In this document: positions 1 through 64,000 of the stretch, in pieces
How the letters are laid out: each line of letters starts with the position of its first letter
Position numbering within the stretch: position 1 is the stretch's first letter
NCBI GenBank assembly: GCA_021204865.1
Contig: JAJPYQ010000046.1
Location: 257-64,256, forward strand
Reading direction: 5' to 3'
DNA from: Prevotellaceae bacterium
GTDB lineage: Bacteria; Bacteroidota; Bacteroidia; Bacteroidales; Bacteroidaceae
Length of the DNA stretch: 64,000 nt
Translations under genes and position numbers: made by a program
Notes under the pieces: model-generated
The model's database searches: none
Seen by the model: only the letters and a program-made list of their open reading frames with translations
What the model was told of the DNA's origin: nothing

Positions 1-3000
1 TATCCGTCGGTCAATGACGTAGACGCTGAAGGCTTGGCTCCCTGCCGTGCCCTCGACACCAAGCAGGTAGTCCGAGAGGCCGGGGTAGCTGTCGGGCAGG
101 GGAGAGGCTGTGGACAGGAAGTAGGCGGTGAAGGGTGCGACGGCAGTCTCTTGCTCCAAGGGGAGGAAGAGGTTCTCGGCGCTGTTATACAGGTAGCAGC
201 CCGAGCCTTGGGTGAGGCTTGTGAGCGTGCCGTTGCCAGTGAAGTCGGAGGAAGGGAGGCTTGCGTCGGTGCTGCCCATCTTGAAGGTGAGAGCCTCGCT
301 CTTAAGCTCGTCGGCAGGCCATAGCAGGTACGCCCCTGCTGGTATTGCCTTGCCACTGGAGACGCTGGCAAGCTGGAACTCCGAGCCGCTGTATTGGGCG
401 AGCAGGAAGCTCTCAGAGGCGTCGCTCAGCGTCTGGCTTGAGGTGTACGTCGTGCTTATTATGCTGTCCACGTCGGCGGGGAAGAAGAGGGGCAGGGGAG
501 CGTCGTCGCTTGGGCTGAGGGTGAGCCAGCGCTGCTTGCCGGTGAGGTTAGCGGTGAGCGAGCCCGTCTTAGAGCCGTCGCTCAGCAGTTCGATTGCCGA
601 GGCTTGGGCGAGAAGGCTTGCGTCCGCAGTCTCACCCTTTGAGACGCTGACGAGCAGAGGTGCGCTCCACTCTGTGCCGTGCCCGTTGCACTGGCTTGGC
701 GTGACCTGTAGGAGTGTGCTTGAGCCTTGGAAGGCAGTCTCGTCCACCTGCTCAAGCCCCTCGGAGGCTACAAGCCTCTCCGCAAGCGTCACTCCGCTGA
801 GGGCGTAGGGGGCGATGGCGGTGCAGGCGGAGGGGAGGCTCAGGCAGCGGCTGCGCAGTCCCTCGGGCACTCGCAGGAGGGTGGCGAGGTCGGCTGTGTA
901 GAGCAGCGACGAGGAGGAGGCGAAGCTCCCGTTGCCCTCGCTCACCTCCAGCGAGGCGAGGCTCTTGCAGCCGCTGAAGAGGGGCTGCTCGTCGCTTAGG
1001 ATAGTGCTAAGCGTGAGCGTCTCTATGTCTACGCCCGAGGGGATGGAGGAGGAGAGCTGGGTGATGTCGGCGAGGGCGTAGGCAGACGTTGAATAAGTCT
1101 CGCTCTCGCTGTCGGTGGTGATGGTTAGCGTCCATGAGCCGTCTGCCTCGTGGCTCAGCAAGGCGGTGAAGCTGGAGCAGCCTTGTGTAAGGGAGAAGGT
1201 CTTCACCTCCGAGCTGCCGCACTTAAGCACGACGCTCCCCGAGGCTGCGAGGTAGAGCTGGAAGCCCGAGGGGTAAGCGTCCGCCAGTGCGTCCGTGCCA
1301 GTGGCGATAAGTCCCGAGCCCCACTGGTTGAACGTTGAGCCGTCGGTGCTTATCTCTGCGCTTAGCGTCCAGTCCCCCTCCGTGGAGAGCGTGTTGCTTA
1401 GCTCTATCAGCTTGTTCTGCGTGCCGTCGCCCGTCCAAGCGTAGGTCTCCGTCTGGGTTGCCCCCTCTGTGCCGAGGCTGCGCACAGCCGCCCCTATGAC
1501 GACGCTCTCAAGCCCCTCGTTGCCCTTCATAAAGCCGGGGGCGAGGGCGACGATAGGGTAGTCCTTGCCGTCGTAGGTGTAGACCTCTGGTATCACCAGC
1601 GAGCCGCTGCCTTCGACGGGGGCGACGAGCGTGAGCTCCCCCTCGCCGCTGGCTGTGTAGCTGAGCGTCCAGTCGTTGAGCGTAAGGTATTCGGGCAGGT
1701 CTAACGAGAAGGAGGCGGTGAACGTTCCGCTCTCGGCAGGCACGAGCTGGTAGTTAGCCTCGGAGGATACTTCTCGCCCCCACTGGTCAGTCCAGCAGCG
1801 GAAGACGTAGCCCGACGCTGGCTGTGCCTGAAGGGTTATGCTCTCGCCCGGCTGCACGGTGGCAGTCGCCCCCACGCCGCTTATCGTCGCCGTCCCCTTA
1901 GCCTCGTCTTCGCTGAGAGCCGTTATGGTGCAGGCTTGGGCAGGGTACTCAAGCACGTTGAGACGTATCTCGTAGACCATACGCGCGGTCGTGGCGGAGG
2001 CAGGCTTAGCCCCCGTCGTGCTGTCCCAGCCGCCCGTCCAAGCCCCGTCGAAGCGCATCCTTATGTGCGTTATCCCCACAGGCATCTCGCTGGGGAGCAG
2101 CAGCTGTATCGAGCCGCTGCACACCGAGTAGTCCTGCGAGTTGGGCGTGCCTACCACAGCTATAAGCTCTCCCTCGTCGTCGAAGTCTCCGTCGGCGTTC
2201 GTGTCGATGTAGGCGGAGAGGAGGCAGTAGCTCAAGCCGTCTCCGTTGGGGTCAGTCCAGGAGATGGTGAGGCTGCTGCCCCGTGCCGCGCTGATGACCT
2301 GCGGCACGATGTTGTAGAGCTGCGAGGGGCAGGCGGAGGCGGTGTAGAAGACGTACGGGTCAACGTCCACCTGCGAGGCTCGGAACTCGCTGACGTACTG
2401 CCCGTAGCTCTCTATGGTGCTAAGCTCACTGTCGTCCGCCTCGGGGGCGGTCCACTTGTCGACGACGAAGTGGGCGGTGAACGTCTGCTCCTCCTTACCA
2501 TAATAATAGAAGGGGCTGCTCGTTCCCACGGTGTTGCCCTCGGCGTCTGTCCAGTAGAGGAAGTCGTAGCCGTCGGCGGGGGTTGCCTCTATCTCAACGT
2601 CGTCGGCAGTGGTGACGGAGCTCTCGCCCCCTATGCTTGCCGTGCCTTGGCTTGTGTCCTCGCTAAGGGCGGACACGGTGCGTGCCTCCGTAACGTCGTC
2701 AGCGAGGATAAGGGTGAACTTGACGATAGTGCCGTCAGCCAGCTCCACCTGCGCCGCTACCCTCGTGGCTACAGCGTCGGAAGGGATGCTTATCGTGAGG
2801 CTGCTAACCGTCTCGCCCTCGGAGAACGAGCCGTCGTTGTTGAAGTCAACGGAGAAGGCAGCCTCCTGCTCCGTCTCGATGGGGCAGGTGAAGGTCTCGC
2901 CCCTCTTTGCCCTTGCGATGTACGAGTCCGAGAAGTCCTGCTCCTCTGCGTAGGAGATGTAGCGCAGTCCGTCAGCCTCTGTGCCGAAGGTGGTGAAGTA

Positions 3001-5139
3001 CTTGGGGAAGAGGCTTGCTGCTACCGTCGTGGTCTCGCCCACTGTCTTGGCAGAGTACTGCGTGCTGTAGTCCACCGTCCAGGCGTACTCCCAGTCGAAC
3101 CAGTCGGAGAGCGACTTCCCCTCGTCGAGAGCCTCGAAGAAGCGCTTCCACCGCTCGTAGTGGAAGTCCTTGAGCAAGCCAGCCCACTCACGGTTGGAGT
3201 AGTCGTGCAAGCCTCCTGAGTTGGCTGCCTCACGTGTTCCCCACACGGTTATCAGTGTGCGGGCGTTCCACTCCATCCAGTCCTTGTCGTCTGTGGTAGT
3301 GCCGCTTGCCTCGTCTGTCACCGCCCTTGCCATCTGCGTCCACCTGCCGAGGGTGTAGGGCTTGCAGGTGGCGAGCAGACTGTCTTGGTCGAGGATGAGC
3401 TGGAGGAACATGTCCCTAAGTGCCTCGTACTTCTCAGTGTCGCCACTCGTGTAAGCAGCGTTCACCTGCTTCAGCAGAGAGTTGGCTCGGTCTGTTATAG
3501 CCTGCCTTACAGCGTCGCAGAGGTCGTAGCTGTAGTTCTCCCCCTGAAGCTGGTCTTTGAGCGAGAGCAGAAGGGCAGCCGCCTTTATGATGTCCTCACG
3601 GTCGTAGTAGATGGTGCTGGTGCTCCAGCTCGACACGGAGGAGACCGTCAGGCTTGGGCGTGCGCATATCACAGGCTCTGACGTGCCTTGCTGCGAGGTC
3701 TGGCAGTTGAGGGCGGAGTTGCCTATCAGCTCCCAAGCGTCGAGGGCAGCATCGGGGGCAGAGCCGTAGCGGCAAGCCACGTATTCATCTCGCCATTGGT
3801 CAGCGTCGCACGTCTCGCGCCACGGCAGCTCGAAGAGGGCGTCGTAGAGGATGGGGTTAGTCTCAATGCCCTCGGGCGTAGCTCCTATGCCCTTCAGCTG
3901 TGAGGGGTACGTCGAGAGAGCGTCGTAGTAGCCCTCGATGGTGGTCTTCAGTCTGCCGTGCATGCCGACACGTCCTCCGAAGTTGTGCAGCATACAGTAG
4001 AGAAAGTCGTGTCCGCTGTAGCCTCCTGACCATTTGGGCTGCCCGTCACTGAAGAGGTCGAGGATGAGCAGCTTGCCCTTCTCCACGGTGTTGAGGCACT
4101 GCGAGGTAGGGTTCTCGTTCCAGCTCTGGATGACCCACTGAGCGTCGGGGTTGCACGTGTTCATAGCCGTCTCGATGGCGGTGTAGGCAGCGTTAAGGTC
4201 AACGCCAGAGGTGTTGCCGCCCTCGTGGAAGGGGTCCATGCTGTAGTACTTCGACGTGCCCATCAGGTCGGTGAGCTTCTCGTAGTAGAGCTTGGACATA
4301 GTGGTGAAGGCTTCGCTTGATGGGTCGAGGAAGCCGGGTCGGGAGAAGCCGCACCACGTGCCGGGGTCGCTTATCGTCCAGCCGAGCTTAGTGCTTACGT
4401 TGCTCGGCACCATCCCGCTGTAGCCCGGAAGGATAGGCTCCATACCGAGTTCCCTCATCCGTTGCAGTATCTTCTTGCAGAGCTCTTCCTGCCTTGTGTA
4501 CCACCAGCTGGGGTTCACCCCGCCCCAGCCCATGAGGTTGTTCATCAGCCACCACGCCTGAAAGCCGGGACCCGCTATGAAGTCCCCTATCTCGTCGTTG
4601 GTGTAGCCCAGCTCCTTAAGCACGCCTTGCCACACAACGTCCGCCCCCACAAGAGCCAAGGGCATGTTCACCCCGTGCAGAGCCATCCAGTCTATCTCCT
4701 GCTCCCATCGCTCCCACGTCCAGAACGCCATGGAGTAGGAGAACGTGCAGTAGTTAAGGTAGTAGCGGCACTCGGCCGTGCTGGTGTGCGTCTCGTCGGA
4801 TGAAGGAACGGGCAGCGACACCGTTGTGAGGTCGGTGGTGAGGCTGCTCCACGTGAGGTTGACGTGGGCGTAGTGGTTAAGGTACCAGTTCAGCCCCGCT
4901 GTGGTCGCCGAGAGGGTGCTGCCCTTGATGCAGGGCTTGTTGTCCTTGCTGGTGATAAGGAAGGTCTCGCTGCCGCCGTCTTGGGCGAGCGTCTCGTCCA
5001 CCGCCAGTTCAATAAGGTCTGCTGCCCCAGTGCCTCCGATGCGTGTGAGCAGACTCGAGAGAGCCTCGTCAGTGCTTGCTGCTTTGAGGTTAAGGGCGAA
5101 GAGGATGGCAGCCGCCATCGTGATAAGCTTCTTTTCCAT
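1..5139 (-). CDS. alpha-N-acetylglucosaminidase (GH89 / NAGLU-like) with a long C-terminal surface-protein extension; 3' end runs off the window
   Basis: Own translation of the minus strand from ATG 5139-5137 (MEKKLITMAAAILFALNLKA..., signal-peptide-like) stays open to position 1 (1713 codons). The ORF track lists no minus ORF in this frame, as expected for a frame with no stop in the window. The core reads FWTWERWEQEIDWMALHGVNMPLALVGADVVWQGVLKELGY...AGPGFQAWWLMNNLMGWGG, a NAGLU-type hallmark. The C-terminal part has BspA-type LRR-like segments. The + strand ORFs here are Ala/Gly/Arg/Val-rich antisense shadows. Confidence 0.8.
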   Translation of the reverse strand, partial: MEKKLITMAAAILFALNLKAASTDEALSSLLTRIGGTGAADLIELAVDETLAQDGGSETFLITSKDNKPCIKGSTLSATTAGLNWYLNHYAHVNLTWSSLTTDLTTVSLPVPSSDETHTSTAECRYYLNYCTFSYSMAFWTWERWEQEIDWMALHGVNMPLALVGADVVWQGVLKELGYTNDEIGDFIAGPGFQAWWLMNNLMGWGGVNPSWWYTRQEELCKKILQRMRELGMEPILPGYSGMVPSNVSTKLGWTISDPGTWCGFSRPGFLDPSSEAFTTMSKLYYEKLTDLMGTSKYYSMDPFHEGGNTSGVDLNAAYTAIETAMNTCNPDAQWVIQSWNENPTSQCLNTVEKGKLLILDLFSDGQPKWSGGYSGHDFLYCMLHNFGGRVGMHGRLKTTIEGYYDALSTYPSQLKGIGATPEGIETNPILYDALFELPWRETCDADQWRDEYVACRYGSAPDAALDAWELIGNSALNCQTSQQGTSEPVICARPSLTVSSVSSWSTSTIYYDREDIIKAAALLLSLKDQLQGENYSYDLCDAVRQAITDRANSLLKQVNAAYTSGDTEKYEALRDMFLQLILDQDSLLATCKPYTLGRWTQMARAVTDEASGTTTDDKDWMEWNARTLITVWGTREAANSGGLHDYSNREWAGLLKDFHYERWKRFFEALDEGKSLSDWFDWEYAWTVDYSTQYSAKTVGETTTVAASLFPKYFTTFGTEADGLRYISYAEEQDFSDSYIARAKRGETFTCPIETEQEAAFSVDFNNDGSFSEGETVSSLTISIPSDAVATRVAAQVELADGTIVKFTLILADDVTEARTVSALSEDTSQGTASIGGESSVTTADDVEIEATPADGYDFLYWTDAEGNTVGTSSPFYYYGKEEQTFTAHFVVDKWTAPEADDSELSTIESYGQYVSEFRASQVDVDPYVFYTASACPSQLYNIVPQVISAARGSSLTISWTDPNGDGLSYCLLSAYIDTNADGDFDDEGELIAVVGTPNSQDYSVCSGSIQLLLPSEMPVGITHIRMRFDGAWTGGWDSTTGAKPASATTARMVYEIRLNVLEYPAQACTITALSEDEAKGTATISGVGATATVQPGESITLQAQPASGYVFRCWTDQWGREVSSEANYQLVPAESGTFTASFSLDLPEYLTLNDWTLSYTASGEGELTLVAPVEGSGSLVIPEVYTYDGKDYPIVALAPGFMKGNEGLESVVIGAAVRSLGTEGATQTETYAWTGDGTQNKLIELSNTLSTEGDWTLSAEISTDGSTFNQWGSGLIATGTDALADAYPSGFQLYLAASGSVVLKCGSSEVKTFSLTQGCSSFTALLSHEADGSWTLTITTDSESETYSTSAYALADITQLSSSIPSGVDIETLTLSTILSDEQPLFSGCKSLASLEVSEGNGSFASSSSLLYTADLATLLRVPEGLRSRCLSLPSACTAIAPYALSGVTLAERLVASEGLEQVDETAFQGSSTLLQVTPSQCNGHGTEWSAPLLVSVSKGETADASLLAQASAIELLSDGSKTGSLTANLTGKQRWLTLSPSDDAPLPLFFPADVDSIISTTYTSSQTLSDASESFLLAQYSGSEFQLASVSSGKAIPAGAYLLWPADELKSEALTFKMGSTDASLPSSDFTGNGTLTSLTQGSGCYLYNSAENLFLPLEQETAVAPFTAYFLSTASPLPDSYPGLSDYLLGVEGTAGSQAFSVYVIDRRI

Positions 5140-5183
5140 AGGTATAAGGGTGTTAATCGGTTTAATCGGTAAGAGGTTTGGGG

Positions 5184-5191
5184 CAAAGGTA
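5184..5191 (-). promoter_or_regulatory. Bacteroidota-type -7 box (TACCTTTG) for the GH89 gene
   Basis: The reverse complement of caaaggta is TACCTTTG, 45 nt upstream of the ATG at 5139. It matches the published TAnnTTTG consensus. Confidence 0.45.
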
Positions 5192-5258
5192 GAACAATTT
5201 CCCCTCATGCCCCAAGACTTGTGGGGAAAGTTGCCTAACTTCGCGCTGTTGCCCGCCT

Positions 5259-6152
5259 ATGGAAGCATACCTCATCATTAAGAAGTACCTTGAGGAGGAG
5301 AAGCTTAGCTTCGACAGCCTCGACTCGCTCGACAGGGTGTCGCTCCAATGCTTCATAGCTCAGAGCTTCGGCGTGGAGGTGAACGCGGTCTCCGTGGGCG
5401 ACTTCCCCTCGCTCGAAGCCTTGGCTGAATATGTGGACAGACGCAAGACACGCACCGAGCCCCGGCGGGTTAACTGGCACGAGCTGCTCGCCCTCTCCCT
5501 GCCGATAGAGCTGCCCTCGTCCACCGTCTTCTTCCCCCTCGCCTCCAAGCTGCTCAGGCTGTGGCTTGGCCTTTACCACCGCCTGAGCATAAGGGGCAGG
5601 GAGAACATCCCCAAGGCGGGGCCCTTCATCCTCGCACCGAACCACCAGAGCTTCCTTGATGGCGCCGCCGTCATGAGCGGCATACGCTGGGCGGGAGTGA
5701 AGCACTTCTACTTCTTCGCCACCGAGGACCACGTGCGTACGCCCCTCGTGCGCTTCATGGCGAGGCACTCCAACGTCGTGGTGATGGAGAGGCAGAACCT
5801 CAAGGACTCCATCCACCGCCTGGCAGAGGTGCTGCGGCAAGGGCAGAACCTCATCATCTTCCCCGAGGGCTCCAGGACGCACACGGGAGAGCTGGGACAG
5901 TTCAAGCGGACGTACGCTATCATGAGCCTCGAGCTTGGAGTGCCAGTCGTGCCTGTCTGCATCCGAGGGGCGTTCGAGGCGTGGCCGAGGAAGCGGCGCA
6001 TCGCGCGTCCAGGGAAGGTGACCGTCGAGTACCTGCCCCCCGTCATTCCCCACCGCAGCAGCTCGTACGAGCAGCTCAACGCTGAGGTCCGCACTGCCAT
6101 CCTTCAGAGGCTTCGCGGCGCCTCACCGCTGAGCCGCGACAAAGGTGTGTAG
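5259..6152 (+). CDS. PlsC-family lysophospholipid acyltransferase with an N-terminal carrier-protein-like domain
   Basis: HX4D motif NHQSFLD and FPEGSRT acyltransferase motifs are present. The N-terminal 70 aa contains LDSLDRVSL, resembling a phosphopantetheine attachment DSL site. Confidence 0.75.
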   Translation: MEAYLIIKKYLEEEKLSFDSLDSLDRVSLQCFIAQSFGVEVNAVSVGDFPSLEALAEYVDRRKTRTEPRRVNWHELLALSLPIELPSSTVFFPLASKLLRLWLGLYHRLSIRGRENIPKAGPFILAPNHQSFLDGAAVMSGIRWAGVKHFYFFATEDHVRTPLVRFMARHSNVVVMERQNLKDSIHRLAEVLRQGQNLIIFPEGSRTHTGELGQFKRTYAIMSLELGVPVVPVCIRGAFEAWPRKRRIARPGKVTVEYLPPVIPHRSSSYEQLNAEVRTAILQRLRGASPLSRDKGV

Positions 6153-6312
6153 ACCCCTTGGCAAAAGAGGTGTAGACCCCTTTGGCAGAAGAGGTGTAGA
6201 CCCCTTTGGGTGCAGAGGTGTAGACCCCTTTGGCAGAAGAGGTGTAGACCCCTTTGAGTGCAGAGGTGTAGACCTCTTTGACAGAAGGGGTGTAGAGGGT
6301 CGTCGCCAAGGG
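6144..6312. repeat. 24-bp tandem array, 7 units (family A), consensus GGTGTAGACCCCTTTGGCAGAAGA
   Basis: Unit starts counted at 6144, 6169, 6193, 6217, 6241, 6265 and 6289. The first unit contains the TAG stop of the upstream gene. The last unit pairs with an inverted copy at 6313-6322. Confidence 0.9.
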
Positions 6313-6382
6313 CCTCTACACCGAAAAAGGGGTTTCTCCCACTTTTTAAGGGAAATCCCCCTCAGGGCACACTGAAAATGCG

Positions 6383-6390
6383 TACCTTTG
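6383..6390 (+). promoter_or_regulatory. -7 box TACCTTTG
   Basis: Exact TAnnTTTG match 23 nt upstream of the ATG at 6413. Confidence 0.5.
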
Positions 6391-6412
6391 CCTCAGACTT
6401 AACACGAACACT

Positions 6413-7414
6413 ATGAACGCAAGACTTCTACTTATGGCTCTCGTCGCGGCGCTCCCCTCTCTGGGACGGGCGCAGGACGCAGACGACATGTACTTCACCC
6501 CTAAGAAGAAGAGCCAGCAGACCGCCACAACGACGCAGACGCGCCCAGTATACACCGAGCCCGTCCTGAGGCAGCAGGACGACGACACCGTCTCCTGCTA
6601 CACGGGGCAGCTCCGTGACGTGGACGAGTACAACCGACGCTCTACTGCCCCCAGTCAGGGCGACCCAGACGTGGTCGTGATAGACACGCTGGGGATGCAG
6701 TGGGTCTTGACCAAGACGGACACGGGCGACTACGTGTGGCTCCCCCTCGAGGACGAAGAGGAGCAGGCAAGCGAGGACGCAGGCTCGCCTGACTACACGG
6801 GGAGCGACGACTACAGCTGCTCCTCACGCCTGGTGCGCTTCCACGGCTACGTCACACCGTACGGAGCCCTTTGGGTAGACCCTTGGTACTACGACTCGTG
6901 GTACTACGACCCCTGGTACGGCTGGTATAGCCCCTGGTACGGCTGGGGCTGGGGCTTAGGCTGGGGTCTCGGCTGGGGCTGGTACGGATGGTATGGAGCT
7001 GGCTGGCACGGGGGCTGGTGGCCTCACGCAGGCATGGCCTACGGCGGCAGAAGGGGAAGCACCTTCGGGCACATAAGAGGCGGGGCCTTGGCGTCGTCGA
7101 GGCGAGGCGGCACTGGGTATAACGCCCGCTCCACCGCATCCCGAGGCACTACCGTAGCAAGGGGCAACACCGCGAGCCGCTCCACCGCCGCGCAGCGAAG
7201 CACACGCTCCAACGTGAGCCGAAGCACAAGCACATCTCGCAGCACAAGCACATCCCGCAGCGCAGGCACATCCCGCAGCTCGGGCGTGAGCCGCGGCAGC
7301 GGCTTCTCGGGAGGCAGCTCAAGGGGAGGCTTCGGAGGAGGCTTTAGTGGCGGAGGCTCTCGAGGTGGAGGCTTCGGCGGAGGCGGCTCACGAGGCGGCG
7401 GAGGACGCAGATAA
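6413..7414 (+). CDS. secreted low-complexity protein (Trp/Tyr/Gly-rich core, Ser/Thr/Arg and RGG-type tail)
   Basis: Signal peptide MNARLLLMALVAALPSLGRAQD. Core WYYDSWYYDPWYGWYSPWYGWGWGLGWGLGWGWYGWYGAGWHGGWW. Tail ...SRGGFGGGFSGGGSRGGGFGGGGSRGGGGRR. A promoter box lies upstream and the next gene starts 21 nt downstream. Confidence 0.6.
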   Translation: MNARLLLMALVAALPSLGRAQDADDMYFTPKKKSQQTATTTQTRPVYTEPVLRQQDDDTVSCYTGQLRDVDEYNRRSTAPSQGDPDVVVIDTLGMQWVLTKTDTGDYVWLPLEDEEEQASEDAGSPDYTGSDDYSCSSRLVRFHGYVTPYGALWVDPWYYDSWYYDPWYGWYSPWYGWGWGLGWGLGWGWYGWYGAGWHGGWWPHAGMAYGGRRGSTFGHIRGGALASSRRGGTGYNARSTASRGTTVARGNTASRSTAAQRSTRSNVSRSTSTSRSTSTSRSAGTSRSSGVSRGSGFSGGSSRGGFGGGFSGGGSRGGGFGGGGSRGGGGRR

Positions 7415-7435
7415 CTCTAACAACAGCATATCATT

Positions 7436-8971
7436 ATGAAGACACGGAACATACTGCTCGCCTTAGCAACGGCGGCGTGCGCCACGGTCAGCGCACAAGA
7501 CACTTACCTTAACGACCGCCTCACCGCCACCGACGACCTCAACGGCACAGCCCGCTACGTGGGCATGGGAGGAGCGCTCGGGGCTCTGGGGGCTGACCTC
7601 TCGGTCATCAGCGACAACCCCGCGGGGATAGGACTTTACCGAAAGAGCGACGTGGGGCTGTCCTTCGGCCTTGTGAAGCCTAACGGCAACGGCTGGGACA
7701 AGAACGACCGCTCGAGCTACGGAGAGAGGCTCACACACGCCTCCTTCGACCAGATGGGGCTTGTGTTCAGCCTCAAGTGCGACAGCAAGCTCAAGTACGC
7801 CAACTTCGCAGTCAACTACCAGAAGAAGGCGAACTACAACCTCGGCTTCTTCGCCGACAACCCTAACCTCGGGGGCTACTCGCAGATGGACCAGCTGGCG
7901 GAGCTGGCTACCGCTGGCTTCGGCACTGACCAAAACCTCGCGGGGCTTGCGGCTATGCCTTACGCTAAAGACCCCTCGATGGACAACTACTACCTCTCGC
8001 AAGACGAGCAGGGCTACTACAACCAGTACTCAAGCTACAGCAACAACTACACACGCCACCAGACGGGTTCCTTGCAAGCCTTCGACATCAACGCCTCCTT
8101 TAATATAATGGACCGTGTCTACGTGGGGGCTACCTTCGGGGTGGACAACCTCGACTACCGTGCTTGGAGCGAGTACGCGGAGTACGGGGGCGATGACCTT
8201 CTGAACCACGCTGTCTACAACGACGTGGAGGTGGACGGCTACGGGCTTAACGCCAAGTTCGGCATTATCGTGCGACCGATAGAAGACAACTCCTTCCGCT
8301 TCGGCGTGACGCTCGAGACCCCCACGTGGTACAGACTGAAGAACTCAACCATCTTCAACCTCGACCAAAGCGACAAGCCTGAGAGCTACCTCGAGTTCAC
8401 CATAAGGACGCCTTGGAAGGGGCGCATAAGCTTCGGCTCTACGGTCTCTAACGTCTTCGCCTGGGGGCTGGAGTACGAGTACGCCAACTACGGCAAGACC
8501 TCGATGGGCTACCCCTGCTGGGACGAGTGGGACTACTACCACTCAGGGCTTGCCAGCGACCCCGACTTCGCCATGAACCAGCACACGAAGAGTGTCCTGC
8601 AAGGGCAGCACACACTGAAGATGGGCGTCGAGTACAAGCCCACGAGCGACCTCTCCCTGCGCCTCGGCTACAACTACATCTCAAGCCGATACAAGGACGG
8701 GGCGACGTTCGACCAGTACAGCATTGACTCCGAGGCTATGGACTACAGCACAAGCACGGACTACATGCTGCTTGGAGACGCCAACATCCTCACCGTGGGC
8801 TTGGGCTACAAGCTTAAGAGCTTCTACGTGGACCTCGCCTACAAGTTCCGAGCCCAGAGCGGAGACTTCTACGCCTTTGACAGCAGCTTCGCAGACGACT
8901 GGCAGCTCTCGCCCGTCAACGTGAACCTCAACCGACACCAACTGGTGCTGGGCTTGGGCTTCAAGTTCTGA
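7436..8971 (+). CDS. outer-membrane beta-barrel protein, FadL/PorV-like superfamily
   Basis: Signal peptide ...ATVSAQD. N-terminal motif GTARYVGMGGALGALGADLSVISDNPAGIGLY is typical of FadL/PorV-like barrels. The sequence shows an alternating aromatic pattern and ends in LGLGFKF. Confidence 0.7.
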   Translation: MKTRNILLALATAACATVSAQDTYLNDRLTATDDLNGTARYVGMGGALGALGADLSVISDNPAGIGLYRKSDVGLSFGLVKPNGNGWDKNDRSSYGERLTHASFDQMGLVFSLKCDSKLKYANFAVNYQKKANYNLGFFADNPNLGGYSQMDQLAELATAGFGTDQNLAGLAAMPYAKDPSMDNYYLSQDEQGYYNQYSSYSNNYTRHQTGSLQAFDINASFNIMDRVYVGATFGVDNLDYRAWSEYAEYGGDDLLNHAVYNDVEVDGYGLNAKFGIIVRPIEDNSFRFGVTLETPTWYRLKNSTIFNLDQSDKPESYLEFTIRTPWKGRISFGSTVSNVFAWGLEYEYANYGKTSMGYPCWDEWDYYHSGLASDPDFAMNQHTKSVLQGQHTLKMGVEYKPTSDLSLRLGYNYISSRYKDGATFDQYSIDSEAMDYSTSTDYMLLGDANILTVGLGYKLKSFYVDLAYKFRAQSGDFYAFDSSFADDWQLSPVNVNLNRHQLVLGLGFKF

Positions 8972-8975
8972 CGAG

Positions 8976-9536
8976 ATGAAGCCTTTCCTCAGCTTCTCCA
9001 AGAGACTAAAGGCATGGGCAACGGCGCTCATGCTTTTATTGTTGCTGGTGGGTGCCTGCTGCCTCGTCGACGCTCGCAAGGAGCACAGGATGGAGCGGAG
9101 GGACTACGCCCGTCTGGACAGCTGCGGCGACCCCCTCCAGTTCGAGGACTTCTTAGCCAAGTACCCTTCGAGCAAGCACACAGAGGACGTGCGGCAGAGA
9201 TACTTCGCCCTTGTGTCGGCGCAGTCGGAGCTCAGGGACAAGGTCTTGCAAGCCTCGAGCGAGGAGCTGAGGGCGTTCATCGCGAATAATCCCAACCAAC
9301 CCTACCTCACCCGCCTCGCCTCTATGCGCCTCGACACGCTCGACTGGCTTGAGGTCTCCGCCTCTCCCACGCTTCACGGCATGGAAAGCTACCTTGCCGC
9401 CCATCCTGACGGGCAGTTCGCCGACCAGGCGGAGGCACAGCGACAGCGCCTCGACCGCCTCAGGATGGAGCAGGAGGCGCAAGCTCAAGCCGACACACTC
9501 GCCCAAGAGCTGGACAGCATCGACGGGCAGCCGTAG
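8976..9536 (+). CDS. hypothetical membrane-anchored protein
   Basis: Starts 4 nt after the barrel gene. Has an N-terminal hydrophobic anchor (WATALMLLLLLVGACCLV) followed by a helical Gln/Glu/Arg-rich region. No family recognised. Confidence 0.5.
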   Translation: MKPFLSFSKRLKAWATALMLLLLLVGACCLVDARKEHRMERRDYARLDSCGDPLQFEDFLAKYPSSKHTEDVRQRYFALVSAQSELRDKVLQASSEELRAFIANNPNQPYLTRLASMRLDTLDWLEVSASPTLHGMESYLAAHPDGQFADQAEAQRQRLDRLRMEQEAQAQADTLAQELDSIDGQP

Positions 9537-9562
9537 TAGACTTCTCGTACGACAAGTCGCGG

Positions 9563-9681
9563 CTCGTCCGTCGGACCTCTTGTAACTCGTCCGTCGGACC
9601 TTTTGGAATCGGTCCGTCGGACCTCTTGTAACTCGTCCGTCGGACCTCTTGTAACTCGTCCGTCGGACCGTTTGTAACTCG
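9563..9681. repeat. 23-bp tandem array, 5 units (family B), core TCCGTCGGACC
   Basis: Core starts at 9567, 9590, 9613, 9636 and 9659, an exact 23-nt period. Unit is TCCGTCGGACCTCTTGTAACTCG. The upstream flank gacaagtcgcgg also occurs in the second family-B array at 59.4 kb. Confidence 0.9.
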
Positions 9682-9723
9682 TTCGCCTAACGTTTCTGTG
9701 GGGTTGCCTCGTGCTTCCTGCCC

Positions 9724-10371
9724 TCAGACGGGCTGTTCCCTGTCGCCCTCGGCAGCCTTCCTGTTTACGCTCTCCTTGTTGAAAGCCGAGCGCACTCGTG
9801 AGAGCGTCTCTGGTGTCATCTGAAGGAAGGAGGCGATGTGCAGCATCGGGGCGCGCAGCACTATCTCGGGGTAGGTGCGCAGCAGTCGCTCGTACCTCTC
9901 CCGTGCGTTCTCGAAGCGCTGCGAGTCGGCGTGCGCCTGGCTGCTTATGAGGGCGTGCTCGAGTATCTTGCGGTAGAGCAGCTCTATCTCGTTGTTCTGC
10001 ATCATAGCCACGTGCAGAGCCTCGTAGGGGATGGCGTAGAGGGTGGTGGGCTCGAGAGCCTCCACGATGATGCGGCTGGGCTCCTGCTTGAGGAAGCTCT
10101 CTATGCAGAAGCAAATCTTGCCCTCGTAGGAGAAGTGCTCGGTCACGTCCTTCTGGTTCTTGTAATAGTACTGCCGCACCATCCCGCGGCTCACGTAGTA
10201 CATCGCCCGGCACACCTCTCCCTCTTCGAGCACCACCGACCCCTTGGCGAACTTAAGCGGCACGAGCAGCTTGGCGAGCGCCTCCACCCCCATCAGGCTC
10301 AGGGTGCAGTAGATGCGCGCTATGTCACGGGCAATGTCTCTGTTGAGGTTTGTCGTTATGTGTTGTGGCAT
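9724..10371 (-). CDS. Crp/Fnr-family transcriptional regulator
   Basis: cNMP-binding-type beta-roll (FAKGSVVLEEGEVCRAMYYVSRGMVRQYYY) plus a C-terminal HTH region (HIASFLQMTPETLSRVR). Confidence 0.8.
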   Translation of the reverse strand: MPQHITTNLNRDIARDIARIYCTLSLMGVEALAKLLVPLKFAKGSVVLEEGEVCRAMYYVSRGMVRQYYYKNQKDVTEHFSYEGKICFCIESFLKQEPSRIIVEALEPTTLYAIPYEALHVAMMQNNEIELLYRKILEHALISSQAHADSQRFENARERYERLLRTYPEIVLRAPMLHIASFLQMTPETLSRVRSAFNKESVNRKAAEGDREQPV

Positions 10372-10400
10372 TGGATTAAGTTGTGTTAGGGGTGTGGTCT

Positions 10401-12185
10401 TCAGTCGAGTTTAAGCACTGCGAGGAACGCCTTCTGCGGCACGCTCACGTTGCCTATCTGCTTCATGCGCTTCTTGCCCCGCTTCTGCTTCTCCAGCAGC
10501 TTTCGCTTGCGGCTCACGTCGCCTCCGTAGCACTTTGCGAGCACGTCCTTCCTTACCTGCTTCACCGTCTCGCGGGCTATTATCTTGCCCCCGATGGCGG
10601 CTTGTATGGCAATGTCGAACTGCTGGCGTGGCAGCAGGTCTTTAAGCTTCTCGCACATACGGCGGCCGAAAGCCTCGGCGTTGCTCACGTGGGTGAGGGT
10701 ACTCAGCGCGTCCACGGGCTCTCCGTTTAGCAGTATGTCCAGCTTGACGAGCTTGCTGGGGCGGAAGCCTGCCTGGTGGTAGTCGAACGAGGCGTAGCCC
10801 TTCGATATGCTCTTGAGCTTGTCGTAGAAGTCTATGACAATCTCCCCGAGGGGCATAGAGTATTGCAGCTCCACACGGTTGCCGCTGATGAACTCCTGCC
10901 TCACGAGCTCTCCCCGCTTGCCAAGGCAGAGCGTCATTATCGGCCCGATGAAGGTGGCTGTTGTGATTACTGTGGCGTTGATATACGGCTCCTCGATGTG
11001 CTCTATGAGGGTGGGGTCGGGCATTCCCGCTGGGTTGTGCACCTCCTTCACGTTGCCCTGCTTGTCGTACACGAGATAAGAGACGTTAGGCACTGTGGTT
11101 ATCACGTCCATGTCGAACTCACGGTCGAGCCTCTCTTGTATTATCTCCATGTGCAGAAGCCCGAGGAAGCCGCACCTGAAGCCGAAGCCAAGAGCCACCG
11201 AGCTCTCGGGCTGGAAGGTGAGCGATGCGTCGTTGAGCTGCAATTTCTCAAGGCTTGCCCTTAGGTTCTCGAAGTCTTCCGTCTCTATTGGGTAGACCCC
11301 TGCGAACACCATCGGCTTCACCTCCTCGAAGCCCGATATAGCCTCGGGGCAGGGGTCGGTGGCTGTGGTTATCGTGTCGCCTACCTTAACGTCTGTGGCG
11401 GTCTTGATGCCGCTCACGATGTAGCCCACGTCGCCGCACTGAAGCTGCCCCCGTGGCTGCATCTCCATCTTCAGCACGCCTATCTCCTCGGCTTTGTACT
11501 CCTTGCCTGTGTTGATGAAGCGCACCTGCTCGCCGCCCTTCATCGTGCCGTTCTCTATCTTGAAGTAGGCTATGATGCCTCGGTAGGAGTTGTACACCGA
11601 GTCGAAGATGAGGGCTTGCAGCGGTGCCTGCGCATCGCCCGTCGGGGCTGGGATGCGGTCAACCACAGCGTCGAGTATCTCGGGCACGCCTTCCCCCGTC
11701 CTTGCGCTTGCCCGTATTATCTCACTTCTCTCGCAGCCCAGCAGCTCCACTATCTCGTCAGCCACCTCGTCGGGCATAGCGTTGGGCATGTCGCACTTGT
11801 TCACCACTGGAATGATGGTGAGGTCGTGACCTATTGCCATATAAAGATTTGAGATTGTCTGCGCCTGCACTCCTTGCGTGGCGTCCACCACGAGTATCGC
11901 CCCCTCGCAGGCAGCTATGCTGCGGCTCACCTCGTAGGAGAAGTCAACGTGTCCCGGTGTGTCGATAAGGTTGAGGGTGTAAGCTTCGTTTCCACGCCTG
12001 TAGTCCATCTGAATGGCGTGGCTTTTTATGGTTATGCCCCTCTCGCGCTCAAGCTCCATGTCGTCGAGCATCTGCCCTTCTGTAATCTTAATCGTGTCCG
12101 TCAGCTCCAGAAGACGATCTGCCAAAGTAGACTTTCCGTGGTCGATATGCGCGATTATGCAGAAATTGCGTATGTTGCCTTGCAT
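10401..12185 (-). CDS. lepA: translation elongation factor 4 (LepA)
   Basis: [27 protein letters not shown]..., [12 protein letters not shown], and a full-length LepA-specific C-terminus. Confidence 0.95.
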
Positions 12186-12208
12186 TAAGCCTTTCTCTCT
12201 CTAAGGTG

Positions 12209-12216
12209 CAAAGTTA
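12209..12216 (-). promoter_or_regulatory. -7 box TAACTTTG for lepA
   Basis: The reverse complement of caaagtta is TAACTTTG, 24 nt upstream of the ATG at 12185. Confidence 0.5.
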
Positions 12217-12258
12217 GCTATAAAATCTGAATCCACATAGAGTGGGTCAAACAAAAAC

Positions 12259-12285
12259 GCGCCCCCGACCTTCTGTCGGAGACGC
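12259..12285 (-). terminator. GC-rich hairpin flanked by T/A runs (bidirectional-type terminator) downstream of the small wHTH gene
   Basis: gcgcccccgacc-ttct-gtcggagacgc is an imperfect stem. It is followed by TTTTTAT on the + strand and GTTTTTGTTTG on the - strand. Confidence 0.45.
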
Positions 12286-12389
12286 TTTTTATCTGTGTGC
12301 TGCCTCTTTCGCCCTCCCGAGGGGGCTGCGGCAAATGTGTCCGTGGCAATGCGCCTGAGGCGAGCCTCCGCGCTGTCGTCTGTGCTCTC

Positions 12390-12590
12390 TTAGTTAAGCG
12401 CCACGACGATTTCCTTGCCCTCTTCGCTCACGGTCACCTTGCTCTCGCGGAGCAGCCAGCCCAGTCCGAGGTAGAGGTCTTTGTCGCAGCGAACCTTGGC
12501 AGCCTTCTTCAGGTCTTTGCCGCTGAGGGCGCCGTTCTCGCTCAATGCAGTCCAAATCTGGCCTGCGATTGTTCCAACTTTTTCGTTCAT
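12390..12590 (-). CDS. small winged-helix protein (DUF2582-like)
   Basis: 66-aa product MNEKVGTIAGQIWTALSENGALSGKDLKKAAKVRCDKDLYLGLGWLLRESKVTVSEEGKEIVVALN from an internal ATG at 12590. The longer 183-aa track ORF adds non-protein-like sequence and would swallow the promoter box at 12637. Confidence 0.65.
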   Translation of the reverse strand: MNEKVGTIAGQIWTALSENGALSGKDLKKAAKVRCDKDLYLGLGWLLRESKVTVSEEGKEIVVALN

Positions 12591-12636
12591 GATTAAATAA
12601 CCTTTAATGAAAACTAATATCTCTTCGTTTCGTCTG

Positions 12637-12644
12637 CAAAGGTA
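12637..12644 (-). promoter_or_regulatory. -7 box TACCTTTG
   Basis: The reverse complement of caaaggta is TACCTTTG, 47 nt upstream of the ATG at 12590. Confidence 0.45.
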
Positions 12645-12744
12645 GCAATCCTGCCACTTCGACCAAGCTCTTTCCCCTATATTTTCCTCGAAAAGGCTTG
12701 TTTTCTTGACTTTAATCAAATATAAAGGGCTAAATTCGCGCTTG

Positions 12745-13164
12745 ATGAAGCGTGGACTGACGAACGTGCGATGGCTTTCTCTCCTCTGCCTGCTCGCCCT
12801 CTCTTCCTGCCATAGGAAGCAGACCTTCGAGGAGCGGATGCTGGAGGAGATAGCGGCTTTCAACCAGCGGGAAGTGCCTAAGCGGATGGACGAGGTCACG
12901 GTGATGGACAGCCTCCGATACGAGCCCGAGAGCCGCTCCATAGCTTATTTCTACACCCTTGAGGGGCTGGCTGACAACGACAGTGTGCTTACCGAAGAGC
13001 TGCGAGACCAGCAGCGTGAAGGCTTGCTTGGCAATCTTAGGGGCAGCATTCAGCTTAAGCCGTACAAGGAGCAGGGGCTGAGCTTCGAGTACTGCTACTA
13101 TTCCCACAAGTCAGGCAAGCTGCTTATGCGCTTCGCCTTCACGGCTGACGACTATAACCAATAA
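12745..13164 (+). CDS. hypothetical lipoprotein
   Basis: Internal start gives MKRGLTNVRWLSLLCLLALSSC with a lipobox LSSC. No family recognised. Confidence 0.55.
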   Translation: MKRGLTNVRWLSLLCLLALSSCHRKQTFEERMLEEIAAFNQREVPKRMDEVTVMDSLRYEPESRSIAYFYTLEGLADNDSVLTEELRDQQREGLLGNLRGSIQLKPYKEQGLSFEYCYYSHKSGKLLMRFAFTADDYNQ

Positions 13165-13218
13165 GAGAAACCCCGCCTCCAGCGGGGAGGGCTTTACGGG
13201 GTGTCAACTGGCTGGTTT

Positions 13219-13482
13219 TCAGGCTTGTCGGGCGGCTTCCCTCTGCATCTGCTCTATGGCGCGGCAGAGCTGGTCGGGGCAGCTGGTGGGCTTCATTCCG
13301 CAGCGTATGCCGTTAAGGCGCTCCAGCACGTCCTCCATTCGCATTCCCACCACCAGTTTCGACAGGCCTTTGGTGTTGCCGTCGCAGCCTCCTATGATGC
13401 GGCAGGCGGTGATTCTGCCGTCCTCTGCCTCCACCTCTATGAACTGGCTGCAAGTGCCACGTGTCTTGTAAACTGTCTTCAT
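13219..13482 (-). CDS. TSCPD-domain small protein (TIGR03905-like)
   Basis: 87 aa with GGCDGNTKGL and KPTSCPDQL motifs. Its start codon overlaps the yebC stop by 1 nt (TGATG). Confidence 0.7.
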   Translation of the reverse strand: MKTVYKTRGTCSQFIEVEAEDGRITACRIIGGCDGNTKGLSKLVVGMRMEDVLERLNGIRCGMKPTSCPDQLCRAIEQMQREAARQA

Positions 13483-14210
13483 CAGGCTTCTGGGCTCATG
13501 TTGGTGTAGACGGTCTGCACGTCGTCGAAGTCCTCCAGCCTCTCAATCATCTTGTTGATGGTTTCGCGCTGTGCTGGTGCAACGTCCTTCGTGTCGTTGG
13601 GTATGTAAGTGAACTCGCCTCCCACGTCCTCAAATCCGTCAGCCTCCAGCTGCTTTTGGATGGCGTTGTAGCTGGTTGGCTCTCCGTAGATGGTGAGGGT
13701 GCCTTCCTCCTCATCCTCGTCAAAATCCTCGTCCACACCGAAGTCAATCATGTTCAGGATGAAGTCATCCATATCCATGTCGGGTTTCTTCTTGAACGTA
13801 AACACACATTTGTGGTCGAAAAGGAAAGAGAGAGACCCCGTTGTGCCGAGGTTGCCGCTGTATTTGTTGAAAACCGAGCGCACGTCAGCCACTGTGCGTG
13901 TTGTGTTGTCGGTCAGGGTGTCCACGAGGATGGCGATGCCGTGAGGCCCGTAGCCCTCGTATGTCACGCTTTTATACTCGCTTTGGTCTTTGCCCATGGC
14001 GTTTTTTATGGCTCGCTCGATGTTGTCCTTCGGCATGTTCTCACGCTTGCAGGTGGCTATCACTGAGCGCAGCTGAGGGTTGTTCTCGGGCTCGGGTCCC
14101 GCAGCCTTCACGGCTATTGCGATTTGTTTCCCAAGTCTTGTGAAAGTTTTAGCCATGTGGCCCCACCTTTTCAGCTTGGTGGCTTTGCGGTATTCAAATG
14201 CTCTTCCCAT
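13482..14210 (-). CDS. yebC: YebC/PmpR-family transcriptional regulator
   Basis: MGRAFEYRKATKLKRWGHMAKTFTRLGKQIAIAVKAAG... is the typical YebC N-terminus, and the length is right. Confidence 0.9.
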   Translation of the reverse strand: MGRAFEYRKATKLKRWGHMAKTFTRLGKQIAIAVKAAGPEPENNPQLRSVIATCKRENMPKDNIERAIKNAMGKDQSEYKSVTYEGYGPHGIAILVDTLTDNTTRTVADVRSVFNKYSGNLGTTGSLSFLFDHKCVFTFKKKPDMDMDDFILNMIDFGVDEDFDEDEEEGTLTIYGEPTSYNAIQKQLEADGFEDVGGEFTYIPNDTKDVAPAQRETINKMIERLEDFDDVQTVYTNMSPEA

Positions 14211-14285
14211 AACGATAATGTGTTTAATTTGGTTAGCCCATTGGATTATGTAGTTTGTTAGTTTGTGTTTGCTTGTTTTGTCTGT

Positions 14286-16793
14286 TTATCTGAGTTCTGC
14301 GTCCAGTTGCTTGGTCAGGTTTGCTATCAGCTTGCCCATGATGTTGTCAATAGCCTTGTCTGTCAAAGTCCTTTCGTCGTCCTGAAGCGTGAAGTTGACA
14401 GCATACGATTTCTTGCCTTCGGGTATGTTCTTGCCCTCGTACACGTCGAAGAGGCGCACCTCACGCAGCAGTTTCTTCTCAGTTGAGTAGGCGATGCGCT
14501 CTATCTCTGCGAACTCCGTTTTCTTGTCAACCAGCAGCGCAAGGTCTCTGCTCACGGCTGGATATTTGGCAATCTCTGAGTATGTGACCGCCTGATTCTT
14601 AACGGCTTTCATCAGTGCGTTCCAGCGGAGGTCGGCATAGTAGACTGGAGAGTCTATGTCAAATCGCTTCAGAAGTTTGCCTGACACTATGCCCAGTTCC
14701 GCAAGTGTCTTGCCTCCACGGTTGGAGATGAGCTGGCTCTTGCTGAAGAGGTCGCTCTCGCCCTCGGTGAACACGAGCATGCCAAATGGCACTCCGAGGC
14801 GTGAGAGGATGTTGAAGACGTGAGCTTTCAGTTCGTGAACGCTTGTCTCCTCGTCTGTGTGAGCCCAGCTTCCTGTAACGCGTTTCCCAGTCATCCAAAG
14901 GCAGAGGTGGTAGTCCTCGCTGTAGGGGTCGAGGATATGCCTGATGACCTCGGGGTCGCGGCTTGAGCTTACGCCGGGTATGATGTCTGCGCAGCGTTTT
15001 TCTTTACGGTAGCGGTAGCAGTTCCCGTACTCGAAGAGACGCAGGTCGGGCGCTTTGTGTGCGATGTTACGTGCTATGGTCTCCAGTCCTCCGAACAGCA
15101 GTGTCTGCCGCATCACGTTGAGGTCTTGGCTGAGGGGGTTCAGCAGTGCTACGCAGTTCTCTCGGGGGTAGGACGTGAGCTCGTCGTAGTAAGAGCCACG
15201 CTGCAGCGAGTTGTTGAGGATTTCGTTGAAGCCTGCCCCCACGAGTTGCTCACCGATTAGGTTCTGAAGGCGGTGGCTTTTGTCGCAGTCGCCAGCCACG
15301 CTGAGGTCGCTGTTGAGCCCTTGGGGCAGCTCGACGTTGTTGTAGCCATAAATTCGCAGCACGTCCTCCACTACGTCGCAAGCCCTTTTCACGTCAACAC
15401 GGTAGGGTGGCACTCTCAGGCGCAGGCCCTCGCTTGTCTCCTCTTCTACAGTCATTTCCAGCGACTTGACGATGCTTTTAATCTCGTCGTGGGGTATGTC
15501 CTTGCCAATCAGGTCGCAGGCGTACTGGTAGGGCAGGAACACCTTGAAATCCTCGATGGGGGAGGGGTATACGTCAACAATTTCCATACTCACTTCTGCG
15601 CCAGCCAACTCCTTCGCCAGTAGGGCTGCTTGCTTGAGTGCGTAGATCTGCCCGTTGGGGTCAACGCCTCGTTCGAAGCGGAACGATGCGTCGGTTTGAA
15701 GTCCGTGCCTGCGGGCGCTCTTGCGTATCCAAGTGGGGTGGAAATATGCACTCTCGAGCAGTACGTTGCGCGTAGTGGGATAAGTGCCGCTTCCCTTGCC
15801 GCCGAACACCCCTGCTATGCACATCGGCTCGTGTGCGTTGCATATAGCCAGATCGTTTTCGCTGAGCTTGTGCTCCACCCCGTCCAGTGTCACGAAAGGT
15901 GTGCCCTCAGGCATTGTCTTGACAATTACCTCGTTGCCCTCAATCATGTCTGCGTCAAAGCAGTGCAGCGGCTGTCCGTATGCCATCATAATATAGTTCG
16001 TGATGTCAACGATGTTGTTAATCGGTCGCAGTCCGATAACGGTCAGCTTGTCCCTCAGCCACTTTGGGCTTTCCTTCACCTCGCAGTTGGTCAGGCTAAC
16101 AGCTGCGTATCGTGGGCACGCCTCTGTCTGCTCGACGGTGATCTTAACTGGGAGCTTGTGGTTGTCAACTTTAAACGCTTCGCAGCTGGGGCGGTGGAGG
16201 CTGGTCTGTTTGCCGTTTCTCACCAGCCATGCGTACAGGTCTCTTGCCACTCCGTAGTGGCTGCATGCGTCGGCTCTGTTGGGCGTGATGTCAATTTCTA
16301 TGACGTAGTCGCTCTCCAGCTTGTAGTATTCCGCGGCTGGTGTCCCGACGGGCGTGTCCACGGGTAGCTCGATGATTCCCGAGTGGTCAGTGCCTATCCC
16401 GATCTCGTCCTCTGCGCATATCATCCCTTGGCTCTCGATGCCGCGGAGCTTGCTCTTCCTGATGGTGAGCTCCTCGTCTCCGTTGTAAAGCTTTGTGCCT
16501 ATGGTGGCTACCATCACCTTCTGTCCGGCTCTCACGTTGCTTGCTCCGCAGACTATCTGAAGTCGCTCGCCAGTGCCGACGTTCACTTGGCAGACGTGCA
16601 TATGGTCGCTGTTGGGGTGGGGTTCGCAGGTCTCCACCTCGGCTGTCACGATTCCTTTAAGTCCGCCCCTGATGTTCTCCGCTTCCCGGACGGAGTCCAC
16701 CTCGAGACCTATGCTGGTAAGTGCGTCGGCCGTCTCTTGGGGGCTGAGGCTGAAGTCAATGTACTCTTTGAGCCATTTGTAGGATATGTTCAT
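14286..16793 (-). CDS. pheT: phenylalanine--tRNA ligase beta subunit
   Basis: MNISYKWLKEYIDFSLSPQETADALTSIGLEVD... 835 aa with tRNA-binding, B3/4, B5 and FDX-ACB-like regions in the expected order. Confidence 0.95.
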   Translation of the reverse strand: MNISYKWLKEYIDFSLSPQETADALTSIGLEVDSVREAENIRGGLKGIVTAEVETCEPHPNSDHMHVCQVNVGTGERLQIVCGASNVRAGQKVMVATIGTKLYNGDEELTIRKSKLRGIESQGMICAEDEIGIGTDHSGIIELPVDTPVGTPAAEYYKLESDYVIEIDITPNRADACSHYGVARDLYAWLVRNGKQTSLHRPSCEAFKVDNHKLPVKITVEQTEACPRYAAVSLTNCEVKESPKWLRDKLTVIGLRPINNIVDITNYIMMAYGQPLHCFDADMIEGNEVIVKTMPEGTPFVTLDGVEHKLSENDLAICNAHEPMCIAGVFGGKGSGTYPTTRNVLLESAYFHPTWIRKSARRHGLQTDASFRFERGVDPNGQIYALKQAALLAKELAGAEVSMEIVDVYPSPIEDFKVFLPYQYACDLIGKDIPHDEIKSIVKSLEMTVEEETSEGLRLRVPPYRVDVKRACDVVEDVLRIYGYNNVELPQGLNSDLSVAGDCDKSHRLQNLIGEQLVGAGFNEILNNSLQRGSYYDELTSYPRENCVALLNPLSQDLNVMRQTLLFGGLETIARNIAHKAPDLRLFEYGNCYRYRKEKRCADIIPGVSSSRDPEVIRHILDPYSEDYHLCLWMTGKRVTGSWAHTDEETSVHELKAHVFNILSRLGVPFGMLVFTEGESDLFSKSQLISNRGGKTLAELGIVSGKLLKRFDIDSPVYYADLRWNALMKAVKNQAVTYSEIAKYPAVSRDLALLVDKKTEFAEIERIAYSTEKKLLREVRLFDVYEGKNIPEGKKSYAVNFTLQDDERTLTDKAIDNIMGKLIANLTKQLDAELR

Positions 16794-16813
16794 GTCGCTG
16801 TTTCAACTATTTC

Positions 16814-16821
16814 GCAAAGTT
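16814..16821 (-). promoter_or_regulatory. -7 box TAACTTTG for pheT
   Basis: The reverse complement of caaagtta is TAACTTTG, 21 nt upstream of the ATG at 16793. Confidence 0.5.
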
Positions 16822-17366
16822 AGTGCTTTTCGGGCGATAGGGCAAGTTTTCGGGTGTGTTTTTTGTGGGCTGGCGTGAAGTTTTTCTTCTGCGTAAAGCG
16901 GTATTCTGTGCGTGTGTGAATATGCGTTTTACGGCTGAGAATATTTATATTTCACAAATAAACCGCGCATTCTTTCGCAAAAAGTCGGTGCGACTTTTCG
17001 TTACGTACTGTATGTCCTCAGCGCGAATATGCCAATTCTTTATGCCGAGAATATGCTGAATGCTGTATAATCCCGCGGCTAAAGAGAGACGCGGCCTGCC
17101 TGAGAGCCTGCGCCACTTTCCCCTCTGCTTCCCCTTCTGCTCAGCGAGTGGGGAGACATCTCCCTGCTTAGGCTCTCCGCCTGCACGACCCGATGCCTTT
17201 CGGGGATGAACATCCTGCTCAAGTAGTAGTGTAATATCCCATCCCCGAGCGGAAGGCAGAAGGGAGGGTAACAGGCTAAATTATCATAACAATATACAAC
17301 ATTGTGGGAAGCACGAGAAAAGCTTGGTTTTGAGTGCGTATTGCTTGCTTGTTTACCGATTTTCCG

Positions 17367-17374
17367 TAACTTTG
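17367..17374 (+). promoter_or_regulatory. -7 box TAACTTTG for the ABC-F gene
   Basis: Exact match 31 nt upstream of the ATG at 17405. Confidence 0.5.
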
Positions 17375-17404
17375 CAGTAGTGAAATGAGAGTGGAAACCA
17401 CGCT

Positions 17405-19345
17405 ATGATAAGTGTCGACCATCTGAGTATGGAGTTTAGCTCCAAGCCGCTTCTGAGCGATGTCAGCTTCGTCGTTAACCAGCGGGAGCGCATAGCCCTC
17501 GTCGGGAAGAACGGGGCTGGCAAGAGCACGCTCCTTAGGCTGATTGCGGGACAGCTTGCACCCGGCGCGGGGACGGTGAGCATGCCAGCAGGGCTGGCAG
17601 TGGGCTATCTCCCGCAGGTGATGGAGGTGGAGGACGGGCTGACGGTGAGGCAGGAGGCAGAGAAAGCATTCAGCCAACTCCGGGAGACGCAGAGCCGGAT
17701 AAAGCGTCTCGAGGAGCTGATGGCAGAGGGCAGCGGCTCGAAGAGCGACGGCTACTTGCGCCTCGTGGACGAGTACACCCGTCTCTCAGAGAGATTCCGC
17801 ATACTCGGTGGGCAGAACTACCAGGCGGAGCTGGAGCGCGTCCTCAGAGGCCTGGGGTTCCGCAGAGGCGACCTCGACCGCCAGACGAACGAGTTCTCAG
17901 GCGGCTGGAGAATGCGCGTTGAGCTGGCGAAGCTGTTGCTCGGCAAGCCCGATGTGCTTCTTCTGGACGAGCCCACCAACCATCTCGACATCGAGAGCAT
18001 ACAGTGGCTGGAGCAGTTCCTCGTGGCACGTCCTGCGGCGGTGATGCTCGTCAGCCACGACAGAGCCTTCCTCAACAACGTGTGCACGAGGACGATGGAA
18101 ATCTCCTGCGGAAAAATCTACGACTACAGAGTTCCCTACGACCAGTTCGTTGCGCTCCGCAAGGAACGCCGAGAACAGCAGCTGCGGGCGTACGAGAACC
18201 AGCTGAAGGAGATTGCGGAGACAAGGGAGTTCATAGAGCGGTTTCGCTACAAGCCGTCGAAGGCGGTGCAGGTGCAAAGCCGCATCAAACAGCTCGCCAA
18301 GATAGTGCCGATAGAAGTGGACGAGGTGGATCGCTCAGCCCTCCGTCTGAAGTTCACCTGCTCGCAGCGCAGCGGCGACTTCCCCCTCGTCTGCGAGGAC
18401 GTGAAAAAAGTTTATGCCCACACCGTCTTCCAGAACGTCAACCTCACCATTCGTAGGGGTGAGAAAGTGGCGTTCTGCGGGCGCAACGGCGAGGGCAAGT
18501 CAACGCTCGTGAAGTGCATAATGGGCGAGATACCCTACGAGGGCAAGATCACCGTCGGGCACAACGTGCAGATAGGCTATTTCGCCCAGAACCAGGCGCA
18601 AACGCTTGACGGGGAGCTGACCGTGTTCGACACCATCGACCGTGTGGCGCGAGGGGAGATAAGGCTGAAAATCAGGGACTTGCTCGGGGCGTTCATGTTC
18701 GGGGGCGAGGCCTCGGAGAAGAAAGTGAAAGTCCTTTCGGGTGGTGAGCGCAGCCGCCTGGCGATGATCAAGCTGCTTCTCGAGCCTGTAAACTTCCTGA
18801 TACTGGACGAGCCGACCAACCACCTCGACATGCGCTCGAAGGACGTGCTGAAGGAGGCGATAAGAGACTTCGACGGAACGGTCTTAGTGGTGAGCCACGA
18901 CAGAGATTTTCTTGACGGAATGGTGTCACGTGTGTACGAGTTCGCAGATGCTCGAGTGAGGGAGCATATAGGGGGAATTTATGACTTCGTGAGCCGATTC
19001 AGCCTTAGGGAGGCAGCGCTTACCCCAGCGCAGGGAACAAGCCCGCAGGAGGCACGCAAAGCTCCCTCGCAGACACGCCAGTCGTACGAAGAGCGTAAAC
19101 AACGGTCGCGTCACCAGCGTAGGCTGGAGCAAACAATCAGCGAGGCGGAAACGGCCGTGGCGGAAATAGAAAACGCCTTGAAAATAATTGAATCGAAGAT
19201 GTCCACCCAAGAGGGAAGCATGGACAATGCGCTCTACGACAAGCACGCGTCGCTCCAACGCCAGCGCAAGGCACTCGAGCAGGACTGGGCTGAGGCGATG
19301 GAGGAACTCGAAGAAATGAATAGCAGCCAAGCCGATGGGGAATGA
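17405..19345 (+). CDS. ABC-F family ATPase (two ABC cassettes, no TM domain)
   Basis: Walker A motifs GKNGAGKST and GRNGEGKST, signature motifs FSGGWRMR and LSGGERSR, and a coiled-coil C-terminal tail. Confidence 0.9.
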   Translation: MISVDHLSMEFSSKPLLSDVSFVVNQRERIALVGKNGAGKSTLLRLIAGQLAPGAGTVSMPAGLAVGYLPQVMEVEDGLTVRQEAEKAFSQLRETQSRIKRLEELMAEGSGSKSDGYLRLVDEYTRLSERFRILGGQNYQAELERVLRGLGFRRGDLDRQTNEFSGGWRMRVELAKLLLGKPDVLLLDEPTNHLDIESIQWLEQFLVARPAAVMLVSHDRAFLNNVCTRTMEISCGKIYDYRVPYDQFVALRKERREQQLRAYENQLKEIAETREFIERFRYKPSKAVQVQSRIKQLAKIVPIEVDEVDRSALRLKFTCSQRSGDFPLVCEDVKKVYAHTVFQNVNLTIRRGEKVAFCGRNGEGKSTLVKCIMGEIPYEGKITVGHNVQIGYFAQNQAQTLDGELTVFDTIDRVARGEIRLKIRDLLGAFMFGGEASEKKVKVLSGGERSRLAMIKLLLEPVNFLILDEPTNHLDMRSKDVLKEAIRDFDGTVLVVSHDRDFLDGMVSRVYEFADARVREHIGGIYDFVSRFSLREAALTPAQGTSPQEARKAPSQTRQSYEERKQRSRHQRRLEQTISEAETAVAEIENALKIIESKMSTQEGSMDNALYDKHASLQRQRKALEQDWAEAMEELEEMNSSQADGE

Positions 19346-19443
19346 AGAGTCGAGACTGAATTTCAACAGTCAGGGAGAGCCGACTGGGCTTTTCCCTGTC
19401 TTTTCCGTGCAAACCGAGAATCAAACCTTTCAAACATAAATAT

Positions 19444-21474
19444 ATGAAAACCAAACTGTTAACTGCTGTCGCCATATCTATGGCACTGACAGCATGCCAA
19501 AAGGAAATGAAATCGGGAATTGACATCGCAAACCTTGACACGAGTGTAGACCCAGCCACAGACTTCTACCAGTACGCCACTGGCGGATGGCAAGCGGCTA
19601 ACCCCCTGACCGCTGAGTACAGCCGCTACGGCTCGTTCGACGCACTGCAAGAGGAGAACAACAAACGCCTCAGTGAGCTTATCGACAGCGTGGCTGCCCT
19701 CGACAATCCTGAGGGAAGCATCGAGCGCAAAATAGCAGACATCTACAACTCTGCGATGGACAGCGTCAGACTTAACGGTAATGGACTTGCGCAGTTGCAT
19801 GACTTCCTCGAGGCGGACGGCTATCAAAGCTCAAAGGAAGCAACAGAGAAGTGGCTCGCCGAGACGTGGCCAAGGATGCAGAGGCAAGGAGTTCAGGGCT
19901 TGTTCGGACTGTATATAGGCGCAGACGAAAAGGATTCAAAGAACAACATCCTCAACATCCACCAAGGCGGTCTGACTATGGGGCAGAAGGAATATTATCT
20001 TAACGACGATTCTGCCACCACAGCCATCCGAGAAGCCTACACCCAATACATCGTCGACCTCACCAAGCACGCTGGCTTCACCGACGAGCAGGCAGAGAAA
20101 ATATCTAACGATGTGATGCGCATAGAGACACGGCTGGCAAAGCAAAGCCGGAGCATGGCTGAGCTTCGTGACCCCGAGTCGAACTACCACAAGATGAGCT
20201 ACGAACAGCTTAAGGTCGACTATGCGGGAGTGGACTGGGACCAGTATCTCTCGAACTTCGGTATTCAGGGCATCGACAGCCTCATTGTGGGGCAGCCTGA
20301 CGCGCTTCACGAGGCGGAGAAGGTGCTTAAGGAAGAGCCGCAGGAAGCTTTACAGAACTTCTATCTTTGGCACGCCCTGAACATGGCAAGCTCTTACGTT
20401 GACGACGAGAGCAGAGCCCTTAACTTCGCATTCTGGGGAAAGACGATGAGCGGAAGAGAAGAGGACAAACCACGCTGGAAACGTGCCGTGGCAAGTGTTG
20501 ATGGTGGCGTTGGAGAGGCACTGGGGCATCTGTACGTCGACCGCTTCTTCCCCCCTGAGGCGAAGGAAAGAATGGAGAAGCTGGTGGCAAACTTGCAGGT
20601 GGCTCTTGGCGAGAGAATTGACGCACAGGACTGGATGAGCGACGAGACGAAGGCCGTTGCGCACGAGAAGCTGGACGCGTTTTACGTGAAGGTAGGTTAT
20701 CCCAACAAATGGAAGGACTACAGCTCACTTCAGACTGGGGAGGATTATCTCCCGAATATCTTGGCATGCAACGAGTGGAAAATCAATGATATGGTGCAGA
20801 CCAGACTGAATAAACCAGTTGACAAAGACGAGTGGTATATGACCCCGCAGACAGTGAACGCATATTACGATCCAAGCACCAACGAGATCACCTTTCCAGC
20901 CGGCATACTTCAAAAGCCCTTCTTCGACCTAGAGGCTGACGACGCATTTAACTATGGAGCTATCGGTGTTGTTATAGGTCACGAGATGACCCATGGATTT
21001 GACGACGAAGGCTCGCAGTACGACAAGGATGGAAACCTCAGAAAATGGTGGAACGAGGATGACACGAAGCGCTTCAAGGAAAGGATTGAGGTGATGCGAA
21101 ATTTCCACGACAATATCGAGGTTCTGCCCGGCTTGCACGCTAACGGCAGCCTGACACTCGGTGAGAATATGGCTGACCATGGCGGACTGATGGTGTCGTT
21201 CCAGGCATTCAAGAACGCTACTAAGGACGCTCCCCTCGGCACTGTCGACGGCTTCACGCCCGAGCAGAGGTTCTTCCTCGCCTACGCAGGGGTGTGGGCG
21301 CAGAACATCAGGACAGAGGAGATGCGTAACCTTACCATAAGAGACCCCCACGCACTGGCTAAATGGAGGGTGAACGCACAGCTGCCGCATATCGACGCAT
21401 GGTATGAGGCCTTCGGAATCACCGAGGATTCTCCTATGTTCGTGCCTAAGGAACAGCGGGTCAACATCTGGTAA
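19444..21474 (+). CDS. pepO: M13-family zinc metallopeptidase (PepO / endothelin-converting-enzyme-like), lipoprotein
   Basis: Lipoprotein signal ...MALTAC, HExxH motif VIGHEMTHGFDD, and GENMADHGG (ExxxD). Confidence 0.9.
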   Translation: MKTKLLTAVAISMALTACQKEMKSGIDIANLDTSVDPATDFYQYATGGWQAANPLTAEYSRYGSFDALQEENNKRLSELIDSVAALDNPEGSIERKIADIYNSAMDSVRLNGNGLAQLHDFLEADGYQSSKEATEKWLAETWPRMQRQGVQGLFGLYIGADEKDSKNNILNIHQGGLTMGQKEYYLNDDSATTAIREAYTQYIVDLTKHAGFTDEQAEKISNDVMRIETRLAKQSRSMAELRDPESNYHKMSYEQLKVDYAGVDWDQYLSNFGIQGIDSLIVGQPDALHEAEKVLKEEPQEALQNFYLWHALNMASSYVDDESRALNFAFWGKTMSGREEDKPRWKRAVASVDGGVGEALGHLYVDRFFPPEAKERMEKLVANLQVALGERIDAQDWMSDETKAVAHEKLDAFYVKVGYPNKWKDYSSLQTGEDYLPNILACNEWKINDMVQTRLNKPVDKDEWYMTPQTVNAYYDPSTNEITFPAGILQKPFFDLEADDAFNYGAIGVVIGHEMTHGFDDEGSQYDKDGNLRKWWNEDDTKRFKERIEVMRNFHDNIEVLPGLHANGSLTLGENMADHGGLMVSFQAFKNATKDAPLGTVDGFTPEQRFFLAYAGVWAQNIRTEEMRNLTIRDPHALAKWRVNAQLPHIDAWYEAFGITEDSPMFVPKEQRVNIW

Positions 21475-21508
21475 AATCACACTCTAAAACAAGACGCCAA
21501 GCAATAAA

Positions 21509-22426
21509 ATGCCACTAAAACTACCCGACAAACTGCCTGCCATAGAGCTGCTGAAAGAGGAGAATATCTTCGTGATGGACAGCTCGAGGGCTCGCATGCA
21601 GGACATCAGACCGCTGCGCATAGTGGTCTTGAACCTGATGCCGCTAAAAATCACAACGGAGACTGACCTCGTTCGCCTGCTCTCCAACACGCCTTTGCAG
21701 CTGGAGATTGAGTTTATGAAGGTGAAGGCTCACACGAGCAAAAACACACCAATCGAACACATGAAGGCGTTCTACAGAGATTTCCAGCTGATGCGTGACG
21801 ACAAGTACGACGGCATGATAATAACGGGTGCGCCAGTGGAGCATTTGGACTTTGAGGAGGTGACTTATTGGGACGAGATGACTGAGATTTTCGACTGGAG
21901 TCGCACCCACGTCACCAGCACTATGTACATCTGTTGGGCTGCTCAGGCTGGTCTTTACCACCACTACGGCATCCCTAAATACCCGCTGCCTGAGAAGATG
22001 TTCGGCATATTTCCGCAGAAACCACTCATACCATCTTTGCCCATCTTCCGTGGCTTCGATGACGTGTTTTTTATGCCCCACAGCCGCCACACCGAGATAC
22101 ATAAGGAGGACATACTGGCAAGACCTGAACTGACGCTCATAGCCGAAAGCGAGGAGAGCGGGGTGAGCATGGTGATGGCTCGTGGTGGAAGGGAAATTTA
22201 CATCACTGGACATAGTGAGTATAGTCCCTTGACGCTCGACACTGAATACAAGCGTGACCTTGCGAAGAAGCTGCCTATAAAGAAACCACAAAACTACTAC
22301 ATTGACGACGACCCAGCCAAAGGTCCCCTCGTCTCTTGGCGCACGCACGGCAATATGCTGTTCCTCAACTGGTTGAACTATTACATCTATCAGGAGACAC
22401 CTTACAATTTGAATGACATCCACTAA
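21509..22426 (+). CDS. metA: homoserine O-acyltransferase, MetA family
   Basis: MPLKLPDKLPAIELLKEENIFVM...RIVVLNLMPLKITTETD is the typical MetA N-terminus, at 305 aa. Confidence 0.9.
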   Translation: MPLKLPDKLPAIELLKEENIFVMDSSRARMQDIRPLRIVVLNLMPLKITTETDLVRLLSNTPLQLEIEFMKVKAHTSKNTPIEHMKAFYRDFQLMRDDKYDGMIITGAPVEHLDFEEVTYWDEMTEIFDWSRTHVTSTMYICWAAQAGLYHHYGIPKYPLPEKMFGIFPQKPLIPSLPIFRGFDDVFFMPHSRHTEIHKEDILARPELTLIAESEESGVSMVMARGGREIYITGHSEYSPLTLDTEYKRDLAKKLPIKKPQNYYIDDDPAKGPLVSWRTHGNMLFLNWLNYYIYQETPYNLNDIH

Positions 22427-22437
22427 GCGCAGACCTG

Positions 22438-24270
22438 ATGAAAGCCATCGAACTCTTAGCTCCGGCTCACGACCTTGAGACAGCTCTCGAGGCGATACGA
22501 CATGGTGCTGATGCCGTCTACATCGGGGCTGAGAGGTTTGGGGCCCGTGGAGAGGCTGGCAATTCGGTGGAGGACATCAGGGAACTGTGTCGACGGGCTC
22601 ACGTCTTCAGAGTGCGAATTTATGTTACACTGAATACTATCCTAAAGGACGATGAGCTTGAAGATGCCCGACAGCTGGTTTGGCAGCTTTACGAGGCTGG
22701 GGTGGATGCCCTGATAGTTCAGGATATGGCGCTGCTGGAGATGGAACTGCCGCCCATTTCCCTTCACGCCAGCACGCAGATGAACAACGCCACGACAGAG
22801 CAGGTGAGGTGGCTCAGGTCGCTGGGATTCAGGCAGGTGGTGCTTGCAAGAGAATTGACACTGGGCGAGATGGCGGAGATTCACAAGCAAGTGCCGGATG
22901 TCAGGCTCGAGGTCTTCGTCCACGGCTCAATCTGCGTGAGTTATAACGGACAATGCTACGCCTCACAACACTGTTTTCACCGCTCTGCAAACCGTGGTGA
23001 GTGCGCCCAGTTCTGCCGCCTTCCCTTCGACCTTGTCGACGCAAAGGGCAGGGTGGTGGCGAGGCAAAAACATTTGCTGTCCCTGCGAGATATGAACCGC
23101 AGCCAGCAGCTGGAGAACTTGCTCGACGCTGGTGCTGTGAGCCTGAAGATTGAGGGCAGGCTGAAGGACAAGGCATACGTGAAAAACGTGGTCGCTTACT
23201 ATCGGCAGGCACTCGACAGAATTTGCCACAAGCGTCCTGAAGACTACTGCCGCTCCTCCCTTGGCAGGCACAGTTTCTCTTTCGAGCCTAAGCTTGATGC
23301 CGTGTTCAACAGAGGCTTTACAGACTACTTCCTTCAGGGCAGACAACGGGGTCTTGCCAACCACCTCTCGCCCAAAAGCATTGGTGAGCCAGTCGGAAAA
23401 GTGAAAAATATACTTAACCATTGCGTTGTTGTAGCTGGCGAGACCTCATTCTCCAACGGAGACGGACTTTGCTACTATAACAAGGAGGGACGGCTGCAAG
23501 GCTTCAGAGTGAACAGAGTCGATAATGACAAGCTTTTCCCGCAAGTGATGCCCACCGACCTTGAACTTGGGACGCAGCTCTACCGCAACTACAACCAGCG
23601 ACTTGAGACGCTTCTCTCTTGCCCCTCAGCCGAAAGAAAAATCCCAATCTCTTGGACTTTCTCCGAGACACCTGACGGCTTCCGCCTAAGTGCCGCTCTG
23701 AAGAGCGAAAATTTAAGCGTGAGCCGTGATTTCAAAGCTGAGCACACCCCAGCCCGAAGCGAGCAGAATGAGCTGATGGAGAGGCATCTGGCGAGGCTCG
23801 GGACAACTGTTTTCGAGAGCGGGGGCGTTGACTTCCAGACGAGCCGAAACTGGTTCGTGCCCGTGAGCTTGCTGACAAGTTGGAGAAATCTGCTTATCGA
23901 AGCTTTGGAGCGGCTTTTGAGCGAGGAGCATACCACTGTGCCGCCAAGCCCTGAAGAGGCCGTTGAAGCGCCATTTAAAGGCAAGGAAATCACATATCTC
24001 GGCAACGTGGCGAACTCGCTGGCTAAGCGTTTTTATCTCGACAACGGGGCTTTGAGCGTTGAGGATGCGATGGAGGTCTACGAGTCAACTATTCATGACA
24101 TGCCCTTGCTGATGAGATGCCGCTATTGCATACTTTTCGAGCTGGGCTGTTGCGCCAAGCAGGGCGACAGAACCCTTGTGCAACCCCTTTTCTTGAGGCT
24201 TGCCGACGGCAGAATTTTCCCTCTTGGTTTCGACTGCAAAGAATGTGAAATGCTGGTTTATGCGGGTTAG
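22438..24270 (+). CDS. peptidase U32 family protein
   Basis: MKAIELLAPAHDLETALEAIRHGADAVYIGAERFGAR... and the ECxxxC-type Cys region (GECAQFCRLP) are typical of U32. Confidence 0.85.
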   Translation: MKAIELLAPAHDLETALEAIRHGADAVYIGAERFGARGEAGNSVEDIRELCRRAHVFRVRIYVTLNTILKDDELEDARQLVWQLYEAGVDALIVQDMALLEMELPPISLHASTQMNNATTEQVRWLRSLGFRQVVLARELTLGEMAEIHKQVPDVRLEVFVHGSICVSYNGQCYASQHCFHRSANRGECAQFCRLPFDLVDAKGRVVARQKHLLSLRDMNRSQQLENLLDAGAVSLKIEGRLKDKAYVKNVVAYYRQALDRICHKRPEDYCRSSLGRHSFSFEPKLDAVFNRGFTDYFLQGRQRGLANHLSPKSIGEPVGKVKNILNHCVVVAGETSFSNGDGLCYYNKEGRLQGFRVNRVDNDKLFPQVMPTDLELGTQLYRNYNQRLETLLSCPSAERKIPISWTFSETPDGFRLSAALKSENLSVSRDFKAEHTPARSEQNELMERHLARLGTTVFESGGVDFQTSRNWFVPVSLLTSWRNLLIEALERLLSEEHTTVPPSPEEAVEAPFKGKEITYLGNVANSLAKRFYLDNGALSVEDAMEVYESTIHDMPLLMRCRYCILFELGCCAKQGDRTLVQPLFLRLADGRIFPLGFDCKECEMLVYAG

Positions 24271-25183
24271 TTTGCTGTTAATATTGTTAGCGTTAGTCCT
24301 GACCTCCTGCCGCCATCCCCAGCAACCTGAAGACTACGATGTGGGTTACAACTTCCTTGTGGTCTCTGACACGCTTTCTTTGCAGGAAGACATGCCTATG
24401 CACCTGCTCATCGCCCCAGAGAGCGCGGAATCGCTCTATGTCCTGAAAGGCGACCAAGTGGTGGTTGCGCAAATAGAGACCATATCGGAGGACGAGGCTG
24501 ACAGTGTGTGGGTGAAAATTGCTCGTGACCAAGACACGCAGGGCTGGATACACGAGAGCGAACTGTTGCAAGGTGTCATCCCTGACGAGCCTATCTCTCA
24601 TGGCATTTTCTTCCTGAGTAACGCCTATCTCATCCCGACCGCCGTACTCTCGCTGCTGGTGCTGGTGGCATGGCTCATTAGGCGAATGCGCAAGGAACGC
24701 TACCATCTTGTCCATATTGACGACATCCCCTCACCATATCCCTTTACCCTCTGCCTCTGCCTGAGCGCTTTGGCTGTGCTTTACGCCAGCATTAAGAAAT
24801 TCGCCCCCAGCACGTGGGCTTTCTTCTACTTCCACCCTACACTGAACCCCTTCGGCTTGCCCCCCTTGCTCGCCCTGCTCCTATCCCTTATGTGGCTGAT
24901 TCTCATACTTTTCTGCGCATCTCTTATGGAGATTTCACGCTGTCTGAGAGCCACTGAGGCGGTGCTTTACACACTCTCGCTCATAGCCGCCCTCGCGATA
25001 CTTTATCTTGTCTTCTCGCTCGCAACGCCCTGCTACATTGGCTATCCCTTGTTCGTGGCATACGCCCTCGCTGCCTTCTGGCAATACACGAGGAAGCACC
25101 GCGCCAAATTCACCTGCGGGAAATGCGGGGCAAGGCTGCGCGAGCTCGGTGTCTGCCCTAAATGTGGAGCGTTAAATACATAA
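24260..25183 (+). CDS. hypothetical polytopic membrane lipoprotein with a C-terminal zinc ribbon
   Basis: Internal start gives MRVSLLLILLALVLTSC (lipobox). Contains an SH3-like segment, at least 4 hydrophobic helices, and a CGKCGARLRELGVCPKCG tail. Overlaps the U32 gene by 11 nt. Confidence 0.5.
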   Translation: MRVSLLLILLALVLTSCRHPQQPEDYDVGYNFLVVSDTLSLQEDMPMHLLIAPESAESLYVLKGDQVVVAQIETISEDEADSVWVKIARDQDTQGWIHESELLQGVIPDEPISHGIFFLSNAYLIPTAVLSLLVLVAWLIRRMRKERYHLVHIDDIPSPYPFTLCLCLSALAVLYASIKKFAPSTWAFFYFHPTLNPFGLPPLLALLLSLMWLILILFCASLMEISRCLRATEAVLYTLSLIAALAILYLVFSLATPCYIGYPLFVAYALAAFWQYTRKHRAKFTCGKCGARLRELGVCPKCGALNT

Positions 25184-25190
25184 ACACGAT

Positions 25191-26570
25191 ATGCCAAAGG
25201 AAAAGATTGCTTACGTTTGCTCCGAGTGCGGGCAGGAAGCCACTAAGTGGGTGGGCAGATGCCCCGCTTGCGGCCAGTGGAACACCATGAAGGAGATCCG
25301 GCTCGGACCAGCGAGAAAGAGCCAAGCCTCAAGCCGTTATTCCAGCTCAACAAGGCAGAACTGCCCCCTTCCCGTGCAGGAAATCGAGGCGGACGCAGAG
25401 CCTCGCATAGACCTTGGCGACAATGAGTTGAACCGCGTTCTTGGCGGTGGACTTGTGCCTGGCAGCCTTGTCTTGCTTGGCGGTGAGCCGGGAATCGGCA
25501 AAAGCACGCTGATTTTGCAAACATCGCTTAACTTGTCTGACAGGACGGTGCTGTACGTCAGCGGAGAGGAGAGCGCAAGGCAGATAAAGCTCCGCGCTGA
25601 CCGTCTAAATCCCTCGCCACGCAGCAAGCTGCTAATCCTCTGCGAAACCTCGTTAGACGCTATTTACAGGCACGTGGAAGAGCTTAAGCCCGACCTTCTG
25701 ATAATAGACTCTATTCAAACTATTTCATCTGAATCGCTCGACTCTTCGCCTGGCAGTCTATCGCAGATAAGGGAGTGTGCCGCCTCGCTGTTGAAGTTCG
25801 TCAAGGAAGGTGGCTGTGGATGCTCGGTCATTCTCATCGGTCACATCACCAAAGACGGCACGCTTGCGGGGCCCAAGGTGCTGGAGCATATCGTGGACTG
25901 CGTGCTTCAGTTCGAGGGCGACCAGCATTATATGTACCGCATTCTCAGGGGAATGAAGAATCGTTTCGGCAGCACCAGCGAGCTTGGCATATACGAGATG
26001 CACCAAGGAGGGCTGCGCCAGGTGGCAAATCCCAGTGAGTTATTGTTGACAGAAGCGAGGGAAGGACTGAGTGGCATAGCGATTTGCAGTGCCGTTGAGG
26101 GTATCCGTCCGCTTCTGATAGAGACCCAAGCCCTCGTGAGCACCGCAGCTTACGGCACTGCCCAGCGTTCCGCCACTGGGTTTGACAGCCGTCGCCTGGG
26201 TATGCTTCTGGCGGTTTTGGAGAAGCGTGTGGGCTTCAAACTCACGCAGAAGGATGTCTTTCTCAACATCGCAGGCGGCTTGCGAGTGACAGACCCAGCG
26301 ATGGATTTGAGCGTCATACTGGCAGTTGTCTCAAGCAATGTTGACCGGGCCATCGACACAGATGTGTGTATGTGCGGAGAAGTAGGCTTGAGCGGGGAAA
26401 TACGCCCAGTAAGCCGCATTGAGCAGCGCATTGCGGAGGCTGAGAAGCTTGGCTTCGGCAGAATGCTCGTGCCCGCTCAGGGGCTTAAAGGCATTGACAA
26501 CAGTCGACTGAAGCTTAAGCTAATTCCCATAGCCCGTGTTGCGGAGGCTGTGAGAGAGCTGTTTGGTTGA
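25191..26570 (+). CDS. radA: DNA repair protein RadA
   Basis: Zinc finger CSECGQEATKWVGRCPACGQWNTM, Walker A GGEPGIGKST, KNRFG motif, and a Lon-like C-terminal domain. Confidence 0.95.
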   Translation: MPKEKIAYVCSECGQEATKWVGRCPACGQWNTMKEIRLGPARKSQASSRYSSSTRQNCPLPVQEIEADAEPRIDLGDNELNRVLGGGLVPGSLVLLGGEPGIGKSTLILQTSLNLSDRTVLYVSGEESARQIKLRADRLNPSPRSKLLILCETSLDAIYRHVEELKPDLLIIDSIQTISSESLDSSPGSLSQIRECAASLLKFVKEGGCGCSVILIGHITKDGTLAGPKVLEHIVDCVLQFEGDQHYMYRILRGMKNRFGSTSELGIYEMHQGGLRQVANPSELLLTEAREGLSGIAICSAVEGIRPLLIETQALVSTAAYGTAQRSATGFDSRRLGMLLAVLEKRVGFKLTQKDVFLNIAGGLRVTDPAMDLSVILAVVSSNVDRAIDTDVCMCGEVGLSGEIRPVSRIEQRIAEAEKLGFGRMLVPAQGLKGIDNSRLKLKLIPIARVAEAVRELFG

Positions 26571-26573
26571 GCA

Positions 26574-28124
26574 ATGGTAAGGGAAATTCAGCTGCGGCTA
26601 CAGCCCTGCGACGCATACAACGAGCAGACCATCAGGCGGATAGTTGCGCAGGAGCAAGCCATTGACGAGCGAACCATCACCTGCGTCCGCATGCTCAGGC
26701 GCAGCATCGACGCTCGTCAAAGAAATATCTTCGTCAATCTCACCCTGAAAGTCTTCGTAAACGAGCAGCCCGACGAGCCGCTTTTTCAACAAATCGTTTA
26801 CAAGGATGTCAGCCAGAGCCCTGCGGTCATTGTCGTGGGAATGGGTCCAGGAGGCTTGTTCGCTGCCTTGCGTCTCATAGAACTCGGCTTGAAACCCGTC
26901 ATCGTTGAGCGAGGCAAAGACGTGAGGGAACGCAAGAAAGACATCGCCGAGATACGTCCACAGCAGAAGATTAACCCAGAGAGCAACTACGCTTTCGGTG
27001 AGGGTGGGGCAGGGGCTTATAGTGATGGAAAACTCTACACACGCTCGAAGAAGCGCGGAAGCTGCGAGAAGATACTGGGCGTGCTGTGCCAACATGGGGC
27101 AAGCCCTGCAATACTTTCTGACGCGCACCCCCATATCGGCACCGATAAGCTGCCAGCTGTCATCGAAAACATACGCAACACAATCCTCAGCTGTGGCGGG
27201 GAAGTCCATTTCGAGACTAAGATGACAGGTCTGTTGCTTCAGGGCGACAAGCTTGTGGGCATCGTATGCGGAGACCGCTCATTCAGGGCTCAGGCGGTGA
27301 TTTTAGCCACTGGACACTCAGCGCGTGACACATATCAGCTTCTGCTCGCCAGCGGTGTTGAGATGGAGGCAAAGGGACTTGCCGTGGGCGTTCGCCTTGA
27401 GCATCCAGCCCAGCTTATAGACCAGTTGCAATATCACAGCAGACAAGGCAGGGGTAAATACCTGCCCGCAGCCGAATACAACTTTGTCAGGCAGGTTGGC
27501 GGCCGTGGTGTTTATAGTTTTTGTATGTGTCCAGGAGGAAGTGTCGTGCCAGCGGCAACCGCTCCACAGCAGATTGTGGTGAACGGAATGAGCCCGAGTA
27601 GCAGGGTAGGGCAGTGGAGCAACAGCGGAATGGTGGTGGAGCTTCGCCCGGAAGACGTGGAGGGAGACGATTTGTTAAGAATGATGCGCTATCAGGAAAG
27701 GCTTGAAAATGATTGCTGGCTGCAGGGAAACCGCAAACAGACTGCCCCGGCTCAGAGAATGTCTGACTTCGTGAACTCGCGCCTCAGCTACGATTTACCC
27801 CGAAGCAGCTACGCCCCTGGACTTATCAGCAGCCCCCTTCACTTCTGGATGCCGCAGCCGATAGTGAAACGCTTGCAGGAAGGCTTTAACCTATTTGGAC
27901 AGCAAAAGCACGGTTTCCTTACCAACGAGGCGGTTGTCATAGGCGTTGAGACACGCACCAGCAGTCCTTTGCGCATACTTCGCAGTGCGGAGACATTCCA
28001 ACACATAAGGGTATGTGGACTGTTTCCTTGTGGTGAGGGAGCAGGCTATGCGGGAGGCATCGTCAGTTCGGCGATAGACGGGGAGCGTTGCGCGGAAGCT
28101 GCCTCCGCTTTTCTCGCATCATAG
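26574..28124 (+). CDS. FAD-dependent oxidoreductase-like protein (COG2509-type)
   Basis: Dinucleotide fold VVGMGPGGLFAAL and a conserved C-terminal GEGAGYAGGI motif. Confidence 0.75.
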   Translation: MVREIQLRLQPCDAYNEQTIRRIVAQEQAIDERTITCVRMLRRSIDARQRNIFVNLTLKVFVNEQPDEPLFQQIVYKDVSQSPAVIVVGMGPGGLFAALRLIELGLKPVIVERGKDVRERKKDIAEIRPQQKINPESNYAFGEGGAGAYSDGKLYTRSKKRGSCEKILGVLCQHGASPAILSDAHPHIGTDKLPAVIENIRNTILSCGGEVHFETKMTGLLLQGDKLVGIVCGDRSFRAQAVILATGHSARDTYQLLLASGVEMEAKGLAVGVRLEHPAQLIDQLQYHSRQGRGKYLPAAEYNFVRQVGGRGVYSFCMCPGGSVVPAATAPQQIVVNGMSPSSRVGQWSNSGMVVELRPEDVEGDDLLRMMRYQERLENDCWLQGNRKQTAPAQRMSDFVNSRLSYDLPRSSYAPGLISSPLHFWMPQPIVKRLQEGFNLFGQQKHGFLTNEAVVIGVETRTSSPLRILRSAETFQHIRVCGLFPCGEGAGYAGGIVSSAIDGERCAEAASAFLAS

Positions 28125-28126
28125 GG

Positions 28127-31039
28127 ATGGAAAACTGCGCACAGAGAGATTACGTCCGCCTAAGAGTCAGCAGATGGGATGCTGAAAAGCTTTACGGATA
28201 CATAGTCGATGGGGCGAAAGATGAGGTGGCAGTACGCTATGATGAAGAATATTTACCCGAAATCCTATATAGGGGTGCGAATCTCAACCTTATTCACCCC
28301 ACGGAAACAGACGGCACGCTGCAAGCGGAGCTCATAATATTCGAGCCAGACTACCTTATCGATGTCTCCACCGTTGCCAGCTGTTTCGCCACATACGCTG
28401 AGTCGCCTCTCGTCTCCCTTATAAGCAGGCTCACTCCATCCGCACAGACTGCGCCAATTCTCTTGGGGCGTATGTCTGGGCAACTACTTGACGAAGAGCT
28501 GCACGAGGATAATTTGACTTACGCTGACAGTGCAAGGCTCTTTTTTCGCCACAATGCCATGGCTATTCTCGGCACAGATTTGGACAAAGAGTTTCACGAT
28601 GCGGCAAAGGAGCAAAAGCGGAACATACAGAAAGCCTTGCGTGAATTCCTGCCAAAGATGGCAACAAATTACGACAGTCGTCAGGCTGTTGTGGAGCCGT
28701 CTTTCGTGTCCGAGATGCTTGGCTTGCAGGGCCGTATGGACTTCCTCCAGTTGGATTTCAGCGTGCTGATAGAGCAGAAGTCGGGAAAGGCTGGATACGT
28801 GCCTTGCGCACCGCCTGAAGCACCTCCAAAGCCCGACGAGCAGCACTATGTGCAGATGCTTCTCTATATGGCGATTCTCAAGTACAATTTCAGGGAGCAA
28901 TTCGAGAAAAATGCCCACACTCCTCAGTCTTTCCTGCTATATTCTAAATATCTTCAGCCTTTGCTCCCAATGGGCTTCTCCAAAGACTTGCTGCTGCGTG
29001 CCGTGAAGTTGCGTAACCTGACGGCGGCTCAGGATATGAGGCTTGCGAGAGACGGTTTCGACATACTCTGCGACCTGACGGCAGAAAAACTCTGCACTAA
29101 GGAAATCTCACAGAATTTATGGCAGCCGTACATACGCCCCCAGCTGGAATCCGTGCTGCAACCCATACACAACGCCGAGAAGACGGAGCGGCTTTATGTT
29201 CTCAGACTGCTGCGTTTTCTCGCACGAGAGCATATATTCTCCAAGCTTGGCAATAAGCAGAAAGAAGATTATGGGCTTGCCTCTTTATGGCAGAACACTT
29301 TGCAGGAGAAACTTGCATCGGGCAACATATACGACCGCCTCACGCTTGCCGAGCCAAAAACAAGCGGAGGCAGAGTGGCAAGCGTGTCGCTCAAGTTCAG
29401 TGAGGAGGCAGCTTGCGACACCAGAAACTTCAGGGTCGGGGACATTGTCATGCTGTATCCGTATAAGAAGGGCGAAGAACCAGATGTGCGCAAGACAATA
29501 GTTTTCAGAGGTACTATATCAGAGATTACTGCTGACGGCTTGAGGATAAGGCTGAGGAATGAGCAGACGGACGCAGTTGTCTTTGTACGTGATATTGACA
29601 AGCTGTGGGCTGTGGAGCATGACATTATGGAGTCTTCCTTTAACTCGCTGTATTCTGGGCTTCATTCTTTCCTGAAAGGCCCGCAGAGTAGGCGTGACCT
29701 GCTGATGTTTCGCAAGAAGCCCGAGGTGGATGAAAGCAGGCAATTAAAGGGCGACTATGGGGCTTTCAACGAGATGGTGCTGAGGGCGAAGCAGGCAAAA
29801 GACTTCTTCCTGCTGATTGGCCCGCCAGGAACTGGCAAAACCTCATTCGGCTTGCTGTATATCCTTAGGGAAGCCTTGATGGAGGAAGGCAGTAATGTCT
29901 TGCTGATGGCTTATACAAACCGTGCTGTTGACGAGATATGTGGAAAGTTGAATGGCAGTATCGACTTCATACGCATAGGGTCTTCGGATGGTTGTGCAAA
30001 GGAGTACAGAGAGCATTTGCTTGAGGAAAGCATCGCGGAATGTGCGAACCTTGAGCAGTTGAGGAGCAAAATAATGTCGACACGTGTGTTTGTTGGCACT
30101 GTAAGTGCGTTTAACTCTTGTGGGCAGCTCCTCAGGACAAAATCTTTCTCTCTTGCCATTGTCGACGAGGCCTCGCAGATACTTGAGCCCCACCTTGCCG
30201 CCTTGCTTTCGGCAAAATGCGGAGAGGAGCCCGCAATTGCTAAGTTCGTGTTCATTGGCGACCATAAACAACTACCAGCCGTCGTGCGGCAAAGCAGTGA
30301 GGAGTGTGCGGTAGCAGAGCCTGAGCTTATTGACATCGGGCTGAAGAACTGCCGCCTTTCCCTCTTTGAACGATTGTTGTCACGTTATAGAAACGACCCA
30401 CGGGTGACATATATGCTTACTCATCAGGGCAGAATGCATAGGGACATCGCTGATTTCTCAAGCGAATTCTTTTACGGCGGCAAGCTTAAGGTCGTGCCAC
30501 TTGAGAGGCAGCTTATGCCCTCTGCGGAGGCACGGATAAAGTTCATCGATATTGAGGAAAAAGACTGCGAGCAATCTGAAAAAGTCAATCGGTCCGAGGC
30601 GGAAACAATTGCAGAGATTTTGCGAAAGATATACGAGACGGAGGGCAAAAACTTCAATAGTTTGCGCTCCGTTGGCGTGATTGTCCCGTACCGCAACCAG
30701 ATAGCGACCATCCGTTGTGCGATAGACAAGCTCGGACTGAAGGGGCTGCGTGACATTACCATAGACACTGTGGAGAGATTTCAGGGCAGTCAGAGGCGGA
30801 CAATAGTCTACGGGTTTACGGTGAAAAGGGAAAGTCAGTTAAAGTTTCTTACGGACACCGCATTCCAGGAGGACGGCGTTACCATTGACCGCAAGCTGAA
30901 TGTGGCTATGACACGTGCGGAGGAATTTCTAATATTGGTGGGCAATAACAAAATCCTCGCTCTCAATCCGCTATTCAAGCGCCTTATTGACTTTGTGAAG
31001 GCGAGGGGAGGCTACATATCTGAGGCGGTATCTGGTTAA
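28127..31039 (+). CDS. PD-(D/E)XK nuclease-like domain fused to an SF1 (Dna2/Upf1-type) helicase
   Basis: Start taken at MENCAQ (28127), directly after the upstream stop. N-terminal half has GRMDFLQLDFSVLIEQKSGK (D..ExK) and HYVQMLLY (QxxxY). C-terminal half has Walker A GPPGTGKTS, DEASQ, QGRMH, VERFQGSQR and LNVAMTRA. Confidence 0.8.
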   Translation: MENCAQRDYVRLRVSRWDAEKLYGYIVDGAKDEVAVRYDEEYLPEILYRGANLNLIHPTETDGTLQAELIIFEPDYLIDVSTVASCFATYAESPLVSLISRLTPSAQTAPILLGRMSGQLLDEELHEDNLTYADSARLFFRHNAMAILGTDLDKEFHDAAKEQKRNIQKALREFLPKMATNYDSRQAVVEPSFVSEMLGLQGRMDFLQLDFSVLIEQKSGKAGYVPCAPPEAPPKPDEQHYVQMLLYMAILKYNFREQFEKNAHTPQSFLLYSKYLQPLLPMGFSKDLLLRAVKLRNLTAAQDMRLARDGFDILCDLTAEKLCTKEISQNLWQPYIRPQLESVLQPIHNAEKTERLYVLRLLRFLAREHIFSKLGNKQKEDYGLASLWQNTLQEKLASGNIYDRLTLAEPKTSGGRVASVSLKFSEEAACDTRNFRVGDIVMLYPYKKGEEPDVRKTIVFRGTISEITADGLRIRLRNEQTDAVVFVRDIDKLWAVEHDIMESSFNSLYSGLHSFLKGPQSRRDLLMFRKKPEVDESRQLKGDYGAFNEMVLRAKQAKDFFLLIGPPGTGKTSFGLLYILREALMEEGSNVLLMAYTNRAVDEICGKLNGSIDFIRIGSSDGCAKEYREHLLEESIAECANLEQLRSKIMSTRVFVGTVSAFNSCGQLLRTKSFSLAIVDEASQILEPHLAALLSAKCGEEPAIAKFVFIGDHKQLPAVVRQSSEECAVAEPELIDIGLKNCRLSLFERLLSRYRNDPRVTYMLTHQGRMHRDIADFSSEFFYGGKLKVVPLERQLMPSAEARIKFIDIEEKDCEQSEKVNRSEAETIAEILRKIYETEGKNFNSLRSVGVIVPYRNQIATIRCAIDKLGLKGLRDITIDTVERFQGSQRRTIVYGFTVKRESQLKFLTDTAFQEDGVTIDRKLNVAMTRAEEFLILVGNNKILALNPLFKRLIDFVKARGGYISEAVSG

Positions 31040-31109
31040 GCTCCAAGGCATTAGATAGCTGTTTATGACTTTGGCTTAGAGCAGGAAACCTTGCTGAAGA
31101 TAGCGCTGT

Positions 31110-33722
31110 CTATCTCATTATAACTTTCTTTTTATGTGTTCCGTAGTCGATAATGTATGTGCCTTTTAGCTTGCCAGAGCCAATGCGTTGACCATTCATA
31201 TTGTAAATTCGTATAGTTTCTTTTCCATTTGCCTCTATCGAAGAGACTTTATCTGAGCTCATACAATCCACTTCTTTATAATCGCTCCATTCTGATAATG
31301 CCTCATCGTATATTGCCCTTACCCTGTACTTATAATGCGATGCGCTGAGATTGCTGAAGGTATAGCTTTTCTCGCAAACCCCACTCACTGTTATTGTCTC
31401 CGCTGGCGTGATGATTGAGCCGAGAATGGAGCCCAGCCCAGATGAGGAACTGATGTCCTCGGCGGAGAATACACCGTCGTATGCCGTAAAGCTTGTCATA
31501 TAGTATGGCGAGCGGCATATTAGGCATACATAGCACTCGTTTTCCGTGATGTCCTCGAAGTTAAGCACATAGTCGGAAGCGCTTTCTGTGCCGTTCACGA
31601 AACAAGAGCAAATGGTGTCGCTCGTTAAGCTTATAATAGAGACCTGCATAGGAGTGGCTGTGCTGTCAGTAGCCAGCAAGCCGAGCTTAAGAGTGAGGCT
31701 GCCTGCGCTAAGAGACAGTAAAGGGGTTTGCAGGCGTCCTGTATAGCCTGCCTTGCCTATTTTCGCCCCGTACTGCGAGGTGTATATCTTCTCGCCGCTC
31801 CATCCGCTTGTTTGCGTGTAAGAGTCCATGTATATGGAGACATCCATCACCCCGTCTCCGTATATGGAATCGGATACGAATGTGCTGCAGTTCTCGCTCA
31901 GCAATATGCTTGTCAGTGCGCTTTTGTCCTTAATTTCCTTGGCTTCCACCGTGAAGGAGTCAACATCTTCCTCTGTTTCCCACGTGATTCTGAAGCTATG
32001 CTCACCCAGTACTTCCGCCTCGTTCAGAACAGGGGTAGGCACATATATGCCTCCCATAAAGTCGAATGATACCAGTCCTTTGTTGTCCTTTATGTTTGTG
32101 AGTGGCTTGTCGATGTAGTAGTTTCCCTCATCATCAGTATTGAACCATTCCCCACCGACACTCAGGTGGGATGTGTTTGTTAGTTCAGTGACCTTTGAAT
32201 TGCCGGGGAATGGGTCTCCTTTGAGATCATTTTCAGTTGTGGAGTATTGAACGCCTGAACTGTTGGTATATTGTGAACCATAACCATTGTCAGCTGGAAT
32301 TATGCTCATTCTCTGATGCTTTGCTAAAGTGTTCACAATATTAGCGTACCAATACATCGGGGAGTAATCCACGTGTGTGACCAGCAATCCGTGGCAGTCA
32401 GAGTATTGTTTCACGTATGTGAACCATCCTTCGTTCTGCCTGTTCTCCAGCAATAAATATTCGTCAGGATAGTTGTCGTTGCTTATCTTGTATGCCACAG
32501 GCTCATCACCAAGGCATGGCATATCCTTTACCCTCGTCATCCCGCTTAGTTCTGTGAGGGACATCCAACCACAGTACCATCTCTCGTAGGCTGTGTATCC
32601 ACAAGGAATCTCGCTGTTCCCGTTAGGTCCATTGTAACAGCCCATATCCATCACGTCCCACGAGTCCATGCCGAAGCCTCCACCGTAGTTCACGTCATAG
32701 AAGTCTGGCAAGCCCAGACAATGGCTGAACTCGTGGCATGCCGTACCTATGCCATCAGGGGTTGTACCAGTTGTTCCCGTCAGTTCGGCGGTGCAGGCGT
32801 ATGTGTTTATGTTTACTCCGTCAAGACATATTATTCCCTCTCCGTCACCGTATGCCGCGGCAGAACTTAGGTTATATTCGTGAGGCCAGATGGTGTATGA
32901 AGGTGCGCCCGCATTCTCTCCGTAACCTGCATAGATGACAAAAACCTGATCCACCTCTCCGTCGCCGTCCCAGTCGTAGTCAGCGAAATCAACTAAGTCA
33001 TCCACCAGTCTGCAGGCTTCTATTACCATTTCGCCTGGATGAGCATCGAGATCGTAATGGTTGTTGGCACCGTAATAAGACATTTTCTCACTTACAGTCA
33101 CGGGTCCAACCACGTCGAATGTAAGATCGAATTGTCCGTAGCTTTGGTCGAAGAAGTAATCATGTACCGAGCCGATGTGATAGTTCTCATTGTAGCCCTC
33201 CTTATTGAACATTTCGGTGAAAGTAACGTTAGGGTCAGTTCCGCTCATGGAGCAGTCAGTGAAGTTCACTAAAATCACAAGTCCTTTCTTGCTTCCTTGG
33301 TACGCCAAGGCACGCTGAACCAGGCTCTTCGCCCTTATGCGCATAGGGTGATTTCCATCATCCTCTTGCATTCTATGCAAGGTTTCGCATTGTTTTGCTA
33401 TTATCTCAAGAGCCTTGCCTTTGTGCTGTGCCACGAGAGCCGTTTCCTCTTCGTTTCTCTCTTCTGCGTTGTGTGCTAGCAGGTTACTGACGGTTAATGT
33501 TGAGTCGCCACTAAGGGCATAATAATAAGAGAGATCTTCCCCTTGCATTATTGGTACGCCATCATCTGTCAGGAAGTAGTGATAATGCTCGTCGCCACGG
33601 AGATATACTGTTACCGTCGTCCTGTCCTTTTGTAATACTGTCATAGGCAATGGTCTGGCTGGCACGGCTTTTGAGCCGAGGGAAAAGAGCGCAGTCACCA
33701 GTAAAAGAAAGTATCTCCTCAT
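31110..33722 (-). CDS. M6-like (immune inhibitor A-type) zinc metalloprotease with a T9SS C-terminal sorting domain
   Basis: Zinc site ACHEFSHCLGLPDFYD. C-terminal IRIYNMNGQRI...GTYIIDYGTHKKKVIMR is CTD-like. Start moved to MRRYFLLLVTALFSLG (33722) because the longer track ORF reads through the terminator hairpin at 33734-33766. Confidence 0.75.
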   Translation of the reverse strand: MRRYFLLLVTALFSLGSKAVPARPLPMTVLQKDRTTVTVYLRGDEHYHYFLTDDGVPIMQGEDLSYYYALSGDSTLTVSNLLAHNAEERNEEETALVAQHKGKALEIIAKQCETLHRMQEDDGNHPMRIRAKSLVQRALAYQGSKKGLVILVNFTDCSMSGTDPNVTFTEMFNKEGYNENYHIGSVHDYFFDQSYGQFDLTFDVVGPVTVSEKMSYYGANNHYDLDAHPGEMVIEACRLVDDLVDFADYDWDGDGEVDQVFVIYAGYGENAGAPSYTIWPHEYNLSSAAAYGDGEGIICLDGVNINTYACTAELTGTTGTTPDGIGTACHEFSHCLGLPDFYDVNYGGGFGMDSWDVMDMGCYNGPNGNSEIPCGYTAYERWYCGWMSLTELSGMTRVKDMPCLGDEPVAYKISNDNYPDEYLLLENRQNEGWFTYVKQYSDCHGLLVTHVDYSPMYWYANIVNTLAKHQRMSIIPADNGYGSQYTNSSGVQYSTTENDLKGDPFPGNSKVTELTNTSHLSVGGEWFNTDDEGNYYIDKPLTNIKDNKGLVSFDFMGGIYVPTPVLNEAEVLGEHSFRITWETEEDVDSFTVEAKEIKDKSALTSILLSENCSTFVSDSIYGDGVMDVSIYMDSYTQTSGWSGEKIYTSQYGAKIGKAGYTGRLQTPLLSLSAGSLTLKLGLLATDSTATPMQVSIISLTSDTICSCFVNGTESASDYVLNFEDITENECYVCLICRSPYYMTSFTAYDGVFSAEDISSSSGLGSILGSIITPAETITVSGVCEKSYTFSNLSASHYKYRVRAIYDEALSEWSDYKEVDCMSSDKVSSIEANGKETIRIYNMNGQRIGSGKLKGTYIIDYGTHKKKVIMR

Positions 33723-33733
33723 AACAAAAGAAA

Positions 33734-33766
33734 AAGCCCCATAGGAATATTGCACCTATGGGGCTT
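33734..33766 (-). terminator. rho-independent terminator closing the 12-gene minus-strand cluster
   Basis: Perfect 12-bp stem AAGCCCCATAGG / CCTATGGGGCTT with a 9-nt loop. On the minus strand it is followed by TTTTCTTTTGTT. It sits 14 nt after the stop of the last cluster gene. Confidence 0.75.
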
Positions 33767-33779
33767 AGGTAATAATGTT

Positions 33780-35384
33780 TTAGTTCAAAGTTCTTGACTG
33801 TTTATGTGCTTTCTCGTTACGAGGAGTTTGCTTAGGAGTATCAAGCATTATCAAATTTTCAATATAATTTGACTGCTGGATATTCGAACTCTTTGCATTT
33901 GCTCTGCCGTTTTGACGGTAACAATTCCCATTGTTAAGGGGATTACGCCCTTTGAAGGCATTTGTGTTCAAACGGTCAGTGACTTTTGTATTAGGTGACA
34001 GGCTTGGTGCATACATCAAATCAGCATCTATAAATGATACACAGGGATAACCACTTTCCTCACCCCAAACTACGACACAGGTTGTATAGTCTGAAGAAAA
34101 GTAGTAATAGTATCCATATATATTGTCTAATTCGATGTATTTTGTTCCGACTTCAGCCAGCAAATCATCTATAGAAGTAGTGCTACCGTCGTAGTATACA
34201 TCCGTCTCAAACAAACCAGTAGTGGCAGAAGTGAAGTAGTAATCTATCTCGATCTCGTAGCCATTGCCATCATAGCCGAGAGCATAAGAGCCATCACTTG
34301 TGATTTCTGCACTCCCAGTCGAGCCATAGTACATATTGTAGCCACTCATAAACGTCTGAACGGCTGAAACTGTACCTCCCCATGTCGTGTATACATCAGG
34401 TATATAGGAAATAGTAGTGGTGTTACCGCCGCCAGTGTAGTGAGTAAGGTTGTCGAGCCAAGCGTCATATCCGCTCTTCTCACCGAAGTAGGTTGTTGCA
34501 GCTGTGTTGTCGCCATTGTAGCTCATTCCACCGTAGTATGTCTTGCCGTCTTCAAGCGCAGAGGTGCCCGCGTTGCTGTTGTAGTGGGTATACGTTGTTG
34601 TGCCTGCATTTTCGCTCTTCTGGAACACGAACTCCCAATCAATTGATGCATCGAGAAGATATCTTGTGTGTCTGATGGAGCTTTCGCTGCTCACTGTCAC
34701 TTTGTCACGGAGCATGAAGTATCCCGTGTTAGTGAGGTCGAGATTAAATTTCTCGTCCCTTGAGAGGCTTGGATCTAAGCTATACGAATCTGTTATGTCT
34801 ATAGTGCCGAAGCCGACGTATGGATATGACGACTGGTCGTAGTCTAAATATGTCAGTTCCACAAGTGAGCCAATAGCTTCTGGAGTCACGCTGATGGTGC
34901 TGTTGCTTGAGATGTTAGCCTCGGTGGTGCATACGCCAAGTACGTAGGGATAAGTCACTTGAGCGCCTTCCACTGATATTTTCAAAGTCTTAAGGCTAAG
35001 AGTGTCTGTATACTCCCAATAGTAGGGGAGATAGTCGTCTTCCTCGTCTACTGCTGTCTCTATCGTCACGAAGGTGTACTTTCCACCCTCCAGTTGAAAC
35101 TCTTGTTTAGCTACGTTCAGTGAATATTGGCATGTTGTCTGGCTGGTCACCAGTTGGTTGTCAGCGTCGTAGACGTAAGTCTTAACGCTTATGGCTGATG
35201 TCTGGTCTCTCACGAAGTCAAGCATATCGCTGACTAAGTCAAATGTTTCATACATACTCTGCGTGGTGACATTATAGGTCACAGTGCTTAGCGAGCCGAC
35301 AGTTTCTATCTCTATGTCATCGTTTGAGCAAGAGGTGACGAACAACGTTGTAAGCGCAATCGCGGCAAATATAATCTTTTTCAT
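33780..35384 (-). CDS. hypothetical lipoprotein (last gene of the cluster)
   Basis: MKKIIFAAIALTTLFVTSC lipobox. Thr/Tyr/Ser-rich beta-type sequence. No family recognised. Confidence 0.6.
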   Translation of the reverse strand: MKKIIFAAIALTTLFVTSCSNDDIEIETVGSLSTVTYNVTTQSMYETFDLVSDMLDFVRDQTSAISVKTYVYDADNQLVTSQTTCQYSLNVAKQEFQLEGGKYTFVTIETAVDEEDDYLPYYWEYTDTLSLKTLKISVEGAQVTYPYVLGVCTTEANISSNSTISVTPEAIGSLVELTYLDYDQSSYPYVGFGTIDITDSYSLDPSLSRDEKFNLDLTNTGYFMLRDKVTVSSESSIRHTRYLLDASIDWEFVFQKSENAGTTTYTHYNSNAGTSALEDGKTYYGGMSYNGDNTAATTYFGEKSGYDAWLDNLTHYTGGGNTTTISYIPDVYTTWGGTVSAVQTFMSGYNMYYGSTGSAEITSDGSYALGYDGNGYEIEIDYYFTSATTGLFETDVYYDGSTTSIDDLLAEVGTKYIELDNIYGYYYYFSSDYTTCVVVWGEESGYPCVSFIDADLMYAPSLSPNTKVTDRLNTNAFKGRNPLNNGNCYRQNGRANAKSSNIQQSNYIENLIMLDTPKQTPRNEKAHKQSRTLN

Positions 35385-35414
35385 AGTTATAGTTGTTTAA
35401 TGTTGTTTATCGTT

Positions 35415-36155
35415 TTAGAACTTGCACACGCTGAACATCCACGACAGGGATATCTCCAGAGAGCCCATCTTGCAGGGCATATTACCAGCCAACTTGCTTG
35501 TGCCGATGTTGTAGCGAGCGTTGATATCAAGCCCGGTGTTTGGAATAGTGTAGCCTAGACCCACGAGAGGGTGTATGTCCATAGGCTTCAGCTTACTGCC
35601 GTCTGTGTCAAGATTGTAAGTCACACTCGAATAATCTGGGCTTGGATCCTGAACGCTGAGACTCTTTGGGCTGCGGGAGAGCGCTGCTCCAAACGAAACT
35701 CCAGCCTCTATATAGAATGAGTTCATGCTGCTCATCTTGGCGCATGGATACACGTGAACGTAGATAGGCACTTCAAAGTAGCTGACCGAGAGGCTTGCCT
35801 TCTCCTTCCCTTTCTCGTCGGTACCCAAGGTCTTGACGCTGTTGTTCTTGTACTTAAGTTCCCAGCCAATGCCGAAAAGACCAGTGCCTCCAGCAGAGTT
35901 GCGGGTGGCTTTGCCCAGTCTCAATTTCATGGCAACGCCTGCTGAGTATCCAATACCCATAGCGTCGTAGAGGTCGCCCTCGTTGGGCTGTGTCATGCTC
36001 GAAAGAGTGAGACCTATCTTCGGTCCCATATAGAAGCCATTCCACTTCCGCTTGACTGGGATGGTTTCCTCTTCTCCGTCGTCAATTTGTGCGAACATTG
36101 GCGCCGCAGTGAGCAGGGCCAACAGCAAGATTGTAATTTTCTTCATACTCCTCAT
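35415..36155 (-). CDS. small outer-membrane beta-barrel protein (OmpA-barrel / porin-like)
   Basis: Signal peptide ...APMFAQ, alternating hydrophobic strands (GIGWELKY, VSFGAAL, GLGYTI), and a C-terminal aromatic residue ...SVCKF. Confidence 0.65.
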   Translation of the reverse strand: MRSMKKITILLLALLTAAPMFAQIDDGEEETIPVKRKWNGFYMGPKIGLTLSSMTQPNEGDLYDAMGIGYSAGVAMKLRLGKATRNSAGGTGLFGIGWELKYKNNSVKTLGTDEKGKEKASLSVSYFEVPIYVHVYPCAKMSSMNSFYIEAGVSFGAALSRSPKSLSVQDPSPDYSSVTYNLDTDGSKLKPMDIHPLVGLGYTIPNTGLDINARYNIGTSKLAGNMPCKMGSLEISLSWMFSVCKF

Positions 36156-36190
36156 TTAATTATTAGGATTAATAAATAGTAAAATTATTT

Positions 36191-37615
36191 TTAGTAGGGT
36201 ACACCATCATCTGGACAACGATCAGAAAATGTGTGGGTTTTGTCTATAACCTTGCCGCAGTACGAGCATGTCTTGTGTGCCCCGTTGTTTGGACAATAGT
36301 CGTCCCCTTTCTTTGTGCTGTCTATGAGTCTCTTGCAGATAGAACATCTCTTTTGCTGAGTTGGGGGTGGAGTCGAACCGCCACCAATTGGTTTGGGTTC
36401 TGTGAATGTATAGGTGACAGAACCCTCATAGAGCAGAAGGTCGTCGCAGCTAACACTTAGCTGGTAATCCATATTGCCAGCTTTGGCTGGTGTCACCGTG
36501 AAGGAATATTCATCTTTTCCTCCCGATTTTGTAGCTTTATACTCTGTGCCTTTGCCATCTTTTACCATCACAGTCATTGTGTTGTTTTTCCATACGTCAG
36601 GAACAGAAAGGGTGAACTTGCACGTCTGAGGTTTCTTGTCGCACGTAAGTTTTTGGCTTTCGGCGATCGCACTGAAACTGCCATTGTCCACATAGCGTAG
36701 TATGCCTTTGTGGTCGTTCTTCTCCACTACAGCCAAATCGTCTATGAACGATGTGGCATACGAAAGTTGGCAGGGAAGTATGATGTTGTCACCGTCAGCA
36801 TAGCCATATCTGCCGTCGTCGTCCTTGTTGGGAGACAGACCGACACTGCCTGTGGAGATTTGTTTTGTGAATGGAATCTCCTTGTTTTTTCCAGTGATGC
36901 ATGAAAAGCGCGAGAGATAGTCGAACGAACTCTTGTCGGGAACTTTAGCTTTAGCGCATTTTTCTTTCGTGTGAACGTCGTATGTGTAGGTGCGCCCGTA
37001 GCTGTCTACAATGTAGGCTTTCCCTTGGTAGACGCTTGTTATCACGGCTACGTCGGCAACTCTTGGCAGCTCAATGTACATCCTTGTGCCTTTTTTGTTG
37101 ATGAGCTGGTATTTGCCATTTGCTGCTCGAACAGCGGCATAGCCCTCCACGAAAGGCTTTATGAGGTTGTATTTATCGTCGAAGCCTAAGACTGCATAGC
37201 CCTTATCGTCGATATAGCCCACACGCCCTTGCTCATCGCGCACTGAAAGGAGACCATCAGAGAAGAAGTTCTGCCCTGTCAGTGTGTAGTATTTGCTGCC
37301 GAGGCTGTTATACACGCCGTCATCAGTCAGGTAGCCGTTTATTATTTCTCCCTTGTCATCGAAGGAAGTCAAGAGGGCTTTATGCTCATAGAAGCCTGTT
37401 ATATTGTTATTGATCAGTGGCGCAACCTCCTTGCCGCTTGCATCGATGAGGCCCAGCAGTTTGTTGCTTCTCACCTTGTAAAGGTTCTCTTTCACTCTTT
37501 CGATGCTCTGGTAGTCTGCGTCTGCATTGGGCTTCATTTGCCATACAACAGTCTGCCCCATAGCGCTCAGCCAGCACGAAGCTGTGGCTAAAACTATTAT
37601 AATCCTATTCTTCAT
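36191..37615 (-). CDS. WG-repeat (KWG-type) protein with two C-terminal CxxC...C zinc-ribbon-like motifs
   Basis: Signal peptide MKNRIIIVLATASCWLSAMGQ. Repeated units GLIDASGKEV, GYIDDKGYAVLGFDDKYNLIKPFVEGYAAV, YQLINKKG and YGYADGDNIILP. Tail CSICKRLI...YCPNNGAHKTCSYCGKVI...RCPDDG. A 4-nt ATGA overlap joins it to the upstream PP2C gene. Confidence 0.65.
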   Translation of the reverse strand: MKNRIIIVLATASCWLSAMGQTVVWQMKPNADADYQSIERVKENLYKVRSNKLLGLIDASGKEVAPLINNNITGFYEHKALLTSFDDKGEIINGYLTDDGVYNSLGSKYYTLTGQNFFSDGLLSVRDEQGRVGYIDDKGYAVLGFDDKYNLIKPFVEGYAAVRAANGKYQLINKKGTRMYIELPRVADVAVITSVYQGKAYIVDSYGRTYTYDVHTKEKCAKAKVPDKSSFDYLSRFSCITGKNKEIPFTKQISTGSVGLSPNKDDDGRYGYADGDNIILPCQLSYATSFIDDLAVVEKNDHKGILRYVDNGSFSAIAESQKLTCDKKPQTCKFTLSVPDVWKNNTMTVMVKDGKGTEYKATKSGGKDEYSFTVTPAKAGNMDYQLSVSCDDLLLYEGSVTYTFTEPKPIGGGSTPPPTQQKRCSICKRLIDSTKKGDDYCPNNGAHKTCSYCGKVIDKTHTFSDRCPDDGVPY

Positions 37616-39015
37616 CGTTTTGTCTGCTTAATTATTTTTTCGAGTTCTGCTAATCTTTTCAATTGTACATTTAAGTTGTACTGACACGTCCTCGTTGTGT
37701 GGAATTTGCTATGAATTTTGTACTTATCGACATACCATAGTAGACTGTCGTTTTGGACATCTGCATATATCGAGTCAAACTTCAGCTTTGCTGCCTCTAT
37801 ATCCTGAATAAGTGGGTGCAGACTGTCTGTAAGGGCTCTTGTATTCGTTTTGTAATTGTCTATAGCTTCCCTCGCTTCCTTTTCTTCGGTGCAATTGATA
37901 GCTATCGCCCCCTTGAAGGCTTGGCGTAGGTTCCCTATTAACTTCATAATGCTGTCGGTGACGCACAATGCTACAGGCTGTTCAATGGAGTCTTTTTTGA
38001 TCGTGTCCACGACTGCTATACTGTCCATTTTTACGGGGATTGCCGCATAGTTTGTCTTCTTCCGAGATCTTCCTTTTCCTCCTGGATAGCCAGTGTTTAT
38101 AGTATTATCTTCTGTCGTGTTCTTGTGGTTATAGAACTCTCTTATTTTCTCGCTCGACAACAAGATAATCACTATGGCTGCTAAAAGTATGGCGCAGCCA
38201 CCGAGTATGGCTATCATTCTGTTGCGGGCTGTGGTGTCCACCATCTCCGAGTCCACGTCGATGTCGAATATGGCCAACGTGTGGTTGTCGTGGTTTCCGC
38301 CCTTGGCAAAACCCACCTTGTCTATCTCCTCGGATATGTTAGACACAAGATTGCCAATGTCTGTATCGGTGCTGAGTCTGTCCAGCAAGTCTTTGTGGGG
38401 CATAATGCCCCATACACCGTCCGTGCAAAGGACAAAGCGGTCACCCTTCTTGTAAGGTATCTCGTCTATGTCTGGAACGTGGTTACTAACGTTGCCCAAT
38501 CCCCGTGTGATGATGTTCGACTGTGGTGAGACCCTCGCTTCTTCCTCCGTGAGTGCTTTGCTCCTCACGAGTTCTGCCACGAGAGAGTGGTCGGCACTCT
38601 TGTAGCGCACCTTCTTTCCCCTGAGGCAATAGCATCGGCTGTCACCTGCATGGGCTATCATTGCGGAGTGGCTGTTGATGAGGATTGCCACAAAAGTGGA
38701 GCCCATTCCGCTTAGTTGCGGCACATCCTTCACCTTGTTCTCCAAGGCTTCCTCGGCTTTTGCCACCGCCATCTTCAGCGCTCGTTCACGGGATGTCGTA
38801 GCGTAGCATTGGCAAAGGGCTGTGGCTATTTCACGCTTGACAATGTGTGAAGCGGTTTTTCCTCCCGGACCTCCGCCCATACCGTCGCAAATGATGAGAA
38901 GAAAGCCAAGGGGAGTGTCGATGAAACCGTAATCGTCTTGGTTCTCTTGACGTCCTCCCTGCATAGAGTTGGCGGCTCCATGCAGGGCTATTGTGTCAGA
39001 CTTGATGATATTCAT
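37612..39015 (-). CDS. membrane-anchored PP2C-family Ser/Thr phosphatase with an extracytoplasmic C-terminal domain of about 190 aa (PP2C-1)
   Basis: GGRQENQDDYGF...ICDGMGGGPGGKTAS...CTDGVWG motifs and a TM helix MIAILGGCAILLAAIVIILL. Start chosen at MNIIKSD (39015), which matches the length of the paralogue at 43238-44293. The alternative ATG at 39066 would overlap the upstream gene by 17 nt. Confidence 0.75.
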   Translation of the reverse strand: MNIIKSDTIALHGAANSMQGGRQENQDDYGFIDTPLGFLLIICDGMGGGPGGKTASHIVKREIATALCQCYATTSRERALKMAVAKAEEALENKVKDVPQLSGMGSTFVAILINSHSAMIAHAGDSRCYCLRGKKVRYKSADHSLVAELVRSKALTEEEARVSPQSNIITRGLGNVSNHVPDIDEIPYKKGDRFVLCTDGVWGIMPHKDLLDRLSTDTDIGNLVSNISEEIDKVGFAKGGNHDNHTLAIFDIDVDSEMVDTTARNRMIAILGGCAILLAAIVIILLSSEKIREFYNHKNTTEDNTINTGYPGGKGRSRKKTNYAAIPVKMDSIAVVDTIKKDSIEQPVALCVTDSIMKLIGNLRQAFKGAIAINCTEEKEAREAIDNYKTNTRALTDSLHPLIQDIEAAKLKFDSIYADVQNDSLLWYVDKYKIHSKFHTTRTCQYNLNVQLKRLAELEKIIKQTKR

Positions 39016-39049
39016 TGGGTAGGGATGTGCTTGTGAAGGCTGATGATGC

Positions 39050-39766
39050 TTATAAATAGACAGCAAGGAGGCCGATTCCTGAAATTATTGACAATGAAAC
39101 GCATACGCATACCAATACAACACCCACCTTGGTCCAAGTGGCTTGCACTTTCTCAAACTCGGCCACACTGCTCCATTGCTTATTGTTCCAAGCCCATTCG
39201 TTGCCTTGTAGGCCACATATAACGGAAAGGACCAGAGCAGCAATTGAGGAGATGATATTGACGAAGGGTATGCAAGCGCATACGTAAAGCACCACATAGA
39301 TGACAAAGATCCACCAGCACCCATTGCCCAGACTCCATATCCAATTCAGCAGAAAAGCTCCCCAGTTCCATTTATGCAGGTCGGGCATCTCAGCCTTGCT
39401 CTCAGAATTGCTTGTCACCTTTATGCCAAAGTTGTCTCCGGTGACGCTGTTGTTTCCTGCACCGCTGTTGTGTGCAGCGTTTCTTGTCGAACTGCTGTTG
39501 GCTTCGGGAAAGAACGCACAAATTTGATTCCAGCTTATCGGGTATTTGCCTGCCAGCATTATGATGTCTCCATACTTGATAGGTACGGCTCTTTGCTTCA
39601 CATGGACATTGTTTATCATCGTGCCGTTACTACTCGTGTCCTTATACATCAGCTGGTCGGCATCATAATATATTATGGCGTGTCGGTTGCTGGCATAGGC
39701 ACATCTTTGGTCGATATAGATGTCGCTGTCCGCTTGTCTCCCGATAGTGACTTCTCTTAGGTTCAT
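39050..39766 (-). CDS. FHA-domain protein with a DUF2628-like multi-TM C-terminus (FHA-2)
   Basis: N-terminal VTIGRQADSDIYIDQRCAYASNRHAIIYYD...SSNGTMINNVHV...GDIIMLAG (FHA signature G-R...S..H...N-G). C-terminal WNWGAFLLNWIWSLGNGCWWIFVIYVVLYV plus further hydrophobic helices. Confidence 0.7.
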   Translation of the reverse strand: MNLREVTIGRQADSDIYIDQRCAYASNRHAIIYYDADQLMYKDTSSNGTMINNVHVKQRAVPIKYGDIIMLAGKYPISWNQICAFFPEANSSSTRNAAHNSGAGNNSVTGDNFGIKVTSNSESKAEMPDLHKWNWGAFLLNWIWSLGNGCWWIFVIYVVLYVCACIPFVNIISSIAALVLSVICGLQGNEWAWNNKQWSSVAEFEKVQATWTKVGVVLVCVCVSLSIISGIGLLAVYL

Positions 39767-39787
39767 TCTTTTCAGAAGCTTTGTTTG

Positions 39788-41074
39788 TTATTTGACTATG
39801 AAGGGCATAGCCTTCTTCGTTATCTGATCATAGAGTGCAAACACGCCCTGGCCAGTGACAAAGTACTCAAGTCTTGTGGTGTTGTTGACGCTCGTCTCGG
39901 AAGAAGACAGGGCGAACTTCTGTATCTCGAAAATGTCCGCACTAAAGTAATATGCTGGTATCTTACGGTCAGCGTCCTTGTTCACCTTCACCAACATAAG
40001 GTTGTCACTCGACATGTGATTAGGGTTGCTGTATTCTACAATGATCTTGGTTGTGGTCGTGCCCTTAGGCACCAAAATCTTCCTGTTTATGCTGTCGAGT
40101 ATAAGATACGAACCTTCTTTTTTGACCCCCACAGAGTCCGCTGCCATACGGTTTATCAGCACTTCTCCTGGCTGCAGTAGAATGTCGTAGAGGGGCTTAT
40201 ATTCACTGTTGTTTTCGCGTATGTAGTCTATGATTTCGTCGAACTTAACAGTTTGCGTAGAGCCAGAAGGTTGCATTATCACAAGATAGTTGTTGTTGTC
40301 AGTGAAGTTCTTCTCCACTATGACACCGCGGAAGACTGCATTCTTGGTGTACACCACATCGGTCAGCGGACTTTGCTCGAAGATGGTTTGATTTGGATTG
40401 ATGGGCTTGTAGAAATACTTAACCACATCGTCAATGTTGAAAGTCTGCACCGTGCCGTCTTCCATATACAGGCTCAGAGTGTTGTACGACTCACCAGCGT
40501 ACTCGCCTTTTACTTCCTGTCCATTCTTGAGCTGGTAGATACGGTCAATGCCAGAGAGCGCTTCCTTTGGTCTGCGTTCACTCTTTATAACGTCCACGTC
40601 GCTCCAGTTGAACGAGTATGAGTTGGGCGTGAATTCCACATACTTTATAGTGTAGCCTCTCTCCAGCACTTTCACTTTCGACACGCTCTGGTGTCTGTCC
40701 TTGAAGTCGTTCTCAAACGAAGTCGCAGTTCCGCTCACCACTGTGTCTGAAGCTGTTTTGGGGAATGAAATCTCGTTGAGTGTCAGGGTGCGGTCGCTGC
40801 CAGTACCATTGTAAGCGTGGTTCTTTTCAGCCCATTCTTTCCACGTGTCGTCCAGCTCGCTTTCCTTGTACACCTGCTCAGTGATGGTAGCCCCCACACC
40901 GCTGACGCACACGATGGCGTTCTCGCTCTGAAACGTTATGTCTTCGTTACCGCCCTGCTTTTGTATAAAGCCGTTGAGCACTGTGCCGTTTTTCAGTTGT
41001 ACTCTCTGCACCACTTCGGCTTTCGTGTAGGTCAGAGAGGCTAACAGTGCCAGCAAAACAAATGTCTTCTTCAT
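39788..41074 (-). CDS. hypothetical secreted protein
   Basis: Signal peptide MKKTFVLLALLASLTYTKAEV. 428 aa, beta-rich. No family recognised. Confidence 0.55.
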   Translation of the reverse strand: MKKTFVLLALLASLTYTKAEVVQRVQLKNGTVLNGFIQKQGGNEDITFQSENAIVCVSGVGATITEQVYKESELDDTWKEWAEKNHAYNGTGSDRTLTLNEISFPKTASDTVVSGTATSFENDFKDRHQSVSKVKVLERGYTIKYVEFTPNSYSFNWSDVDVIKSERRPKEALSGIDRIYQLKNGQEVKGEYAGESYNTLSLYMEDGTVQTFNIDDVVKYFYKPINPNQTIFEQSPLTDVVYTKNAVFRGVIVEKNFTDNNNYLVIMQPSGSTQTVKFDEIIDYIRENNSEYKPLYDILLQPGEVLINRMAADSVGVKKEGSYLILDSINRKILVPKGTTTTKIIVEYSNPNHMSSDNLMLVKVNKDADRKIPAYYFSADIFEIQKFALSSSETSVNNTTRLEYFVTGQGVFALYDQITKKAMPFIVK

Positions 41075-41101
41075 ATCTTTTCTGAATTAAAAATTATCCT
41101 C

Positions 41102-42586
41102 TCACTTCTTGTGTGGGCTATCAATAAGCTCCTTTATATATTTTGCCTTGACACCTTGGTTGATGTTTTCTTTTGTCACGCCAGAATGATGAACACCTAT
41201 CAGCATTCCTTTGTCGTTGAACACTGGCGAACCGCTTGCCCCACCAGCAGTCACAGCATCATAGTTGAAGTCGAACTCACCGCTCTGTTGCGTGACTTTT
41301 CCCTCATGGCAGAATACTTGAATTCCCTTCTCGCCTTCCAAATCTTGCAAACTCATTCCATACGGGAAACCTACCGTGAACATCGTTTTCCCTACTTCAA
41401 TGGCATCTTCTGACACGTCCATCGAGTCCTTTATGTTTACGTATGAGCAATTCTTGTTGGGCAATGTCATCTTGTCGCTTTGGATGAGAGCCACATCCTT
41501 GTTTATGTCATCCCCAGCAGAAAGCACAGTGCAGTATGTTGCATTCTCTGGAGAAAAGAAACTGCCTTGAGGAACAAGCATTATACCGTCACTGACTCCA
41601 ATAATTTTGATCTGCGAAGTGTAAGCCGTGAGCCCTAATGATGGATATTGTTCAGCAATCCCGGCAAAATATCTACGAAATAGTTGCTCAAATTGGGCTA
41701 TCTCTTCTGCCTTTGTCGGCTCCAACCAGGGCTTCACGACATGGAGATTGGTGATAATCTTGGCATCTTCTGAAATAAAAAAGCCCGTTCCGGTATACAC
41801 AGTCGAACCTGACATTCCTGGGGTGACTGGTACAATTTCGCCGTTCTTATCAAACACAAACTTTGTGTAGAGCTTGTCACTCACATCTACCCCAAAATCG
41901 TTTACCTCTAAGTGATAACTGCCAACAAGCATAACTACCGAAGAACTATACCTGTCGTTGATCATAGCGGCTGTCCATGTCTTATGGCTTAATAGTTTGT
42001 ATATCCCAAAGCCAATGCCCACGAGCAGTATTGCGCAAGCAGCTACACCCAAGATAGCCTTCCATGAATCGTTAGCCCATGGCAAGCGGCTTAGATCAAC
42101 TCTCACGCCACCGCAAATCACCACGCTTTTGCGCTTCAGAACATAGGGAGTGTTTGGCATTATTTTCTGCCCGTCAACAGTGGTGCCGTTCTGGCTGTGG
42201 TCGAAGATATACATCTTGCCGTTCTTGCCCTGTTTCACCGTGGCGTGGTAGCGGCTGACTGTGGCTCCGGATATCTGAAAATCGTTGTTGAAGTGGCTGC
42301 CGATACCGAATAGAGCTTTGTATGCCGAGTTGTCTTCGGGTGTGGGTACCTTGCTCCAGTCCAGTTGAGTGTCAGCGAACTGTACGGCATCGAATCTGTT
42401 GATTTTCACTGTGGAGCCTGGCTTCATCTGCTGGTTTCCGATGTAGGTTCCGTTAAGGCTATTCTTGTCTTCCAGCATTATGTCGCCATTGTCCATCAGT
42501 GTAAGCTCCGCATGTACAGAGCTTACTCTCTGACTATTCAACACGATATCGCATTTTGCGCTGCGGCCAATCTTAAGTAATCGCAT
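41102..42586 (-). CDS. FHA-FHA-TM-trypsin-like serine protease fusion
   Basis: FHA 1: LKIGRSAKCDIVLNSQRVSSVHAELTL...SLNGTYIGN. FHA 2: ISGATVSRYHATVKQ...SQNGTTVDGQKI. TM helix ILGVAACAILLVGIGFGIY. Protease triad candidates are ITNLHVV, KDVALIQ and GGASGSPVF. Confidence 0.75.
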   Translation of the reverse strand: MRLLKIGRSAKCDIVLNSQRVSSVHAELTLMDNGDIMLEDKNSLNGTYIGNQQMKPGSTVKINRFDAVQFADTQLDWSKVPTPEDNSAYKALFGIGSHFNNDFQISGATVSRYHATVKQGKNGKMYIFDHSQNGTTVDGQKIMPNTPYVLKRKSVVICGGVRVDLSRLPWANDSWKAILGVAACAILLVGIGFGIYKLLSHKTWTAAMINDRYSSSVVMLVGSYHLEVNDFGVDVSDKLYTKFVFDKNGEIVPVTPGMSGSTVYTGTGFFISEDAKIITNLHVVKPWLEPTKAEEIAQFEQLFRRYFAGIAEQYPSLGLTAYTSQIKIIGVSDGIMLVPQGSFFSPENATYCTVLSAGDDINKDVALIQSDKMTLPNKNCSYVNIKDSMDVSEDAIEVGKTMFTVGFPYGMSLQDLEGEKGIQVFCHEGKVTQQSGEFDFNYDAVTAGGASGSPVFNDKGMLIGVHHSGVTKENINQGVKAKYIKELIDSPHKK

Positions 42587-42604
42587 ATCTAAATTCTTTT
42601 TAAA

Positions 42605-43225
42605 TCATTTATACTGGTTCCTCCCACTCTTCTTGTCGGAGTCTTTCTTGTCGCCGTCCTCTTTCTTGTCGTCAGTCTTCTTGTCATCGGTCTTTTCCTT
42701 GTCATCACCGCCTTTTTTAGAGGTTTTTTGCTGATTTCCTTTCTTAGCTTTGGAGGTGTTTGAGGGTTGTCCGCCCTTCTTTTTGTCGGCTTCTTCGCTC
42801 TTCTTGTCGCTCTCCTCTTGATCTACTGCTTTTGTGGTGTCCGTCACCACTTCATTTTCTGAGGGTTTGGAACCGCCTCGGTGCGACTTTATTGCGCTAT
42901 AGCCGAAGAAGCCACCAACTACCAAGATGATAAGTACTATCAGGATGGTCACGTAGCGCAGTGCCGTTTTGCTTTTCGGTACCATATTCCAGTCGAGGCG
43001 TGCTACGTGAGCAAAAGAAATGTTGTCTTTTCTTGTCACTGGTACGGGCACATTCTGCGAGATGCGTATGCCATTCACGTAGGTACCGTTTTGGCTTATA
43101 TCTGTGATTGTCATCTTGCCAGAAGACGCCACTGTTAGTGTGGCATGCCTGCGGCTCACCACGTCGGTGCTGTCGTTTATGAGAATGTCGCACCCTACTT
43201 CTCTTCCAATACTGTAAACTTTCAT
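42605..43225 (-). CDS. FHA-domain protein with one TM helix and a Lys/Asp/Glu-rich tail (FHA-3)
   Basis: YSIGREVGCDILINDSTDVVSRRHATLTV...SQNGTYVNG. TM helix YVTILIVLIILVVGGFFGY. Tail ...KKGGDDKEKTDDKKTDDKKEDGDKKDSDKK. Confidence 0.7.
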   Translation of the reverse strand: MKVYSIGREVGCDILINDSTDVVSRRHATLTVASSGKMTITDISQNGTYVNGIRISQNVPVPVTRKDNISFAHVARLDWNMVPKSKTALRYVTILIVLIILVVGGFFGYSAIKSHRGGSKPSENEVVTDTTKAVDQEESDKKSEEADKKKGGQPSNTSKAKKGNQQKTSKKGGDDKEKTDDKKTDDKKEDGDKKDSDKKSGRNQYK

Positions 43226-43237
43226 ATAGTTGAGTTG

Positions 43238-44293
43238 TTATTTGTTCTTGGTCTTGTCGGGGTTCGTTGTAGTTTCTCCGCTCTCCGTCGTGGTCTTAGA
43301 GATGACTGTTTGGCTGGCAGAAGTCTCAGTTGACCCCGTCCCGGCAACGGATTCTTGCTGTTCGGTGGTTACACTGTCTGTTGTCACGGCATTGATTTCA
43401 CTCTTGTGACCACTGCAACCTTGCACAATGTTTATGACAATGCTCATCACCAGTAGCAGTGCCAGAACCATTATTATCAGTTTCGATTGTCTTGTCATTT
43501 TGGGCTTAATTATTGAGTCTTTAGTTGTTTCCACAATTGCTATGGTGAGGTTGTCGTGCACCATCCCTGAGCTTCTGCCTATGTTGTCAATGCGGGTGGC
43601 TATGTCGTCGGTTAACACACCCAGCTTCGGGCGTTTGTCGCTCATCATCTTCACGAGTTCCGCCTCAGGCATTGCCCCGTGGATACCGTCAGTGCATAGC
43701 ACAAAGCGGTCTCCCCTCTGGTAAGGAACTCGATGTATTTCCACTTCTACATCTGGTCTTATTCCCAGTGCGCGGGTTATTACATTGGATTGTGCCGACA
43801 GGCGTGCTTGCTCTTCCGTTATCACTCCCTGTGCCACCATCTCGAAAACCAGTGAGTGGTCGAACGTGCGGAACACCTTGCGTCTATATCTTAACTGATA
43901 CACCCTGCTGTCGCCCACGTGAGCCACATAGGCGCAATTTTCGGCTATCAACAGCACTGTTGCGGTGGAGCCCATGCCTCTAAGCGAAGGTGTACGGTTG
44001 CCTTCCTCAATGATGGCCATATTGGCTTTTCTCACTGCCTTTATGATAGTGTTTGATATGTCTTCTCCTTGTTCGCAACCGCTTACGCCTTCCAGTATCT
44101 CGTTCACGGCTATCGACGATGCGGTCTTTCCTCCAGGACCTCCTCCCATTCCGTCGCATACGGTCACCAGATAGCCCCATTTTGTTTGTCGCCACCCGAA
44201 GGAGTCTTGGTTTTCACGTCTGCCTCCTATGCGCGATTCAGCGAAGGCGCGCACTAAGCCGTTGTTGTCGTTATATATTTTCTGTAGTTCCAT
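43238..44293 (-). CDS. membrane-anchored PP2C-family Ser/Thr phosphatase (PP2C-2)
   Basis: GGRRENQDSFGW...VCDGMGGGPGGKTAS...CTDGIHG. TM helix LIIMVLALLLVMSIVINIV. Ser/Thr-rich tail. Confidence 0.8.
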   Translation of the reverse strand: MELQKIYNDNNGLVRAFAESRIGGRRENQDSFGWRQTKWGYLVTVCDGMGGGPGGKTASSIAVNEILEGVSGCEQGEDISNTIIKAVRKANMAIIEEGNRTPSLRGMGSTATVLLIAENCAYVAHVGDSRVYQLRYRRKVFRTFDHSLVFEMVAQGVITEEQARLSAQSNVITRALGIRPDVEVEIHRVPYQRGDRFVLCTDGIHGAMPEAELVKMMSDKRPKLGVLTDDIATRIDNIGRSSGMVHDNLTIAIVETTKDSIIKPKMTRQSKLIIMVLALLLVMSIVINIVQGCSGHKSEINAVTTDSVTTEQQESVAGTGSTETSASQTVISKTTTESGETTTNPDKTKNK

Positions 44294-44321
44294 AATAGCC
44301 TATTGGGATTCACTATGCCTG

Positions 44322-45338
44322 CTACATTGTGCTTGATAATATGATGACGAACGCCAATACTACAATCACTGCGATTAAGACGGCCGTCAGAACAATATGA
44401 TTTTGCATCCATGCCGAGAACTTATCACCAGTTTTTAGCTCTGGCTTTATGGCCTCTTGTATTGCGTTTCTCATTTCCTCAGCGCTTTGAAAGCGTTTAG
44501 ACTGGTCTTTTTCAGTCGCTTTCCAGATCACTTTCATCAGTTTCTTTGGTATGTCCTTGTGGCTGGGCAGATTGTCCGAAAGCTGTTTTTTCAGGGTTTC
44601 TGCCTGCGAAGGGGCATCCATCGGATTTTCTTCTGTGAGAAGCTCGTAGAATGTTATGCCAAGCGCATACAAGTCTGTGGTGGCGTTTATGGTGCCGGCG
44701 CCGTCTTCGCCTCTCTTTATTTGCTCCGGAGCGGAGTATTGTGGAGTGCCGATGAAACCGAATTGAGAGTATTGGTTGCCTCCGTTCATTCTTGATATGC
44801 CAAGATCCATCAGTCGAACGTTAGAGTTGTTCTCCACCATGATATTCGAAGGCTTAATGTCTCTGTGTATCACTCCACGTGAATGTATGTACTCCAGTGC
44901 GTCCAGTACAGAGCACATAGCCCTGCATACCATATCAACTTTGCGCTGGGGTGCAAGCTTCTTCACATATTCGTCAAGGTCTTCTCCTTTCACAAAGTTG
45001 CTGAGCAGGAAAATAGGCCCGTAGTCGGGGGCGTACTCGCAATAGCCTATCATTTCCACAAGGTTTGGGTGGCGGAACGCAAGCGAAGCCTCCTGTCTGG
45101 CTCTTTCCCTTATCATTTTGTTGCTGGCATAGGAGTCTTTCACCCGCTTTACTGCTATCTCTAAACCATTCGAACACCTGTAGCCGAGATACACATCACC
45201 CATTGCACCGCTGCCCAAGGGCTTGTCATTAGGGTTGTAGCAGTACCACTCGTTCATCACGTGCAGATATAAGTAGGGATCCTTCGGGTAGTTCTTCCCC
45301 CAAGTCACGCTGGGCATATTTTGATGAGCTTGTGGCAT
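44322..45338 (-). CDS. Hanks-type Ser/Thr protein kinase, C-terminally tail-anchored (STK-2)
   Basis: G-loop LGSGAMGDVY, IAVKRV, catalytic loop HRDIKPSNIMV, DLG in place of DFG, SAPEQ, and a terminal TM helix IVLTAVLIAVIVVLAFVIIL. Confidence 0.85.
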   Translation of the reverse strand: MPQAHQNMPSVTWGKNYPKDPYLYLHVMNEWYCYNPNDKPLGSGAMGDVYLGYRCSNGLEIAVKRVKDSYASNKMIRERARQEASLAFRHPNLVEMIGYCEYAPDYGPIFLLSNFVKGEDLDEYVKKLAPQRKVDMVCRAMCSVLDALEYIHSRGVIHRDIKPSNIMVENNSNVRLMDLGISRMNGGNQYSQFGFIGTPQYSAPEQIKRGEDGAGTINATTDLYALGITFYELLTEENPMDAPSQAETLKKQLSDNLPSHKDIPKKLMKVIWKATEKDQSKRFQSAEEMRNAIQEAIKPELKTGDKFSAWMQNHIVLTAVLIAVIVVLAFVIILSSTM

Positions 45339-46859
45339 TTACATCTCTTTTAGCTGTTCCAACTTATTCAGATAATCTTTTATCATGCCCACATACTTTG
45401 CGTCATTGGCCTCTTCGGCGTACTCGAGAGCTTGACGATAGTATTTTTCGGCCTGTACCTCATCTCTTTCTTTCACTGCATCTGTTCGAGCACTTGCACC
45501 GAAGAAGTCACAAGCGTATTCGTAGAGGGCGTGATAGTTGGTACTGTCTTGTTCGATGGCTTTCTTTAGCAGCATGTGTGCTGCCACGTTGTTGATTTGG
45601 ACATCCAGTTCTTCTCTGAATGTAAGTATCGAGTCTGGGCAAGCCTCGCGGTCGCGTTCGGCGTTGCTCTGGAACATCATGAGGGCGCGCAGCGTCGTTG
45701 CCCTTGAGTCTCCTGTATCCGACAAGTATTTCAGCATATTCAATGCCTCTTTACCTTCCTCTCCTCCTTTGTGCATTTGTGTGATGACTTCGTCGTAGGT
45801 TATTTTCTGGGGAGTAGGAACAGGACGCCGAAGCAGGACAACAATGGCTATGACAGCGCATACAGCGATGCCCCCAACAATGAAGCTGTATGAAGTCCTC
45901 CACTGGTAGTTCGCTTTAATTCCTTTCTCTGCTTGTCCTATAGCCGAGAGAAAAGAAGCTGCGCTGTCGAAGCGCTCTTTGCGCGCCTTCTTTGTGGCCT
46001 TGTCTATAATCTGCCTCAGCGCGCCGTATTTCACTTGTCTCAGAGGCAGATGCTTGTGTAACTGGGCTTGCAGGATCTCACTCCTGTCGCCGTTGAAAGG
46101 TGTGTGGCCGGTGATTAGCTCGAAAAGCATTATCCCCACGGCATACAAATCAGTTCTGCCGTCTTGCTCGTTTATGGCACCAACTACAAGTTCTGGAGCG
46201 GCGTATTTAGCTTTACCCACAAACTGGCCTGCCTGCGTGAGCTGCTTGTCGTGGCTTGTCATGGTGTTAACCTTCTTGGCTATACCGAAGTCGATAAGCT
46301 TTATGCGCCTGTCGCTTGTCACCATTATGTTCGAGGGGTCGATATCACGGTGAATATAGCCGTTGGCATGCATCGTTATAAGTCCGTTCAGCACGCTTTT
46401 CACTATTCTTATGGCGAACTTGTCTGGGTGACTCTTGTAGAGGTTGTACAGCTCTTCAGCGAAATCCACTTTGTTGCCATACTGGTCTGTCACATAGCCT
46501 GCCAACAATTTGTCGAGCGGCACTCCTATGAGCAGTTCGCTGACGACGTGGTAGTGGTGTGTGGGCATGCCAAGCTCGTCTGTGCTTACTTGATCAATGA
46601 AGCCCAGCATCTCAATGAGATTCTGGTGGGTAAAGTGGATGTTTGCCTCTCGCTTAGCCTTTTCTATGGCGTATGGAGGCAGATCGCTATACATGAACTT
46701 GATGGCCACATCTTTGCTGGTCTTGGCTTTCTCGTCAATGCATTTTCCCCTGAAGACCTTGCCCATTCCGCCTTCTCCCAGTGGACGTTCACTTGCATCG
46801 AGTTCATAGTATATGCCCCGGAGCTTCTCCTCTTTACCGTATATCTTGTATTTCGCCAT
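45339..46859 (-). CDS. Hanks-type Ser/Thr protein kinase with a TM helix and a TPR/Sel1-like extracytoplasmic domain (STK-1); non-canonical catalytic loop
   Basis: LGEGGMGKVF, VAIKF, HRDIDPSNIMV (Asp where Lys is expected; GAC codon at 46340-46338), DFGIAK, AAPEL, and TM helix FIVGGIAVCAVIAIVVLL. The C-terminal helical repeats end ...AEKYYRQALEYAEEANDAKY. Its stop directly abuts the STK-2 start. Confidence 0.85.
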   Translation of the reverse strand: MAKYKIYGKEEKLRGIYYELDASERPLGEGGMGKVFRGKCIDEKAKTSKDVAIKFMYSDLPPYAIEKAKREANIHFTHQNLIEMLGFIDQVSTDELGMPTHHYHVVSELLIGVPLDKLLAGYVTDQYGNKVDFAEELYNLYKSHPDKFAIRIVKSVLNGLITMHANGYIHRDIDPSNIMVTSDRRIKLIDFGIAKKVNTMTSHDKQLTQAGQFVGKAKYAAPELVVGAINEQDGRTDLYAVGIMLFELITGHTPFNGDRSEILQAQLHKHLPLRQVKYGALRQIIDKATKKARKERFDSAASFLSAIGQAEKGIKANYQWRTSYSFIVGGIAVCAVIAIVVLLRRPVPTPQKITYDEVITQMHKGGEEGKEALNMLKYLSDTGDSRATTLRALMMFQSNAERDREACPDSILTFREELDVQINNVAAHMLLKKAIEQDSTNYHALYEYACDFFGASARTDAVKERDEVQAEKYYRQALEYAEEANDAKYVGMIKDYLNKLEQLKEM

Positions 46860-46942
46860 ATCTTGTCTCTGCTTTAGTCTTTTGCCAGAAACATTTTTAG
46901 ATAATCATTGTCTGATGGCTCGCACCTTGCCTCAAGTGCTTA

Positions 46943-47728
46943 TCACATAGGTATGGTACCGCCGCTTTTTGTTGGCGTTTGTCCGTCCATCCCTATTGTT
47001 CCGTCCGACGACCCGCCTTTTCTGTTAGGTGTCCATCCGGCTGTGTTGCCAGTGAACGGATCGAAGCCCCCAGGGCGGGTTGACCTATCTGAAAACGATG
47101 GAGGCATGTTGTCTTCTATCTCTTCCTCGGGCTCTGGCTCGTTGGTTGGTATGAACTCTTTGCTTGTTGACAGCCCGCTTGCCGCTGCGTCAATCAGCAG
47201 GAACAAGAGCTTGTAGTTGTTGCCTATAGTTATGACATCTCCGTTGTGGCACTCTTCTGCCTCGAAGTCTATCATTTCGCCGTTCAGCATTGTGCCGTTG
47301 GTGGACTCGGTGTCTTTAATGGCGGCAATGATACCGTTTTTGCCTTGTCGAGTGATGATGACGGCATGGTTGTTGGACACTGTGCCTTCTGCCAACACTA
47401 TATCAGAGCTTCCTGACTGCCCGATGGTGTTCTTCCCCATCTGGATGGGCCAATATTCACCCACTGGAGTGCGGGAGATGGAGTAGAGAAAGCCAACGAT
47501 AGGCTTACCTGACCGTATGGGTCTTTGTTGTCTTGTCTGGGAAGGGGCTGCCTCTGCAACATTGCCGGATGGAGTGTATGGCGCTTCGCCCATACCTGGC
47601 ACAACGGTGCCACGTGCGGCTGAGCTGGTGCCTCGTGAGTAGAAGTTCTGACCTACGCCTCTTTGCGCTCTTCCGTTATTGTTATCCTCTGGCTCTAAGC
47701 CCTGGACAACAGTTTTCTTTTGTGACAT
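46943..47728 (-). CDS. soluble FHA-domain protein (FHA-4), first gene of the cluster
   Basis: The central region is FHA-like: PIVGFLYSISRTPVGEYWPIQMGKNTIGQSGSSDIVLAEGTVSNNHAVIITRQ...STNGTMLNGEMI...GDVITIGN. The flanks are Gly/Pro/Ser-rich with no TM helix. Confidence 0.7.
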   Translation of the reverse strand: MSQKKTVVQGLEPEDNNNGRAQRGVGQNFYSRGTSSAARGTVVPGMGEAPYTPSGNVAEAAPSQTRQQRPIRSGKPIVGFLYSISRTPVGEYWPIQMGKNTIGQSGSSDIVLAEGTVSNNHAVIITRQGKNGIIAAIKDTESTNGTMLNGEMIDFEAEECHNGDVITIGNNYKLLFLLIDAAASGLSTSKEFIPTNEPEPEEEIEDNMPPSFSDRSTRPGGFDPFTGNTAGWTPNRKGGSSDGTIGMDGQTPTKSGGTIPM

Positions 47729-48447
47729 AGTAGTTATATTTATGGTTAGCTGTTTGCATCAAAGTGTTCTGTGTAATGCGATATGAAAACTTAATACGGT
47801 ATACTGATTGTAGTGTACAGATTAAGTTTGTGCAAAGGGTCAATCCCAGCGCACTTGAGAAGCGCTTTCCCCAAGCCTGAAGGTTGCCCGAACAAATCGT
47901 GTCTTCAGTGGCACTTTGCCTGGCTTTTGTGATCTGTATCACATTCATATCTGTATGACTAAACATCATTCTTAGTTGAACTCAGTTTTAGGCATAAAAA
48001 AGCGTGAGAGTGACTTGTTGTCCATCCCACGAACCGAGGCTCTAGCAATCGCCCATTATTGTTGAACAGACAACGTCAGAGCCCACGCCGATATGAATTA
48101 AATTCTACCTTAAGAGTCCTGAATAAAAAACAACCTTGCATCATATAAGGACACAACCTGCCTTTATTAACAGGACTCCTCGGGCGAAACATCACACCCG
48201 GAACATCTACCGTTGCGAAGTTCGAGACAACAACTACCGTAATTTGCTAGATTCCGGTTCGTCAAGAACACAGCGCCACGTAAACGCCTTCAATATGTCG
48301 TGGACTGTAGTCCCGCCCAAAACCCGCTTCACATACATTGTCACCTGACGGCAACGCTGTTATGTTTAGCTCGGCGTAGGTCACCAACCCTCATCATAAA
48401 AGAACTCGTCAATTGGCGATTCGGGTTATGGTGTTACAGTCCGAATG

Positions 48448-48455
48448 CAAAGTTA
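48448..48455 (-). promoter_or_regulatory. -7 box-like TAACTTTG on the minus strand inside the ORF-free region
   Basis: The reverse complement of caaagtta is TAACTTTG. It lies about 720 nt upstream of the first cluster gene, so it would give a very long leader or a separate RNA. Confidence 0.3.
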
Positions 48456-48551
48456 TATGCTTTTTTCCATTGTGCAAGCAAAATCGGAAAATATTTTTTA
48501 TTTCATTCGTCCCCCTTCTTTAAAACAACTATACGCATATTGACTATAGTG

Positions 48552-48559
48552 CAAAGGTA
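48552..48559 (-). promoter_or_regulatory. -7 box-like TACCTTTG on the minus strand inside the ORF-free region
   Basis: The reverse complement of caaaggta is TACCTTTG. No ORF of 60 aa or more follows it on the minus strand. Confidence 0.3.
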
Positions 48560-48668
48560 GATATTGGGCTTAAAGCGTCGTCTTCAGTTCAGGCGGCATT
48601 TATATTTAGCTATGATATATGGTGTCTCTTTGCCTTGTGCAAAAGACATAAGATTAGCGTTATTTGCG

Positions 48669-48676
48669 TACCTTTG
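48669..48676 (+). promoter_or_regulatory. -7 box TACCTTTG for the dehydrogenase gene
   Basis: Exact match 19 nt upstream of the ATG at 48695. Confidence 0.5.
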
Positions 48677-48694
48677 CGGTAGAAAGATTGAGCT

Positions 48695-49792
48695 ATGAAG
48701 ATAGTGGTTTTGGACGGGTATACTGTAAGTCACGGAGACATCTCTTGGGAGGGGTGGACGAATAGCGTAGAAACAGCGTACAACGAGCGTATAACGAGCG
48801 TACAACGCTCGTGCAAGCGAGAGCAAACGAACTCGTTCGATTTGCCGAGCGCAGCCGAGCCTCGCCGCAGGCAACTGACTTATTACGAAAGGACGCCCGA
48901 CGAGCTGGTTTTGGAGAGGCTTCGGGACGCTGAGATATGCATAACGAACAAAGTGCGGATGACACGCAAGACGATAAGCCAGTTGCCGAGGCTTCGTTAC
49001 ATCGGGGTGCTGGCGACGGGCTACGATGTGGTGGACGTGGAGGCGGCGAGCGAGAGGGGGATTGTGGTGACGAATGTGCCTGCCTACAGCACGATGTCCG
49101 TGGCTCAGATGGTGTTCGCCCATTTGCTTAACGTTTCGAACAGGGTGGCAATGCACGCTGACTCCGTGAAGCGGGGCGGATGGGAAACGGCGGAGGATTT
49201 CTGCTACTCGCTGTGCACTCTGCAGGAGCTTGACGGACTTTCGTTTGGCATCGTGGGCTTGGGCAACATCGGCAAGGCGGTCAGTCGTGTGGCTCAGGCG
49301 TTGGGGATGAGGGTACTTGCCTATAGCGCAAAAGACGAGAGCCAGTTGAGGGAGATGAACATAGAGAAAGCCGCCTCCGTTGACGACCTCTTCCAGAGAG
49401 CCGACGTTATAAGTCTGCACTGCCCTCTCACAGCTTCCACCCATCATCTCGTGAATGCCGAGAGGCTTAAATTGGTGAAATCCACTGCAATCCTTATAAA
49501 CACGGCACGAGGCGGACTGGTGGACGGAGAGGCGCTTGCCCAAGCCCTGAATGAAGACAGGCTGCGTGCCGCCTGCCTCGACGTGCTGGAGCAAGAGCCG
49601 CCGCAGCACGATAATCCTTTAATCAGGGCAAAGAATTGTCACATCACCCCACATATAGCCTGGGCCACTCAGGAGGCGAGGCGAAGGCTTATGGGAGTGG
49701 CGCTGGAGAATGTGCGGGCTTTCCTCAGGGGAGAACGGCAGAATTGCGTGAACAAAGACAAATTATGTGCAGTACCTTCGGCACTATTCTGA
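48695..49792 (+). CDS. D-isomer-specific 2-hydroxyacid (glycerate-type) dehydrogenase with an apparent N-terminal insertion
   Basis: MKIVVLDGYT..., NAD site GIVGLGNIGKAV, NTARGGLVD, TPHIAWAT. Residues about 22-60 (TNSVETAYNERITSVQRSCKREQTNSFDLPSAAEPRRRQ) look extra relative to my recollection of this family. Confidence 0.85.
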   Translation: MKIVVLDGYTVSHGDISWEGWTNSVETAYNERITSVQRSCKREQTNSFDLPSAAEPRRRQLTYYERTPDELVLERLRDAEICITNKVRMTRKTISQLPRLRYIGVLATGYDVVDVEAASERGIVVTNVPAYSTMSVAQMVFAHLLNVSNRVAMHADSVKRGGWETAEDFCYSLCTLQELDGLSFGIVGLGNIGKAVSRVAQALGMRVLAYSAKDESQLREMNIEKAASVDDLFQRADVISLHCPLTASTHHLVNAERLKLVKSTAILINTARGGLVDGEALAQALNEDRLRAACLDVLEQEPPQHDNPLIRAKNCHITPHIAWATQEARRRLMGVALENVRAFLRGERQNCVNKDKLCAVPSALF

Positions 49793-49898
49793 CTAACGTC
49801 CGATACCGGGGGTGTCGCCTACGGCTCGACCCCCGGCTACCAAGTGAAGCCCCTTTGGTGCTTGCCTTGGCCGCCCAAACCGAGAATGACGAGACGAT

Positions 49899-50606
49899 AT
49901 GAAGCGATACCATAATATATTTATAGACCTCGACGATACGATTTACGATACACGTGGCAATGCGGACATGGCACTGAGGCAGCTCTACGACCATTTCCAG
50001 CTTGGCCGCTACTTCACGAGCTTCGAGGCGTTCCACGAGCCTTACTGGCTCACCAACATAATGCTCTGGGCGGACTATGCGCAAGGGCGAATAACGAGAG
50101 ACTATCTCATAATGGAGCGGTTCCGCCGCCCCTTGTCGGAGGGGAAAGGCTTGGAGGTGACGCCTGAGCTCTGCCTGAGCGTGAGCGCCTTCTTCCTCGA
50201 TGCCTGCTCCAACCTCAGTGATGTTGTGGAGGATGCCCACGAGGTGCTGGCGTATCTCAAGGAGAAAGGCTACCGCCTGCACCTGTGCACCAACGGCTTT
50301 CACGAGGTGCAATATAAGAAGATGAAGGCATCGGGGCTGGATGTTTACTTCGACAAAGTGATACTGAGCGAGGACGCGGGGGCGAACAAACCGTCGGCTG
50401 ACTTCTTCGAGTACGCCTTGAGGGAGACGGGGGCGGACAGGGAGACGACGCTGATGATAGGAGACAACTTCATCACCGACATTGAGGGAGCGAAGGGAGT
50501 GGGCATTGATGTGATGTTCTTCAACCGACGCCCGAGCGAGTTCTCCGCCCCAAGTCCAGTGAACTACGAGATACACGCCCTCAGAGAGATAAGGAATATC
50601 CTATGA
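49899..50606 (+). CDS. HAD-superfamily hydrolase (YjjG-like nucleotidase type)
   Basis: Motif I IFIDLDDTIYDT, a later TNG motif, and GDNFITDIEGAKGVG (motif IV region). Confidence 0.8.
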   Translation: MKRYHNIFIDLDDTIYDTRGNADMALRQLYDHFQLGRYFTSFEAFHEPYWLTNIMLWADYAQGRITRDYLIMERFRRPLSEGKGLEVTPELCLSVSAFFLDACSNLSDVVEDAHEVLAYLKEKGYRLHLCTNGFHEVQYKKMKASGLDVYFDKVILSEDAGANKPSADFFEYALRETGADRETTLMIGDNFITDIEGAKGVGIDVMFFNRRPSEFSAPSPVNYEIHALREIRNIL

Positions 50607-51250
50607 GGGCGGCCATCTTCGCGTTGCTTCTATGCTTGCGGATGCCCCTCGGGCTGCGGGCTCAGGACACTTGTTTCGTAAGTCTTCCCGTTACGGACAG
50701 CATATTCCAGAGGATGCAGGGCAAGAGTTTCCCGACGGGCTGCACAGTGTCCCGTTCGGAGCTTCGCTATCTGCTTCTTTCCTATCGTGACGCGGACGGG
50801 GAGACGAGGCAGGGCGAGATGGTTTGCAACAAAGCCATTGCGGCAGACCTTGTGGACATATTCCGAGAGCTGTGGCTTGGCGGCTATCGCATTGAGCGTA
50901 TGAGTCTTGTGGACGACTACGGGGCGGACGATCAACGCTCGATGGCTGCGAACAACACGTCGTGCTTCAACTTCCGATACGTCTCAGGCACGCATACCGT
51001 ATCGAAACACGGCAGGGGGATGGCGGTGGACGTAAATCCGTTGTATAATCCGTACGTATACACGAGAGGCGGAAAGAGTGGGGTAGAGCCGCAGGAGGGC
51101 AGCCCTTACGCCACGAATAGGGAGAGCCGCAGCGACATACCTTATAAGATTGACCACAACGACCTATGTTACAAGCTGTTCCGCTCGCGCGGTTTCCGCT
51201 GGGGAGGTGACTGGGCTCACAGCAAGGACTATCAGCATTTTGAGAAATGA
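50603..51250 (+). CDS. M15-family D-Ala-D-Ala peptidase-like protein
   Basis: Signal peptide, SKHGRGMAVDV and WGGDWAHSKDYQHFE (H-x-D...H zinc ligand pattern). A 4-nt ATGA overlap joins it to the upstream gene. Confidence 0.75.
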   Translation: MRAAIFALLLCLRMPLGLRAQDTCFVSLPVTDSIFQRMQGKSFPTGCTVSRSELRYLLLSYRDADGETRQGEMVCNKAIAADLVDIFRELWLGGYRIERMSLVDDYGADDQRSMAANNTSCFNFRYVSGTHTVSKHGRGMAVDVNPLYNPYVYTRGGKSGVEPQEGSPYATNRESRSDIPYKIDHNDLCYKLFRSRGFRWGGDWAHSKDYQHFEK

Positions 51251-51490
51251 GGTTGAGGAAGATGGGTGGGAGACAGGTTGATAATGGGTTGTGTTCGCGG
51301 AGAATAGAGAGTACCTTCGGCACTCAATTGGGGCGTTGCCCCAAACCGTGCGCTGCAGCCCACGGCTATCATAGTATAGCCCCTTCGTGGCAATTCGTGG
51401 CAAATATGGGTTGTACCTTCGGCACAAACAAGGCTTGCGCCTTGTTCCGGGGGTGTCGCTTCGCTCGCCCGCGCCGTCTATTCGGAAAAA

Positions 51491-51634
51491 CCGCGGCATC
51501 TTTTCCCGAAAACCGCGCCGACTTTTTCTCTCGACCGCGCATTCTTTTGCTCCAAAACCCCCGAAGTTTTTCTCTCGACTGCGCATTCTTTTTCTCTCGA
51601 CCGCACCGACTTTTTCTCCCGACCGCCCGAGACG
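51491..51634. repeat. degenerate tandem array of about 22 bp, about 6.5 units (family C)
   Basis: Units start at 51491, 51513, 51535, 51558, 51579, 51601 and 51623. Two alternating subtypes: CCGCGCCGACTTTTTCTCTCGA and CYGCGCATTCTTTTTCTCTCGA. Confidence 0.75.
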
Positions 51635-51768
51635 AATCAACCAACCGCACGGGACGTATCTTACATTTTGCAAGCTATTACCCCTGCCTTCCGTGACAAA
51701 TTCACGTTAAAAAGCGTGTTTTTAGATAAAAAAGTAAAGTGAAACAGCTTAATATTGAAACTAAAGTT

Positions 51769-51776
51769 ATAACTTT
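51769..51776 (+). promoter_or_regulatory. -7 box TAACTTTG upstream of dapF
   Basis: Exact match, but only 5 nt separate it from the ATG at 51782. See the finding on the dapF start. Confidence 0.4.
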
Positions 51777-51781
51777 GCGCT

Positions 51782-52675
51782 ATGAAAACTAACAGAGACA
51801 CTGTGACGACTTCGCAGATCCGTTTCACAAAGATGCACGGGGCAGGCAATGACTACATCTATGTCTACACGCCCGACTGCGACATTCCCGACCCCTCGAC
51901 GGCAAGCGTCGTCTGGAGCAGGCAGCACTTCAGCATAGGGGCTGACGGGCTCATCCTCATCGGCAAGAGCGACAAGGCGGACGCTGACTTCACTATGCGC
52001 ATCTTCAACAACGACGGTTCGGAGGCTATGATGTGCGGCAACGGGGTGCGCTGCGTGGGAAAGTATGTCTATGACCATAAGCTTACGGACAAGACCACCG
52101 TGGCCATCGACACTCTGAGCGGGATAAAGGTGATAGAGCTGCACGTCGGGGAGGACGGAACGGTTGAGACGGCAACCGTCGACATGGGAGAGCCTATCCT
52201 CTGCGACAAAGGCCAGTGCGCCACCGAGGACGGCTCGATGAAGATGTATCACCTAAAAGGCTACGAGGCGACATTCGTCTCGATGGGCAACCCACACTGC
52301 GTAATATTCGTGGACGACGTTATGGAGGTGGAGGTGTCACACATAGGCAGAAGGCTGGAGCGCCACCCGCTATTCCCTGAGCGCTGCAACATAGAGTTCG
52401 CCACATTGCTGGAGGACGGCTCGATACGTATGCGGGTGTGGGAGCGCGGGAGCGGCATAACGATGGCTTGCGGCACGGGAGCTTGTGCCACAGCCGTAGC
52501 GGCTTGCCTCTGCGGACTTAGGGGCAGGGAGAGCGACATTGTTATGGACGGCGGCACTCTGCACGTGGAATGGAGGGAGAGTGACGGGCACGTCTACATG
52601 ACCGGACCTGCGGAGACAGCCTTCGAGGGTACAGTATCACTACCAGAAGCTACATTAAACAACCAACAACAATAG
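51782..52675 (+). CDS. dapF: diaminopimelate epimerase
   Basis: [33 protein letters not shown] and ACGTGACA (both catalytic Cys contexts). The 5' end is uncertain; GTG at 51803 is a possible alternative start. Confidence 0.9.
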
Positions 52676-52681
52676 AGAGAA

Positions 52682-53914
52682 ATGGCATTTGTAAACGAGA
52701 ACTTCCTGAAACTGCCCGTCAGCTATCTCTTCACAGACATAGCGCGCAAGGTGGCAGCTTTCCAAAAGGAGAACCCCACAGCGCAGGTGATCCGCCTCGG
52801 CATTGGGGATGTGACGCAGCCTCTCGCCCCAGCGGTGATTGAGGCATTGCATAAGGCTGTCGACGAGATGGCGAAGAAAGAGACATTCCGCGGCTACGGG
52901 CCTGAGCACGGCTACGCCTTCTTGCAGCAGGCAATCATAGAGAACGACTTCCTGCCACGTGGCATCGAGCTGGAGATGGACGAGGTGTTCGTGAATGACG
53001 GAGCGAAGAGCGACACGGGCAATATAGGCGACATCCTCGGCTTGCAGAACACCCTCTGCATGACCGACCCGATATACCCCGTCTACGTGGACAGCAACGC
53101 CATGTGCGGGCGTGCGGGAGACCTGAGGGACGGAGCGTGGAGTCGCATACTCTACCGCCCCTGCAACGCTGAGAACGGCTTCGTGCCCGCCCTTCCTGAG
53201 CAGGCGGTGGACATTATATACCTCTGCTACCCGAACAACCCGACTGGCACGGTCATTACACGGGAGCAGCTTAAGGCGTGGGTTGACTACGCTCTCGCCA
53301 ACGGCAGTATAATAATGTACGACGCAGCCTACGAGGCGTACATCCAGGAGGAAGGCATACCCCACAGCATTTACGAGATAGAGGGGGCGAAGCGTTGCGC
53401 CATAGAGTTCCACAGCTATTCCAAGACGGCAGGCTTCACGGGCGTGCGTTGTGGCTATACCATTGTGCCGCTTGAGCTTGAGGCGACCACAGCCTCGGGC
53501 GAGCGTGTCGCCCTCAATCCCCTTTGGAACAGGCGGCAATGCACCAAGTTCAACGGCACGAGTTACATCCAGCACCGTGCGGCTGAGGCAATCTACACGC
53601 CAGAGGGCAAGCGGCAGGTGCGGGAGACTATACAATATTATATGGGTAACGCCAAGATAATGCGTGAGGCACTCACGGCGGCAGGCATGCGAGTGTTCGG
53701 GGGAGTTAACGCCCCGTATATATGGTTGCAGACCCCTGACGGCTTGACCTCGTGGCAGTTCTTCGAGCAGTTGCTCAGCGGTCCTCACATAGTAGGCACG
53801 CCGGGCGTTGGCTTCGGCCCGTCGGGAGAGGGATACTTCCGCCTCACTGCCTTCGGAGACCGTGGCGATTGCGAGCGAGCAATGGAGCGGCTTACCAAGT
53901 GGCTCGGCAAGTGA
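52682..53914 (+). CDS. dapL: LL-diaminopimelate aminotransferase
   Basis: MAFVNENFLKLPVSYLFTDIARKV...IRLGIGDVTQPL and the YSKTAGFTGVRCGY PLP-lysine context. Adjacent to dapF. Confidence 0.9.
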   Translation: MAFVNENFLKLPVSYLFTDIARKVAAFQKENPTAQVIRLGIGDVTQPLAPAVIEALHKAVDEMAKKETFRGYGPEHGYAFLQQAIIENDFLPRGIELEMDEVFVNDGAKSDTGNIGDILGLQNTLCMTDPIYPVYVDSNAMCGRAGDLRDGAWSRILYRPCNAENGFVPALPEQAVDIIYLCYPNNPTGTVITREQLKAWVDYALANGSIIMYDAAYEAYIQEEGIPHSIYEIEGAKRCAIEFHSYSKTAGFTGVRCGYTIVPLELEATTASGERVALNPLWNRRQCTKFNGTSYIQHRAAEAIYTPEGKRQVRETIQYYMGNAKIMREALTAAGMRVFGGVNAPYIWLQTPDGLTSWQFFEQLLSGPHIVGTPGVGFGPSGEGYFRLTAFGDRGDCERAMERLTKWLGK

Positions 53915-54008
53915 GGGCGCGGGCGCAGGGCGTGAGACACGATGACGAACAGAGATTATAGGTAACATATTAAGGTAAAACTCATTATTAACAAACACAT
54001 TAGGTATT

Positions 54009-56201
54009 ATGTCAGCATCACTAAGATTTAAGGTTGTGGGCGAGGCATTCACTAAGAAGCCTGTCGATGTGCCTAACTGCACGGAGCGCCCCAGCGAATT
54101 CTTTGCTAAGTACGTGTTCAACCGCCAGAAGATGTTCAAGTATCTCCCGGCAAAGGTCTACAAGAAGATGTGCGATGTCATAGACAACGGCACTACCCTC
54201 GACCTCGAGACCGCCGACCAGGTTGCGGCAGCCATGAAGCAATGGGCTATGGAGCTTGGGGTCACTCACTGCACGCACTGGTTCCAGCCTCTGACCGAAG
54301 GCACTGCCGAGAAGCACGACGGCTTCGTGGAGCACGACTGGAAGGGCGGAATGGTGGAAGAGTTCAGCGGCAAGGAGCTGATACAGCAAGAGCCCGACGC
54401 AAGCTCCTTCCCCAGCGGGGGCATACGCTCCACCTTCGAGGCTCGTGGCTACAGCGCTTGGGACCCCGCAAGCCCCGTCTTCGTCATCGGTGACACGCTG
54501 ATGATACCCACCATCTTCATCTCCTACACTGGCGAGGCGCTCGACTACAAAGCCCCGCTTAAGAAAGCCCTCAACGCCGTTGACAAGGCTGCCACGGCCG
54601 TGGTTCATTACTTCAACCCGGAGGTGAAGAAGGTAGTCTCCAACCTGGGCTGGGAGCAGGAGTACTTCCTCGTTGACGAGGGTCTCTTCGCCGCCCGCCC
54701 CGACCTGCTTATGACGGGGCGCACCCTTATGGGGCACGACAGCGCAAAGAACCAGCAGATGGACGACCACTACTTCGGCTCTATCCCGATGCGTGTCTCC
54801 ATGTTCATGAAAGACCTTGAGATGCAGGCACTGGAGCTTGGCATCCCCTGCAAGACGAGGCACAACGAGGTTGCCCCCAACCAGTTTGAGTTAGCACCCA
54901 TCTTCGAGGAGACCAACCTTGCTGTCGACCACAACATGCTCATCATGGGCTTGATGAAGAACGTGGCACGCAAGCACGGCTTCCGCTGCCTCCTGCACGA
55001 GAAGCCCTTCGCAGGCATCAACGGCAGCGGCAAGCACAACAACTGGAGCCTCAGCACGGACAACGGCATCCTGCTGCACGGTCCTGGCAAGACCCCCACG
55101 GACAACCTCCGCTTCATCACCTTCGTCGTGGAGACCCTCATGGCAGTGTACAAGCACAACGGGCTGCTCAAGGCTTCCATCATCAGTGCCACCAACGCAC
55201 ACCGCCTCGGGGCTAACGAGGCGCCCCCAGCCATCATCAGCTCCTTCCTCGGCAAGCAGCTAAGCGACGTGCTGAAGGCTCTCGAGGACAGCGACGACGA
55301 CAGCCTCTTCAACCTTAGCGGCAAGAAGCAGATGAGCCTCGACATCCCGCAGATACCAGACCTGTTGCTCGACAACACCGACCGCAACCGCACCTCGCCC
55401 TTCGCCTTCACGGGCAACCGCTTCGAGTTCCGCGCCGTGGGCTCGCAGGCTAACTGCGCCGCCGCTATGATAGTGCTGAACACGGCAGTGGCTGAGGCAT
55501 TGACCAGCTTCAAGGAGCGTGTCGACGCTCTCATATCAGGAGGTATGGACAAGGTTAAGGCTATCGTCAAGGTGGTGCGCGAGGACATCAAGGTGTGCAA
55601 GCCCATACACTTCGACGGCAACGGCTACAGCGAGGAGTGGAAGCAGGAGGCCAAGCGACGTGGTCTGGACACGGAGAGCAGCGCACCGCTGATGCTCGAC
55701 CAGTACGTCACGCCTGAGACCATCGAGATGTTCTCCCGCATGGACGTGATGAACGAGTGCGAGCTTAGGGCGCGCAACGAGATAAAGCTGGACACGTACA
55801 CGAAGAAGATACAGATAGAGGCGCGCATCTTCGGCGACCTCTGCCTGAACCACATCATCCCCGTCGCCACGCGCTACCAGAGCCAGCTCATAGAGAACGT
55901 GCACAAGATGAGGGACATCTTCCCCAAGGACAAGGCGGAGAAGCTCTCGGCAATGAACATGGAGCTGATAGAGCAGATATCGGAGCACAGCCTCTTCATC
56001 ACCGAGAACGTGCAGCGGCTCATCGACGCCCGCAAGGTGGCTAACAAGCTGGAGGACGAGAGGGAGAAGGCCATCGCCTATCACGACACCGTGGCGCCGC
56101 TGCTGGAGAGCATCCGCTACCACGTGGACAAGCTGGAGCTGATCGTTGACGACGAGCTTTGGCCGCTGCCGAAGTACCGTGAGATGCTCTTCATCCGTTA
56201 G
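54009..56201 (+). CDS. glnN: glutamine synthetase type III
   Basis: 730 aa. The N-terminus ...PSEFFAKYVFNRQKMFKYLP and the HNEVAPNQFELAPIFE motif are characteristic of GSIII. Confidence 0.95.
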   Translation: MSASLRFKVVGEAFTKKPVDVPNCTERPSEFFAKYVFNRQKMFKYLPAKVYKKMCDVIDNGTTLDLETADQVAAAMKQWAMELGVTHCTHWFQPLTEGTAEKHDGFVEHDWKGGMVEEFSGKELIQQEPDASSFPSGGIRSTFEARGYSAWDPASPVFVIGDTLMIPTIFISYTGEALDYKAPLKKALNAVDKAATAVVHYFNPEVKKVVSNLGWEQEYFLVDEGLFAARPDLLMTGRTLMGHDSAKNQQMDDHYFGSIPMRVSMFMKDLEMQALELGIPCKTRHNEVAPNQFELAPIFEETNLAVDHNMLIMGLMKNVARKHGFRCLLHEKPFAGINGSGKHNNWSLSTDNGILLHGPGKTPTDNLRFITFVVETLMAVYKHNGLLKASIISATNAHRLGANEAPPAIISSFLGKQLSDVLKALEDSDDDSLFNLSGKKQMSLDIPQIPDLLLDNTDRNRTSPFAFTGNRFEFRAVGSQANCAAAMIVLNTAVAEALTSFKERVDALISGGMDKVKAIVKVVREDIKVCKPIHFDGNGYSEEWKQEAKRRGLDTESSAPLMLDQYVTPETIEMFSRMDVMNECELRARNEIKLDTYTKKIQIEARIFGDLCLNHIIPVATRYQSQLIENVHKMRDIFPKDKAEKLSAMNMELIEQISEHSLFITENVQRLIDARKVANKLEDEREKAIAYHDTVAPLLESIRYHVDKLELIVDDELWPLPKYREMLFIR

Positions 56202-56237
56202 AGACCCTTTAAGTTAATACTAAGCGATAGCACTTTT

Positions 56238-56272
56238 GCGGGGCGGGAGACCGGGATGGTCTTCCGCCCCGC
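56238..56272 (+). terminator. strong GC-rich hairpin downstream of the GSIII gene
   Basis: GCGGGGCGGGAGACC-gggat-GGTCTTCCGCCCCGC is a 15-bp stem with one G-U pair, 37 nt after the stop. It is followed by TCTGTTG, a weak T tract. Confidence 0.55.
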
Positions 56273-56289
56273 TCTGTTGAAGGCGCGAC

Positions 56290-56445
56290 CCACTACACCC
56301 TCTTCGCGAAAGGGGTCTACACCCCTGCGGGCAAAGGGGTCTACACCCCTGCGGGCAAAGGGGTCTACACCCCTGCGGGCAAAGGGGTCTACACCCCTGC
56401 GGGCAAAGGGTCTACACCCCCTTCGCGAAGGGTCTCTACAGACCT
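56290..56445. repeat. 24-bp tandem array (family A, inverted orientation relative to 6144-6312)
   Basis: Five clean units start at 56311, 56335, 56359, 56383 and 56407 (AGGGGTCTACACCCCTGCGGGCAA), with degenerate flanking copies. The reverse complement carries GGTGTAGACCCCTTTG. Confidence 0.9.
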
Positions 56446-56528
56446 TTGGTGAAGCCTCATGGTGACACGTTGTGACGACCAACGTAACCCCGAGGGGTCG
56501 TTGCGATAATCCTTAAGTGATGATGTGC

Positions 56529-56977
56529 TTACTCCCCCTCTTGCAGCCTGAGGTAAGAGCAGTACTTCTCCAAGAGGGCTGGCAGGGGGAGGTCGCCTTG
56601 CTCGTACCGCTCTGCGTCGAGCTTGAGCAGGCGCTCATGCACTTGGGTATGACCTTTGTGTAGGGCTTTGAGGAAGATGCCTTGGGGTGTACGCTCTATG
56701 GATATGTCCGTGAAGTCGGCTGTGGGGTTGTGCCAGCCGTCGTAGACGATGGAGTAGGAGGGTCGCTTCGCCCCGGGGCAGTCCACCCTTAGCACGAGCT
56801 TCCGCTCGAGGCTCTGAATGTCCCGCAGGGCAGTGTCAGGCGAGCATTATGCCGGAGAGGATGCGGGCAAGCCTGCCGTTGCCGTCCTCGCTTTCGGTTA
56901 GCCTCCTCCAGCGGCAAGGCGATGTCCTTGTCGTTCCAGCGGAAAGCTGTCCAGTTCTCCCTTTCGTGTATGTGCAT
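56529..56977 (-). pseudogene. decayed Fic-family gene remnant
   Basis: MHIHERENWTAFRWNDKDIALPLEEANRKR resembles the DUF4172-type N-terminus of Fic proteins. Immediately after, in a +1 frame, the sequence reads EDGNGRLARILSGIMLA followed by a stop, which looks like the tail of the HPFxDGNGR Fic motif. About 150 codons remain in total, split over three frames. Confidence 0.5.
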
Positions 56978-57183
56978 AGTCGGTTAACGCCGCGGATAGT
57001 GCGGCGAGATTACGAAGATAATGCCGCATCGCCAAGATATTCTCAAGGAAACCCTTTGCGATAACCCCTAAGGGGCGACTCCTTAGGGGTCGTTGTTGCA
57101 ACCCTTAAGGCGCAGCGGCTGTCCCGAAGGAGCATTAAACGCGGAAAGTGCCGCCTCCCGTGAGGGCGGCGAGCTGTTTTGCA

Positions 57184-57191
57184 TACCTTTG
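57184..57191 (+). promoter_or_regulatory. -7 box TACCTTTG (context GCATACCTTTGG)
   Basis: Exact match 91 nt upstream of the ATG at 57282. The same GCATAYCTTYG context precedes both paralogues. Confidence 0.45.
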
Positions 57192-57281
57192 GGGAGCAGC
57201 CGAGCGACGGGGCGAGCGCCCCCGAGCCTCCCTGCAAGCTATTTGTCTTATTAAACCATCTATCCTAAACAATCAACCCTT

Positions 57282-59051
57282 ATGAGAAAGAAGCACTTCC
57301 TTGTCAGTGCCTTGGCGCTGACCTTGGCGCTCTCCCTTACGCACGCCCCCCTCAGGGCGCAGGAAGGGCAGGGCGACACCGAGACCCTGAGCAGCGCGAC
57401 CCTCGACCTCTACCACTCCCTCGGAGAGGCATTCAGGAGCATCGGAGGCACGCACCCCCAGCCGGGAGAGACCGCGCCCTTCTACCGCTGGGAGAGCGAC
57501 ACGCACCCCGTCGTCAGCGTGCAGGACGTGGACTACTCCACAAGCAACAACCTCTCCTACGACGCTGAGGGGCACCTGCGCCTCCACGCCGCCTACGAAG
57601 AGTTCGCCTACTACATCGAGGCGCCCGACGGCTACTACATCTCACGCCTCACCTTCACAGCCTCCCTCGACGAGGGGCTCACGGCCGTCTTCGCCGAGAA
57701 CGAGGCGTACACCTTCTCCTCCAGCGTCACTGAGGAGCAGACCCTCGAGGTAGACCAGCAGAAGGTGAGGGTGCAGCTCGTGGGCAACGGGCACGACCTC
57801 ACACTCACGAGCCTCGAGGCTACGCTGGTGAAGGGCAACGCCCCCGGCACGACCTACGCCGAGGGCATAGAGGGCAAGGTGGTAAGCTCCGTAGCCACAG
57901 AGCCTACCACCATCCTCGGCATCACCGAGGGCGACTGGTACCTGATGTACAACAACCGAGGCGGCTCCACCCCGCTCTACGACACGGGCACGGAGATACA
58001 CCGAGCCACGACAGCCGACGCTCACCCCGTCAGCGAGGGCTCTAAGGCTACGGCCGTGGCGCAGTACCTCGTGCGCTTCCTGCTCACCGACAAGACGAGC
58101 CAGGACCAGAACGTGGCGCAGAACGACACGTGCAACAAGGTGTACAACCTCCAGTTCGCCACCGCCAACTACTGGGCAGGGCACACGACAGCGGGCAAGA
58201 GCGTCATAGCCACGACCCCGTCGGAGGAGGAGAAGGGCGACTACAACGTATACATCGACGCCGGCGACGACCCTTGGGTGTACCTCAACTTCTACGACAT
58301 GGGCTCGAAGGTGGACAACAACGGAGCCGGCAAGGAAGTAGCCATCTGGCAGTCGGGCTACCACTCCGCCGAAGCCGAGAACGAGGAGTGGACGCTCTAC
58401 CGCGTTGAGCTTGCCGACGAGGACCTCGCTGAGGACAACACCCTCAGCCTCAGCTGGACAATGACCACGGCGGGCTGGGCTACGCTCATCCTGCCCTTCG
58501 ACGCTGACCTGCCCGAGGGCATGGAGGCGTTCACCTGCCAGAGCCTCAGCGGCTCGACACTCGAGCTCACCCCAGCCCCCTCACTCGCCAAGAACACACC
58601 ATATATTATAAGGTACGCCGGCGAGACGCTCCCCCTGGAGGACATCATCTGCCCCTTCGAAGGCACGCCCGACCCCTTCTACTACACCCAGCAGCGGGAG
58701 GGCTACCTCACGGGCACGCTCAAGGACATCTACGTGCCGCGCTGGGACACGACGGTCTCCGACTACGTCCTTCAGCAGCCCGAGGGAAGCGCGGCCGCCT
58801 TCTTCCTCGTCGCCTCGGACGAGATACCCCTCACCGCCAACCACTGCTACCTCTCCCTCCCCTCCGCCTCCGAGGCTAAGCAGACGATAAGCCTGCCCAC
58901 CCAAGACGGCGGCTGCGAGACCTCCCTCACAGCCCTCCCCGCCGCAGAGCAGTCCCGAGGAGCGGCCTACTACGACCTCACGGGGCGCAAGGTATCTACG
59001 CCACGCAAGGGCATCTACATACGGCAAGGCAGGAAGCAGGTATTCAAGTAA
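57282..59051 (+). CDS. modular T9SS-sorted surface protein, one internal module (paralogue 1)
   Basis: Signal peptide MRKKHFLVSALALTLALSLTHAPLRAQE, a shared N-terminal domain (GYYISRLTFTAS), one module of about 190 aa (WYLM...LVRFLL...YNLQFATANYW...NVYID...NFYDMG...EEWTLYRVEL), then WATLILPFDADLPEGM...TPYIIRY...CYLSLP, and the CTD tail YYDLTGRKVSTPRKGIYIRQGRKQVFK. Confidence 0.7.
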   Translation: MRKKHFLVSALALTLALSLTHAPLRAQEGQGDTETLSSATLDLYHSLGEAFRSIGGTHPQPGETAPFYRWESDTHPVVSVQDVDYSTSNNLSYDAEGHLRLHAAYEEFAYYIEAPDGYYISRLTFTASLDEGLTAVFAENEAYTFSSSVTEEQTLEVDQQKVRVQLVGNGHDLTLTSLEATLVKGNAPGTTYAEGIEGKVVSSVATEPTTILGITEGDWYLMYNNRGGSTPLYDTGTEIHRATTADAHPVSEGSKATAVAQYLVRFLLTDKTSQDQNVAQNDTCNKVYNLQFATANYWAGHTTAGKSVIATTPSEEEKGDYNVYIDAGDDPWVYLNFYDMGSKVDNNGAGKEVAIWQSGYHSAEAENEEWTLYRVELADEDLAEDNTLSLSWTMTTAGWATLILPFDADLPEGMEAFTCQSLSGSTLELTPAPSLAKNTPYIIRYAGETLPLEDIICPFEGTPDPFYYTQQREGYLTGTLKDIYVPRWDTTVSDYVLQQPEGSAAAFFLVASDEIPLTANHCYLSLPSASEAKQTISLPTQDGGCETSLTALPAAEQSRGAAYYDLTGRKVSTPRKGIYIRQGRKQVFK

Positions 59052-59078
59052 CAACATATAAATATAAGGAGTAACGAC

Positions 59079-59237
59079 ATGGACAAGTACACGAAGCCCT
59101 CTCTGGAGGTGCTGCGCACAGAGACGCAGCAGATGCTCGCCCTCTCGACGGCCAGCGACACGGCCAGCCCCACGCTCCCCTCGCTCGACAAAGGGGACAA
59201 GGGATGGGCCGACGGTGCCGCCGTCTGGGGAGACTAA
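59079..59237 (+). CDS. unannotated 52-codon ORF, paralogue of 62741-62911
   Basis: Own translation: MDKYTKPSLEVLRTETQQMLALSTASDTASPTLPSLDKGDKGWADGAAVWGD. It starts 27 nt after the upstream stop, and the terminator hairpin comes only after it. It is below the length of the shortest ORFs listed in the track. Confidence 0.45.
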   Translation: MDKYTKPSLEVLRTETQQMLALSTASDTASPTLPSLDKGDKGWADGAAVWGD

Positions 59238-59256
59238 GGCAGAGCCCCACAGGCCG

Positions 59257-59295
59257 GACCCCGAGGGAGCTACACGCCGTGGCGCCTTCGGGGTC
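59257..59295 (+). terminator. hairpin plus T-rich tract after the small ORF
   Basis: GACCCCGA (59257-59264) pairs with TCGGGGTC (59288-59295), followed by TTCTTCG. Confidence 0.45.
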
Positions 59296-59332
59296 TTCTT
59301 CGTAACGACTTCCCCGAAGGCTCCGCAGTCCC

Positions 59333-59493
59333 TCCGTCGGACCGTCCGCGGTCTCTCCGTCGGACCGTCCGCGGTCCCTCCGTCGGACCGTCTGCGGTCC
59401 CTCCGTCGGACCGTCCGCAATCCCTCCGTCGGACCGTCCGCGGTCCCTCCATTGGACAAGTCGCGGTCCCTCCATTGGACAAGTCGCGAAGCC
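59333..59493. repeat. 23-bp tandem array, 7 units (family B)
   Basis: Unit starts at 59333, 59356, 59379, 59402, 59425, 59448 and 59471. Five units are TCCGTCGGACCGTCCGCGGTCCC and two are variant units TCCATTGGACAAGTCGCGGTCCC. Confidence 0.9.
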
Positions 59494-59587
59494 TTCAATA
59501 GAGGCGTTTCGGAGCCTTCGACGAACTTTTTGTGGCCCTCTCGGTGATAAAAGCGGGGATTTGTTAGGCGTGGACAACATTAATGCA

Positions 59588-59595
59588 TACCTTTG
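59588..59595 (+). promoter_or_regulatory. -7 box TACCTTTG (context GCATACCTTTGC)
   Basis: Exact match 65 nt upstream of the ATG at 59660. Confidence 0.45.
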
Positions 59596-59659
59596 CCACA
59601 CGGAACGCCTCAGGGCGACGAAAAACTATCTATTACTCTAACACTAACCTAAAACCCTT

Positions 59660-62600
59660 ATGAAACGAGATTCTTATCTACTCCGCGCCCTCCTTCTGGC
59701 TCTGCCTTTATCGTTGGGCGTGACCTCGGCTTGGGCCGAGGAAGGAGACGAGGAGGGGACGACGACCGTCTCCATCACTGACTTCAGCCAAGGCACAGCC
59801 ACGAGGAGCGACAACTCCAACCCTGAGCCAGGAGGCAACGCCTTCATCACGTGGGTGAGCACCGCCACCCCGGCCCTCACCGTCCAAGACGCCGGCTCCA
59901 CCACTAACAACATCGAGTTCTCTTCTAATGGAGACGACACTTACGCCCTTAAGCTCTCGGAGGGCAGCAGCACTTCCTTCGGCTACACCATCTCAATAGC
60001 CGACGGCTACTACATCACCAGCCTGACCATCGGGGGCAGCATCTCAGCCACGGGACTGAAGGTGACCGTGGACTACGACAACGAGCTCTCCGTGGAGGAG
60101 GCTAACGGCACAGTGAGCAAGACCATCGAGAACGTCAACAAGCCCCTCGTCCGCCTACACCTCGACGGCGACGCAGGCAGCGAGACGTTCACCATCACGT
60201 CCCTCTCCATCACCTACGCCGAGGGCATACCCGACCCTGTTGACCTCACGGGACTGAAGGTAAAGGCAGTGTCCTCCGACGTAGCCTCAAGCATAGAGGA
60301 AGGCAAGTGGTACGTCCTCGCCTCGGCAGGCTCTAAGGCGGCGAACAACGTGGCTTACGAGGACGAGGGCTACATCTCGCTGGACACCGACGTGACCATC
60401 AGCGACCACGTCTACCAAGGGCAGACGGCAGAGGACGCGGCCAAGTACCTCCTGCGCTTCATCCCCTCCTCCAAGCAGTCGGCAGGCTCAGACGGCAACG
60501 AGACCCCCGTCTATCACCCGCAGTGGGCAACGGGCAACTACTGGAACGACATGAAGGACAACGGCTCGACCAGCGACTCAAGCGGCGACATCACCGTCTC
60601 CACCACAAGCATAGGGGAGTGGAACGTCTATCAAGCCAACGGGTACACATACTACGGCTTTAACGTCTACGACCTCGGCAACAGCGTCAACATCTCAGAC
60701 GAGAGCACAAAGCGCCTTAAGCAGTGGTCGAACACGGGCTATGTGCAGGACGGCAACACCAACGACCACTGGAACATATACGAGGTGACGCTCGCCGAAG
60801 ACGTTGACGAGGAGGAAGGCGAGGACGACACAGTAGACCTCGACGGGCTCTACGTGACCGAGGTGGCTACCGACGTTGCCGAGAGCGTGGAGGCAGACAA
60901 GTGGTACGTGCTCTCCAGCGCAAGCACCAACGACTGCGGCGGCAAGTTCGTCTACTACGATGCCGAAGCCTCTGACGACGACCATAGCACGCCCTTCACC
61001 GAAGGCACGACCCTAAGCGACTATGTCTCTAAGGGCAAGGCTGCCGAGGACGTGGCTAACTACCTCATCCGCTTCATCTCCTCGGATAAGACCTCTAACG
61101 GTTACACTGACGACGACGGGGAGACGCACGAAACCCCGGTGTACAACGTGCAGTTCGCCACTGGCGGCTACTGGTCTGACGCTTCGGGAAGCGACAGCGA
61201 GAAGATACTCGTCTCAACCACAAGCAAAGGCGACTATAATGTCTACAAGGTCTCTGGGCAGACGTACTTCGGCATGAACGTCTATGACTTGGGGCACACA
61301 GTGAACGTTGTAAGCACGACTTACGCCTTGAAGACGAACAGCGCCAACACTGGCTATGTGACCAGCGACCATCCTAACGACCACTGGAACCTCTACGAGG
61401 TGACGCTCGGAACGTCGAACGAGGAGGGCGATGACAACAATAGTGACGAGGAGGGGAACAAAGAGGAGGAAGAGGAAGACATAGACGGGACGTTAGACAT
61501 TGACGGGCTGTATGTCACTGAGGTGGCTGACGAGCCCACGACAGAGATAAGCGAGGACACTTGGTATCTGCTTATACACGATGGAGGCTTCCAAGACGAG
61601 CTTGCATACGACACCCAAGACGGCAACATCAAGGCGGTGCACTACACAGATACTGATGACGATAGTAAGAGCTTGAGCGACTATGTCTACGTTGGTCAGG
61701 AGGTAGAGAAGGCTGCGCCTTACCTTATGCGCTACATTGCCTCTTCCGCAACGGTTCAGGACGAGACTGCCCCAGTGTACTACATACAGTGGGCAACGGA
61801 CAACTGGTGGGCTGATATGACGAGCAGCTCTCAAAGCTCTAACATCACCACGAGCGACTACGACGGCAAGGGCAGGTACAACGCCTACGCCCTTGGCGGG
61901 GAGACGCAGTTGATAGGAATGAACGTCTATGACCTTGGGCTTACCGTTAACCTCTCCGCCGTGAACGGCAACCTTATCCTTAACAACTCGGGCAAGATAC
62001 CTTCCGACAGTCAGGCTAACGACCACTGGTACCTCTACGAGGTTAAGCTCGGAGCCTTGAGTGAAGAGACGGAAGTGACGTGGAAGATGACCACCGCACA
62101 GTGGGGCACGCTGATACTGCCCTTCGCCGCGGACGTTCCCGACGACCTTGCCGTCTACACTGTCGAAGGCATCAGCGACGAGGACGAGCTTAGCCTGACC
62201 GCCGCAGAGAGCATAGCCAGCTGCACGCCGTACGTCGTGGAGTACAAGGGCGAGGAAGGGATTGAGGAAGCCAAGGAGTACACCTTCAAGGGCAAGCGTG
62301 AGAACGAGCAGGACACCTACACCGCCACCGCCTCCGACGGCACAAGCCTCACGGGCACACTCTCCGATATGACTATGCCCGAAAGCACGGACGAGACGAG
62401 CTACTACCTCTTGCAAGAGCAGGACACGACGGTAGCCTTCTACATCGTGCAGGACGAAGGCAGAACCCTCAGCGCCTACCACTGCTACCTGAGCCTGCCC
62501 GTCAGCACCACCGTCACCGACGAAGGCAGCGTGGAGACCGACGTCAAGCTGCTCGTCAGCCTGCCCTCTTCCCAGCAGGGAGGCGTGGAGACAGCCGTCA

Positions 62601-62719
62601 GCGCCGTCCGTCAGGGCGAGGCTTCCGCCCAGACAGTCTACGACCTCTCGGGCAGGCAGGTGAGCCAGCCACGGAAGGGCATATACGTCAAGGGAGGAAG
62701 GAAAGTGATAATCAAGTAA
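59660..62719 (+). CDS. modular T9SS-sorted surface protein, three internal modules of about 200 aa (paralogue 2)
   Basis: Signal peptide ...GVTSAWAEE. The N-terminal domain is shared with the paralogues. Three repeats each contain WYVL/WYLL, YL(L/I/M)R(F/Y)I, PVY..QWATGNYW-like, NVY, NVYDLG and NDHW.(I/L)YEV motifs, separated by acidic linkers. Then WGTLILPFAADVP...TPYVVEY...CYLSLP and the CTD tail VYDLSGRQVSQPRKGIYVKGGRKVIIK. Confidence 0.7.
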   Translation: MKRDSYLLRALLLALPLSLGVTSAWAEEGDEEGTTTVSITDFSQGTATRSDNSNPEPGGNAFITWVSTATPALTVQDAGSTTNNIEFSSNGDDTYALKLSEGSSTSFGYTISIADGYYITSLTIGGSISATGLKVTVDYDNELSVEEANGTVSKTIENVNKPLVRLHLDGDAGSETFTITSLSITYAEGIPDPVDLTGLKVKAVSSDVASSIEEGKWYVLASAGSKAANNVAYEDEGYISLDTDVTISDHVYQGQTAEDAAKYLLRFIPSSKQSAGSDGNETPVYHPQWATGNYWNDMKDNGSTSDSSGDITVSTTSIGEWNVYQANGYTYYGFNVYDLGNSVNISDESTKRLKQWSNTGYVQDGNTNDHWNIYEVTLAEDVDEEEGEDDTVDLDGLYVTEVATDVAESVEADKWYVLSSASTNDCGGKFVYYDAEASDDDHSTPFTEGTTLSDYVSKGKAAEDVANYLIRFISSDKTSNGYTDDDGETHETPVYNVQFATGGYWSDASGSDSEKILVSTTSKGDYNVYKVSGQTYFGMNVYDLGHTVNVVSTTYALKTNSANTGYVTSDHPNDHWNLYEVTLGTSNEEGDDNNSDEEGNKEEEEEDIDGTLDIDGLYVTEVADEPTTEISEDTWYLLIHDGGFQDELAYDTQDGNIKAVHYTDTDDDSKSLSDYVYVGQEVEKAAPYLMRYIASSATVQDETAPVYYIQWATDNWWADMTSSSQSSNITTSDYDGKGRYNAYALGGETQLIGMNVYDLGLTVNLSAVNGNLILNNSGKIPSDSQANDHWYLYEVKLGALSEETEVTWKMTTAQWGTLILPFAADVPDDLAVYTVEGISDEDELSLTAAESIASCTPYVVEYKGEEGIEEAKEYTFKGKRENEQDTYTATASDGTSLTGTLSDMTMPESTDETSYYLLQEQDTTVAFYIVQDEGRTLSAYHCYLSLPVSTTVTDEGSVETDVKLLVSLPSSQQGGVETAVSAVRQGEASAQTVYDLSGRQVSQPRKGIYVKGGRKVIIK

Positions 62720-62740
62720 CCACTCTAACACAACGGCGCA

Positions 62741-62911
62741 ATGAGAAAGTACATCAAGCCCTCAACCGAGGCGACAAGCACGGAGACGGAGCGTATGACA
62801 GCCCTCTCCGCCATCAGCTCAGGCTCGGCCCTTCACTACCAGGACAACCCCGACGGCGACGGGCTGGTGAGGGGAAGCCTCTGGGACAGCCTGGACGGCT
62901 TCTGGGACTAA
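62741..62911 (+). CDS. unannotated 56-codon ORF, paralogue of 59079-59237
   Basis: Own translation: MRKYIKPSTEATSTETERMTALSAISSGSALHYQDNPDGDGLVRGSLWDSLDGFWD. It starts 21 nt after the upstream stop and is followed by a terminator. Confidence 0.45.
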   Translation: MRKYIKPSTEATSTETERMTALSAISSGSALHYQDNPDGDGLVRGSLWDSLDGFWD

Positions 62912-62938
62912 GAGACTGAAAGGACACTGAAGCAGAGC

Positions 62939-62977
62939 GCCTGCCGCTTCGCCCACCCGTGGGGCTTGGCGGCAGGC
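62939..62977 (+). terminator. rho-independent terminator after the small ORF
   Basis: GCCTGCCGC (62939-62947) pairs with GCGGCAGGC (62969-62977), followed by TTCTTTATG. Confidence 0.6.
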
Positions 62978-63109
62978 TTCTTTATGCCCTTGCCCCTACG
63001 CTTCGCGGTCCCTACGCTTAGGCGCGGGGTTTGGCAGGTAAGCGTGGCGACAAGGGGCGGCTAAGTGAGGAAGTTGGCCGTCGGTTTGGCGCTTGTGGGG
63101 CGAAAGGCA

Positions 63110-63117
63110 TATCTTCG
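63110..63117 (+). promoter_or_regulatory. near-consensus -7 box TATCTTCG (context GCATATCTTCGC)
   Basis: One mismatch to TAnnTTTG. It shares the flanking context of the boxes at 57184 and 59588 and lies 105 nt upstream of the ATG at 63223. Confidence 0.3.
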
Positions 63118-63222
63118 CGGGCGTAAGGAACTATCGTAGACAGGCTTTTAAGGTAAGAAGGAAGTCCTGCTCAGGCAGGCAGCATAATCATTTCACTAAC
63201 CCTATCATTAAACCAAAGTCCT

Positions 63223-64000
63223 ATGAAAAAGGAAACGTTACTCACTTTGGCCCTTGGGATGGCACTGCCGCTGTCTCTGGGCGTGACCAGCGTGCGGGCG
63301 CAAGGGGAAGCCTCGGAGGGCACCACCCTTACGCTCGACCTCGGCGGCGGCACAGCCACGAGGAACGACAACACAGTGCAGCAACCGGGAGGCTCTGCCT
63401 TCGTCAGGTGGGAGAGCGGCACTACGCCTGTGGTGACCCTCGAGGAGGTAAGCACCACCGCCAACAACATGGAGTTCGCCTCCGAGAGCAGCCTCAGGCT
63501 CTCGGAGGGAGGAAGCACGTCCTTCGGCTACACCCTCTCGGTGGCTGAGGGCTACTACATCTCGGAGCTTACCCTTCGGGGCACGCTCTCGGCTGCTGAC
63601 CTCAGCGTGACGATAGACTCAAGCACTAAGCTTAGCGTGGAGGAGGATGACGCAGAGGTGCAGCAGACCATCACGGGCATCAATAAGCCTGAGGTGCGGC
63701 TCTTGCTCAAGGGCAACGACACCGGCGAGGCGCTGACCCTGACGGAGCTCTCGGTGAAGGTGGTGCAGGGGACGCCTAACCCCGTGTCCATAAGCGGCTT
63801 GCACGTGACCAGCGTCTCCGAGACGGTAGCCTCGGGCGTGGAGGAGGGCAAGTGGTACGCCCTCGCCTCGGCAGGCAGCAACGCAGGGGGCAAGTTCGTG
63901 TACTACAACGCAGAGGCGACCAACGAGCAGTACGCCACGCCCTTCACCGAAGGCACTAACCTAAGCGACTACGTCTCTGTTGGTATGACCGCCGAGGACG
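63223..64000 (+). CDS. modular surface protein, paralogue 3 (5' part only; runs off the window)
   Basis: Own translation: MKKETLLTLALGMALPLSLGVTSVRAQGEASEGTTLTLDLGGGTATRNDNTVQQPGGSAFVRWESG...GYYISELTLRGT...GLHVTSVSETVASGVEEGKWYALASAGSNAGGKFVYYNAEATNEQYATPFTEGTNLSDYVSVGMTAED. It is colinear with paralogue 2. No stop occurs before the window end, so it is not in the ORF track. Confidence 0.75.
   Translation, partial: MKKETLLTLALGMALPLSLGVTSVRAQGEASEGTTLTLDLGGGTATRNDNTVQQPGGSAFVRWESGTTPVVTLEEVSTTANNMEFASESSLRLSEGGSTSFGYTLSVAEGYYISELTLRGTLSAADLSVTIDSSTKLSVEEDDAEVQQTITGINKPEVRLLLKGNDTGEALTLTELSVKVVQGTPNPVSISGLHVTSVSETVASGVEEGKWYALASAGSNAGGKFVYYNAEATNEQYATPFTEGTNLSDYVSVGMTAED

Follow-up and report, generated by a model that had tools for sequence, protein, structure and literature searches.

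The gene block and its signalling proteins

Within the window, the 64,000-nt stretch of DNA that was analysed, twelve tightly packed minus-strand genes (g1 to g12) occupy positions 33780-47728, as taken from the ORF list and its translations. The gaps between them span 0-83 nt: g2 (45339-46859) abuts g3 (44322-45338), the end of g9 shares 4 nt (37612-37615) with the start of g10, and the remaining gaps are of 12-83 nt. For g9 the more likely start is the ATG at 39015, located 34 nt downstream of g8, which gives a product of 467 aa. Among their products are two Hanks kinases, two PP2C phosphatases, a trypsin-like protease of FHA-FHA-TM architecture, a WG-repeat protein, an outer-membrane (OM) barrel and a lipoprotein, with FHA domains numbering five in total; the FHA, Pkinase, PP2C, Trypsin_2, WG_beta_rep and OMP_b-brl_2 calls each lie above the curated Pfam cut-off. 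By hydropathy, g2, g3, g4, g5, g6 and g9 carry a single TM helix each, g8 carries several and g1 is soluble, while N-terminal signal sequences were observed in g7, g10, g11 and g12. The first-pass annotation had described the same twelve genes, with the same abutting pair and overlap, as encoding seven membrane-tethered signalling proteins (g2-g6, g8 and g9), one soluble protein and four exported products; all of this was reproduced, and every one of its FHA, kinase and PP2C calls was confirmed by profile search. From its list of further domains, the Trypsin_2, WG and OM barrel calls also stood, but DUF2628 and the zinc ribbon scored just below their cut-offs.

The first kinase, g2, has a Hanks domain (Pkinase, 124.8 bits), a TM helix and, on the periplasmic side, a helical domain of ~160 aa. 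This ectodomain had been called TPR/Sel1-like, a label that fared less well than the kinase and TM assignments, as the Sel1/TPR matches are sub-threshold (E about 0.03). Its catalytic loop reads HRDIDPSN, with Asp in place of Lys in the aligned orthologues as well, and given this missing Lys, g2 may be a pseudokinase. The second kinase, g3, is tail-anchored (Pkinase, 155.6 bits; TM residues 315-333) and keeps a canonical HRDIKPSN loop and the DLG motif across the orthologue alignment. Two membrane phosphatases accompany them. The first, g4 (43238-44293; PP2C_2, 67.6 bits), has a TM helix and a Ser/Thr-rich tail, shows its metal-binding motifs in the sequence and reaches 186.9 bits against an Stp1-like model, under the equivalog cut-off; the second, g9 (37612-39015; Pfam PP2C), extends through a TM helix into a periplasmic domain of ~180 aa that has no Pfam match.

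Among the FHA proteins, g1 (46943-47728; 261 aa; Pfam FHA, 49.7 bits) carries Thr-containing motifs at its N- and C-terminus that are conserved in the orthologue alignment, and its FHA domain has Gly-Gln instead of the canonical Gly-Arg. In most orthologues the phosphate-binding Arg is missing from both this domain and the second FHA domain of g6. A TM helix and a low-complexity, Lys/Asp-rich periplasmic tail follow the FHA domain of g5 (42605-43225; 59.1 bits), as supported by alignment, and g8 (39050-39766; FHA, 52.5 bits) joins its FHA domain to a multi-pass, DUF2628-like membrane domain (22.6 bits against a cut-off of 23). The protein g6 (41102-42586) has two FHA domains, a TM helix and a periplasmic S1 serine protease of the V8/glutamyl-endopeptidase-like type (Trypsin_2), whose closest solved relatives are the V8/Spl proteases; it has more than 120 full-length homologues, and its His/Asp/Ser triad is conserved in the aligned orthologues. 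Pkinase, PP2C and FHA domains are co-encoded with their motifs intact, except for the g2 loop Lys and the Arg of g1 and of the second g6 FHA domain, and on these features the module is of the generic Hanks-type kinase/PP2C/FHA kind.

Exported products and the distal end of the unit

The first exported product, g7 (39788-41074), is an all-beta protein of 428 aa that belongs to no known family and has 394 homologues, none of them named. Its AF2 model (pLDDT 85) predicts tandem small beta-barrels followed by a C-terminal Ig-like domain, and no fold match was obtained in the PDB at E<=1e-3. The WG-repeat protein g10 (36191-37615; WG_beta_rep, 48.6 bits) contains an Ig-like region, with a weak Big_13 match, and a Cys-rich, zinc-ribbon-like C-terminal tail whose profile matches fall just below cut-off; its orthologue in locus L008 has a BACON+WG architecture. 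These are followed by a small outer-membrane beta-barrel, g11 (35415-36155; OMP_b-brl_2, 59.1 bits), and by a surface lipoprotein, g12 (33780-35384), in which the lipobox Cys is followed by the acidic stretch SNDDIEIE.

The AF2 model of g12 (pLDDT 79) predicts a type V pilin (FimA/Mfa) fold, to which a further domain at the C-terminus and a disordered tail are added. Foldseek matched this model to Mfa2, Mfa3, DUF1812 and Bacteroides "adhesins" (3gf8, 5nfi, 5nf4, 3r4r) with probability 1.0, E-values from 7e-11 to 1e-5 (best 6.6e-11) and moderate TM-scores of 0.43-0.50, and at the sequence level g12 has no match to the Pfam pilin families. It is the only pilin-fold gene in the block.

Between g12 and the next gene on the minus strand lies a perfect 12-bp hairpin with a T-run (33734-33766), which had been regarded as the terminator closing the unit. 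The hairpin is present, but the ATG of a thirteenth gene, g13, is found at 33722, only 12 nt past the T-run. This gene (31110-33722) encodes a secreted M6, immune inhibitor A-like metalloprotease of 870 aa (Peptidase_M6; TIGR03296, 187.6 bits against a cut-off of 110.8), and its position is conserved: wherever a related locus reaches that far, a secreted protease fills the last place, with M6 in L002, L003, L004 and L010 and, instead of it, a Peptidase_C10 cysteine protease with a Spi prodomain in L008. The unit is therefore larger than the twelve-gene description and comprises 13 genes, with the g13 protease added, and the hairpin is likely a partial terminator or an element for processing or stability, and not the place where the unit ends. 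It could also be a real terminator, with g13 driven by its own promoter inside g12.

Leader RNA and conservation among loci

The block is co-conserved in at least nine other loci (L002-L010), with the same gene order in MAGs of Prevotellaceae and of further Bacteroidales and an abridged form in Phocaeicola (L007), as had been expected if the genes belong together. Between 8 and 13 genes stay in the same order at 30-70% protein identity in differing genomic contexts, the core proteins being 50-70% identical, and such conservation of the whole order in independent genomes makes the arrangement more than chance. A fortuitous adjacency of unrelated small operons on one strand, which could call on the strong hairpin before g13 and on the differences in distal gene content (g8-g13) among loci, is close to refuted by this shared order and by the short gaps and the 4-nt overlap. 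The exact wiring is not fixed, since g8 (missing from L002, L006 and L009), g9 and the position of the g2-type kinases vary between loci.

Upstream of g1, a structured leader RNA of ~400 nt, placed about 400 nt ahead of the block, shows strong covariation, and a profile search locates the window copy at 48387-47991 on the minus strand, where it ends in a hairpin and U-run (…CACGCTTTTTT). Its MFE z-score is -6.7. Across the alignment, 97.7% of cells are paired, compared with 34-42% when the structure is slid, and double-change cells number 282 against 13-37 (0/500 shuffles). At the DNA level the leader is 77% identical to L008 3748-4081, in comparison with 65-72% in alignable coding patches, and at least 120 metagenome copies were collected. 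No Rfam family matched at E<=1 in 47600-48800, and none reached its gathering score across the window. The leader RNA is previously undescribed and is the most novel part of the locus. In Bacteroides, the -7 motif is TAnnTTTG. A candidate Bacteroidota-type promoter was read from the minus-strand sequence at 48448-48482, consisting of TTTG (48479-48482) and TAACTTTG (48448-48455), which we take to match that motif; the spacing of 23 nt is slightly long, and other leader copies in A1 are likewise preceded by TAnnTTTG-like boxes.

Of 94 metagenome copies of the leader, 71 are followed by a UpxY-type NusG paralogue. L008 likewise has a UpxY-family gene between leader and g1 (NF033644, 136.5 bits against a cut-off of 100), while in the window, L010, L004 and L006 the leader abuts g1 directly, the copies in L004 and L006 being diverged. 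As the window has no UpxY gene beside its leader, antitermination in this operon would need a factor encoded elsewhere. Since the conserved leader precedes the block and a UpxY paralogue is present in the commonest variant, L008, the block is best read as belonging among operons under processive antitermination. With these two elements the block does not stand apart from partner or control machinery; the first-pass annotation had described it as having no known partner machinery.

The leader is found at the head of a wide variety of accessory operons, several of which have FHA, kinase, PP2C and protease sets of their own. The FHA-TM-Trypsin_2 architecture, for example, is also found beside kinases and a PP2C-TM protein in L054, an unrelated leader-headed operon. 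A larger family of leader/UpxY-headed operons, of which the block is one, draws repeatedly on FHA, kinase and PP2C components and on FHA-TM-protease fusions. The GC content of the cluster is below that of its flanks both in the window and in most of the other loci, with a slight or mixed difference in L002 and L007, and the block is best read as an accessory, AT-rich operon of gut Prevotellaceae and Bacteroidaceae.

Such a diversifying family, with FHA, kinase, PP2C, trypsin/caspase peptidases, zinc ribbons and tubulin-like proteins, might act in conflict or defence against phage or competitors, for example through abortive infection or through phosphorylation-triggered proteolysis by which surface receptors are remodelled or shed. 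The low GC, a chromosomal position that differs by lineage, the many paralogous leader/UpxY-headed operons that swap trypsin, caspase, M6 and C10 peptidases, the domain-level PADLOC matches to kinase, PP2C and protease models and a resemblance to peptidase-rich conflict systems (PMC7159879) all point in this direction. Nevertheless, we consider this role unlikely: PADLOC gave generic domain matches and no system-level match, with 6 of 10 proteins matching nothing; the block encodes no nuclease, NTPase, vWA or TIR-type effector; mobile-element genes were not found nearby, nor the cluster in phage or IMG/VR collections; and the core proteins are well conserved rather than hypervariable.

Considerably less probable is a housekeeping regulator of the cell wall or division, similar to the actinobacterial PknA/PknB-PstP-FhaA-FhaB set. 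Both have a pair of kinases, PP2C and FHA proteins as components, the FhaB/FipA and Stk1/Stp1 models are weakly matched, and an FtsW/RodA-family gene adjoins the block in L008. However, this is the sole division-type gene near any locus, is encoded on the opposite strand and has no counterpart beside the others, the block itself contains neither RodA nor a PBP, PASTA domains were not found, and the AT-rich composition, variable location and UpxY-type leader are features of accessory rather than core operons. The absence of type VI secretion (T6SS) and division partners, proposed at first from the window, holds more widely: no T6SS families were present among genes within +/-10 kb of L001, L008, L009 and L010 or in the window flanks. 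None of the related loci is embedded in a T6SS or division cluster, and the block is not named in any paper of the searched literature library nor in any profile library.

Proposed mechanism and relation to known systems

We tentatively propose, at somewhat less than an even chance, an antitermination-controlled accessory operon encoding a trans-envelope phospho-threonine module that gates periplasmic and surface proteolysis. Transcription would start from the candidate promoter ~700 nt upstream of g1 and pass through the structured leader RNA, which would form part of a UpxY (specialised NusG) antitermination circuit, enabling RNA polymerase to read ~17 kb to the thirteenth gene. The kinase-substrate pairing that we infer has g2, a receptor-like kinase whose periplasmic part is helical and whose catalytic loop is atypical, and g3, a tail-anchored canonical kinase, writing pThr on partners close to the membrane and on g1, the soluble FHA protein that resembles GarA/OdhI. 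These marks would be erased by the membrane phosphatases g4 and g9 and would recruit the inner-membrane-tethered FHA readers g5, g6 and g8. Because g6 couples its reader domains to a V8-like serine protease in the periplasm, cytoplasmic phosphorylation would set where and when this protease cuts there, the signal presumably running outwards. The g6 protease probably acts on exported proteins from the same block, namely g7, g10, g11 and the pilin-fold lipoprotein g12, and the secreted M6 or C10 protease at the end of the operon would be a second proteolytic arm, at the surface. Type V pilins require proteolytic maturation. As physiological role, surface remodelling or maturation is favoured.

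This proposal draws on the domains and topology, the conserved catalytic motifs and the synteny in L002-L010, including the Phocaeicola locus; on the recurrence of FHA-TM-Trypsin_2 in L054, the g12 pilin fold and the protease that is always last; and on the g13 ATG 12 nt past the hairpin, the leader covariation, the UpxY link and the GC content. Counted on the other side are the lack of UpxY in the window, the Arg losses in g1 and the second g6 FHA domain, the Lys loss in g2, the variable g8 and g9, the moderate g12 TM-scores, the lone pilin-like gene and the hairpin before g13. A self-contained trans-envelope switch had been suggested at first; the switch remains the natural reading of the topology, but "self-contained" fails in view of the leader RNA, the UpxY gene of L008 and g12, whose predicted pilin fold would place a surface-structure partner inside the block.

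The opposite signal direction is a possibility to which we give roughly half as much credence. In an outside-in sensor, the OM barrel, the surface lipoproteins and the periplasmic g7 would detect an external cue or envelope damage and pass it to the ectodomains of g2 and g9, the kinases would act on cytoplasmic targets via g1, in the manner of GarA/OdhI or Fha1, and g6 would only tune or reset the sensor; the result would resemble TagQRST-PpkA-PppA-Fha1 of Pseudomonas, minus the T6SS. A receptor kinase, a periplasmic protein and an OM lipoprotein are indeed co-encoded, the periplasmic domains of g2 and g9 are sizeable, and g1 combines an FHA domain with conserved Thr motifs and weak similarity to OdhI/FhaB models. 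On the other hand, the block encodes no transcription factor or obvious cytoplasmic effector, the key Arg is absent from the g1 FHA domain in most orthologues, and the membrane tethering of four FHA domains out of five points towards local assembly rather than a diffusible output.

In Pseudomonas aeruginosa, the OM lipoprotein and periplasmic protein of TagQRST feed envelope information to a kinase (PMC13584744). Like the TagQRST-PpkA/TagE-PppA/TagG-Fha1/TagH pathway, the block encodes, alongside an OM lipoprotein and a periplasmic protein, an FHA reader, a PP2C and a membrane-bound Hanks kinase that has a domain in the periplasm; unlike it, the block has no T6SS genes in any locus and has five FHA domains instead of one, mostly membrane-tethered, together with two kinases, two phosphatases and an FHA-fused periplasmic protease. 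Membership of the T6SS threonine phosphorylation pathway was rejected, as T6SS core genes lie neither within nor beside the block, and so was a TagH identity for the FHA proteins (TIGR03354, 24-48 bits, best 47.5, against a cut-off of 120.25). With the actinobacterial FhaA-FhaB(FipA)-PstP-RodA-PbpA-PknA-PknB cluster, the block shares two adjacent membrane kinases, a membrane PP2C, and FHA and FhaB-like FHA-TM proteins in one operon, but it is without PASTA, RodA and PBP, scores 33-53 bits with the FhaB model against a cut-off of 125, and is an accessory, AT-rich unit that encodes proteases as well as exported, OM and surface proteins. The kinases are not PASTA kinases, as they have no PASTA match and score 149-195 bits against 450 with PknB_PASTA_kin, over the kinase domain only. 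As in GarA/OdhI, g1 is small and soluble, with a single FHA domain flanked by Thr-containing tails; it differs by the Gln that replaces the phosphate-binding Arg in most orthologues and by having no metabolic-enzyme context, and its score with the OdhI model is 26 bits against a cut-off of 200.

The conflict systems described by Kaur et al. 2020 are peptidase-rich and multi-component (PMC7159879). Here too, diversifying operons bring trypsin-like and caspase-like peptidases together with signalling domains such as FHA and kinase, but there is no vWA-MoxR, STAND or GTPase core, the components are located at the envelope and the peptidases keep their catalytic triad. It is not a TerY-P/vWA-kinase-PP2C triad, no product having a vWA domain, nor a known anti-phage system, as no system-specific PADLOC models matched across its components.

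The action of UpxY in Bacteroides requires a leader (PMC11685472). The arrangement, as in L008, of a leader, a UpxY-family gene in first position and a long, AT-rich, surface-related operon parallels UpxY/ops-leader capsule control in Bacteroides, as well as RfaH, LoaP and the Bacillus EAR, yet the Bacteroides leader has a 12-nt ops-like pause site and a small hairpin, in contrast to the covarying ~400-nt structured RNA described here. The leader-headed operons are also not capsule loci, the UpxY gene is missing in the window, and no glycosyltransferase, flippase or UpxZ-like genes were found in the block. Bacteroidales type V pili offer a last parallel in the g12 lipoprotein, with its predicted two-domain FimA/Mfa fold, next to secreted proteases, although here there is one pilin-like gene without a stalk/anchor/tip set, and the proteases are M6, C10 and S1 rather than gingipains. 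Set beside these systems, the locus represents a conserved but uncharacterised operon that spreads kinases, phosphatases, pThr readers, a protease and surface proteins across the envelope.

Operon layout and gene products

The block consists of twelve consecutive minus-strand open reading frames, running from position 47728 down to 33780 and designated g1 to g12 in the direction of transcription. The ORF list bore out the arrangement given in the first-pass annotation, including intergenic gaps of 0-83 nt, the abutment of g2 and g3 at 45339/45338 and the ATGA overlap of g9 and g10 at 37612-37615. The start of g9 is probably the ATG at 39015 (467 aa), the same as in an independent gene call on the contig. 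Every domain previously assigned to the products (FHA, kinase, PP2C, protease, WG) was backed by Pfam: FHA in g1, g5, g8 and twice in g6, Pkinase in g2 and g3, PP2C in g4 and g9, Trypsin_2 in g6, WG_beta_rep in g10 (36191-37615) with near-threshold zinc-ribbon matches, and, in the outer membrane barrel g11, OMP_b-brl_2. The DUF2628 match proposed for g8 is present with a score just below the cut-off, and the “TPR/Sel1-like” ectodomain ascribed to g2 was overstated, as it gave sub-threshold matches only (E ~0.03). The ectodomain of g9 had no Pfam match even at E<=1, and no named NCBIfam equivalog was matched at cut-off by the kinases, phosphatases or FHA proteins.

The expected membrane topology was supported by hydropathy, which assigned a single TM helix to each of g2-g6 and g9 and several to g8; it assigned none to g1. 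N-terminal signal sequences are present in g7, g10, g11 and g12, in agreement with the proposed export of these four products, and the lipobox Cys of g12 is followed by an acidic stretch. The exported g10 ends in zinc-ribbon-like motifs, and the g5 tails of two compared loci (L004, 9261-9977; L006, 7072-7770) carry a repeated Cys-rich motif, CxxC[KG]K.I...C..KGKH, which is predicted to be periplasmic. The exported or periplasmic location predicted for these segments is an unusual one for zinc ribbons.

The unit was originally thought to close at a 12-bp hairpin with a T-run (33734-33766). The hairpin, located between g12 and g13, is real and was confirmed by eye, having been missed by a consensus terminator scan because of its 9-nt loop; the unit, however, extends past it to g13 (31110-33722, minus strand), an M6 “immune inhibitor A”-type metalloprotease gene (TIGR03296, 187.6 bits against a cut-off of 110.8). 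The g13 ATG lies 12 nt past the T-run, and therefore any g13 transcript must traverse the hairpin. An M6 gene is also found in this position in L002, L003, L004 and L010, and in the most abundant variant of the cluster, L008, the position is held by a zymogen of the Peptidase_C10 family (18536-20014) whose prodomain is of Spi type. The operon thus has a conserved last member, a secreted protease whose family varies. A T9SS C-terminal domain suspected by eye in the last ~35 residues of g13 was matched by no Pfam or NCBIfam model and was discarded.

Catalytic and binding motifs were inspected in alignments of orthologues taken from six related loci. The kinase core of g3 is canonical (VAIK/HRDIKPSN) and its DLG is conserved, the PP2C metal-binding motifs are present in g4 and g9, and the His/Asp/Ser triad of the g6 protease, whose closest solved relatives are the V8/glutamyl endopeptidases and Spl proteases and not HtrA, is kept in all aligned orthologues. 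The g2-type kinases read HRD-I-Asp-P-x-N, with Asp in place of the catalytic-loop Lys in nearly all copies; in g2 itself (45339-46859) residues ~170-177 are HRDIDPSN, with VAIK, DFG and APE retained. Judged from these residues, g2 could be a pseudokinase or could act through an atypical mechanism. The canonical Gly-Arg, Ser-x-x-His and Asn-Gly are retained in g5, g8 and the first FHA domain of g6 (41102-42586), and the second FHA domain of g6 has Gly-Ser or Gly-Thr, the phosphate-binding Arg being absent in most orthologues. This Arg is replaced in Prevotella-type copies of g1 (46943-47728), which have Gly-Gln, and is retained in the Phocaeicola g1. Four conserved Thr-containing motifs, KTV, GTVVPGM, GTVGMDG and GGTIPM, lie outside the FHA domain of g1 and are candidate phospho-acceptor sites.

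Structural models were obtained for exported products of the block. The predicted structure of g7 (pLDDT 85) consists of small beta-barrels in a chain and an Ig-like domain, with no significant fold match in the PDB, in which g10 has no sequence relative. In the g12 model (pLDDT 79), the N-terminal ~300 residues matched the Bacteroidales type V pilin superfamily in Foldseek (probability 1.0, E down to 7e-11, TM up to 0.50), the matches comprising the Mfa2 anchor, the Mfa3 tip, DUF1812 and several “putative adhesins”. Type V pilins, which are surface lipoproteins, undergo proteolytic maturation, and the proteases adjoining g12 are notable for that reason. The block holds one pilin-fold gene only.

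Conservation and genomic setting

More than 120 full-length homologues of g6 were found at 50% identity or above, all with the FHA-FHA-TM-protease architecture and none named beyond “FHA domain-containing protein”; g7 has 394 homologues, with neither a Pfam domain nor a name. A contig scan using a single sequence as query returned five loci, and gene order was compared by mapping all window proteins onto the other loci. Loci of Prevotellamassilia, Prevotella, other Prevotellaceae, Bacteroidaceae and Bacteroidales MAGs share the order, and three Pfam-annotated metagenome/MAG neighbourhoods agree with that of the window. The core set comprises g1, g2-type and g3-type kinases, g4, g5, g6, g7, the WG protein and the OM barrel, and an 8-gene version in Phocaeicola massiliensis consists, in this order, of g1-g6, a WG protein and a g7-like protein. 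Variation between loci affects g8, g9, a third kinase and the lipoproteins. Chance adjacency of the genes, a reading to which such variable membership might lend itself, is unlikely with an order shared so widely.

The third kinase is of g2 type, with a short coiled-coil-like ectodomain; it separates g9 from g10 in L004 (15132-16577), L005 (10328-11803) and L006 (12506-13960) and also has Asp for Lys in its catalytic loop. The g2 position of L006 is empty. In the closest relative (L010, 90% identity), the g9 orthologue was called as two products of 51 aa and 386 aa (13594-14963), which could be due to a frameshift, a pseudogene or an assembly error.

Flanking genes vary by lineage and are housekeeping genes in the window, where the flanks contain no integrase, transfer or other mobile-element genes and no tRNA or Rfam feature was found to mark an island edge. 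The GC content of the block is 47.5%, versus 57-59% in the window flanks, and over ~30000-48000 it falls to 0.46-0.49, compared with 0.57-0.62 towards the two ends of the window. It is also below that of the flanks in most other loci, with a small or mixed gap in L002 and L007. The block had no match in the phage collections INPHARED and IMG/VR at the sensitivity used. The plasmid search gave one partial match to the FHA region (28% of the query) on a cyanobacterial plasmid and one match in a Phocaeicola record labelled plasmid (OY726067.1). The latter, Phocaeicola massiliensis “plasmid: 93”, is a 140-kb record that encodes an RND efflux pump besides the 8-gene cluster. It has neither relaxase nor replicon typing, its score is non-mobilizable, and its appearance is that of a chromosomal fragment.

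The setting also bears on the rival readings. One main rival is an outside-in sensor analogous to TagQRST-PpkA-Fha1, in which signals would travel from the envelope to the cytoplasm; membrane-tethered kinases and exported products would suit that direction. In none of the loci examined do T6SS genes adjoin the block, whose lack of such partners had been noted for the window. The other is a conflict or defence role, for which PADLOC returned matches, but at the domain level only, and membership at the system level was rejected. A division regulator, as the kinase, PP2C and FHA parts might suggest, is unlikely: the reported lack of division and cell-wall genes inside the block was upheld, and the one FtsW-family gene, in L008, lies on the opposite strand in a non-conserved flank.

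The leader RNA and its association with UpxY

Between g1 and a divergent dehydrogenase gene lie ~970 nt devoid of a long ORF, of which 47991-48387 (minus strand) correspond to a leader RNA of ~400 nt also present in L008 (3683-4087), L010 (4200-4596) and the further copies L011-L130. Some 335 nt of this 5' region are 77% identical to the region 5' of the L008 cluster; coding DNA of the two loci is alignable in patches only, at 65-72%. No Rfam family matched the leader, even with the threshold relaxed to E<=1, and its fold is much better than those of shuffled sequences (z = -6.7). At least 120 gut-metagenome contigs contain an exact 31-mer from its core, and the alignment of 61 non-redundant copies yielded a five-helix consensus, with covarying helices at alignment columns 272-276/623-627 and 313-317/597-601. 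In this alignment 97.7% of cells are paired, versus 34-42% with slid partners, and 282 cells show double changes, versus 13-37 in the controls, values reached by 0 of 500 shuffles. The compensatory changes cluster in three short helix segments, each with up to four Watson-Crick pair types, and since these segments lie outside the collecting 31-mer, selection by it is not their explanation. Variable and still paired, the three segments could be specificity determinants.

The conservation extends to a 3' hairpin and the U-run after it (90.5% paired, with modest covariation). This hairpin has nucleotides in common with the long-range helices, from which we infer a possible terminator/antiterminator switch. 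In L004 and L006 only a diverged leader 3' domain precedes g1, and the signature motifs were not found 5' of g1 in L002, L007 and L009. A candidate Bacteroidota promoter, TTTG ... TAACTTTG, was read from the sequence ~60 nt upstream of the leader, with no convincing inverted repeats around it that would indicate an invertible promoter.

Of the 94 copies whose downstream sequence is long enough, 71 have a NusG-like gene that begins at most 400 nt from the start of the conserved 31-nt core, and that of L008 passes the curated model of UpxY, the specialised NusG paralogue of Bacteroides capsule operons. In the window, L010, L004 and L006 the leader adjoins g1 without an intervening UpxY gene, and tblastn detected no NusG remnant in the 970-bp upstream region of the window. 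In Bacteroides capsule operons the leader is needed for UpxY action, with UpxY recruited at short ops-like pause sites, and the ~400-nt covarying leader is not among the elements described (PMC11685472).

The genes 3' of the leader and UpxY mostly differ from those of the window cluster. Pfam scans of example operons revealed zinc-ribbon-FHA proteins, an FHA-TM-Trypsin_2 paralogue of g6 and PP2C-TM proteins, together with kinases, a LytTR protein, a secreted caspase and tubulin-like proteins; kinase or PP2C genes occur in 9 of 36 leader loci with at least 6 kb downstream. The window block therefore belongs to a group of accessory operons that have the leader in common and draw repeatedly on FHA, kinase, PP2C and peptidase components. 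Among the comparative evidence, the strongest indication that the FHA-TM-protease fusion is central to the working of the module is its occurrence with kinases and PP2C in two operon types. Varied non-capsule operons headed by the leader and UpxY were seen in L084, L101, L058, L018, L054, L065, L024 and L075, and tubulin-like GGTG proteins with very large partners were observed among the leader-headed operons. The UpxY gene of L084 is 95% identical to that of L008, yet the operon behind it is wholly different.

A proposed trans-envelope phosphothreonine module and its relation to known systems

The gene content of the block, its topology and conservation and the structure of the leader were observed here, and the reading they support best is that of a leader/UpxY-controlled accessory operon encoding a trans-envelope phosphothreonine module. 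Its wiring, substrates and direction of signalling we infer as follows: g2 and g3 would write phosphothreonine, g4 and g9 would erase it, and g1, g5, g6 and g8 would read it, with a membrane-tethered output formed by the periplasmic protease of g6, whose partners would be the exported g7 and g10-g12 and the secreted protease encoded last. A broader proposal is tentative, and we would sooner expect it to fail in some part than to hold as a whole: that the block belongs to an unrecognised class of trans-envelope machinery, in which membrane FHA readers of cytoplasmic Ser/Thr phosphorylation directly gate both a periplasmic protease and a surface pilin-like/protease module; that it is one of a family in gut Prevotella; and that a new leader RNA, through which the whole family is turned on, recruits or licenses UpxY, its variable helices being possible address codes.

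Modules of Hanks kinases, PP2C phosphatases and FHA proteins are of a known kind, and the literature and profile libraries searched held no description of this architecture, of its surface and protease partners or of its transcriptional control. Prevotella and Segatella rank with the most abundant bacteria of the human gut, and to our knowledge their signalling and surface biology is largely uncharted. The FHA-FHA-TM-protease fusion suggests a direct coupling of cytoplasmic phosphorylation to periplasmic proteolysis, of which we know of no demonstration in bacteria.

The most novel single element of the locus is the leader RNA, which is large, strongly covarying and outside any Rfam family, and which heads dozens of accessory operons, usually directly 5' of a UpxY paralogue. 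It may also provide a handle to find and activate silent accessory operons in organisms that are hard to study. The recruitment modes of specialised NusG proteins known to us are the DNA ops hairpin and the small LoaP RNA hairpin, and this range would be widened if the leader were to act as a recruitment or specificity element.

Follow-up and report, generated by a model that had tools for sequence, protein, structure and literature searches.

To our knowledge, signalling by Hanks-type kinases is almost unexplored in the Bacteroidota. Docking of FHA domains onto phospho-Thr is described as controlling two membrane machines, the T6SS, where Fha and TssL take part (PMC3953482), and the ABC transporter Rv1747 of Mycobacterium tuberculosis, which carries two FHA domains (PMC5549992). 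In two papers of the Aravind laboratory on conflict systems, FHA and trypsin are named only as separate effector domains. A combination of the two has been catalogued as 'FHA-FHA-Tryp' for the protein NP_811686.1 of B. thetaiotaomicron (Tripathi & Sowdhamini 2008, PMC2605481). This protein has the same architecture and comes from the same bacterial order as the protein considered here, and so presumably belongs to the same family, the likeness being one of listed architecture in a table entry that carries only the generic label 'metabolism and signalling'. The catalogue entry was the sole relevant item in a literature search for functional studies of FHA-FHA-protease proteins, which returned no such study, and a search for the coupling of a phospho-Thr reader to a periplasmic protease returned no characterised example. 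The locus tags BT_2771-2776, a range estimated from the offset of a SusD accession, retrieved unrelated crystallography codes only. A preliminary description of this DNA had regarded the fusion as not a characterised type of protein; this is upheld for its function by the literature, but not for its architecture, which is found in the 2008 catalogue and in numerous database entries under generic names such as "FHA domain-containing protein".

In the current analysis we have examined a gene encoding a protein with two FHA domains, a single trans-membrane (TM) helix and an S1 protease domain, together with its operon, in the window, that is, the whole stretch of 64,000 nucleotides of DNA that was analysed (Table 1). 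The reading frame opens with ATG. Homologs keep the N-terminus MRLLKIGR, in which M1, K5, I6, G7 and R8 are invariant in a close alignment (A1), and the start codon is therefore considered correct and FHA1 to be without a preceding signal peptide. Searches against Pfam assign two FHA stretches (E-value 1e-31; 109.6 bits, cut-off 20.7), Trypsin_2 over its full model length at residues 266-465 (E-value 3.7e-14; 54.1 bits, cut-off 27.6) and, as a second protease match, Trypsin (E-value 2.5e-8), with no PDZ match at E<=1. The protein lies below the cut-off of every curated NCBIfam family. In the AlphaFold model (pLDDT 78.6) the last predicted secondary-structure element is the helix 481-489, and the C-terminus lies 5 residues beyond it. 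The domain order proposed in the preliminary description agrees with Pfam, the hydropathy profile and the AlphaFold helix; its remark that no PDZ domain is visible agrees with the Pfam result, and the motifs that it quoted, ITNLHVV (H282), KDVALIQ (D364) and GGASGSPVF, are all present. These features are not a chance pattern.

Table 1. Features of the target gene and of its operon (positions in the window)
Feature	Position	Strand	Basis and remarks
Target gene, FHA-FHA-TM-S1 protease	41102..42586	-	494 aa + stop codon; ORF list, Pfam
FHA1	42353..42586	-	residues 1-78, cytoplasmic; Pfam FHA 5-70, residue conservation
FHA2	42083..42325	-	residues 88-168, cytoplasmic; second Pfam FHA stretch, residue conservation
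Single TM helix AILGVAACAILLVGIGFGI	42002..42058	-	residues 177-195; signal-anchor, N-in/C-out
Periplasmic S1 (HtrA/V8-like) chymotrypsin-fold protease domain, no PDZ	41105..41980	-	residues 203-494; Pfam, Foldseek, PDB sequence/profile matches
Catalytic His282 (TNLHVV)	41741..41743	-	aligned to HtrA1 TNAHVV, V8 TNKHVV; His in 129/131 relatives
Family-specific helical insertion, ~40 aa, His-Asp interval	41612..41731	-	residues 286-325
Catalytic Asp364 (KDVALIQ)	41495..41497	-	hhalign to DegP; Asp in 131/131 relatives
Nucleophile Ser451 (first Ser of GGASGSPVF)	41234..41236	-	aligned to first Ser of HtrA1 GNSGGP, V8 GNSGSP, DegP GNSGGA; Ser in 131/131 relatives
Gene 1, soluble FHA protein, 261 aa	46943..47728	-	Pfam FHA; disordered S/T-rich N-terminus; GarA/OdhI-like layout
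Gene 2, long Hanks kinase, 506 aa	45339..46859	-	Pfam Pkinase; TM helix 325-343; helical ectodomain ~160 aa
Gene 3, short tail-anchored canonical Hanks kinase, 338 aa	44322..45338	-	Pfam Pkinase E 2e-45; TM 315-333; HRDIK, DLG, APE
Gene 4, PP2C phosphatase, 351 aa	43238..44293	-	Pfam PP2C_2; TM 272-290; DGMGG motif; S/T-rich external tail
Gene 5, FHA-TM protein, 206 aa	42605..43225	-	Pfam FHA; TM 94-112; K/D/E-rich external tail
Gene 7, exported all-beta protein, 428 aa	39788..41074	-	signal peptide; in 74/83 loci; candidate periplasmic partner/substrate
Gene 8, FHA + multi-TM DUF2628-like C-terminus, 238 aa	39050..39766	-	Pfam, hydropathy; accessory, 30/83 loci
Gene 9, second PP2C, 484 aa	37612..39066	-	Pfam, NCBIfam Stp1_PP2C; TM 285-303; ectodomain ~180 aa
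Gene 10, exported WG-repeat protein, 474 aa	36191..37615	-	Pfam WG_beta_rep; 50/83 loci
Distal accessory genes	31110..36155	-	Pfam, NCBIfam; variable across loci
OMP beta-barrel	35415-36155		distal accessory
Lipoprotein-like 534-aa protein	33780-35384		distal accessory
Secreted M6 metallopeptidase	31110-33755		distal accessory

The canonical set of phospho-Thr-binding residues is complete in FHA1 (G7-R8, S22, H25 and N45-G46-T47) and is invariant in alignment A1. FHA2 retains S111, H114 and N133-G134-T135 and has Ser97 in place of the arginine of the 'GR' motif, for which reason the full signature is assigned to FHA1 only. Judged by these residues, FHA1 is a putative phospho-Thr reader and FHA2 probably a partial counterpart of the canonical type. 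The position of the 'GR' arginine is variable in both FHA domains across the relatives, and this variation, together with S97 in FHA2, suggests that some of the docking may be phospho-independent, as in SctD/MxiG of the T3SS. The linker between the two domains is of about 10 residues, and its Thr82 is not conserved.

The best PDB matches of the protease domain in Foldseek are HtrA1, DegP, DegQ, DegS and Esp (probability 1.0, E-value about 1e-11, TM-score relative to the target structure about 0.7), and a library of viral structures gave only generic trypsin folds. Both the double beta-barrel chymotrypsin fold and the His-Asp-Ser order with GxSGxP that define PA-clan/S1 enzymes are present. Alignment of the triad, which had been set beforehand as the test of the protease assignment, was carried out with sequence and profile alignments to HtrA1, V8 and DegP, and H282, D364 and S451 fit the triads of all three; in hhalign DINKDVALIQ of the target pairs with DPRSDIALIQ of DegP, for which a sequence entered by hand was used. 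The triad context proposed earlier is thus retained, with the correction that S451, which comes first of the two serines in GASGSP, takes the place of S453 as the nucleophile. The complete triad is found in 129 of 131 diverse relatives, which are only about 30-56% identical to the window protein, and its retention at such distances argues for selection as an active protease; the domain is accordingly predicted from its residues to be catalytically competent. The helical insertion between His and Asp is modelled by AlphaFold as the helices 290-313 and 320-325 and splits the profile alignment with HtrA1; its residues P286-W287-L288 are invariant in alignment A1.

The architecture and the N-in/C-out topology of the protein are well supported. 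The TM segment, with a Kyte-Doolittle value of 2.56, is the only hydrophobic segment of the protein, and with one TM helix and N-terminal FHA domains that follow no signal peptide, an extracytoplasmic protease domain is the sole consistent topology. The same location is indicated by roughly a dozen FHA-less relatives in which a signal or anchor segment lies directly on the N-terminal side of the protease domain. The earlier proposal of a protease outside the inner membrane is therefore borne out. A cytoplasmic or membrane-peripheral protease, which would be in one compartment with the FHA domains either because the segment fails to cross the membrane or because the protein lies N-out, is barely credible. 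The counts of K+R are equal on both flanks of the segment, as such a reading would allow, and it is the net charge alone that favours N-in, but this charge is clearly more positive on the N side (+1.27 against +0.29 in 221 relatives, p=6e-16). The 19-residue segment is moreover modelled as a helix of 26 residues (174-199), and the nearest structural relatives, DegP, DegQ and DegS, are periplasmic; these points, with the lack of a signal peptide and the arrangement in the FHA-less relatives, also stand against a shared compartment.

The operon is tightly packed, with intergenic gaps of at most 83 bp and two overlaps. The neighbouring kinases and phosphatases mentioned in the preliminary description are confirmed by Pfam as two Hanks kinases and two PP2Cs, and these proteins carry the catalytic motifs of kinases and PP2Cs. 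The catalytic loop of the long kinase is atypical, HRDID, and HRD[IL]D is seen in about 74 of 82 loci. Hydropathy indicates membrane anchors in the two kinases, in the two phosphatases and in three FHA proteins, and these signalling proteins are therefore all confined to the same membrane plane. The 261-aa FHA protein, which gives weak NCBIfam matches to OdhI and FhaB, is present in 74/83 loci, and the 206-aa FHA-TM protein is always encoded immediately upstream of the target. The exported 428-aa neighbour is modelled well (pLDDT 87.4), yet has no significant fold match in the PDB and thus offers no hint of a substrate. In P. massiliensis the WG-repeat gene is one of the 8 core genes, and in three of the related loci (L001-L003) a C10 peptidase replaces the M6 enzyme.

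Around the operon, a NusG-like leader gene was seen in close Prevotella relatives (L001-L003, L005 and L006) and is absent from the window, and a tRNA scan found none at the island border. A scan for sigma-70 promoters, whose consensus is not applicable to Bacteroidota, gave 29 sites against a shuffle mean of 23.7 (sd 5.0), and a scan for terminators gave 27 against a shuffle mean of 18.2 (sd 4.2); both counts lie close to those of shuffled sequence and were set aside.

More than 800 full-length homologs have the same Pfam architecture as the target, and its relatives are spread over about 340 species genomes, nearly all of which belong to the Bacteroidales. The gene order FHA-STK-STK-PP2C-FHATM-target is kept in 83 related loci, down to about 30% identity. 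Among 150 representatives of the protease clade, 91 have two FHA domains, a TM helix and the protease, 14 have one FHA domain in the same arrangement, and about 20 are FHA-less; fusion to FHA is the rule for this clade. Cultured carriers of the operon include Phocaeicola massiliensis, Bacteroides rodentium, Prevotella pectinovora and Xylanibacter caecicola. No named B. thetaiotaomicron member is found among the best 120 matches to the B. rodentium ortholog. Only two Hanks kinases are listed for B. thetaiotaomicron (PMC1262709), and the operon may contain the entire Hanks-kinase complement of some gut Bacteroides.

The reading that we prefer, to which we give slightly less than an even chance, is that the protein is a bitopic N-in/C-out inner-membrane protease that is a fixed part of a Bacteroidales-specific, membrane-anchored Ser/Thr phospho-signalling operon and is recruited or switched on by cytoplasmic phospho-Thr docking. 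The kinases would lay phospho-Thr marks on membrane-proximal partners, either the kinases themselves or the S/T-rich 261-aa FHA protein, and FHA1 of the target would bind these marks. Such docking may cluster or position the protease in the membrane, clustering or trimerisation being a guess, and thereby activate the periplasmic domain or aim it at co-encoded envelope proteins or ectodomains, and the PP2Cs would return the system to its starting state. By analogy, the protein would resemble an anchored protease of the DegS type in which a cytoplasmic phospho-reader substitutes for the periplasmic PDZ sensor, giving control from inside to outside, and such proteolysis would be the mirror image of regulated proteolysis of the DegS/RseP type. 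Which way the signal runs and what the protease cleaves are inferred; control of the protease by phospho-Thr recognition, with the protease as an output of the kinases, is plausible. Put forward more tentatively, as a possibility, is that the operon represents a new mode of trans-membrane signalling in the Bacteroidales, in which a bitopic protease would read Ser/Thr phosphorylation in the cytoplasm with its FHA domains and turn it into regulated periplasmic proteolysis that remodels co-encoded envelope proteins.

The signal could also run in the opposite direction, which we consider rather unlikely. The periplasmic protease domain would then bind or cleave either misfolded proteins or an envelope ligand, the candidates being the WG-repeat protein and the exported 428-aa neighbour, and the FHA domains would serve as a scaffold by which the kinases and phosphatases are recruited or regulated, passing the signal from the periplasm to the phospho-network. 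The evidence of synteny and topology fits this reading as it fits the preferred one, proteases of the HtrA family are the classical sensors of envelope stress, and the atypical loop of the long kinase recalls pseudokinase-FHA scaffolds, of which the mycobacterial MviN-FhaA is one. FHA domains in most studied systems, however, read phosphorylation rather than regulate kinases, the second PP2C, like the long kinase, already has an ectodomain of its own that could sense, and the protease is accompanied by neither a PDZ domain nor another module for ligand sensing. An unlikely alternative to both is a part of a trans-envelope assembly, with an FHA-TM scaffold comparable to SctD, T6SS Fha/TagH or Glt-like proteins, phospho-regulated or phospho-independent, and a protease that matures exported proteins, for example those of the cell surface or the M6 or C10 zymogens of the terminal secreted peptidases. 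An OMP beta-barrel is indeed encoded together with a lipoprotein and a secreted peptidase at the distal end of the operon here and in the Prevotella loci, but the 8-gene core of P. massiliensis and many other loci are without the barrel and the terminal peptidase, and a secretion ATPase, a secretin and T6SS or T9SS genes are absent. The match to the Pfam model Yop-YscD_cpl reaches 49.2 bits and so exceeds the cut-off of 33.2, but it covers residues 5-63, the same as those of the FHA match at 5-70, and the two models are presumably members of one Pfam clan; the weak NCBIfam matches to TagH and GltG score far under their cut-offs.

An anti-phage or conflict module, that is, a horizontally gained abortive-infection island of kinase, FHA and protease, is highly unlikely. 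The GC content of the operon is below that of its flanks, one relative (L003) adjoins TraG/T4SS conjugation genes, and PADLOC matches the kinase domains to PD-T4-6 and mad6 and the protease domain to RT-Protease_XI (E-value 8e-11). The PADLOC matches nevertheless reflect generic domain similarity and include no system-specific component, the effector domain faces the periplasm and not the cytoplasm, and a nuclease, NTPase or TIR-type effector is absent. Unlike shuffled defence islands, the 8-gene synteny is stable across Bacteroidales families and includes exported partners. Assignment to defence was rejected on the generic nature of the PADLOC matches (PD-T4-6, mad6, PDC-M21C and the C-terminal protease part of RT-Protease_XI).

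Hundreds of Bacteroidales species of gut and rumen have the operon in conserved form, and according to the 2008 catalogue it is represented also in B. thetaiotaomicron. If the preferred reading is true, regulatory domains placed across the membrane from a protease would offer a compact route from cytoplasmic phosphorylation to reshaping of the envelope, and the operon would be a defined and genetically tractable entry to the role of Ser/Thr phosphorylation in dominant gut symbionts, its tractable parts being the triad, the FHA domains, two kinases and one or two phosphatases. Were the protein a scaffold only, or a housekeeping anchored protease, it would be a routine domain fusion.

With DegS, DegP and DegQ of E. 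coli and human HtrA1 (MEROPS S1C) the target has in common the chymotrypsin fold and the motifs TNxHVV, DxALIQ and GxSGxP, and like DegS it is anchored in the inner membrane by a TM helix on the N-terminal side of a periplasmic protease. The HtrA/Do family, however, has at least one C-terminal PDZ domain after the protease, which the target is without, and the target scores 39.4 bits against NCBIfam TIGR02037 (degP_htrA_DO), whose cut-off is 416.2. The target differs further in its helical insertion of about 40 residues between His and Asp, and the regulatory modules are periplasmic PDZ domains in that family and cytoplasmic FHA domains in the target. The closest solved relatives by single-sequence search are S1B enzymes of the V8/Spl type; with these matches and its S1C-like features, the target sits between S1B and S1C.

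Among trans-envelope proteins, SctD of the T3SS (YscD/MxiG/PrgH) likewise links a cytoplasmic FHA fold through one TM helix to a periplasmic domain, as reflected in the Yop-YscD_cpl score, but the periplasmic part of SctD carries ring-building motifs and its FHA fold is phospho-independent, whereas the target has a periplasmic enzyme and an FHA1 with phospho-Thr-binding residues. No T3SS or T6SS genes are found in the operon of the target or in the 83 related loci, and the target reaches 47.5 bits against TIGR03354 of the T6SS, below the cut-off of 120. Rv1747 (FHA-FHA-ABC) and Fha/TssL of the T6SS resemble the target in that cytoplasmic FHA domains, in tandem or single, are fused to a membrane machine or dock on it; there a co-encoded Hanks kinase and PP2C control the activity of the machine, as is proposed for the target. 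The target differs from Rv1747 in the absence of a long phospho-acceptor linker between its FHA domains, and from both in its output, which is a periplasmic protease in the target, a transporter in Rv1747 and a secretion sheath in the T6SS.

The FHA-FHA-protease protein is encoded as 494 residues from an ATG start and its N-terminus, MRLLKIGR, is kept in the homologs, which indicates that the start codon is correct and that no signal-peptide-like stretch precedes the first FHA domain (FHA1). The domain order proposed in the preliminary description is borne out by Pfam, which assigns two FHA stretches (E-value 1e-31; 109.6 bits, cut-off 20.7), a complete Trypsin_2 match to residues 266-465 (E-value 3.7e-14), a Trypsin match (E-value 2.5e-8) and, as also proposed, no PDZ domain. 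Every motif quoted in that description is found in the protein. The sole strongly hydrophobic segment, AILGVAACAILLVGIGFGI (residues 177-195), lies between the FHA half and the protease half and is modelled by AlphaFold as a helix of 26 residues.

An S1/HtrA-like context had been suggested for the catalytic triad, and the alignments point to the same candidate residues. In single-sequence and profile searches against PDB sequences, the His of TNLHVV (H282 in the present protein) falls on the catalytic His of both HtrA1 and V8, and GGASGSP on their nucleophile motif, so that the predicted nucleophile is S451 and not S453. These alignments break ahead of the Asp, at a helical insertion of some 40 residues that follows the His (residues 286-325). 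Profile-sequence alignment with the protease domain of E. coli DegP sets DINKDVALIQ on DPRSDIALIQ and GGASGSP on RGNSGGA, and D364 and S451 thus probably correspond to the catalytic Asp and Ser of DegP. The AlphaFold model (mean pLDDT 78.6) has HtrA1, DegP, DegQ, DegS and Esp as its top structural neighbours (probability 1.0; TM-score about 0.7 relative to the matched structures). Among 131 full-length representatives of clusters at 50% identity the Asp and Ser are invariant and the His is present in 129, the other two being alignment gaps; such conservation is the signature of a predicted enzyme held active by selection. The protein is no bona fide HtrA, as it is without PDZ and scores 39 bits against the NCBIfam Do-family cut-off of 416. 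A search of a viral fold library added nothing on this protein.

FHA domains are readers of a cytoplasmic modification. With a single transmembrane helix and an N-terminal FHA domain devoid of signal peptide, the topology must be N-in/C-out, which agrees with the earlier placement of the protease outside the inner membrane. The protease part alone, searched exhaustively, has given 1393 matches at E-value ≤1e-3, and the best 150 representatives were classified: 91 have two FHA domains, a transmembrane segment and the protease, 14 have one FHA domain in the same layout, about 20 are without FHA and the remainder are mostly fragments. About 12 of the FHA-less relatives have an N-terminal signal or anchor immediately before the protease domain, which argues that this protease clade is active outside the cytoplasm. 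Over 221 proteins the counts of Lys plus Arg are equal on both flanks of the helix and the net charge is +1.27 on the FHA side versus +0.29 on the other (p=6e-16). That this topology is wrong is extremely improbable.

FHA1 has the complete canonical phospho-Thr-binding set (G7-R8, S22, H25, N45-G46-T47). The second domain, FHA2, retains the Ser, His and Asn-Gly-Thr and has Ser97 at the usual 'GR' arginine position, a position that is variable in both domains across the wider family. Given these residues and their variation, FHA1 is a credible predicted reader of phospho-Thr and FHA2 may be degenerate.

The gene is the sixth of a minus-strand string running from 47728 to 31110, in which every gap is ≤83 bp and two junctions overlap. 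The kinases and phosphatases noted earlier as neighbours belong to this string and keep their catalytic motifs. The operon provides a phospho-signalling kit confined to the membrane, and one of its FHA proteins bears an active-looking periplasmic protease.

Genes of the phospho-signalling operon in the window
Gene	Product	Position	Strand
1	Soluble FHA protein, S/T-rich disordered N-terminus		-
2	Long Hanks kinase, TM helix and ~160-aa helical ectodomain	45339-46859	-
3	Short Hanks kinase, tail-anchored		-
4	PP2C with TM helix and S/T-rich tail	43238-44293	-
5	FHA-TM protein	42605-43225	-
6	FHA-FHA-TM-protease protein	41102-42586	-
7	Exported 428-aa protein, directly downstream of gene 6	39788-41074	-
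8	FHA protein, multi-TM tail		-
9	Second PP2C, TM helix and ectodomain		-
10	WG-repeat protein		-
11	OMP beta-barrel		-
12	Lipoprotein-like protein		-
13	Secreted M6 metallopeptidase	31110-33755	-

The long kinase has HRDID instead of HRDxK (Lys to Asp) in its catalytic loop, a trait shared by about 74 of 82 related loci, and may be an atypical or pseudo-kinase acting as a phospho-scaffold; the short kinase next to it has canonical motifs. The ectodomain of the long kinase is TPR/Sel1-like in appearance and has no Pfam match. The 428-residue exported protein is modelled confidently (pLDDT 87.4) as repeated small beta-barrels with an Ig-like C-terminal part, and no significant structural match was obtained in the PDB (best E-value 5.5e-3); it is a structurally unassigned family tied to the operon. 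Both the FHA-TM protein and the first PP2C carry disordered extracytoplasmic tails of extreme composition (K/D/E-rich and of low complexity in the former, e.g. KKTDDKKTDDKKEDGDKKDSDKK; S/T-rich in the latter), which could be protease substrates or spacers.

A first homology search has identified more than 800 full-length homologs with the same Pfam architecture, and a second, with the B. rodentium ortholog as query, 1287 clusters at E-value ≤1e-20. A scan with one genome per species has revealed 340 encoding loci; nearly all of the 80 listed are labelled Bacteroidales, cultured strains included, and comprise Prevotella, Bacteroides, Phocaeicola, Muribaculaceae, Parabacteroides, Alistipes and Paraprevotella. 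Two operon contigs from 'cleanbin' assemblies are labelled Lachnospiraceae (L004) and Oscillibacter (L030). Identity to the protein of the window is 61% for the match in the first and 48% for that in the second, values within the range of the loci labelled Bacteroidales. The two contigs probably reflect contamination during binning and not a true presence in Firmicutes.

The order FHA-STK-STK-PP2C-FHATM-protease is kept in 83 loci, down to about 30% identity; of these, 74 also have the 428-residue protein, 50 have the WG-repeat protein and 46 have the OMP barrel. The secreted peptidase at the end of the operon varies: it is M6 in the window and 8 of the 83 loci, a C10 (streptopain-like) cysteine peptidase in three Prevotella loci (L001-L003, 18536-20014) and absent from Phocaeicola loci. 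P. massiliensis has a core of eight genes, ending with the WG-repeat protein and an exported protein of 430 residues.

The GC content of the operon genes (window 30000-48000) is 0.44-0.53, against 0.55-0.56 in neighbouring genes and 0.60-0.64 at the window ends, and GC3 is likewise lower, which suggests horizontal acquisition of the block. A 983-residue Dna2-like (AAA_11/AAA_12) superfamily-1 helicase (28088-31039, +), of similarly lowered GC (0.50), converges on the operon 3' end. A NusG-like gene, UpxY-type in appearance, opens the operon in close Prevotella relatives (L001 and L003, at 4130-4870 in both, and L002, L005 and L006). It is absent from the window, where about 960 bp of non-coding DNA (47729-48694, GC 0.42) lie upstream of the first FHA gene. 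In the metagenomic contig L003, with the identical protease protein (P0007), a TraG/T4SS coupling protein and a lysozyme-like gene (630-3387) directly precede the operon, suggesting an adjacent conjugative-element insertion or a mobile region; the upstream flank in L001 and L002 is of housekeeping genes (DNA pol III delta', PSP1, GldH). A scan for a tRNA bordering the block found none, and a promoter scan, not applicable to Bacteroidota, stayed near chance level.

We tentatively favour, at a little short of even chance, that phospho-Thr docking through FHA controls the periplasmic protease. The kinases would generate phospho-Thr marks, and binding by FHA1 would recruit or cluster the protein, thereby activating the protease or aiming it at envelope proteins or ectodomains encoded alongside it, and the PP2Cs would reverse the phospho-state. 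FHA-phospho-Thr control of membrane machines has precedents in Fha-TssL of the T6SS and in Rv1747, an ABC transporter with two FHA domains. Signal flow in the opposite direction, in which the protease would sense and the FHA domains would scaffold the kinases, is rather unlikely, and a role in assembly or maturation, in which the protease matures exported cargo, is quite unlikely. A role in defence, for which the PADLOC matches are generic only, is very improbable.

In a 2008 survey the architecture 'FHA-FHA-Tryp' is listed once, for NP_811686.1 of B. thetaiotaomicron, with a generic comment only (PMC2605481). Current records carry the names 'FHA domain-containing protein' or 'FHA protein/S1-C subfamily serine protease'. 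The fusion had been regarded as no characterised protein type; this stands insofar as no functional, structural or genetic study of FHA-FHA-protease proteins was found in the literature searched, locus-tag queries included, and the architecture itself is already in databases, so that the protein is not a categorically new object. The family is genuine and widespread, is uncharacterised and lends itself to experiment. As predicted from its sequence, the protein joins an anchored S1 protease to a phospho-reader in the cytoplasm. Its layout of FHA, transmembrane helix and periplasmic domain is SctD-like; unlike SctD it has a predicted enzyme as its periplasmic part, and secretion genes are absent nearby. 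Unlike HtrA it is without PDZ, and in its predicted working mode it would be closest to the anchored HtrA protease of the DegS type.

Follow-up and report, generated by a model that had tools for sequence, protein, structure and literature searches.

Members of Prevotella and Segatella dominate the gut and rumen, and they adhere and degrade polymers by means of surface proteins of type IX secretion (T9SS). For T9SS cargo with a type-B CTD, a cognate PorP/SprF-like protein is encoded adjacent to the cargo gene, as in the pair sprB-sprF. In another kind of system, a peptide bound through its leader by a recognition protein (RRE) is modified. The components for linear polyphosphorylated peptides (LPP) of Bacillota are a precursor (LppA), an RRE (LppB), an SpI-like peptidase of the archaeal signal-peptidase type (LppS) and an HprK-like kinase (LppK) (PMC13381572). 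LPP precursors are 35-200 aa long and carry the N-terminal motif YxxPxVLxHQxIxFETxxS ahead of variable C-termini; binding by the RRE requires the YxxP, cleavage after Thr-1 releases the leader, and the kinase places several phosphates on Ser3, the sole phosphorylation site, of a core that starts with A-Q-S (PMC13381572). The precursor gene is co-localised with the enzyme genes in clusters that also hold an MsbA-like exporter and an NTP-transferase (PMC13381572). Lasso leaders carry the motif [Y/W]xxPx[L/V/I/F/A], which the RRE binds as a β-strand (PMC13381572), and the known RiPP precursors of Bacteroidales have a GG leader and a PCAT exporter (PMC10352776).

Here we analyse two small ORFs in a 64,000-nt stretch of DNA from a Prevotellaceae bacterium (the window: positions 257-64,256 of the forward strand of contig JAJPYQ010000046.1, assembly GCA_021204865.1). 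The window lies on C51 of our contig numbering, and the assembly, referred to below as the source genome, is 2.34 Mb in size, 57% G+C and 89% complete. Both ORFs are members of a large unnamed family of acidic peptides of ~45-65 aa, and the linkage of the family is to one unnamed module that stands ahead of the T9SS tail of the upstream protein, not to secreted proteins generally.

Two small genes behind T9SS-type cargo genes

Small gene 1 occupies positions 59079..59237 of the forward strand, from the ATG at 59079 to the TAA at 59237, and encodes a 52-aa product, MDKYTKPSLEVLRTETQQMLALSTASDTASPTLPSLDKGDKGWADGAAVWGD. Its leader-like N-terminus (MDKYTKPSLEVLRTETQQML) is followed by the triplet A-L-S, whose Ser is the Ser23 invariant in the family, and a variable spacer leads on to the tail KGWADGAAVWGD. 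Small gene 2 (62741..62911, forward strand, ATG at 62741 to TAA at 62911) encodes a 56-aa product of the same architecture, MRKYIKPSTEATSTETERMTALSAISSGSALHYQDNPDGDGLVRGSLWDSLDGFWD; its orthologue is identical in GCA_021199175.1 and diverged in GCA_021204545.1. The initial annotation had placed both ORFs immediately behind large surface-protein genes, and they are present as it described, with ATGs 27 nt (gene 1) and 21 nt (gene 2) past the stops of the large genes. It had also reported that neither product contains Cys or a hydrophobic signal segment, which is correct for these two peptides; Cys is present in some paralogues elsewhere.

The large gene ahead of small gene 1 (cargo 1, 57282..59051, forward strand) encodes a 589-aa protein with a signal peptide, a predicted β-sandwich module ahead of the CTD (58449..58865, forward strand) that co-occurs with the small gene, and a short T9SS-type tail. 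Cargo 2 (59660..62719, forward strand, 1019 aa) shares the same C-terminal module (62072..62500, forward strand) and tail. A third cargo gene of the array, of which the window holds the 5' part (63223..64000, forward strand), continues past the window's end, and a third trailing small gene, encoding 57 aa, lies just beyond that end (C51:66014-66187). Small ORF 1 and cargo 1 share a reading frame, with one TAA between them (59049-59081), as do small ORF 2 and cargo 2, with two TAA stops between them (62717-62743). The shared frame of both pairs looks coincidental because frame is not conserved across the family.

A strong hairpin had been noted after each small ORF, and folding calculations bear this out, placing the hairpins 18-27 nt from the stops. 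The first (59256..59296, forward strand) lies 18 nt past the stop of small gene 1, has a folding energy of -35.2 kcal/mol (z -3.0) and is followed by UUCUUCGU; the second (62939..62977, forward strand) lies 27 nt past the stop of small gene 2, has a folding energy of -36.1 kcal/mol (z -2.6) and is followed by UUCUUUAU. Directly after each hairpin comes the short U-rich stretch UUCUU, and a simple generic terminator scan of the window flags neither of these terminator-like hairpins because their U-tracts are short. Small gene and cargo gene, we infer, almost certainly share one transcript. The spacer from the first hairpin to the next cargo gene is filled by a 23-bp tandem repeat (59322-59480; consensus TCCGCGGTCCCTCCGTCGGACCG, 6.9 copies, 89% matches).

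The region 5' of the start codons of the small genes is unstructured in folding calculations, and across 55 family members the 25 nt 5' of the start are A-rich, including position -3. An A-rich upstream context is associated with initiation in Bacteroidota, which proceeds without Shine-Dalgarno sequences (PMC6847099), and the start regions of the small genes, judged from their sequence, fit this mode of translation initiation.

The arrangement of small gene and hairpin also bears on the possibility that the ORF is a cis-acting regulatory peptide, whose translation, or stalling at the Trp-acidic tail, would act on the terminator or on how stable the cargo mRNA is at its 3' end. Conserved Trp residues close to the C-terminus are used by known arrest peptides, which the conserved tail Trp may recall by analogy; the small gene is, moreover, always the last cistron, with a strong hairpin within ~20-30 nt. 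Between the last Trp and the stop, however, family members have anything from 0 to ~9 residues, and the best-conserved part is the N-terminus, which by then would have left the ribosome. Most loci also lack a conserved downstream target, and the gap to the upstream stop is variable (-4 to over 100 nt) with no fixed frame. We consider regulation in cis very unlikely.

The peptide family and its conservation

Family members are built from three parts: an N-terminus of ~20 residues, M-K-K-x-Y-x-K-P-x-hydrophobic-E-V-x-E-x-E-x-x-M-x; an A-x-S, its Ser near-invariant, and then a variable spacer rich in S/T/D/P; and a tail that runs from basic residues through Trp to acidic residues. The initial annotation had suggested searching six-frame translations of the whole genome for the N-terminal motif. 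A profile built from three N-termini recovers further copies from the six-frame ORF set of the source genome with E values of 1e-7 to 1e-16, and ~10 paralogues were found there: three on C51, one each on C35, C68, C55, C73, C87 and C59, and a truncated one on C29. The truncated member (C29:763-864, MRKYIKPTTEEFVMETTTMIAASEKTEKEGREKL) has the leader but lacks the Trp tail; the surrounding stretch is AT-rich, no cargo gene stands ahead of this copy, and the start of a 139-aa ORF overlaps with its stop.

Beyond the source genome, an exhaustive protein search returned 92 database representatives at E values up to 1e-3, all of 39-73 aa, and the relatives found by word-indexed and exhaustive searches are all labelled 'hypothetical' or unnamed. 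No model of Pfam or NCBIfam covers the two peptides, ten relatives or the 92 members, which give sub-threshold matches to lasso-leader models only, and the peptides have no match to TIGR04354, the amphi-Trp model. A literature search on small ORFs behind T9SS genes found nothing, and no published description from Bacteroidota turned up.

Conservation falls on a few positions. Tyr4 and Pro7 stand in every one of the 92 sequences and Ser23 in at least 90% of them, all three are invariant across 60 leader segments, and two tail Trp residues are invariant within the close subfamily. Comparison of orthologous arrays from two other Prevotellaceae assemblies gives dN/dS values of 0.14-0.57 (Nei-Gojobori), and the frames are open in the orthologues of both assemblies, free of the stops or frameshifts that the annotation had named as signs of a non-functional ORF. 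On these comparisons the small genes are shown to be under purifying selection, and the original view that both are functional, conserved small genes holds well, position and sequence being kept far beyond the two paralogous loci. It is scarcely credible that the frames are conserved but untranslated, as a by-product of nucleotide-level constraint on the 3' UTR, given dN/dS below 1, frames that stay open across hundreds of diverged copies with conservation at the amino-acid level, and the A-rich, unstructured start contexts. AlphaFold2, run with the family alignment, assigns the peptide alone no secondary structure (mean pLDDT 60), and the family peptides are predicted to be disordered.

With a narrow profile, 40/201 genomes of the same GTDB family carry 1-11 copies each, spread over 14/35 genera; the figure of 40 is an underestimate because a leader-only profile recovers diverged copies in two genomes earlier scored negative. 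These diverged copies keep M-K-K-x-Y-x-x-P, the Ser and the Trp-acidic tail. A broader profile gave one weak match, partial and of unconfirmed membership, in a phylum sample of 400 genomes, and a single positive genome (G731, with nine copies) in an order sample of 300 genomes outside the family. The peptide family is shown to be limited mainly to Prevotella-like Bacteroidales.

Linkage to the module ahead of the T9SS tail

The cargo proteins vary widely in length and N-terminal content and have in common ~200 C-terminal residues, which consist of the ~140-aa module and then the short T9SS-type tail, ..YDLSGRKV..KGIYI.GGKKVVIK. This tail ends ~40 ORFs of the source genome. Neither of the upstream cargo proteins of the window, candidates for T9SS type A cargo, matches a T9SS CTD model of NCBIfam or Pfam at E values up to 1; PorV is present in the source genome (507 bits, cut-off 250), which therefore has T9SS machinery. 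AlphaFold predicts the module as a β-sandwich with pLDDT above 90, Foldseek finds no PDB fold for it below E 0.02, and it has no Pfam match. At least 947 relatives occur in the 120-385-aa size class alone. We conclude that the ~140-aa module ahead of the CTD is an undescribed domain.

The annotation had paired the small genes with the surface proteins as wholes. Their co-location with the large genes stands, and the partner is to be drawn more narrowly, the link being to the ~140-aa module rather than to the entire protein. The proposed co-occurrence check makes this plain: in the source genome, 8/12 module ORFs carry a peptide gene vs 0/28 ORFs that have the tail only. Elsewhere, 40/47 peptide genes follow a module-bearing ORF, with a gap from stop to start of -4 to 316 nt (median ~22 nt over the 47 loci in other genomes), and the peptide genes of the outlying genome G731 likewise stand behind module genes. 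At the level of genomes, the module occurs in 93/201 members of the family and in 40/40 of those that are peptide-positive. Fusion of the peptide to its cargo by stop-codon read-through or frameshifting is ruled out because there is no preferred reading frame, the frames of the 47 pairs being split 21:14:12; in the source genome 4/7 cargo-peptide pairs are in frame.

This linkage speaks for the main rival to the LPP-like reading developed in the next section, namely that the peptide stays as translated and is dedicated to binding the module or a factor that handles it. By analogy with other pairs of cargo and partner genes, such an unmodified partner might escort the module, keep it from folding, or regulate its export or display. 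In each of the counts just given it is the module that the peptide gene follows, not the T9SS tail, and the gene pair has been duplicated and retained jointly, with the cargo varying in its N-terminal parts. The amphipathic, strand-like character of the N-terminus and the Trp-acidic tail would also suit short binding motifs. A partner that stays unmodified, however, should remain cytoplasmic because it has no signal peptide, while the module is exported; 4/12 module genes of the source genome have no peptide gene, and the invariant YxxP and the lone invariant Ser are left unexplained. Structure prediction gives it no support. In a fusion model of module, tail and peptide, obtained by translating the window through the single in-frame TAA between cargo 1 and peptide 1 and run in AlphaFold with an unpaired alignment, confidence for the peptide does not rise: it has pLDDT 48-64 and no secondary structure, like the peptide alone, although the tether is short, at 10 residues, and no contacts were output, so that the test is a weak one. 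We regard an unmodified partner as rather unlikely, while still to be weighed seriously. An immunity-like role for the partner, which had also been suggested, finds no support.

An orphan operon and the comparison with known systems

A candidate source of peptide-modifying enzymes lies elsewhere in the source genome, in a translationally coupled orphan operon (C59:39096-40765) of three genes with 4-nt overlaps that encode a kinase-like protein, an S24/S26-like peptidase and a PqqD protein. Its neighbours are an rpoD-like gene directly ahead, a 164-aa ORF and a membrane protein. The RRE candidate is the last gene, an 89-aa ORF (C59:40498-40765) that scores 46 bits on PF05402 (cut-off 23.4) and matches TIGR04353 weakly; its PqqD match (C59:40543-40755) marks the only clear PqqD-family protein in the source genome. 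The peptidase candidate, a 175-aa ORF, scores 19.4 bits on Peptidase_S24, below the cut-off of 23.3, and has no NCBIfam match; the motifs GYSMRPF, LHRIV and GDGN are seen in it by eye. The kinase-like protein is a 293-aa P-loop ORF with no Pfam match that scores 30.6 bits on ScmC (cut-off 125) and 24 bits on HprK-related kinase A (cut-off 200). Sequence searches of the PDB with the RRE, the peptidase, the kinase and the leader profile returned nothing relevant. No precursor-like ORF stands beside the operon in the source genome, G067 or G731, no exporter or NTP-transferase was seen beside it, and no enzyme gene adjoins any of the peptide genes. In the source genome there is therefore an RRE operon that has no substrate nearby, and a YxxP peptide family that has no enzymes nearby.

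The kinase-like gene is found in 159/201 genomes of the family and in 18/300 at the level of the order, and 41/42 peptide-bearing genomes have it, a count inflated, like the other co-occurrence counts, by the relatedness of the genomes. In genus g4, the peptide-bearing G067 is the only kinase-positive genome among nine, and G731, the only peptide-bearing genome of the order sample, has the best kinase match there. The 94%-complete MAG G081 has peptides and no kinase or peptidase match; in a similar case, G177, the peptidase lies at a contig end. Many kinase-positive genomes have no detectable peptide (e.g., G002 and G030). Those that have the kinase and no module are without peptides, which speaks for the reading of the peptide as an unmodified partner of the module. 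The kinase is also present in 88/93 module-bearing genomes, and co-occurrence therefore cannot tell whether the peptides depend on the operon or on the module.

Precursors of other known kinds of modified peptide, among them lasso peptides and radical-SAM Trp-crosslinked peptides, were considered as well. Lasso precursors and their discrete B1 recognition proteins resemble the present system in the RRE-bound leader motif, and 4/92 family members match lasso-leader models weakly, below threshold (best E 0.017-0.025); the core here, in contrast, does not follow the ring logic of Gly/Ala-1 and Asp/Glu-7-9. In the tail a basic residue precedes Trp as in Lys-Trp crosslinked peptides, which is a resemblance only, and the family peptides have no GG leader. 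A precursor of one of these other classes is, in our judgement, a slim prospect. A lasso pathway was rejected: the source genome has no B2 protease (no match to PF13471) and no dedicated cyclase. Matches to PF00733 comprise two strong ones within a 604-aa asnB-like ORF, which looks like an ordinary asparagine synthase, and a weak one (E 1.5e-5) to a 408-aa ORF on C8. A radical-SAM maturase was likewise rejected, the only clear SPASM enzyme being an anaerobic sulfatase maturase. Incomplete as the assembly is, missing lasso or radical-SAM enzymes are not proof of absence. The gene for the sulfatase maturase (C70:4064-5209) has a GTG start that overlaps the stop of a 958-aa T9SS-tailed ORF, and this cargo may be a sulfatase-type enzyme.

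We tentatively favour another reading of the family, although we put it at somewhat less than an even chance: that the peptides are scattered LPP-like precursors, served in trans by the orphan operon and co-expressed with the module-bearing cargo. The N-terminal segment would then be a leader whose YxxPx-hydrophobic motif docks as a β-strand on the RRE of the operon; the operon peptidase would remove the leader near M-x|A-x-S; the kinase-like protein would phosphorylate the invariant Ser, as in LPP of Bacillota; and the mature, strongly anionic, Trp-tailed peptide would act together with the co-expressed surface-protein module. The full form of this proposal is a dispersed LPP pathway in which one operon matures many precursors and the module has the phosphorylated, Trp-tailed peptide as its ligand, anchor or regulator; in our estimate this is improbable. 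LPP biology accounts for neither the conserved Trp tail nor the strict link with T9SS cargo, which counts against the LPP-like reading. This reading is compatible with a partner of the module if it is the matured peptide that acts on the module. A small exported peptide, one of the roles raised at the outset, gains indirect support from the likeness of the leader to those of RRE-dependent modified peptides and from the orphan kinase/peptidase/RRE operon.

A peptide gene tied to one class of cargo suggests that the production or use of those proteins includes a step not yet described, and a family with up to ~11 copies per genome, conserved across many genera, is without a name in the databases. 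Were the LPP-like reading true, a peptide class described only in 2026 in Bacillota would gain a second phylum and a new genome layout, in which one enzyme operon serves many distant precursors, and the LPP class would get a concrete cellular context to test. A dispersed LPP pathway would, if true, link ribosomal peptide modification to type IX surface display.

Set beside the described systems, the locus resembles the sprB-sprF type in that a class of T9SS cargo, set by its C-terminal region, has a dedicated accessory gene immediately downstream. It differs in that the accessory is a disordered, cytoplasmic-type peptide of ~50 aa rather than an outer-membrane β-barrel of ~300 aa, and in that the correlated feature is the module ahead of the tail, not the tail itself. 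From LPP it differs in the host phylum, Bacteroidota, which is absent from PMC13381572, and in the layout, the precursors here being scattered, with ~10 in a genome, each encoded downstream of a T9SS cargo gene rather than in the enzyme cluster, with no exporter or NTP-transferase adjoining the operon. The HQ and FET positions of the LPP motif are missing from the peptides, the peptides have a conserved Trp-acidic tail, and the enzymes are only remotely similar to the reference models. Precursor and enzyme genes are thus not co-localised as they are in LPP, and membership in that class is not established. The likenesses are several: a small precursor whose N-terminus is conserved and whose C-terminus varies; invariance of the YxxPx-hydrophobic motif; one conserved Ser in A-x-S, at a distance from the Tyr of 19 residues here vs 18 in LPP; and, encoded in the same genome, a coupled set of a kinase-like protein, a candidate S24/S26-clan peptidase and a discrete PqqD-type RRE.
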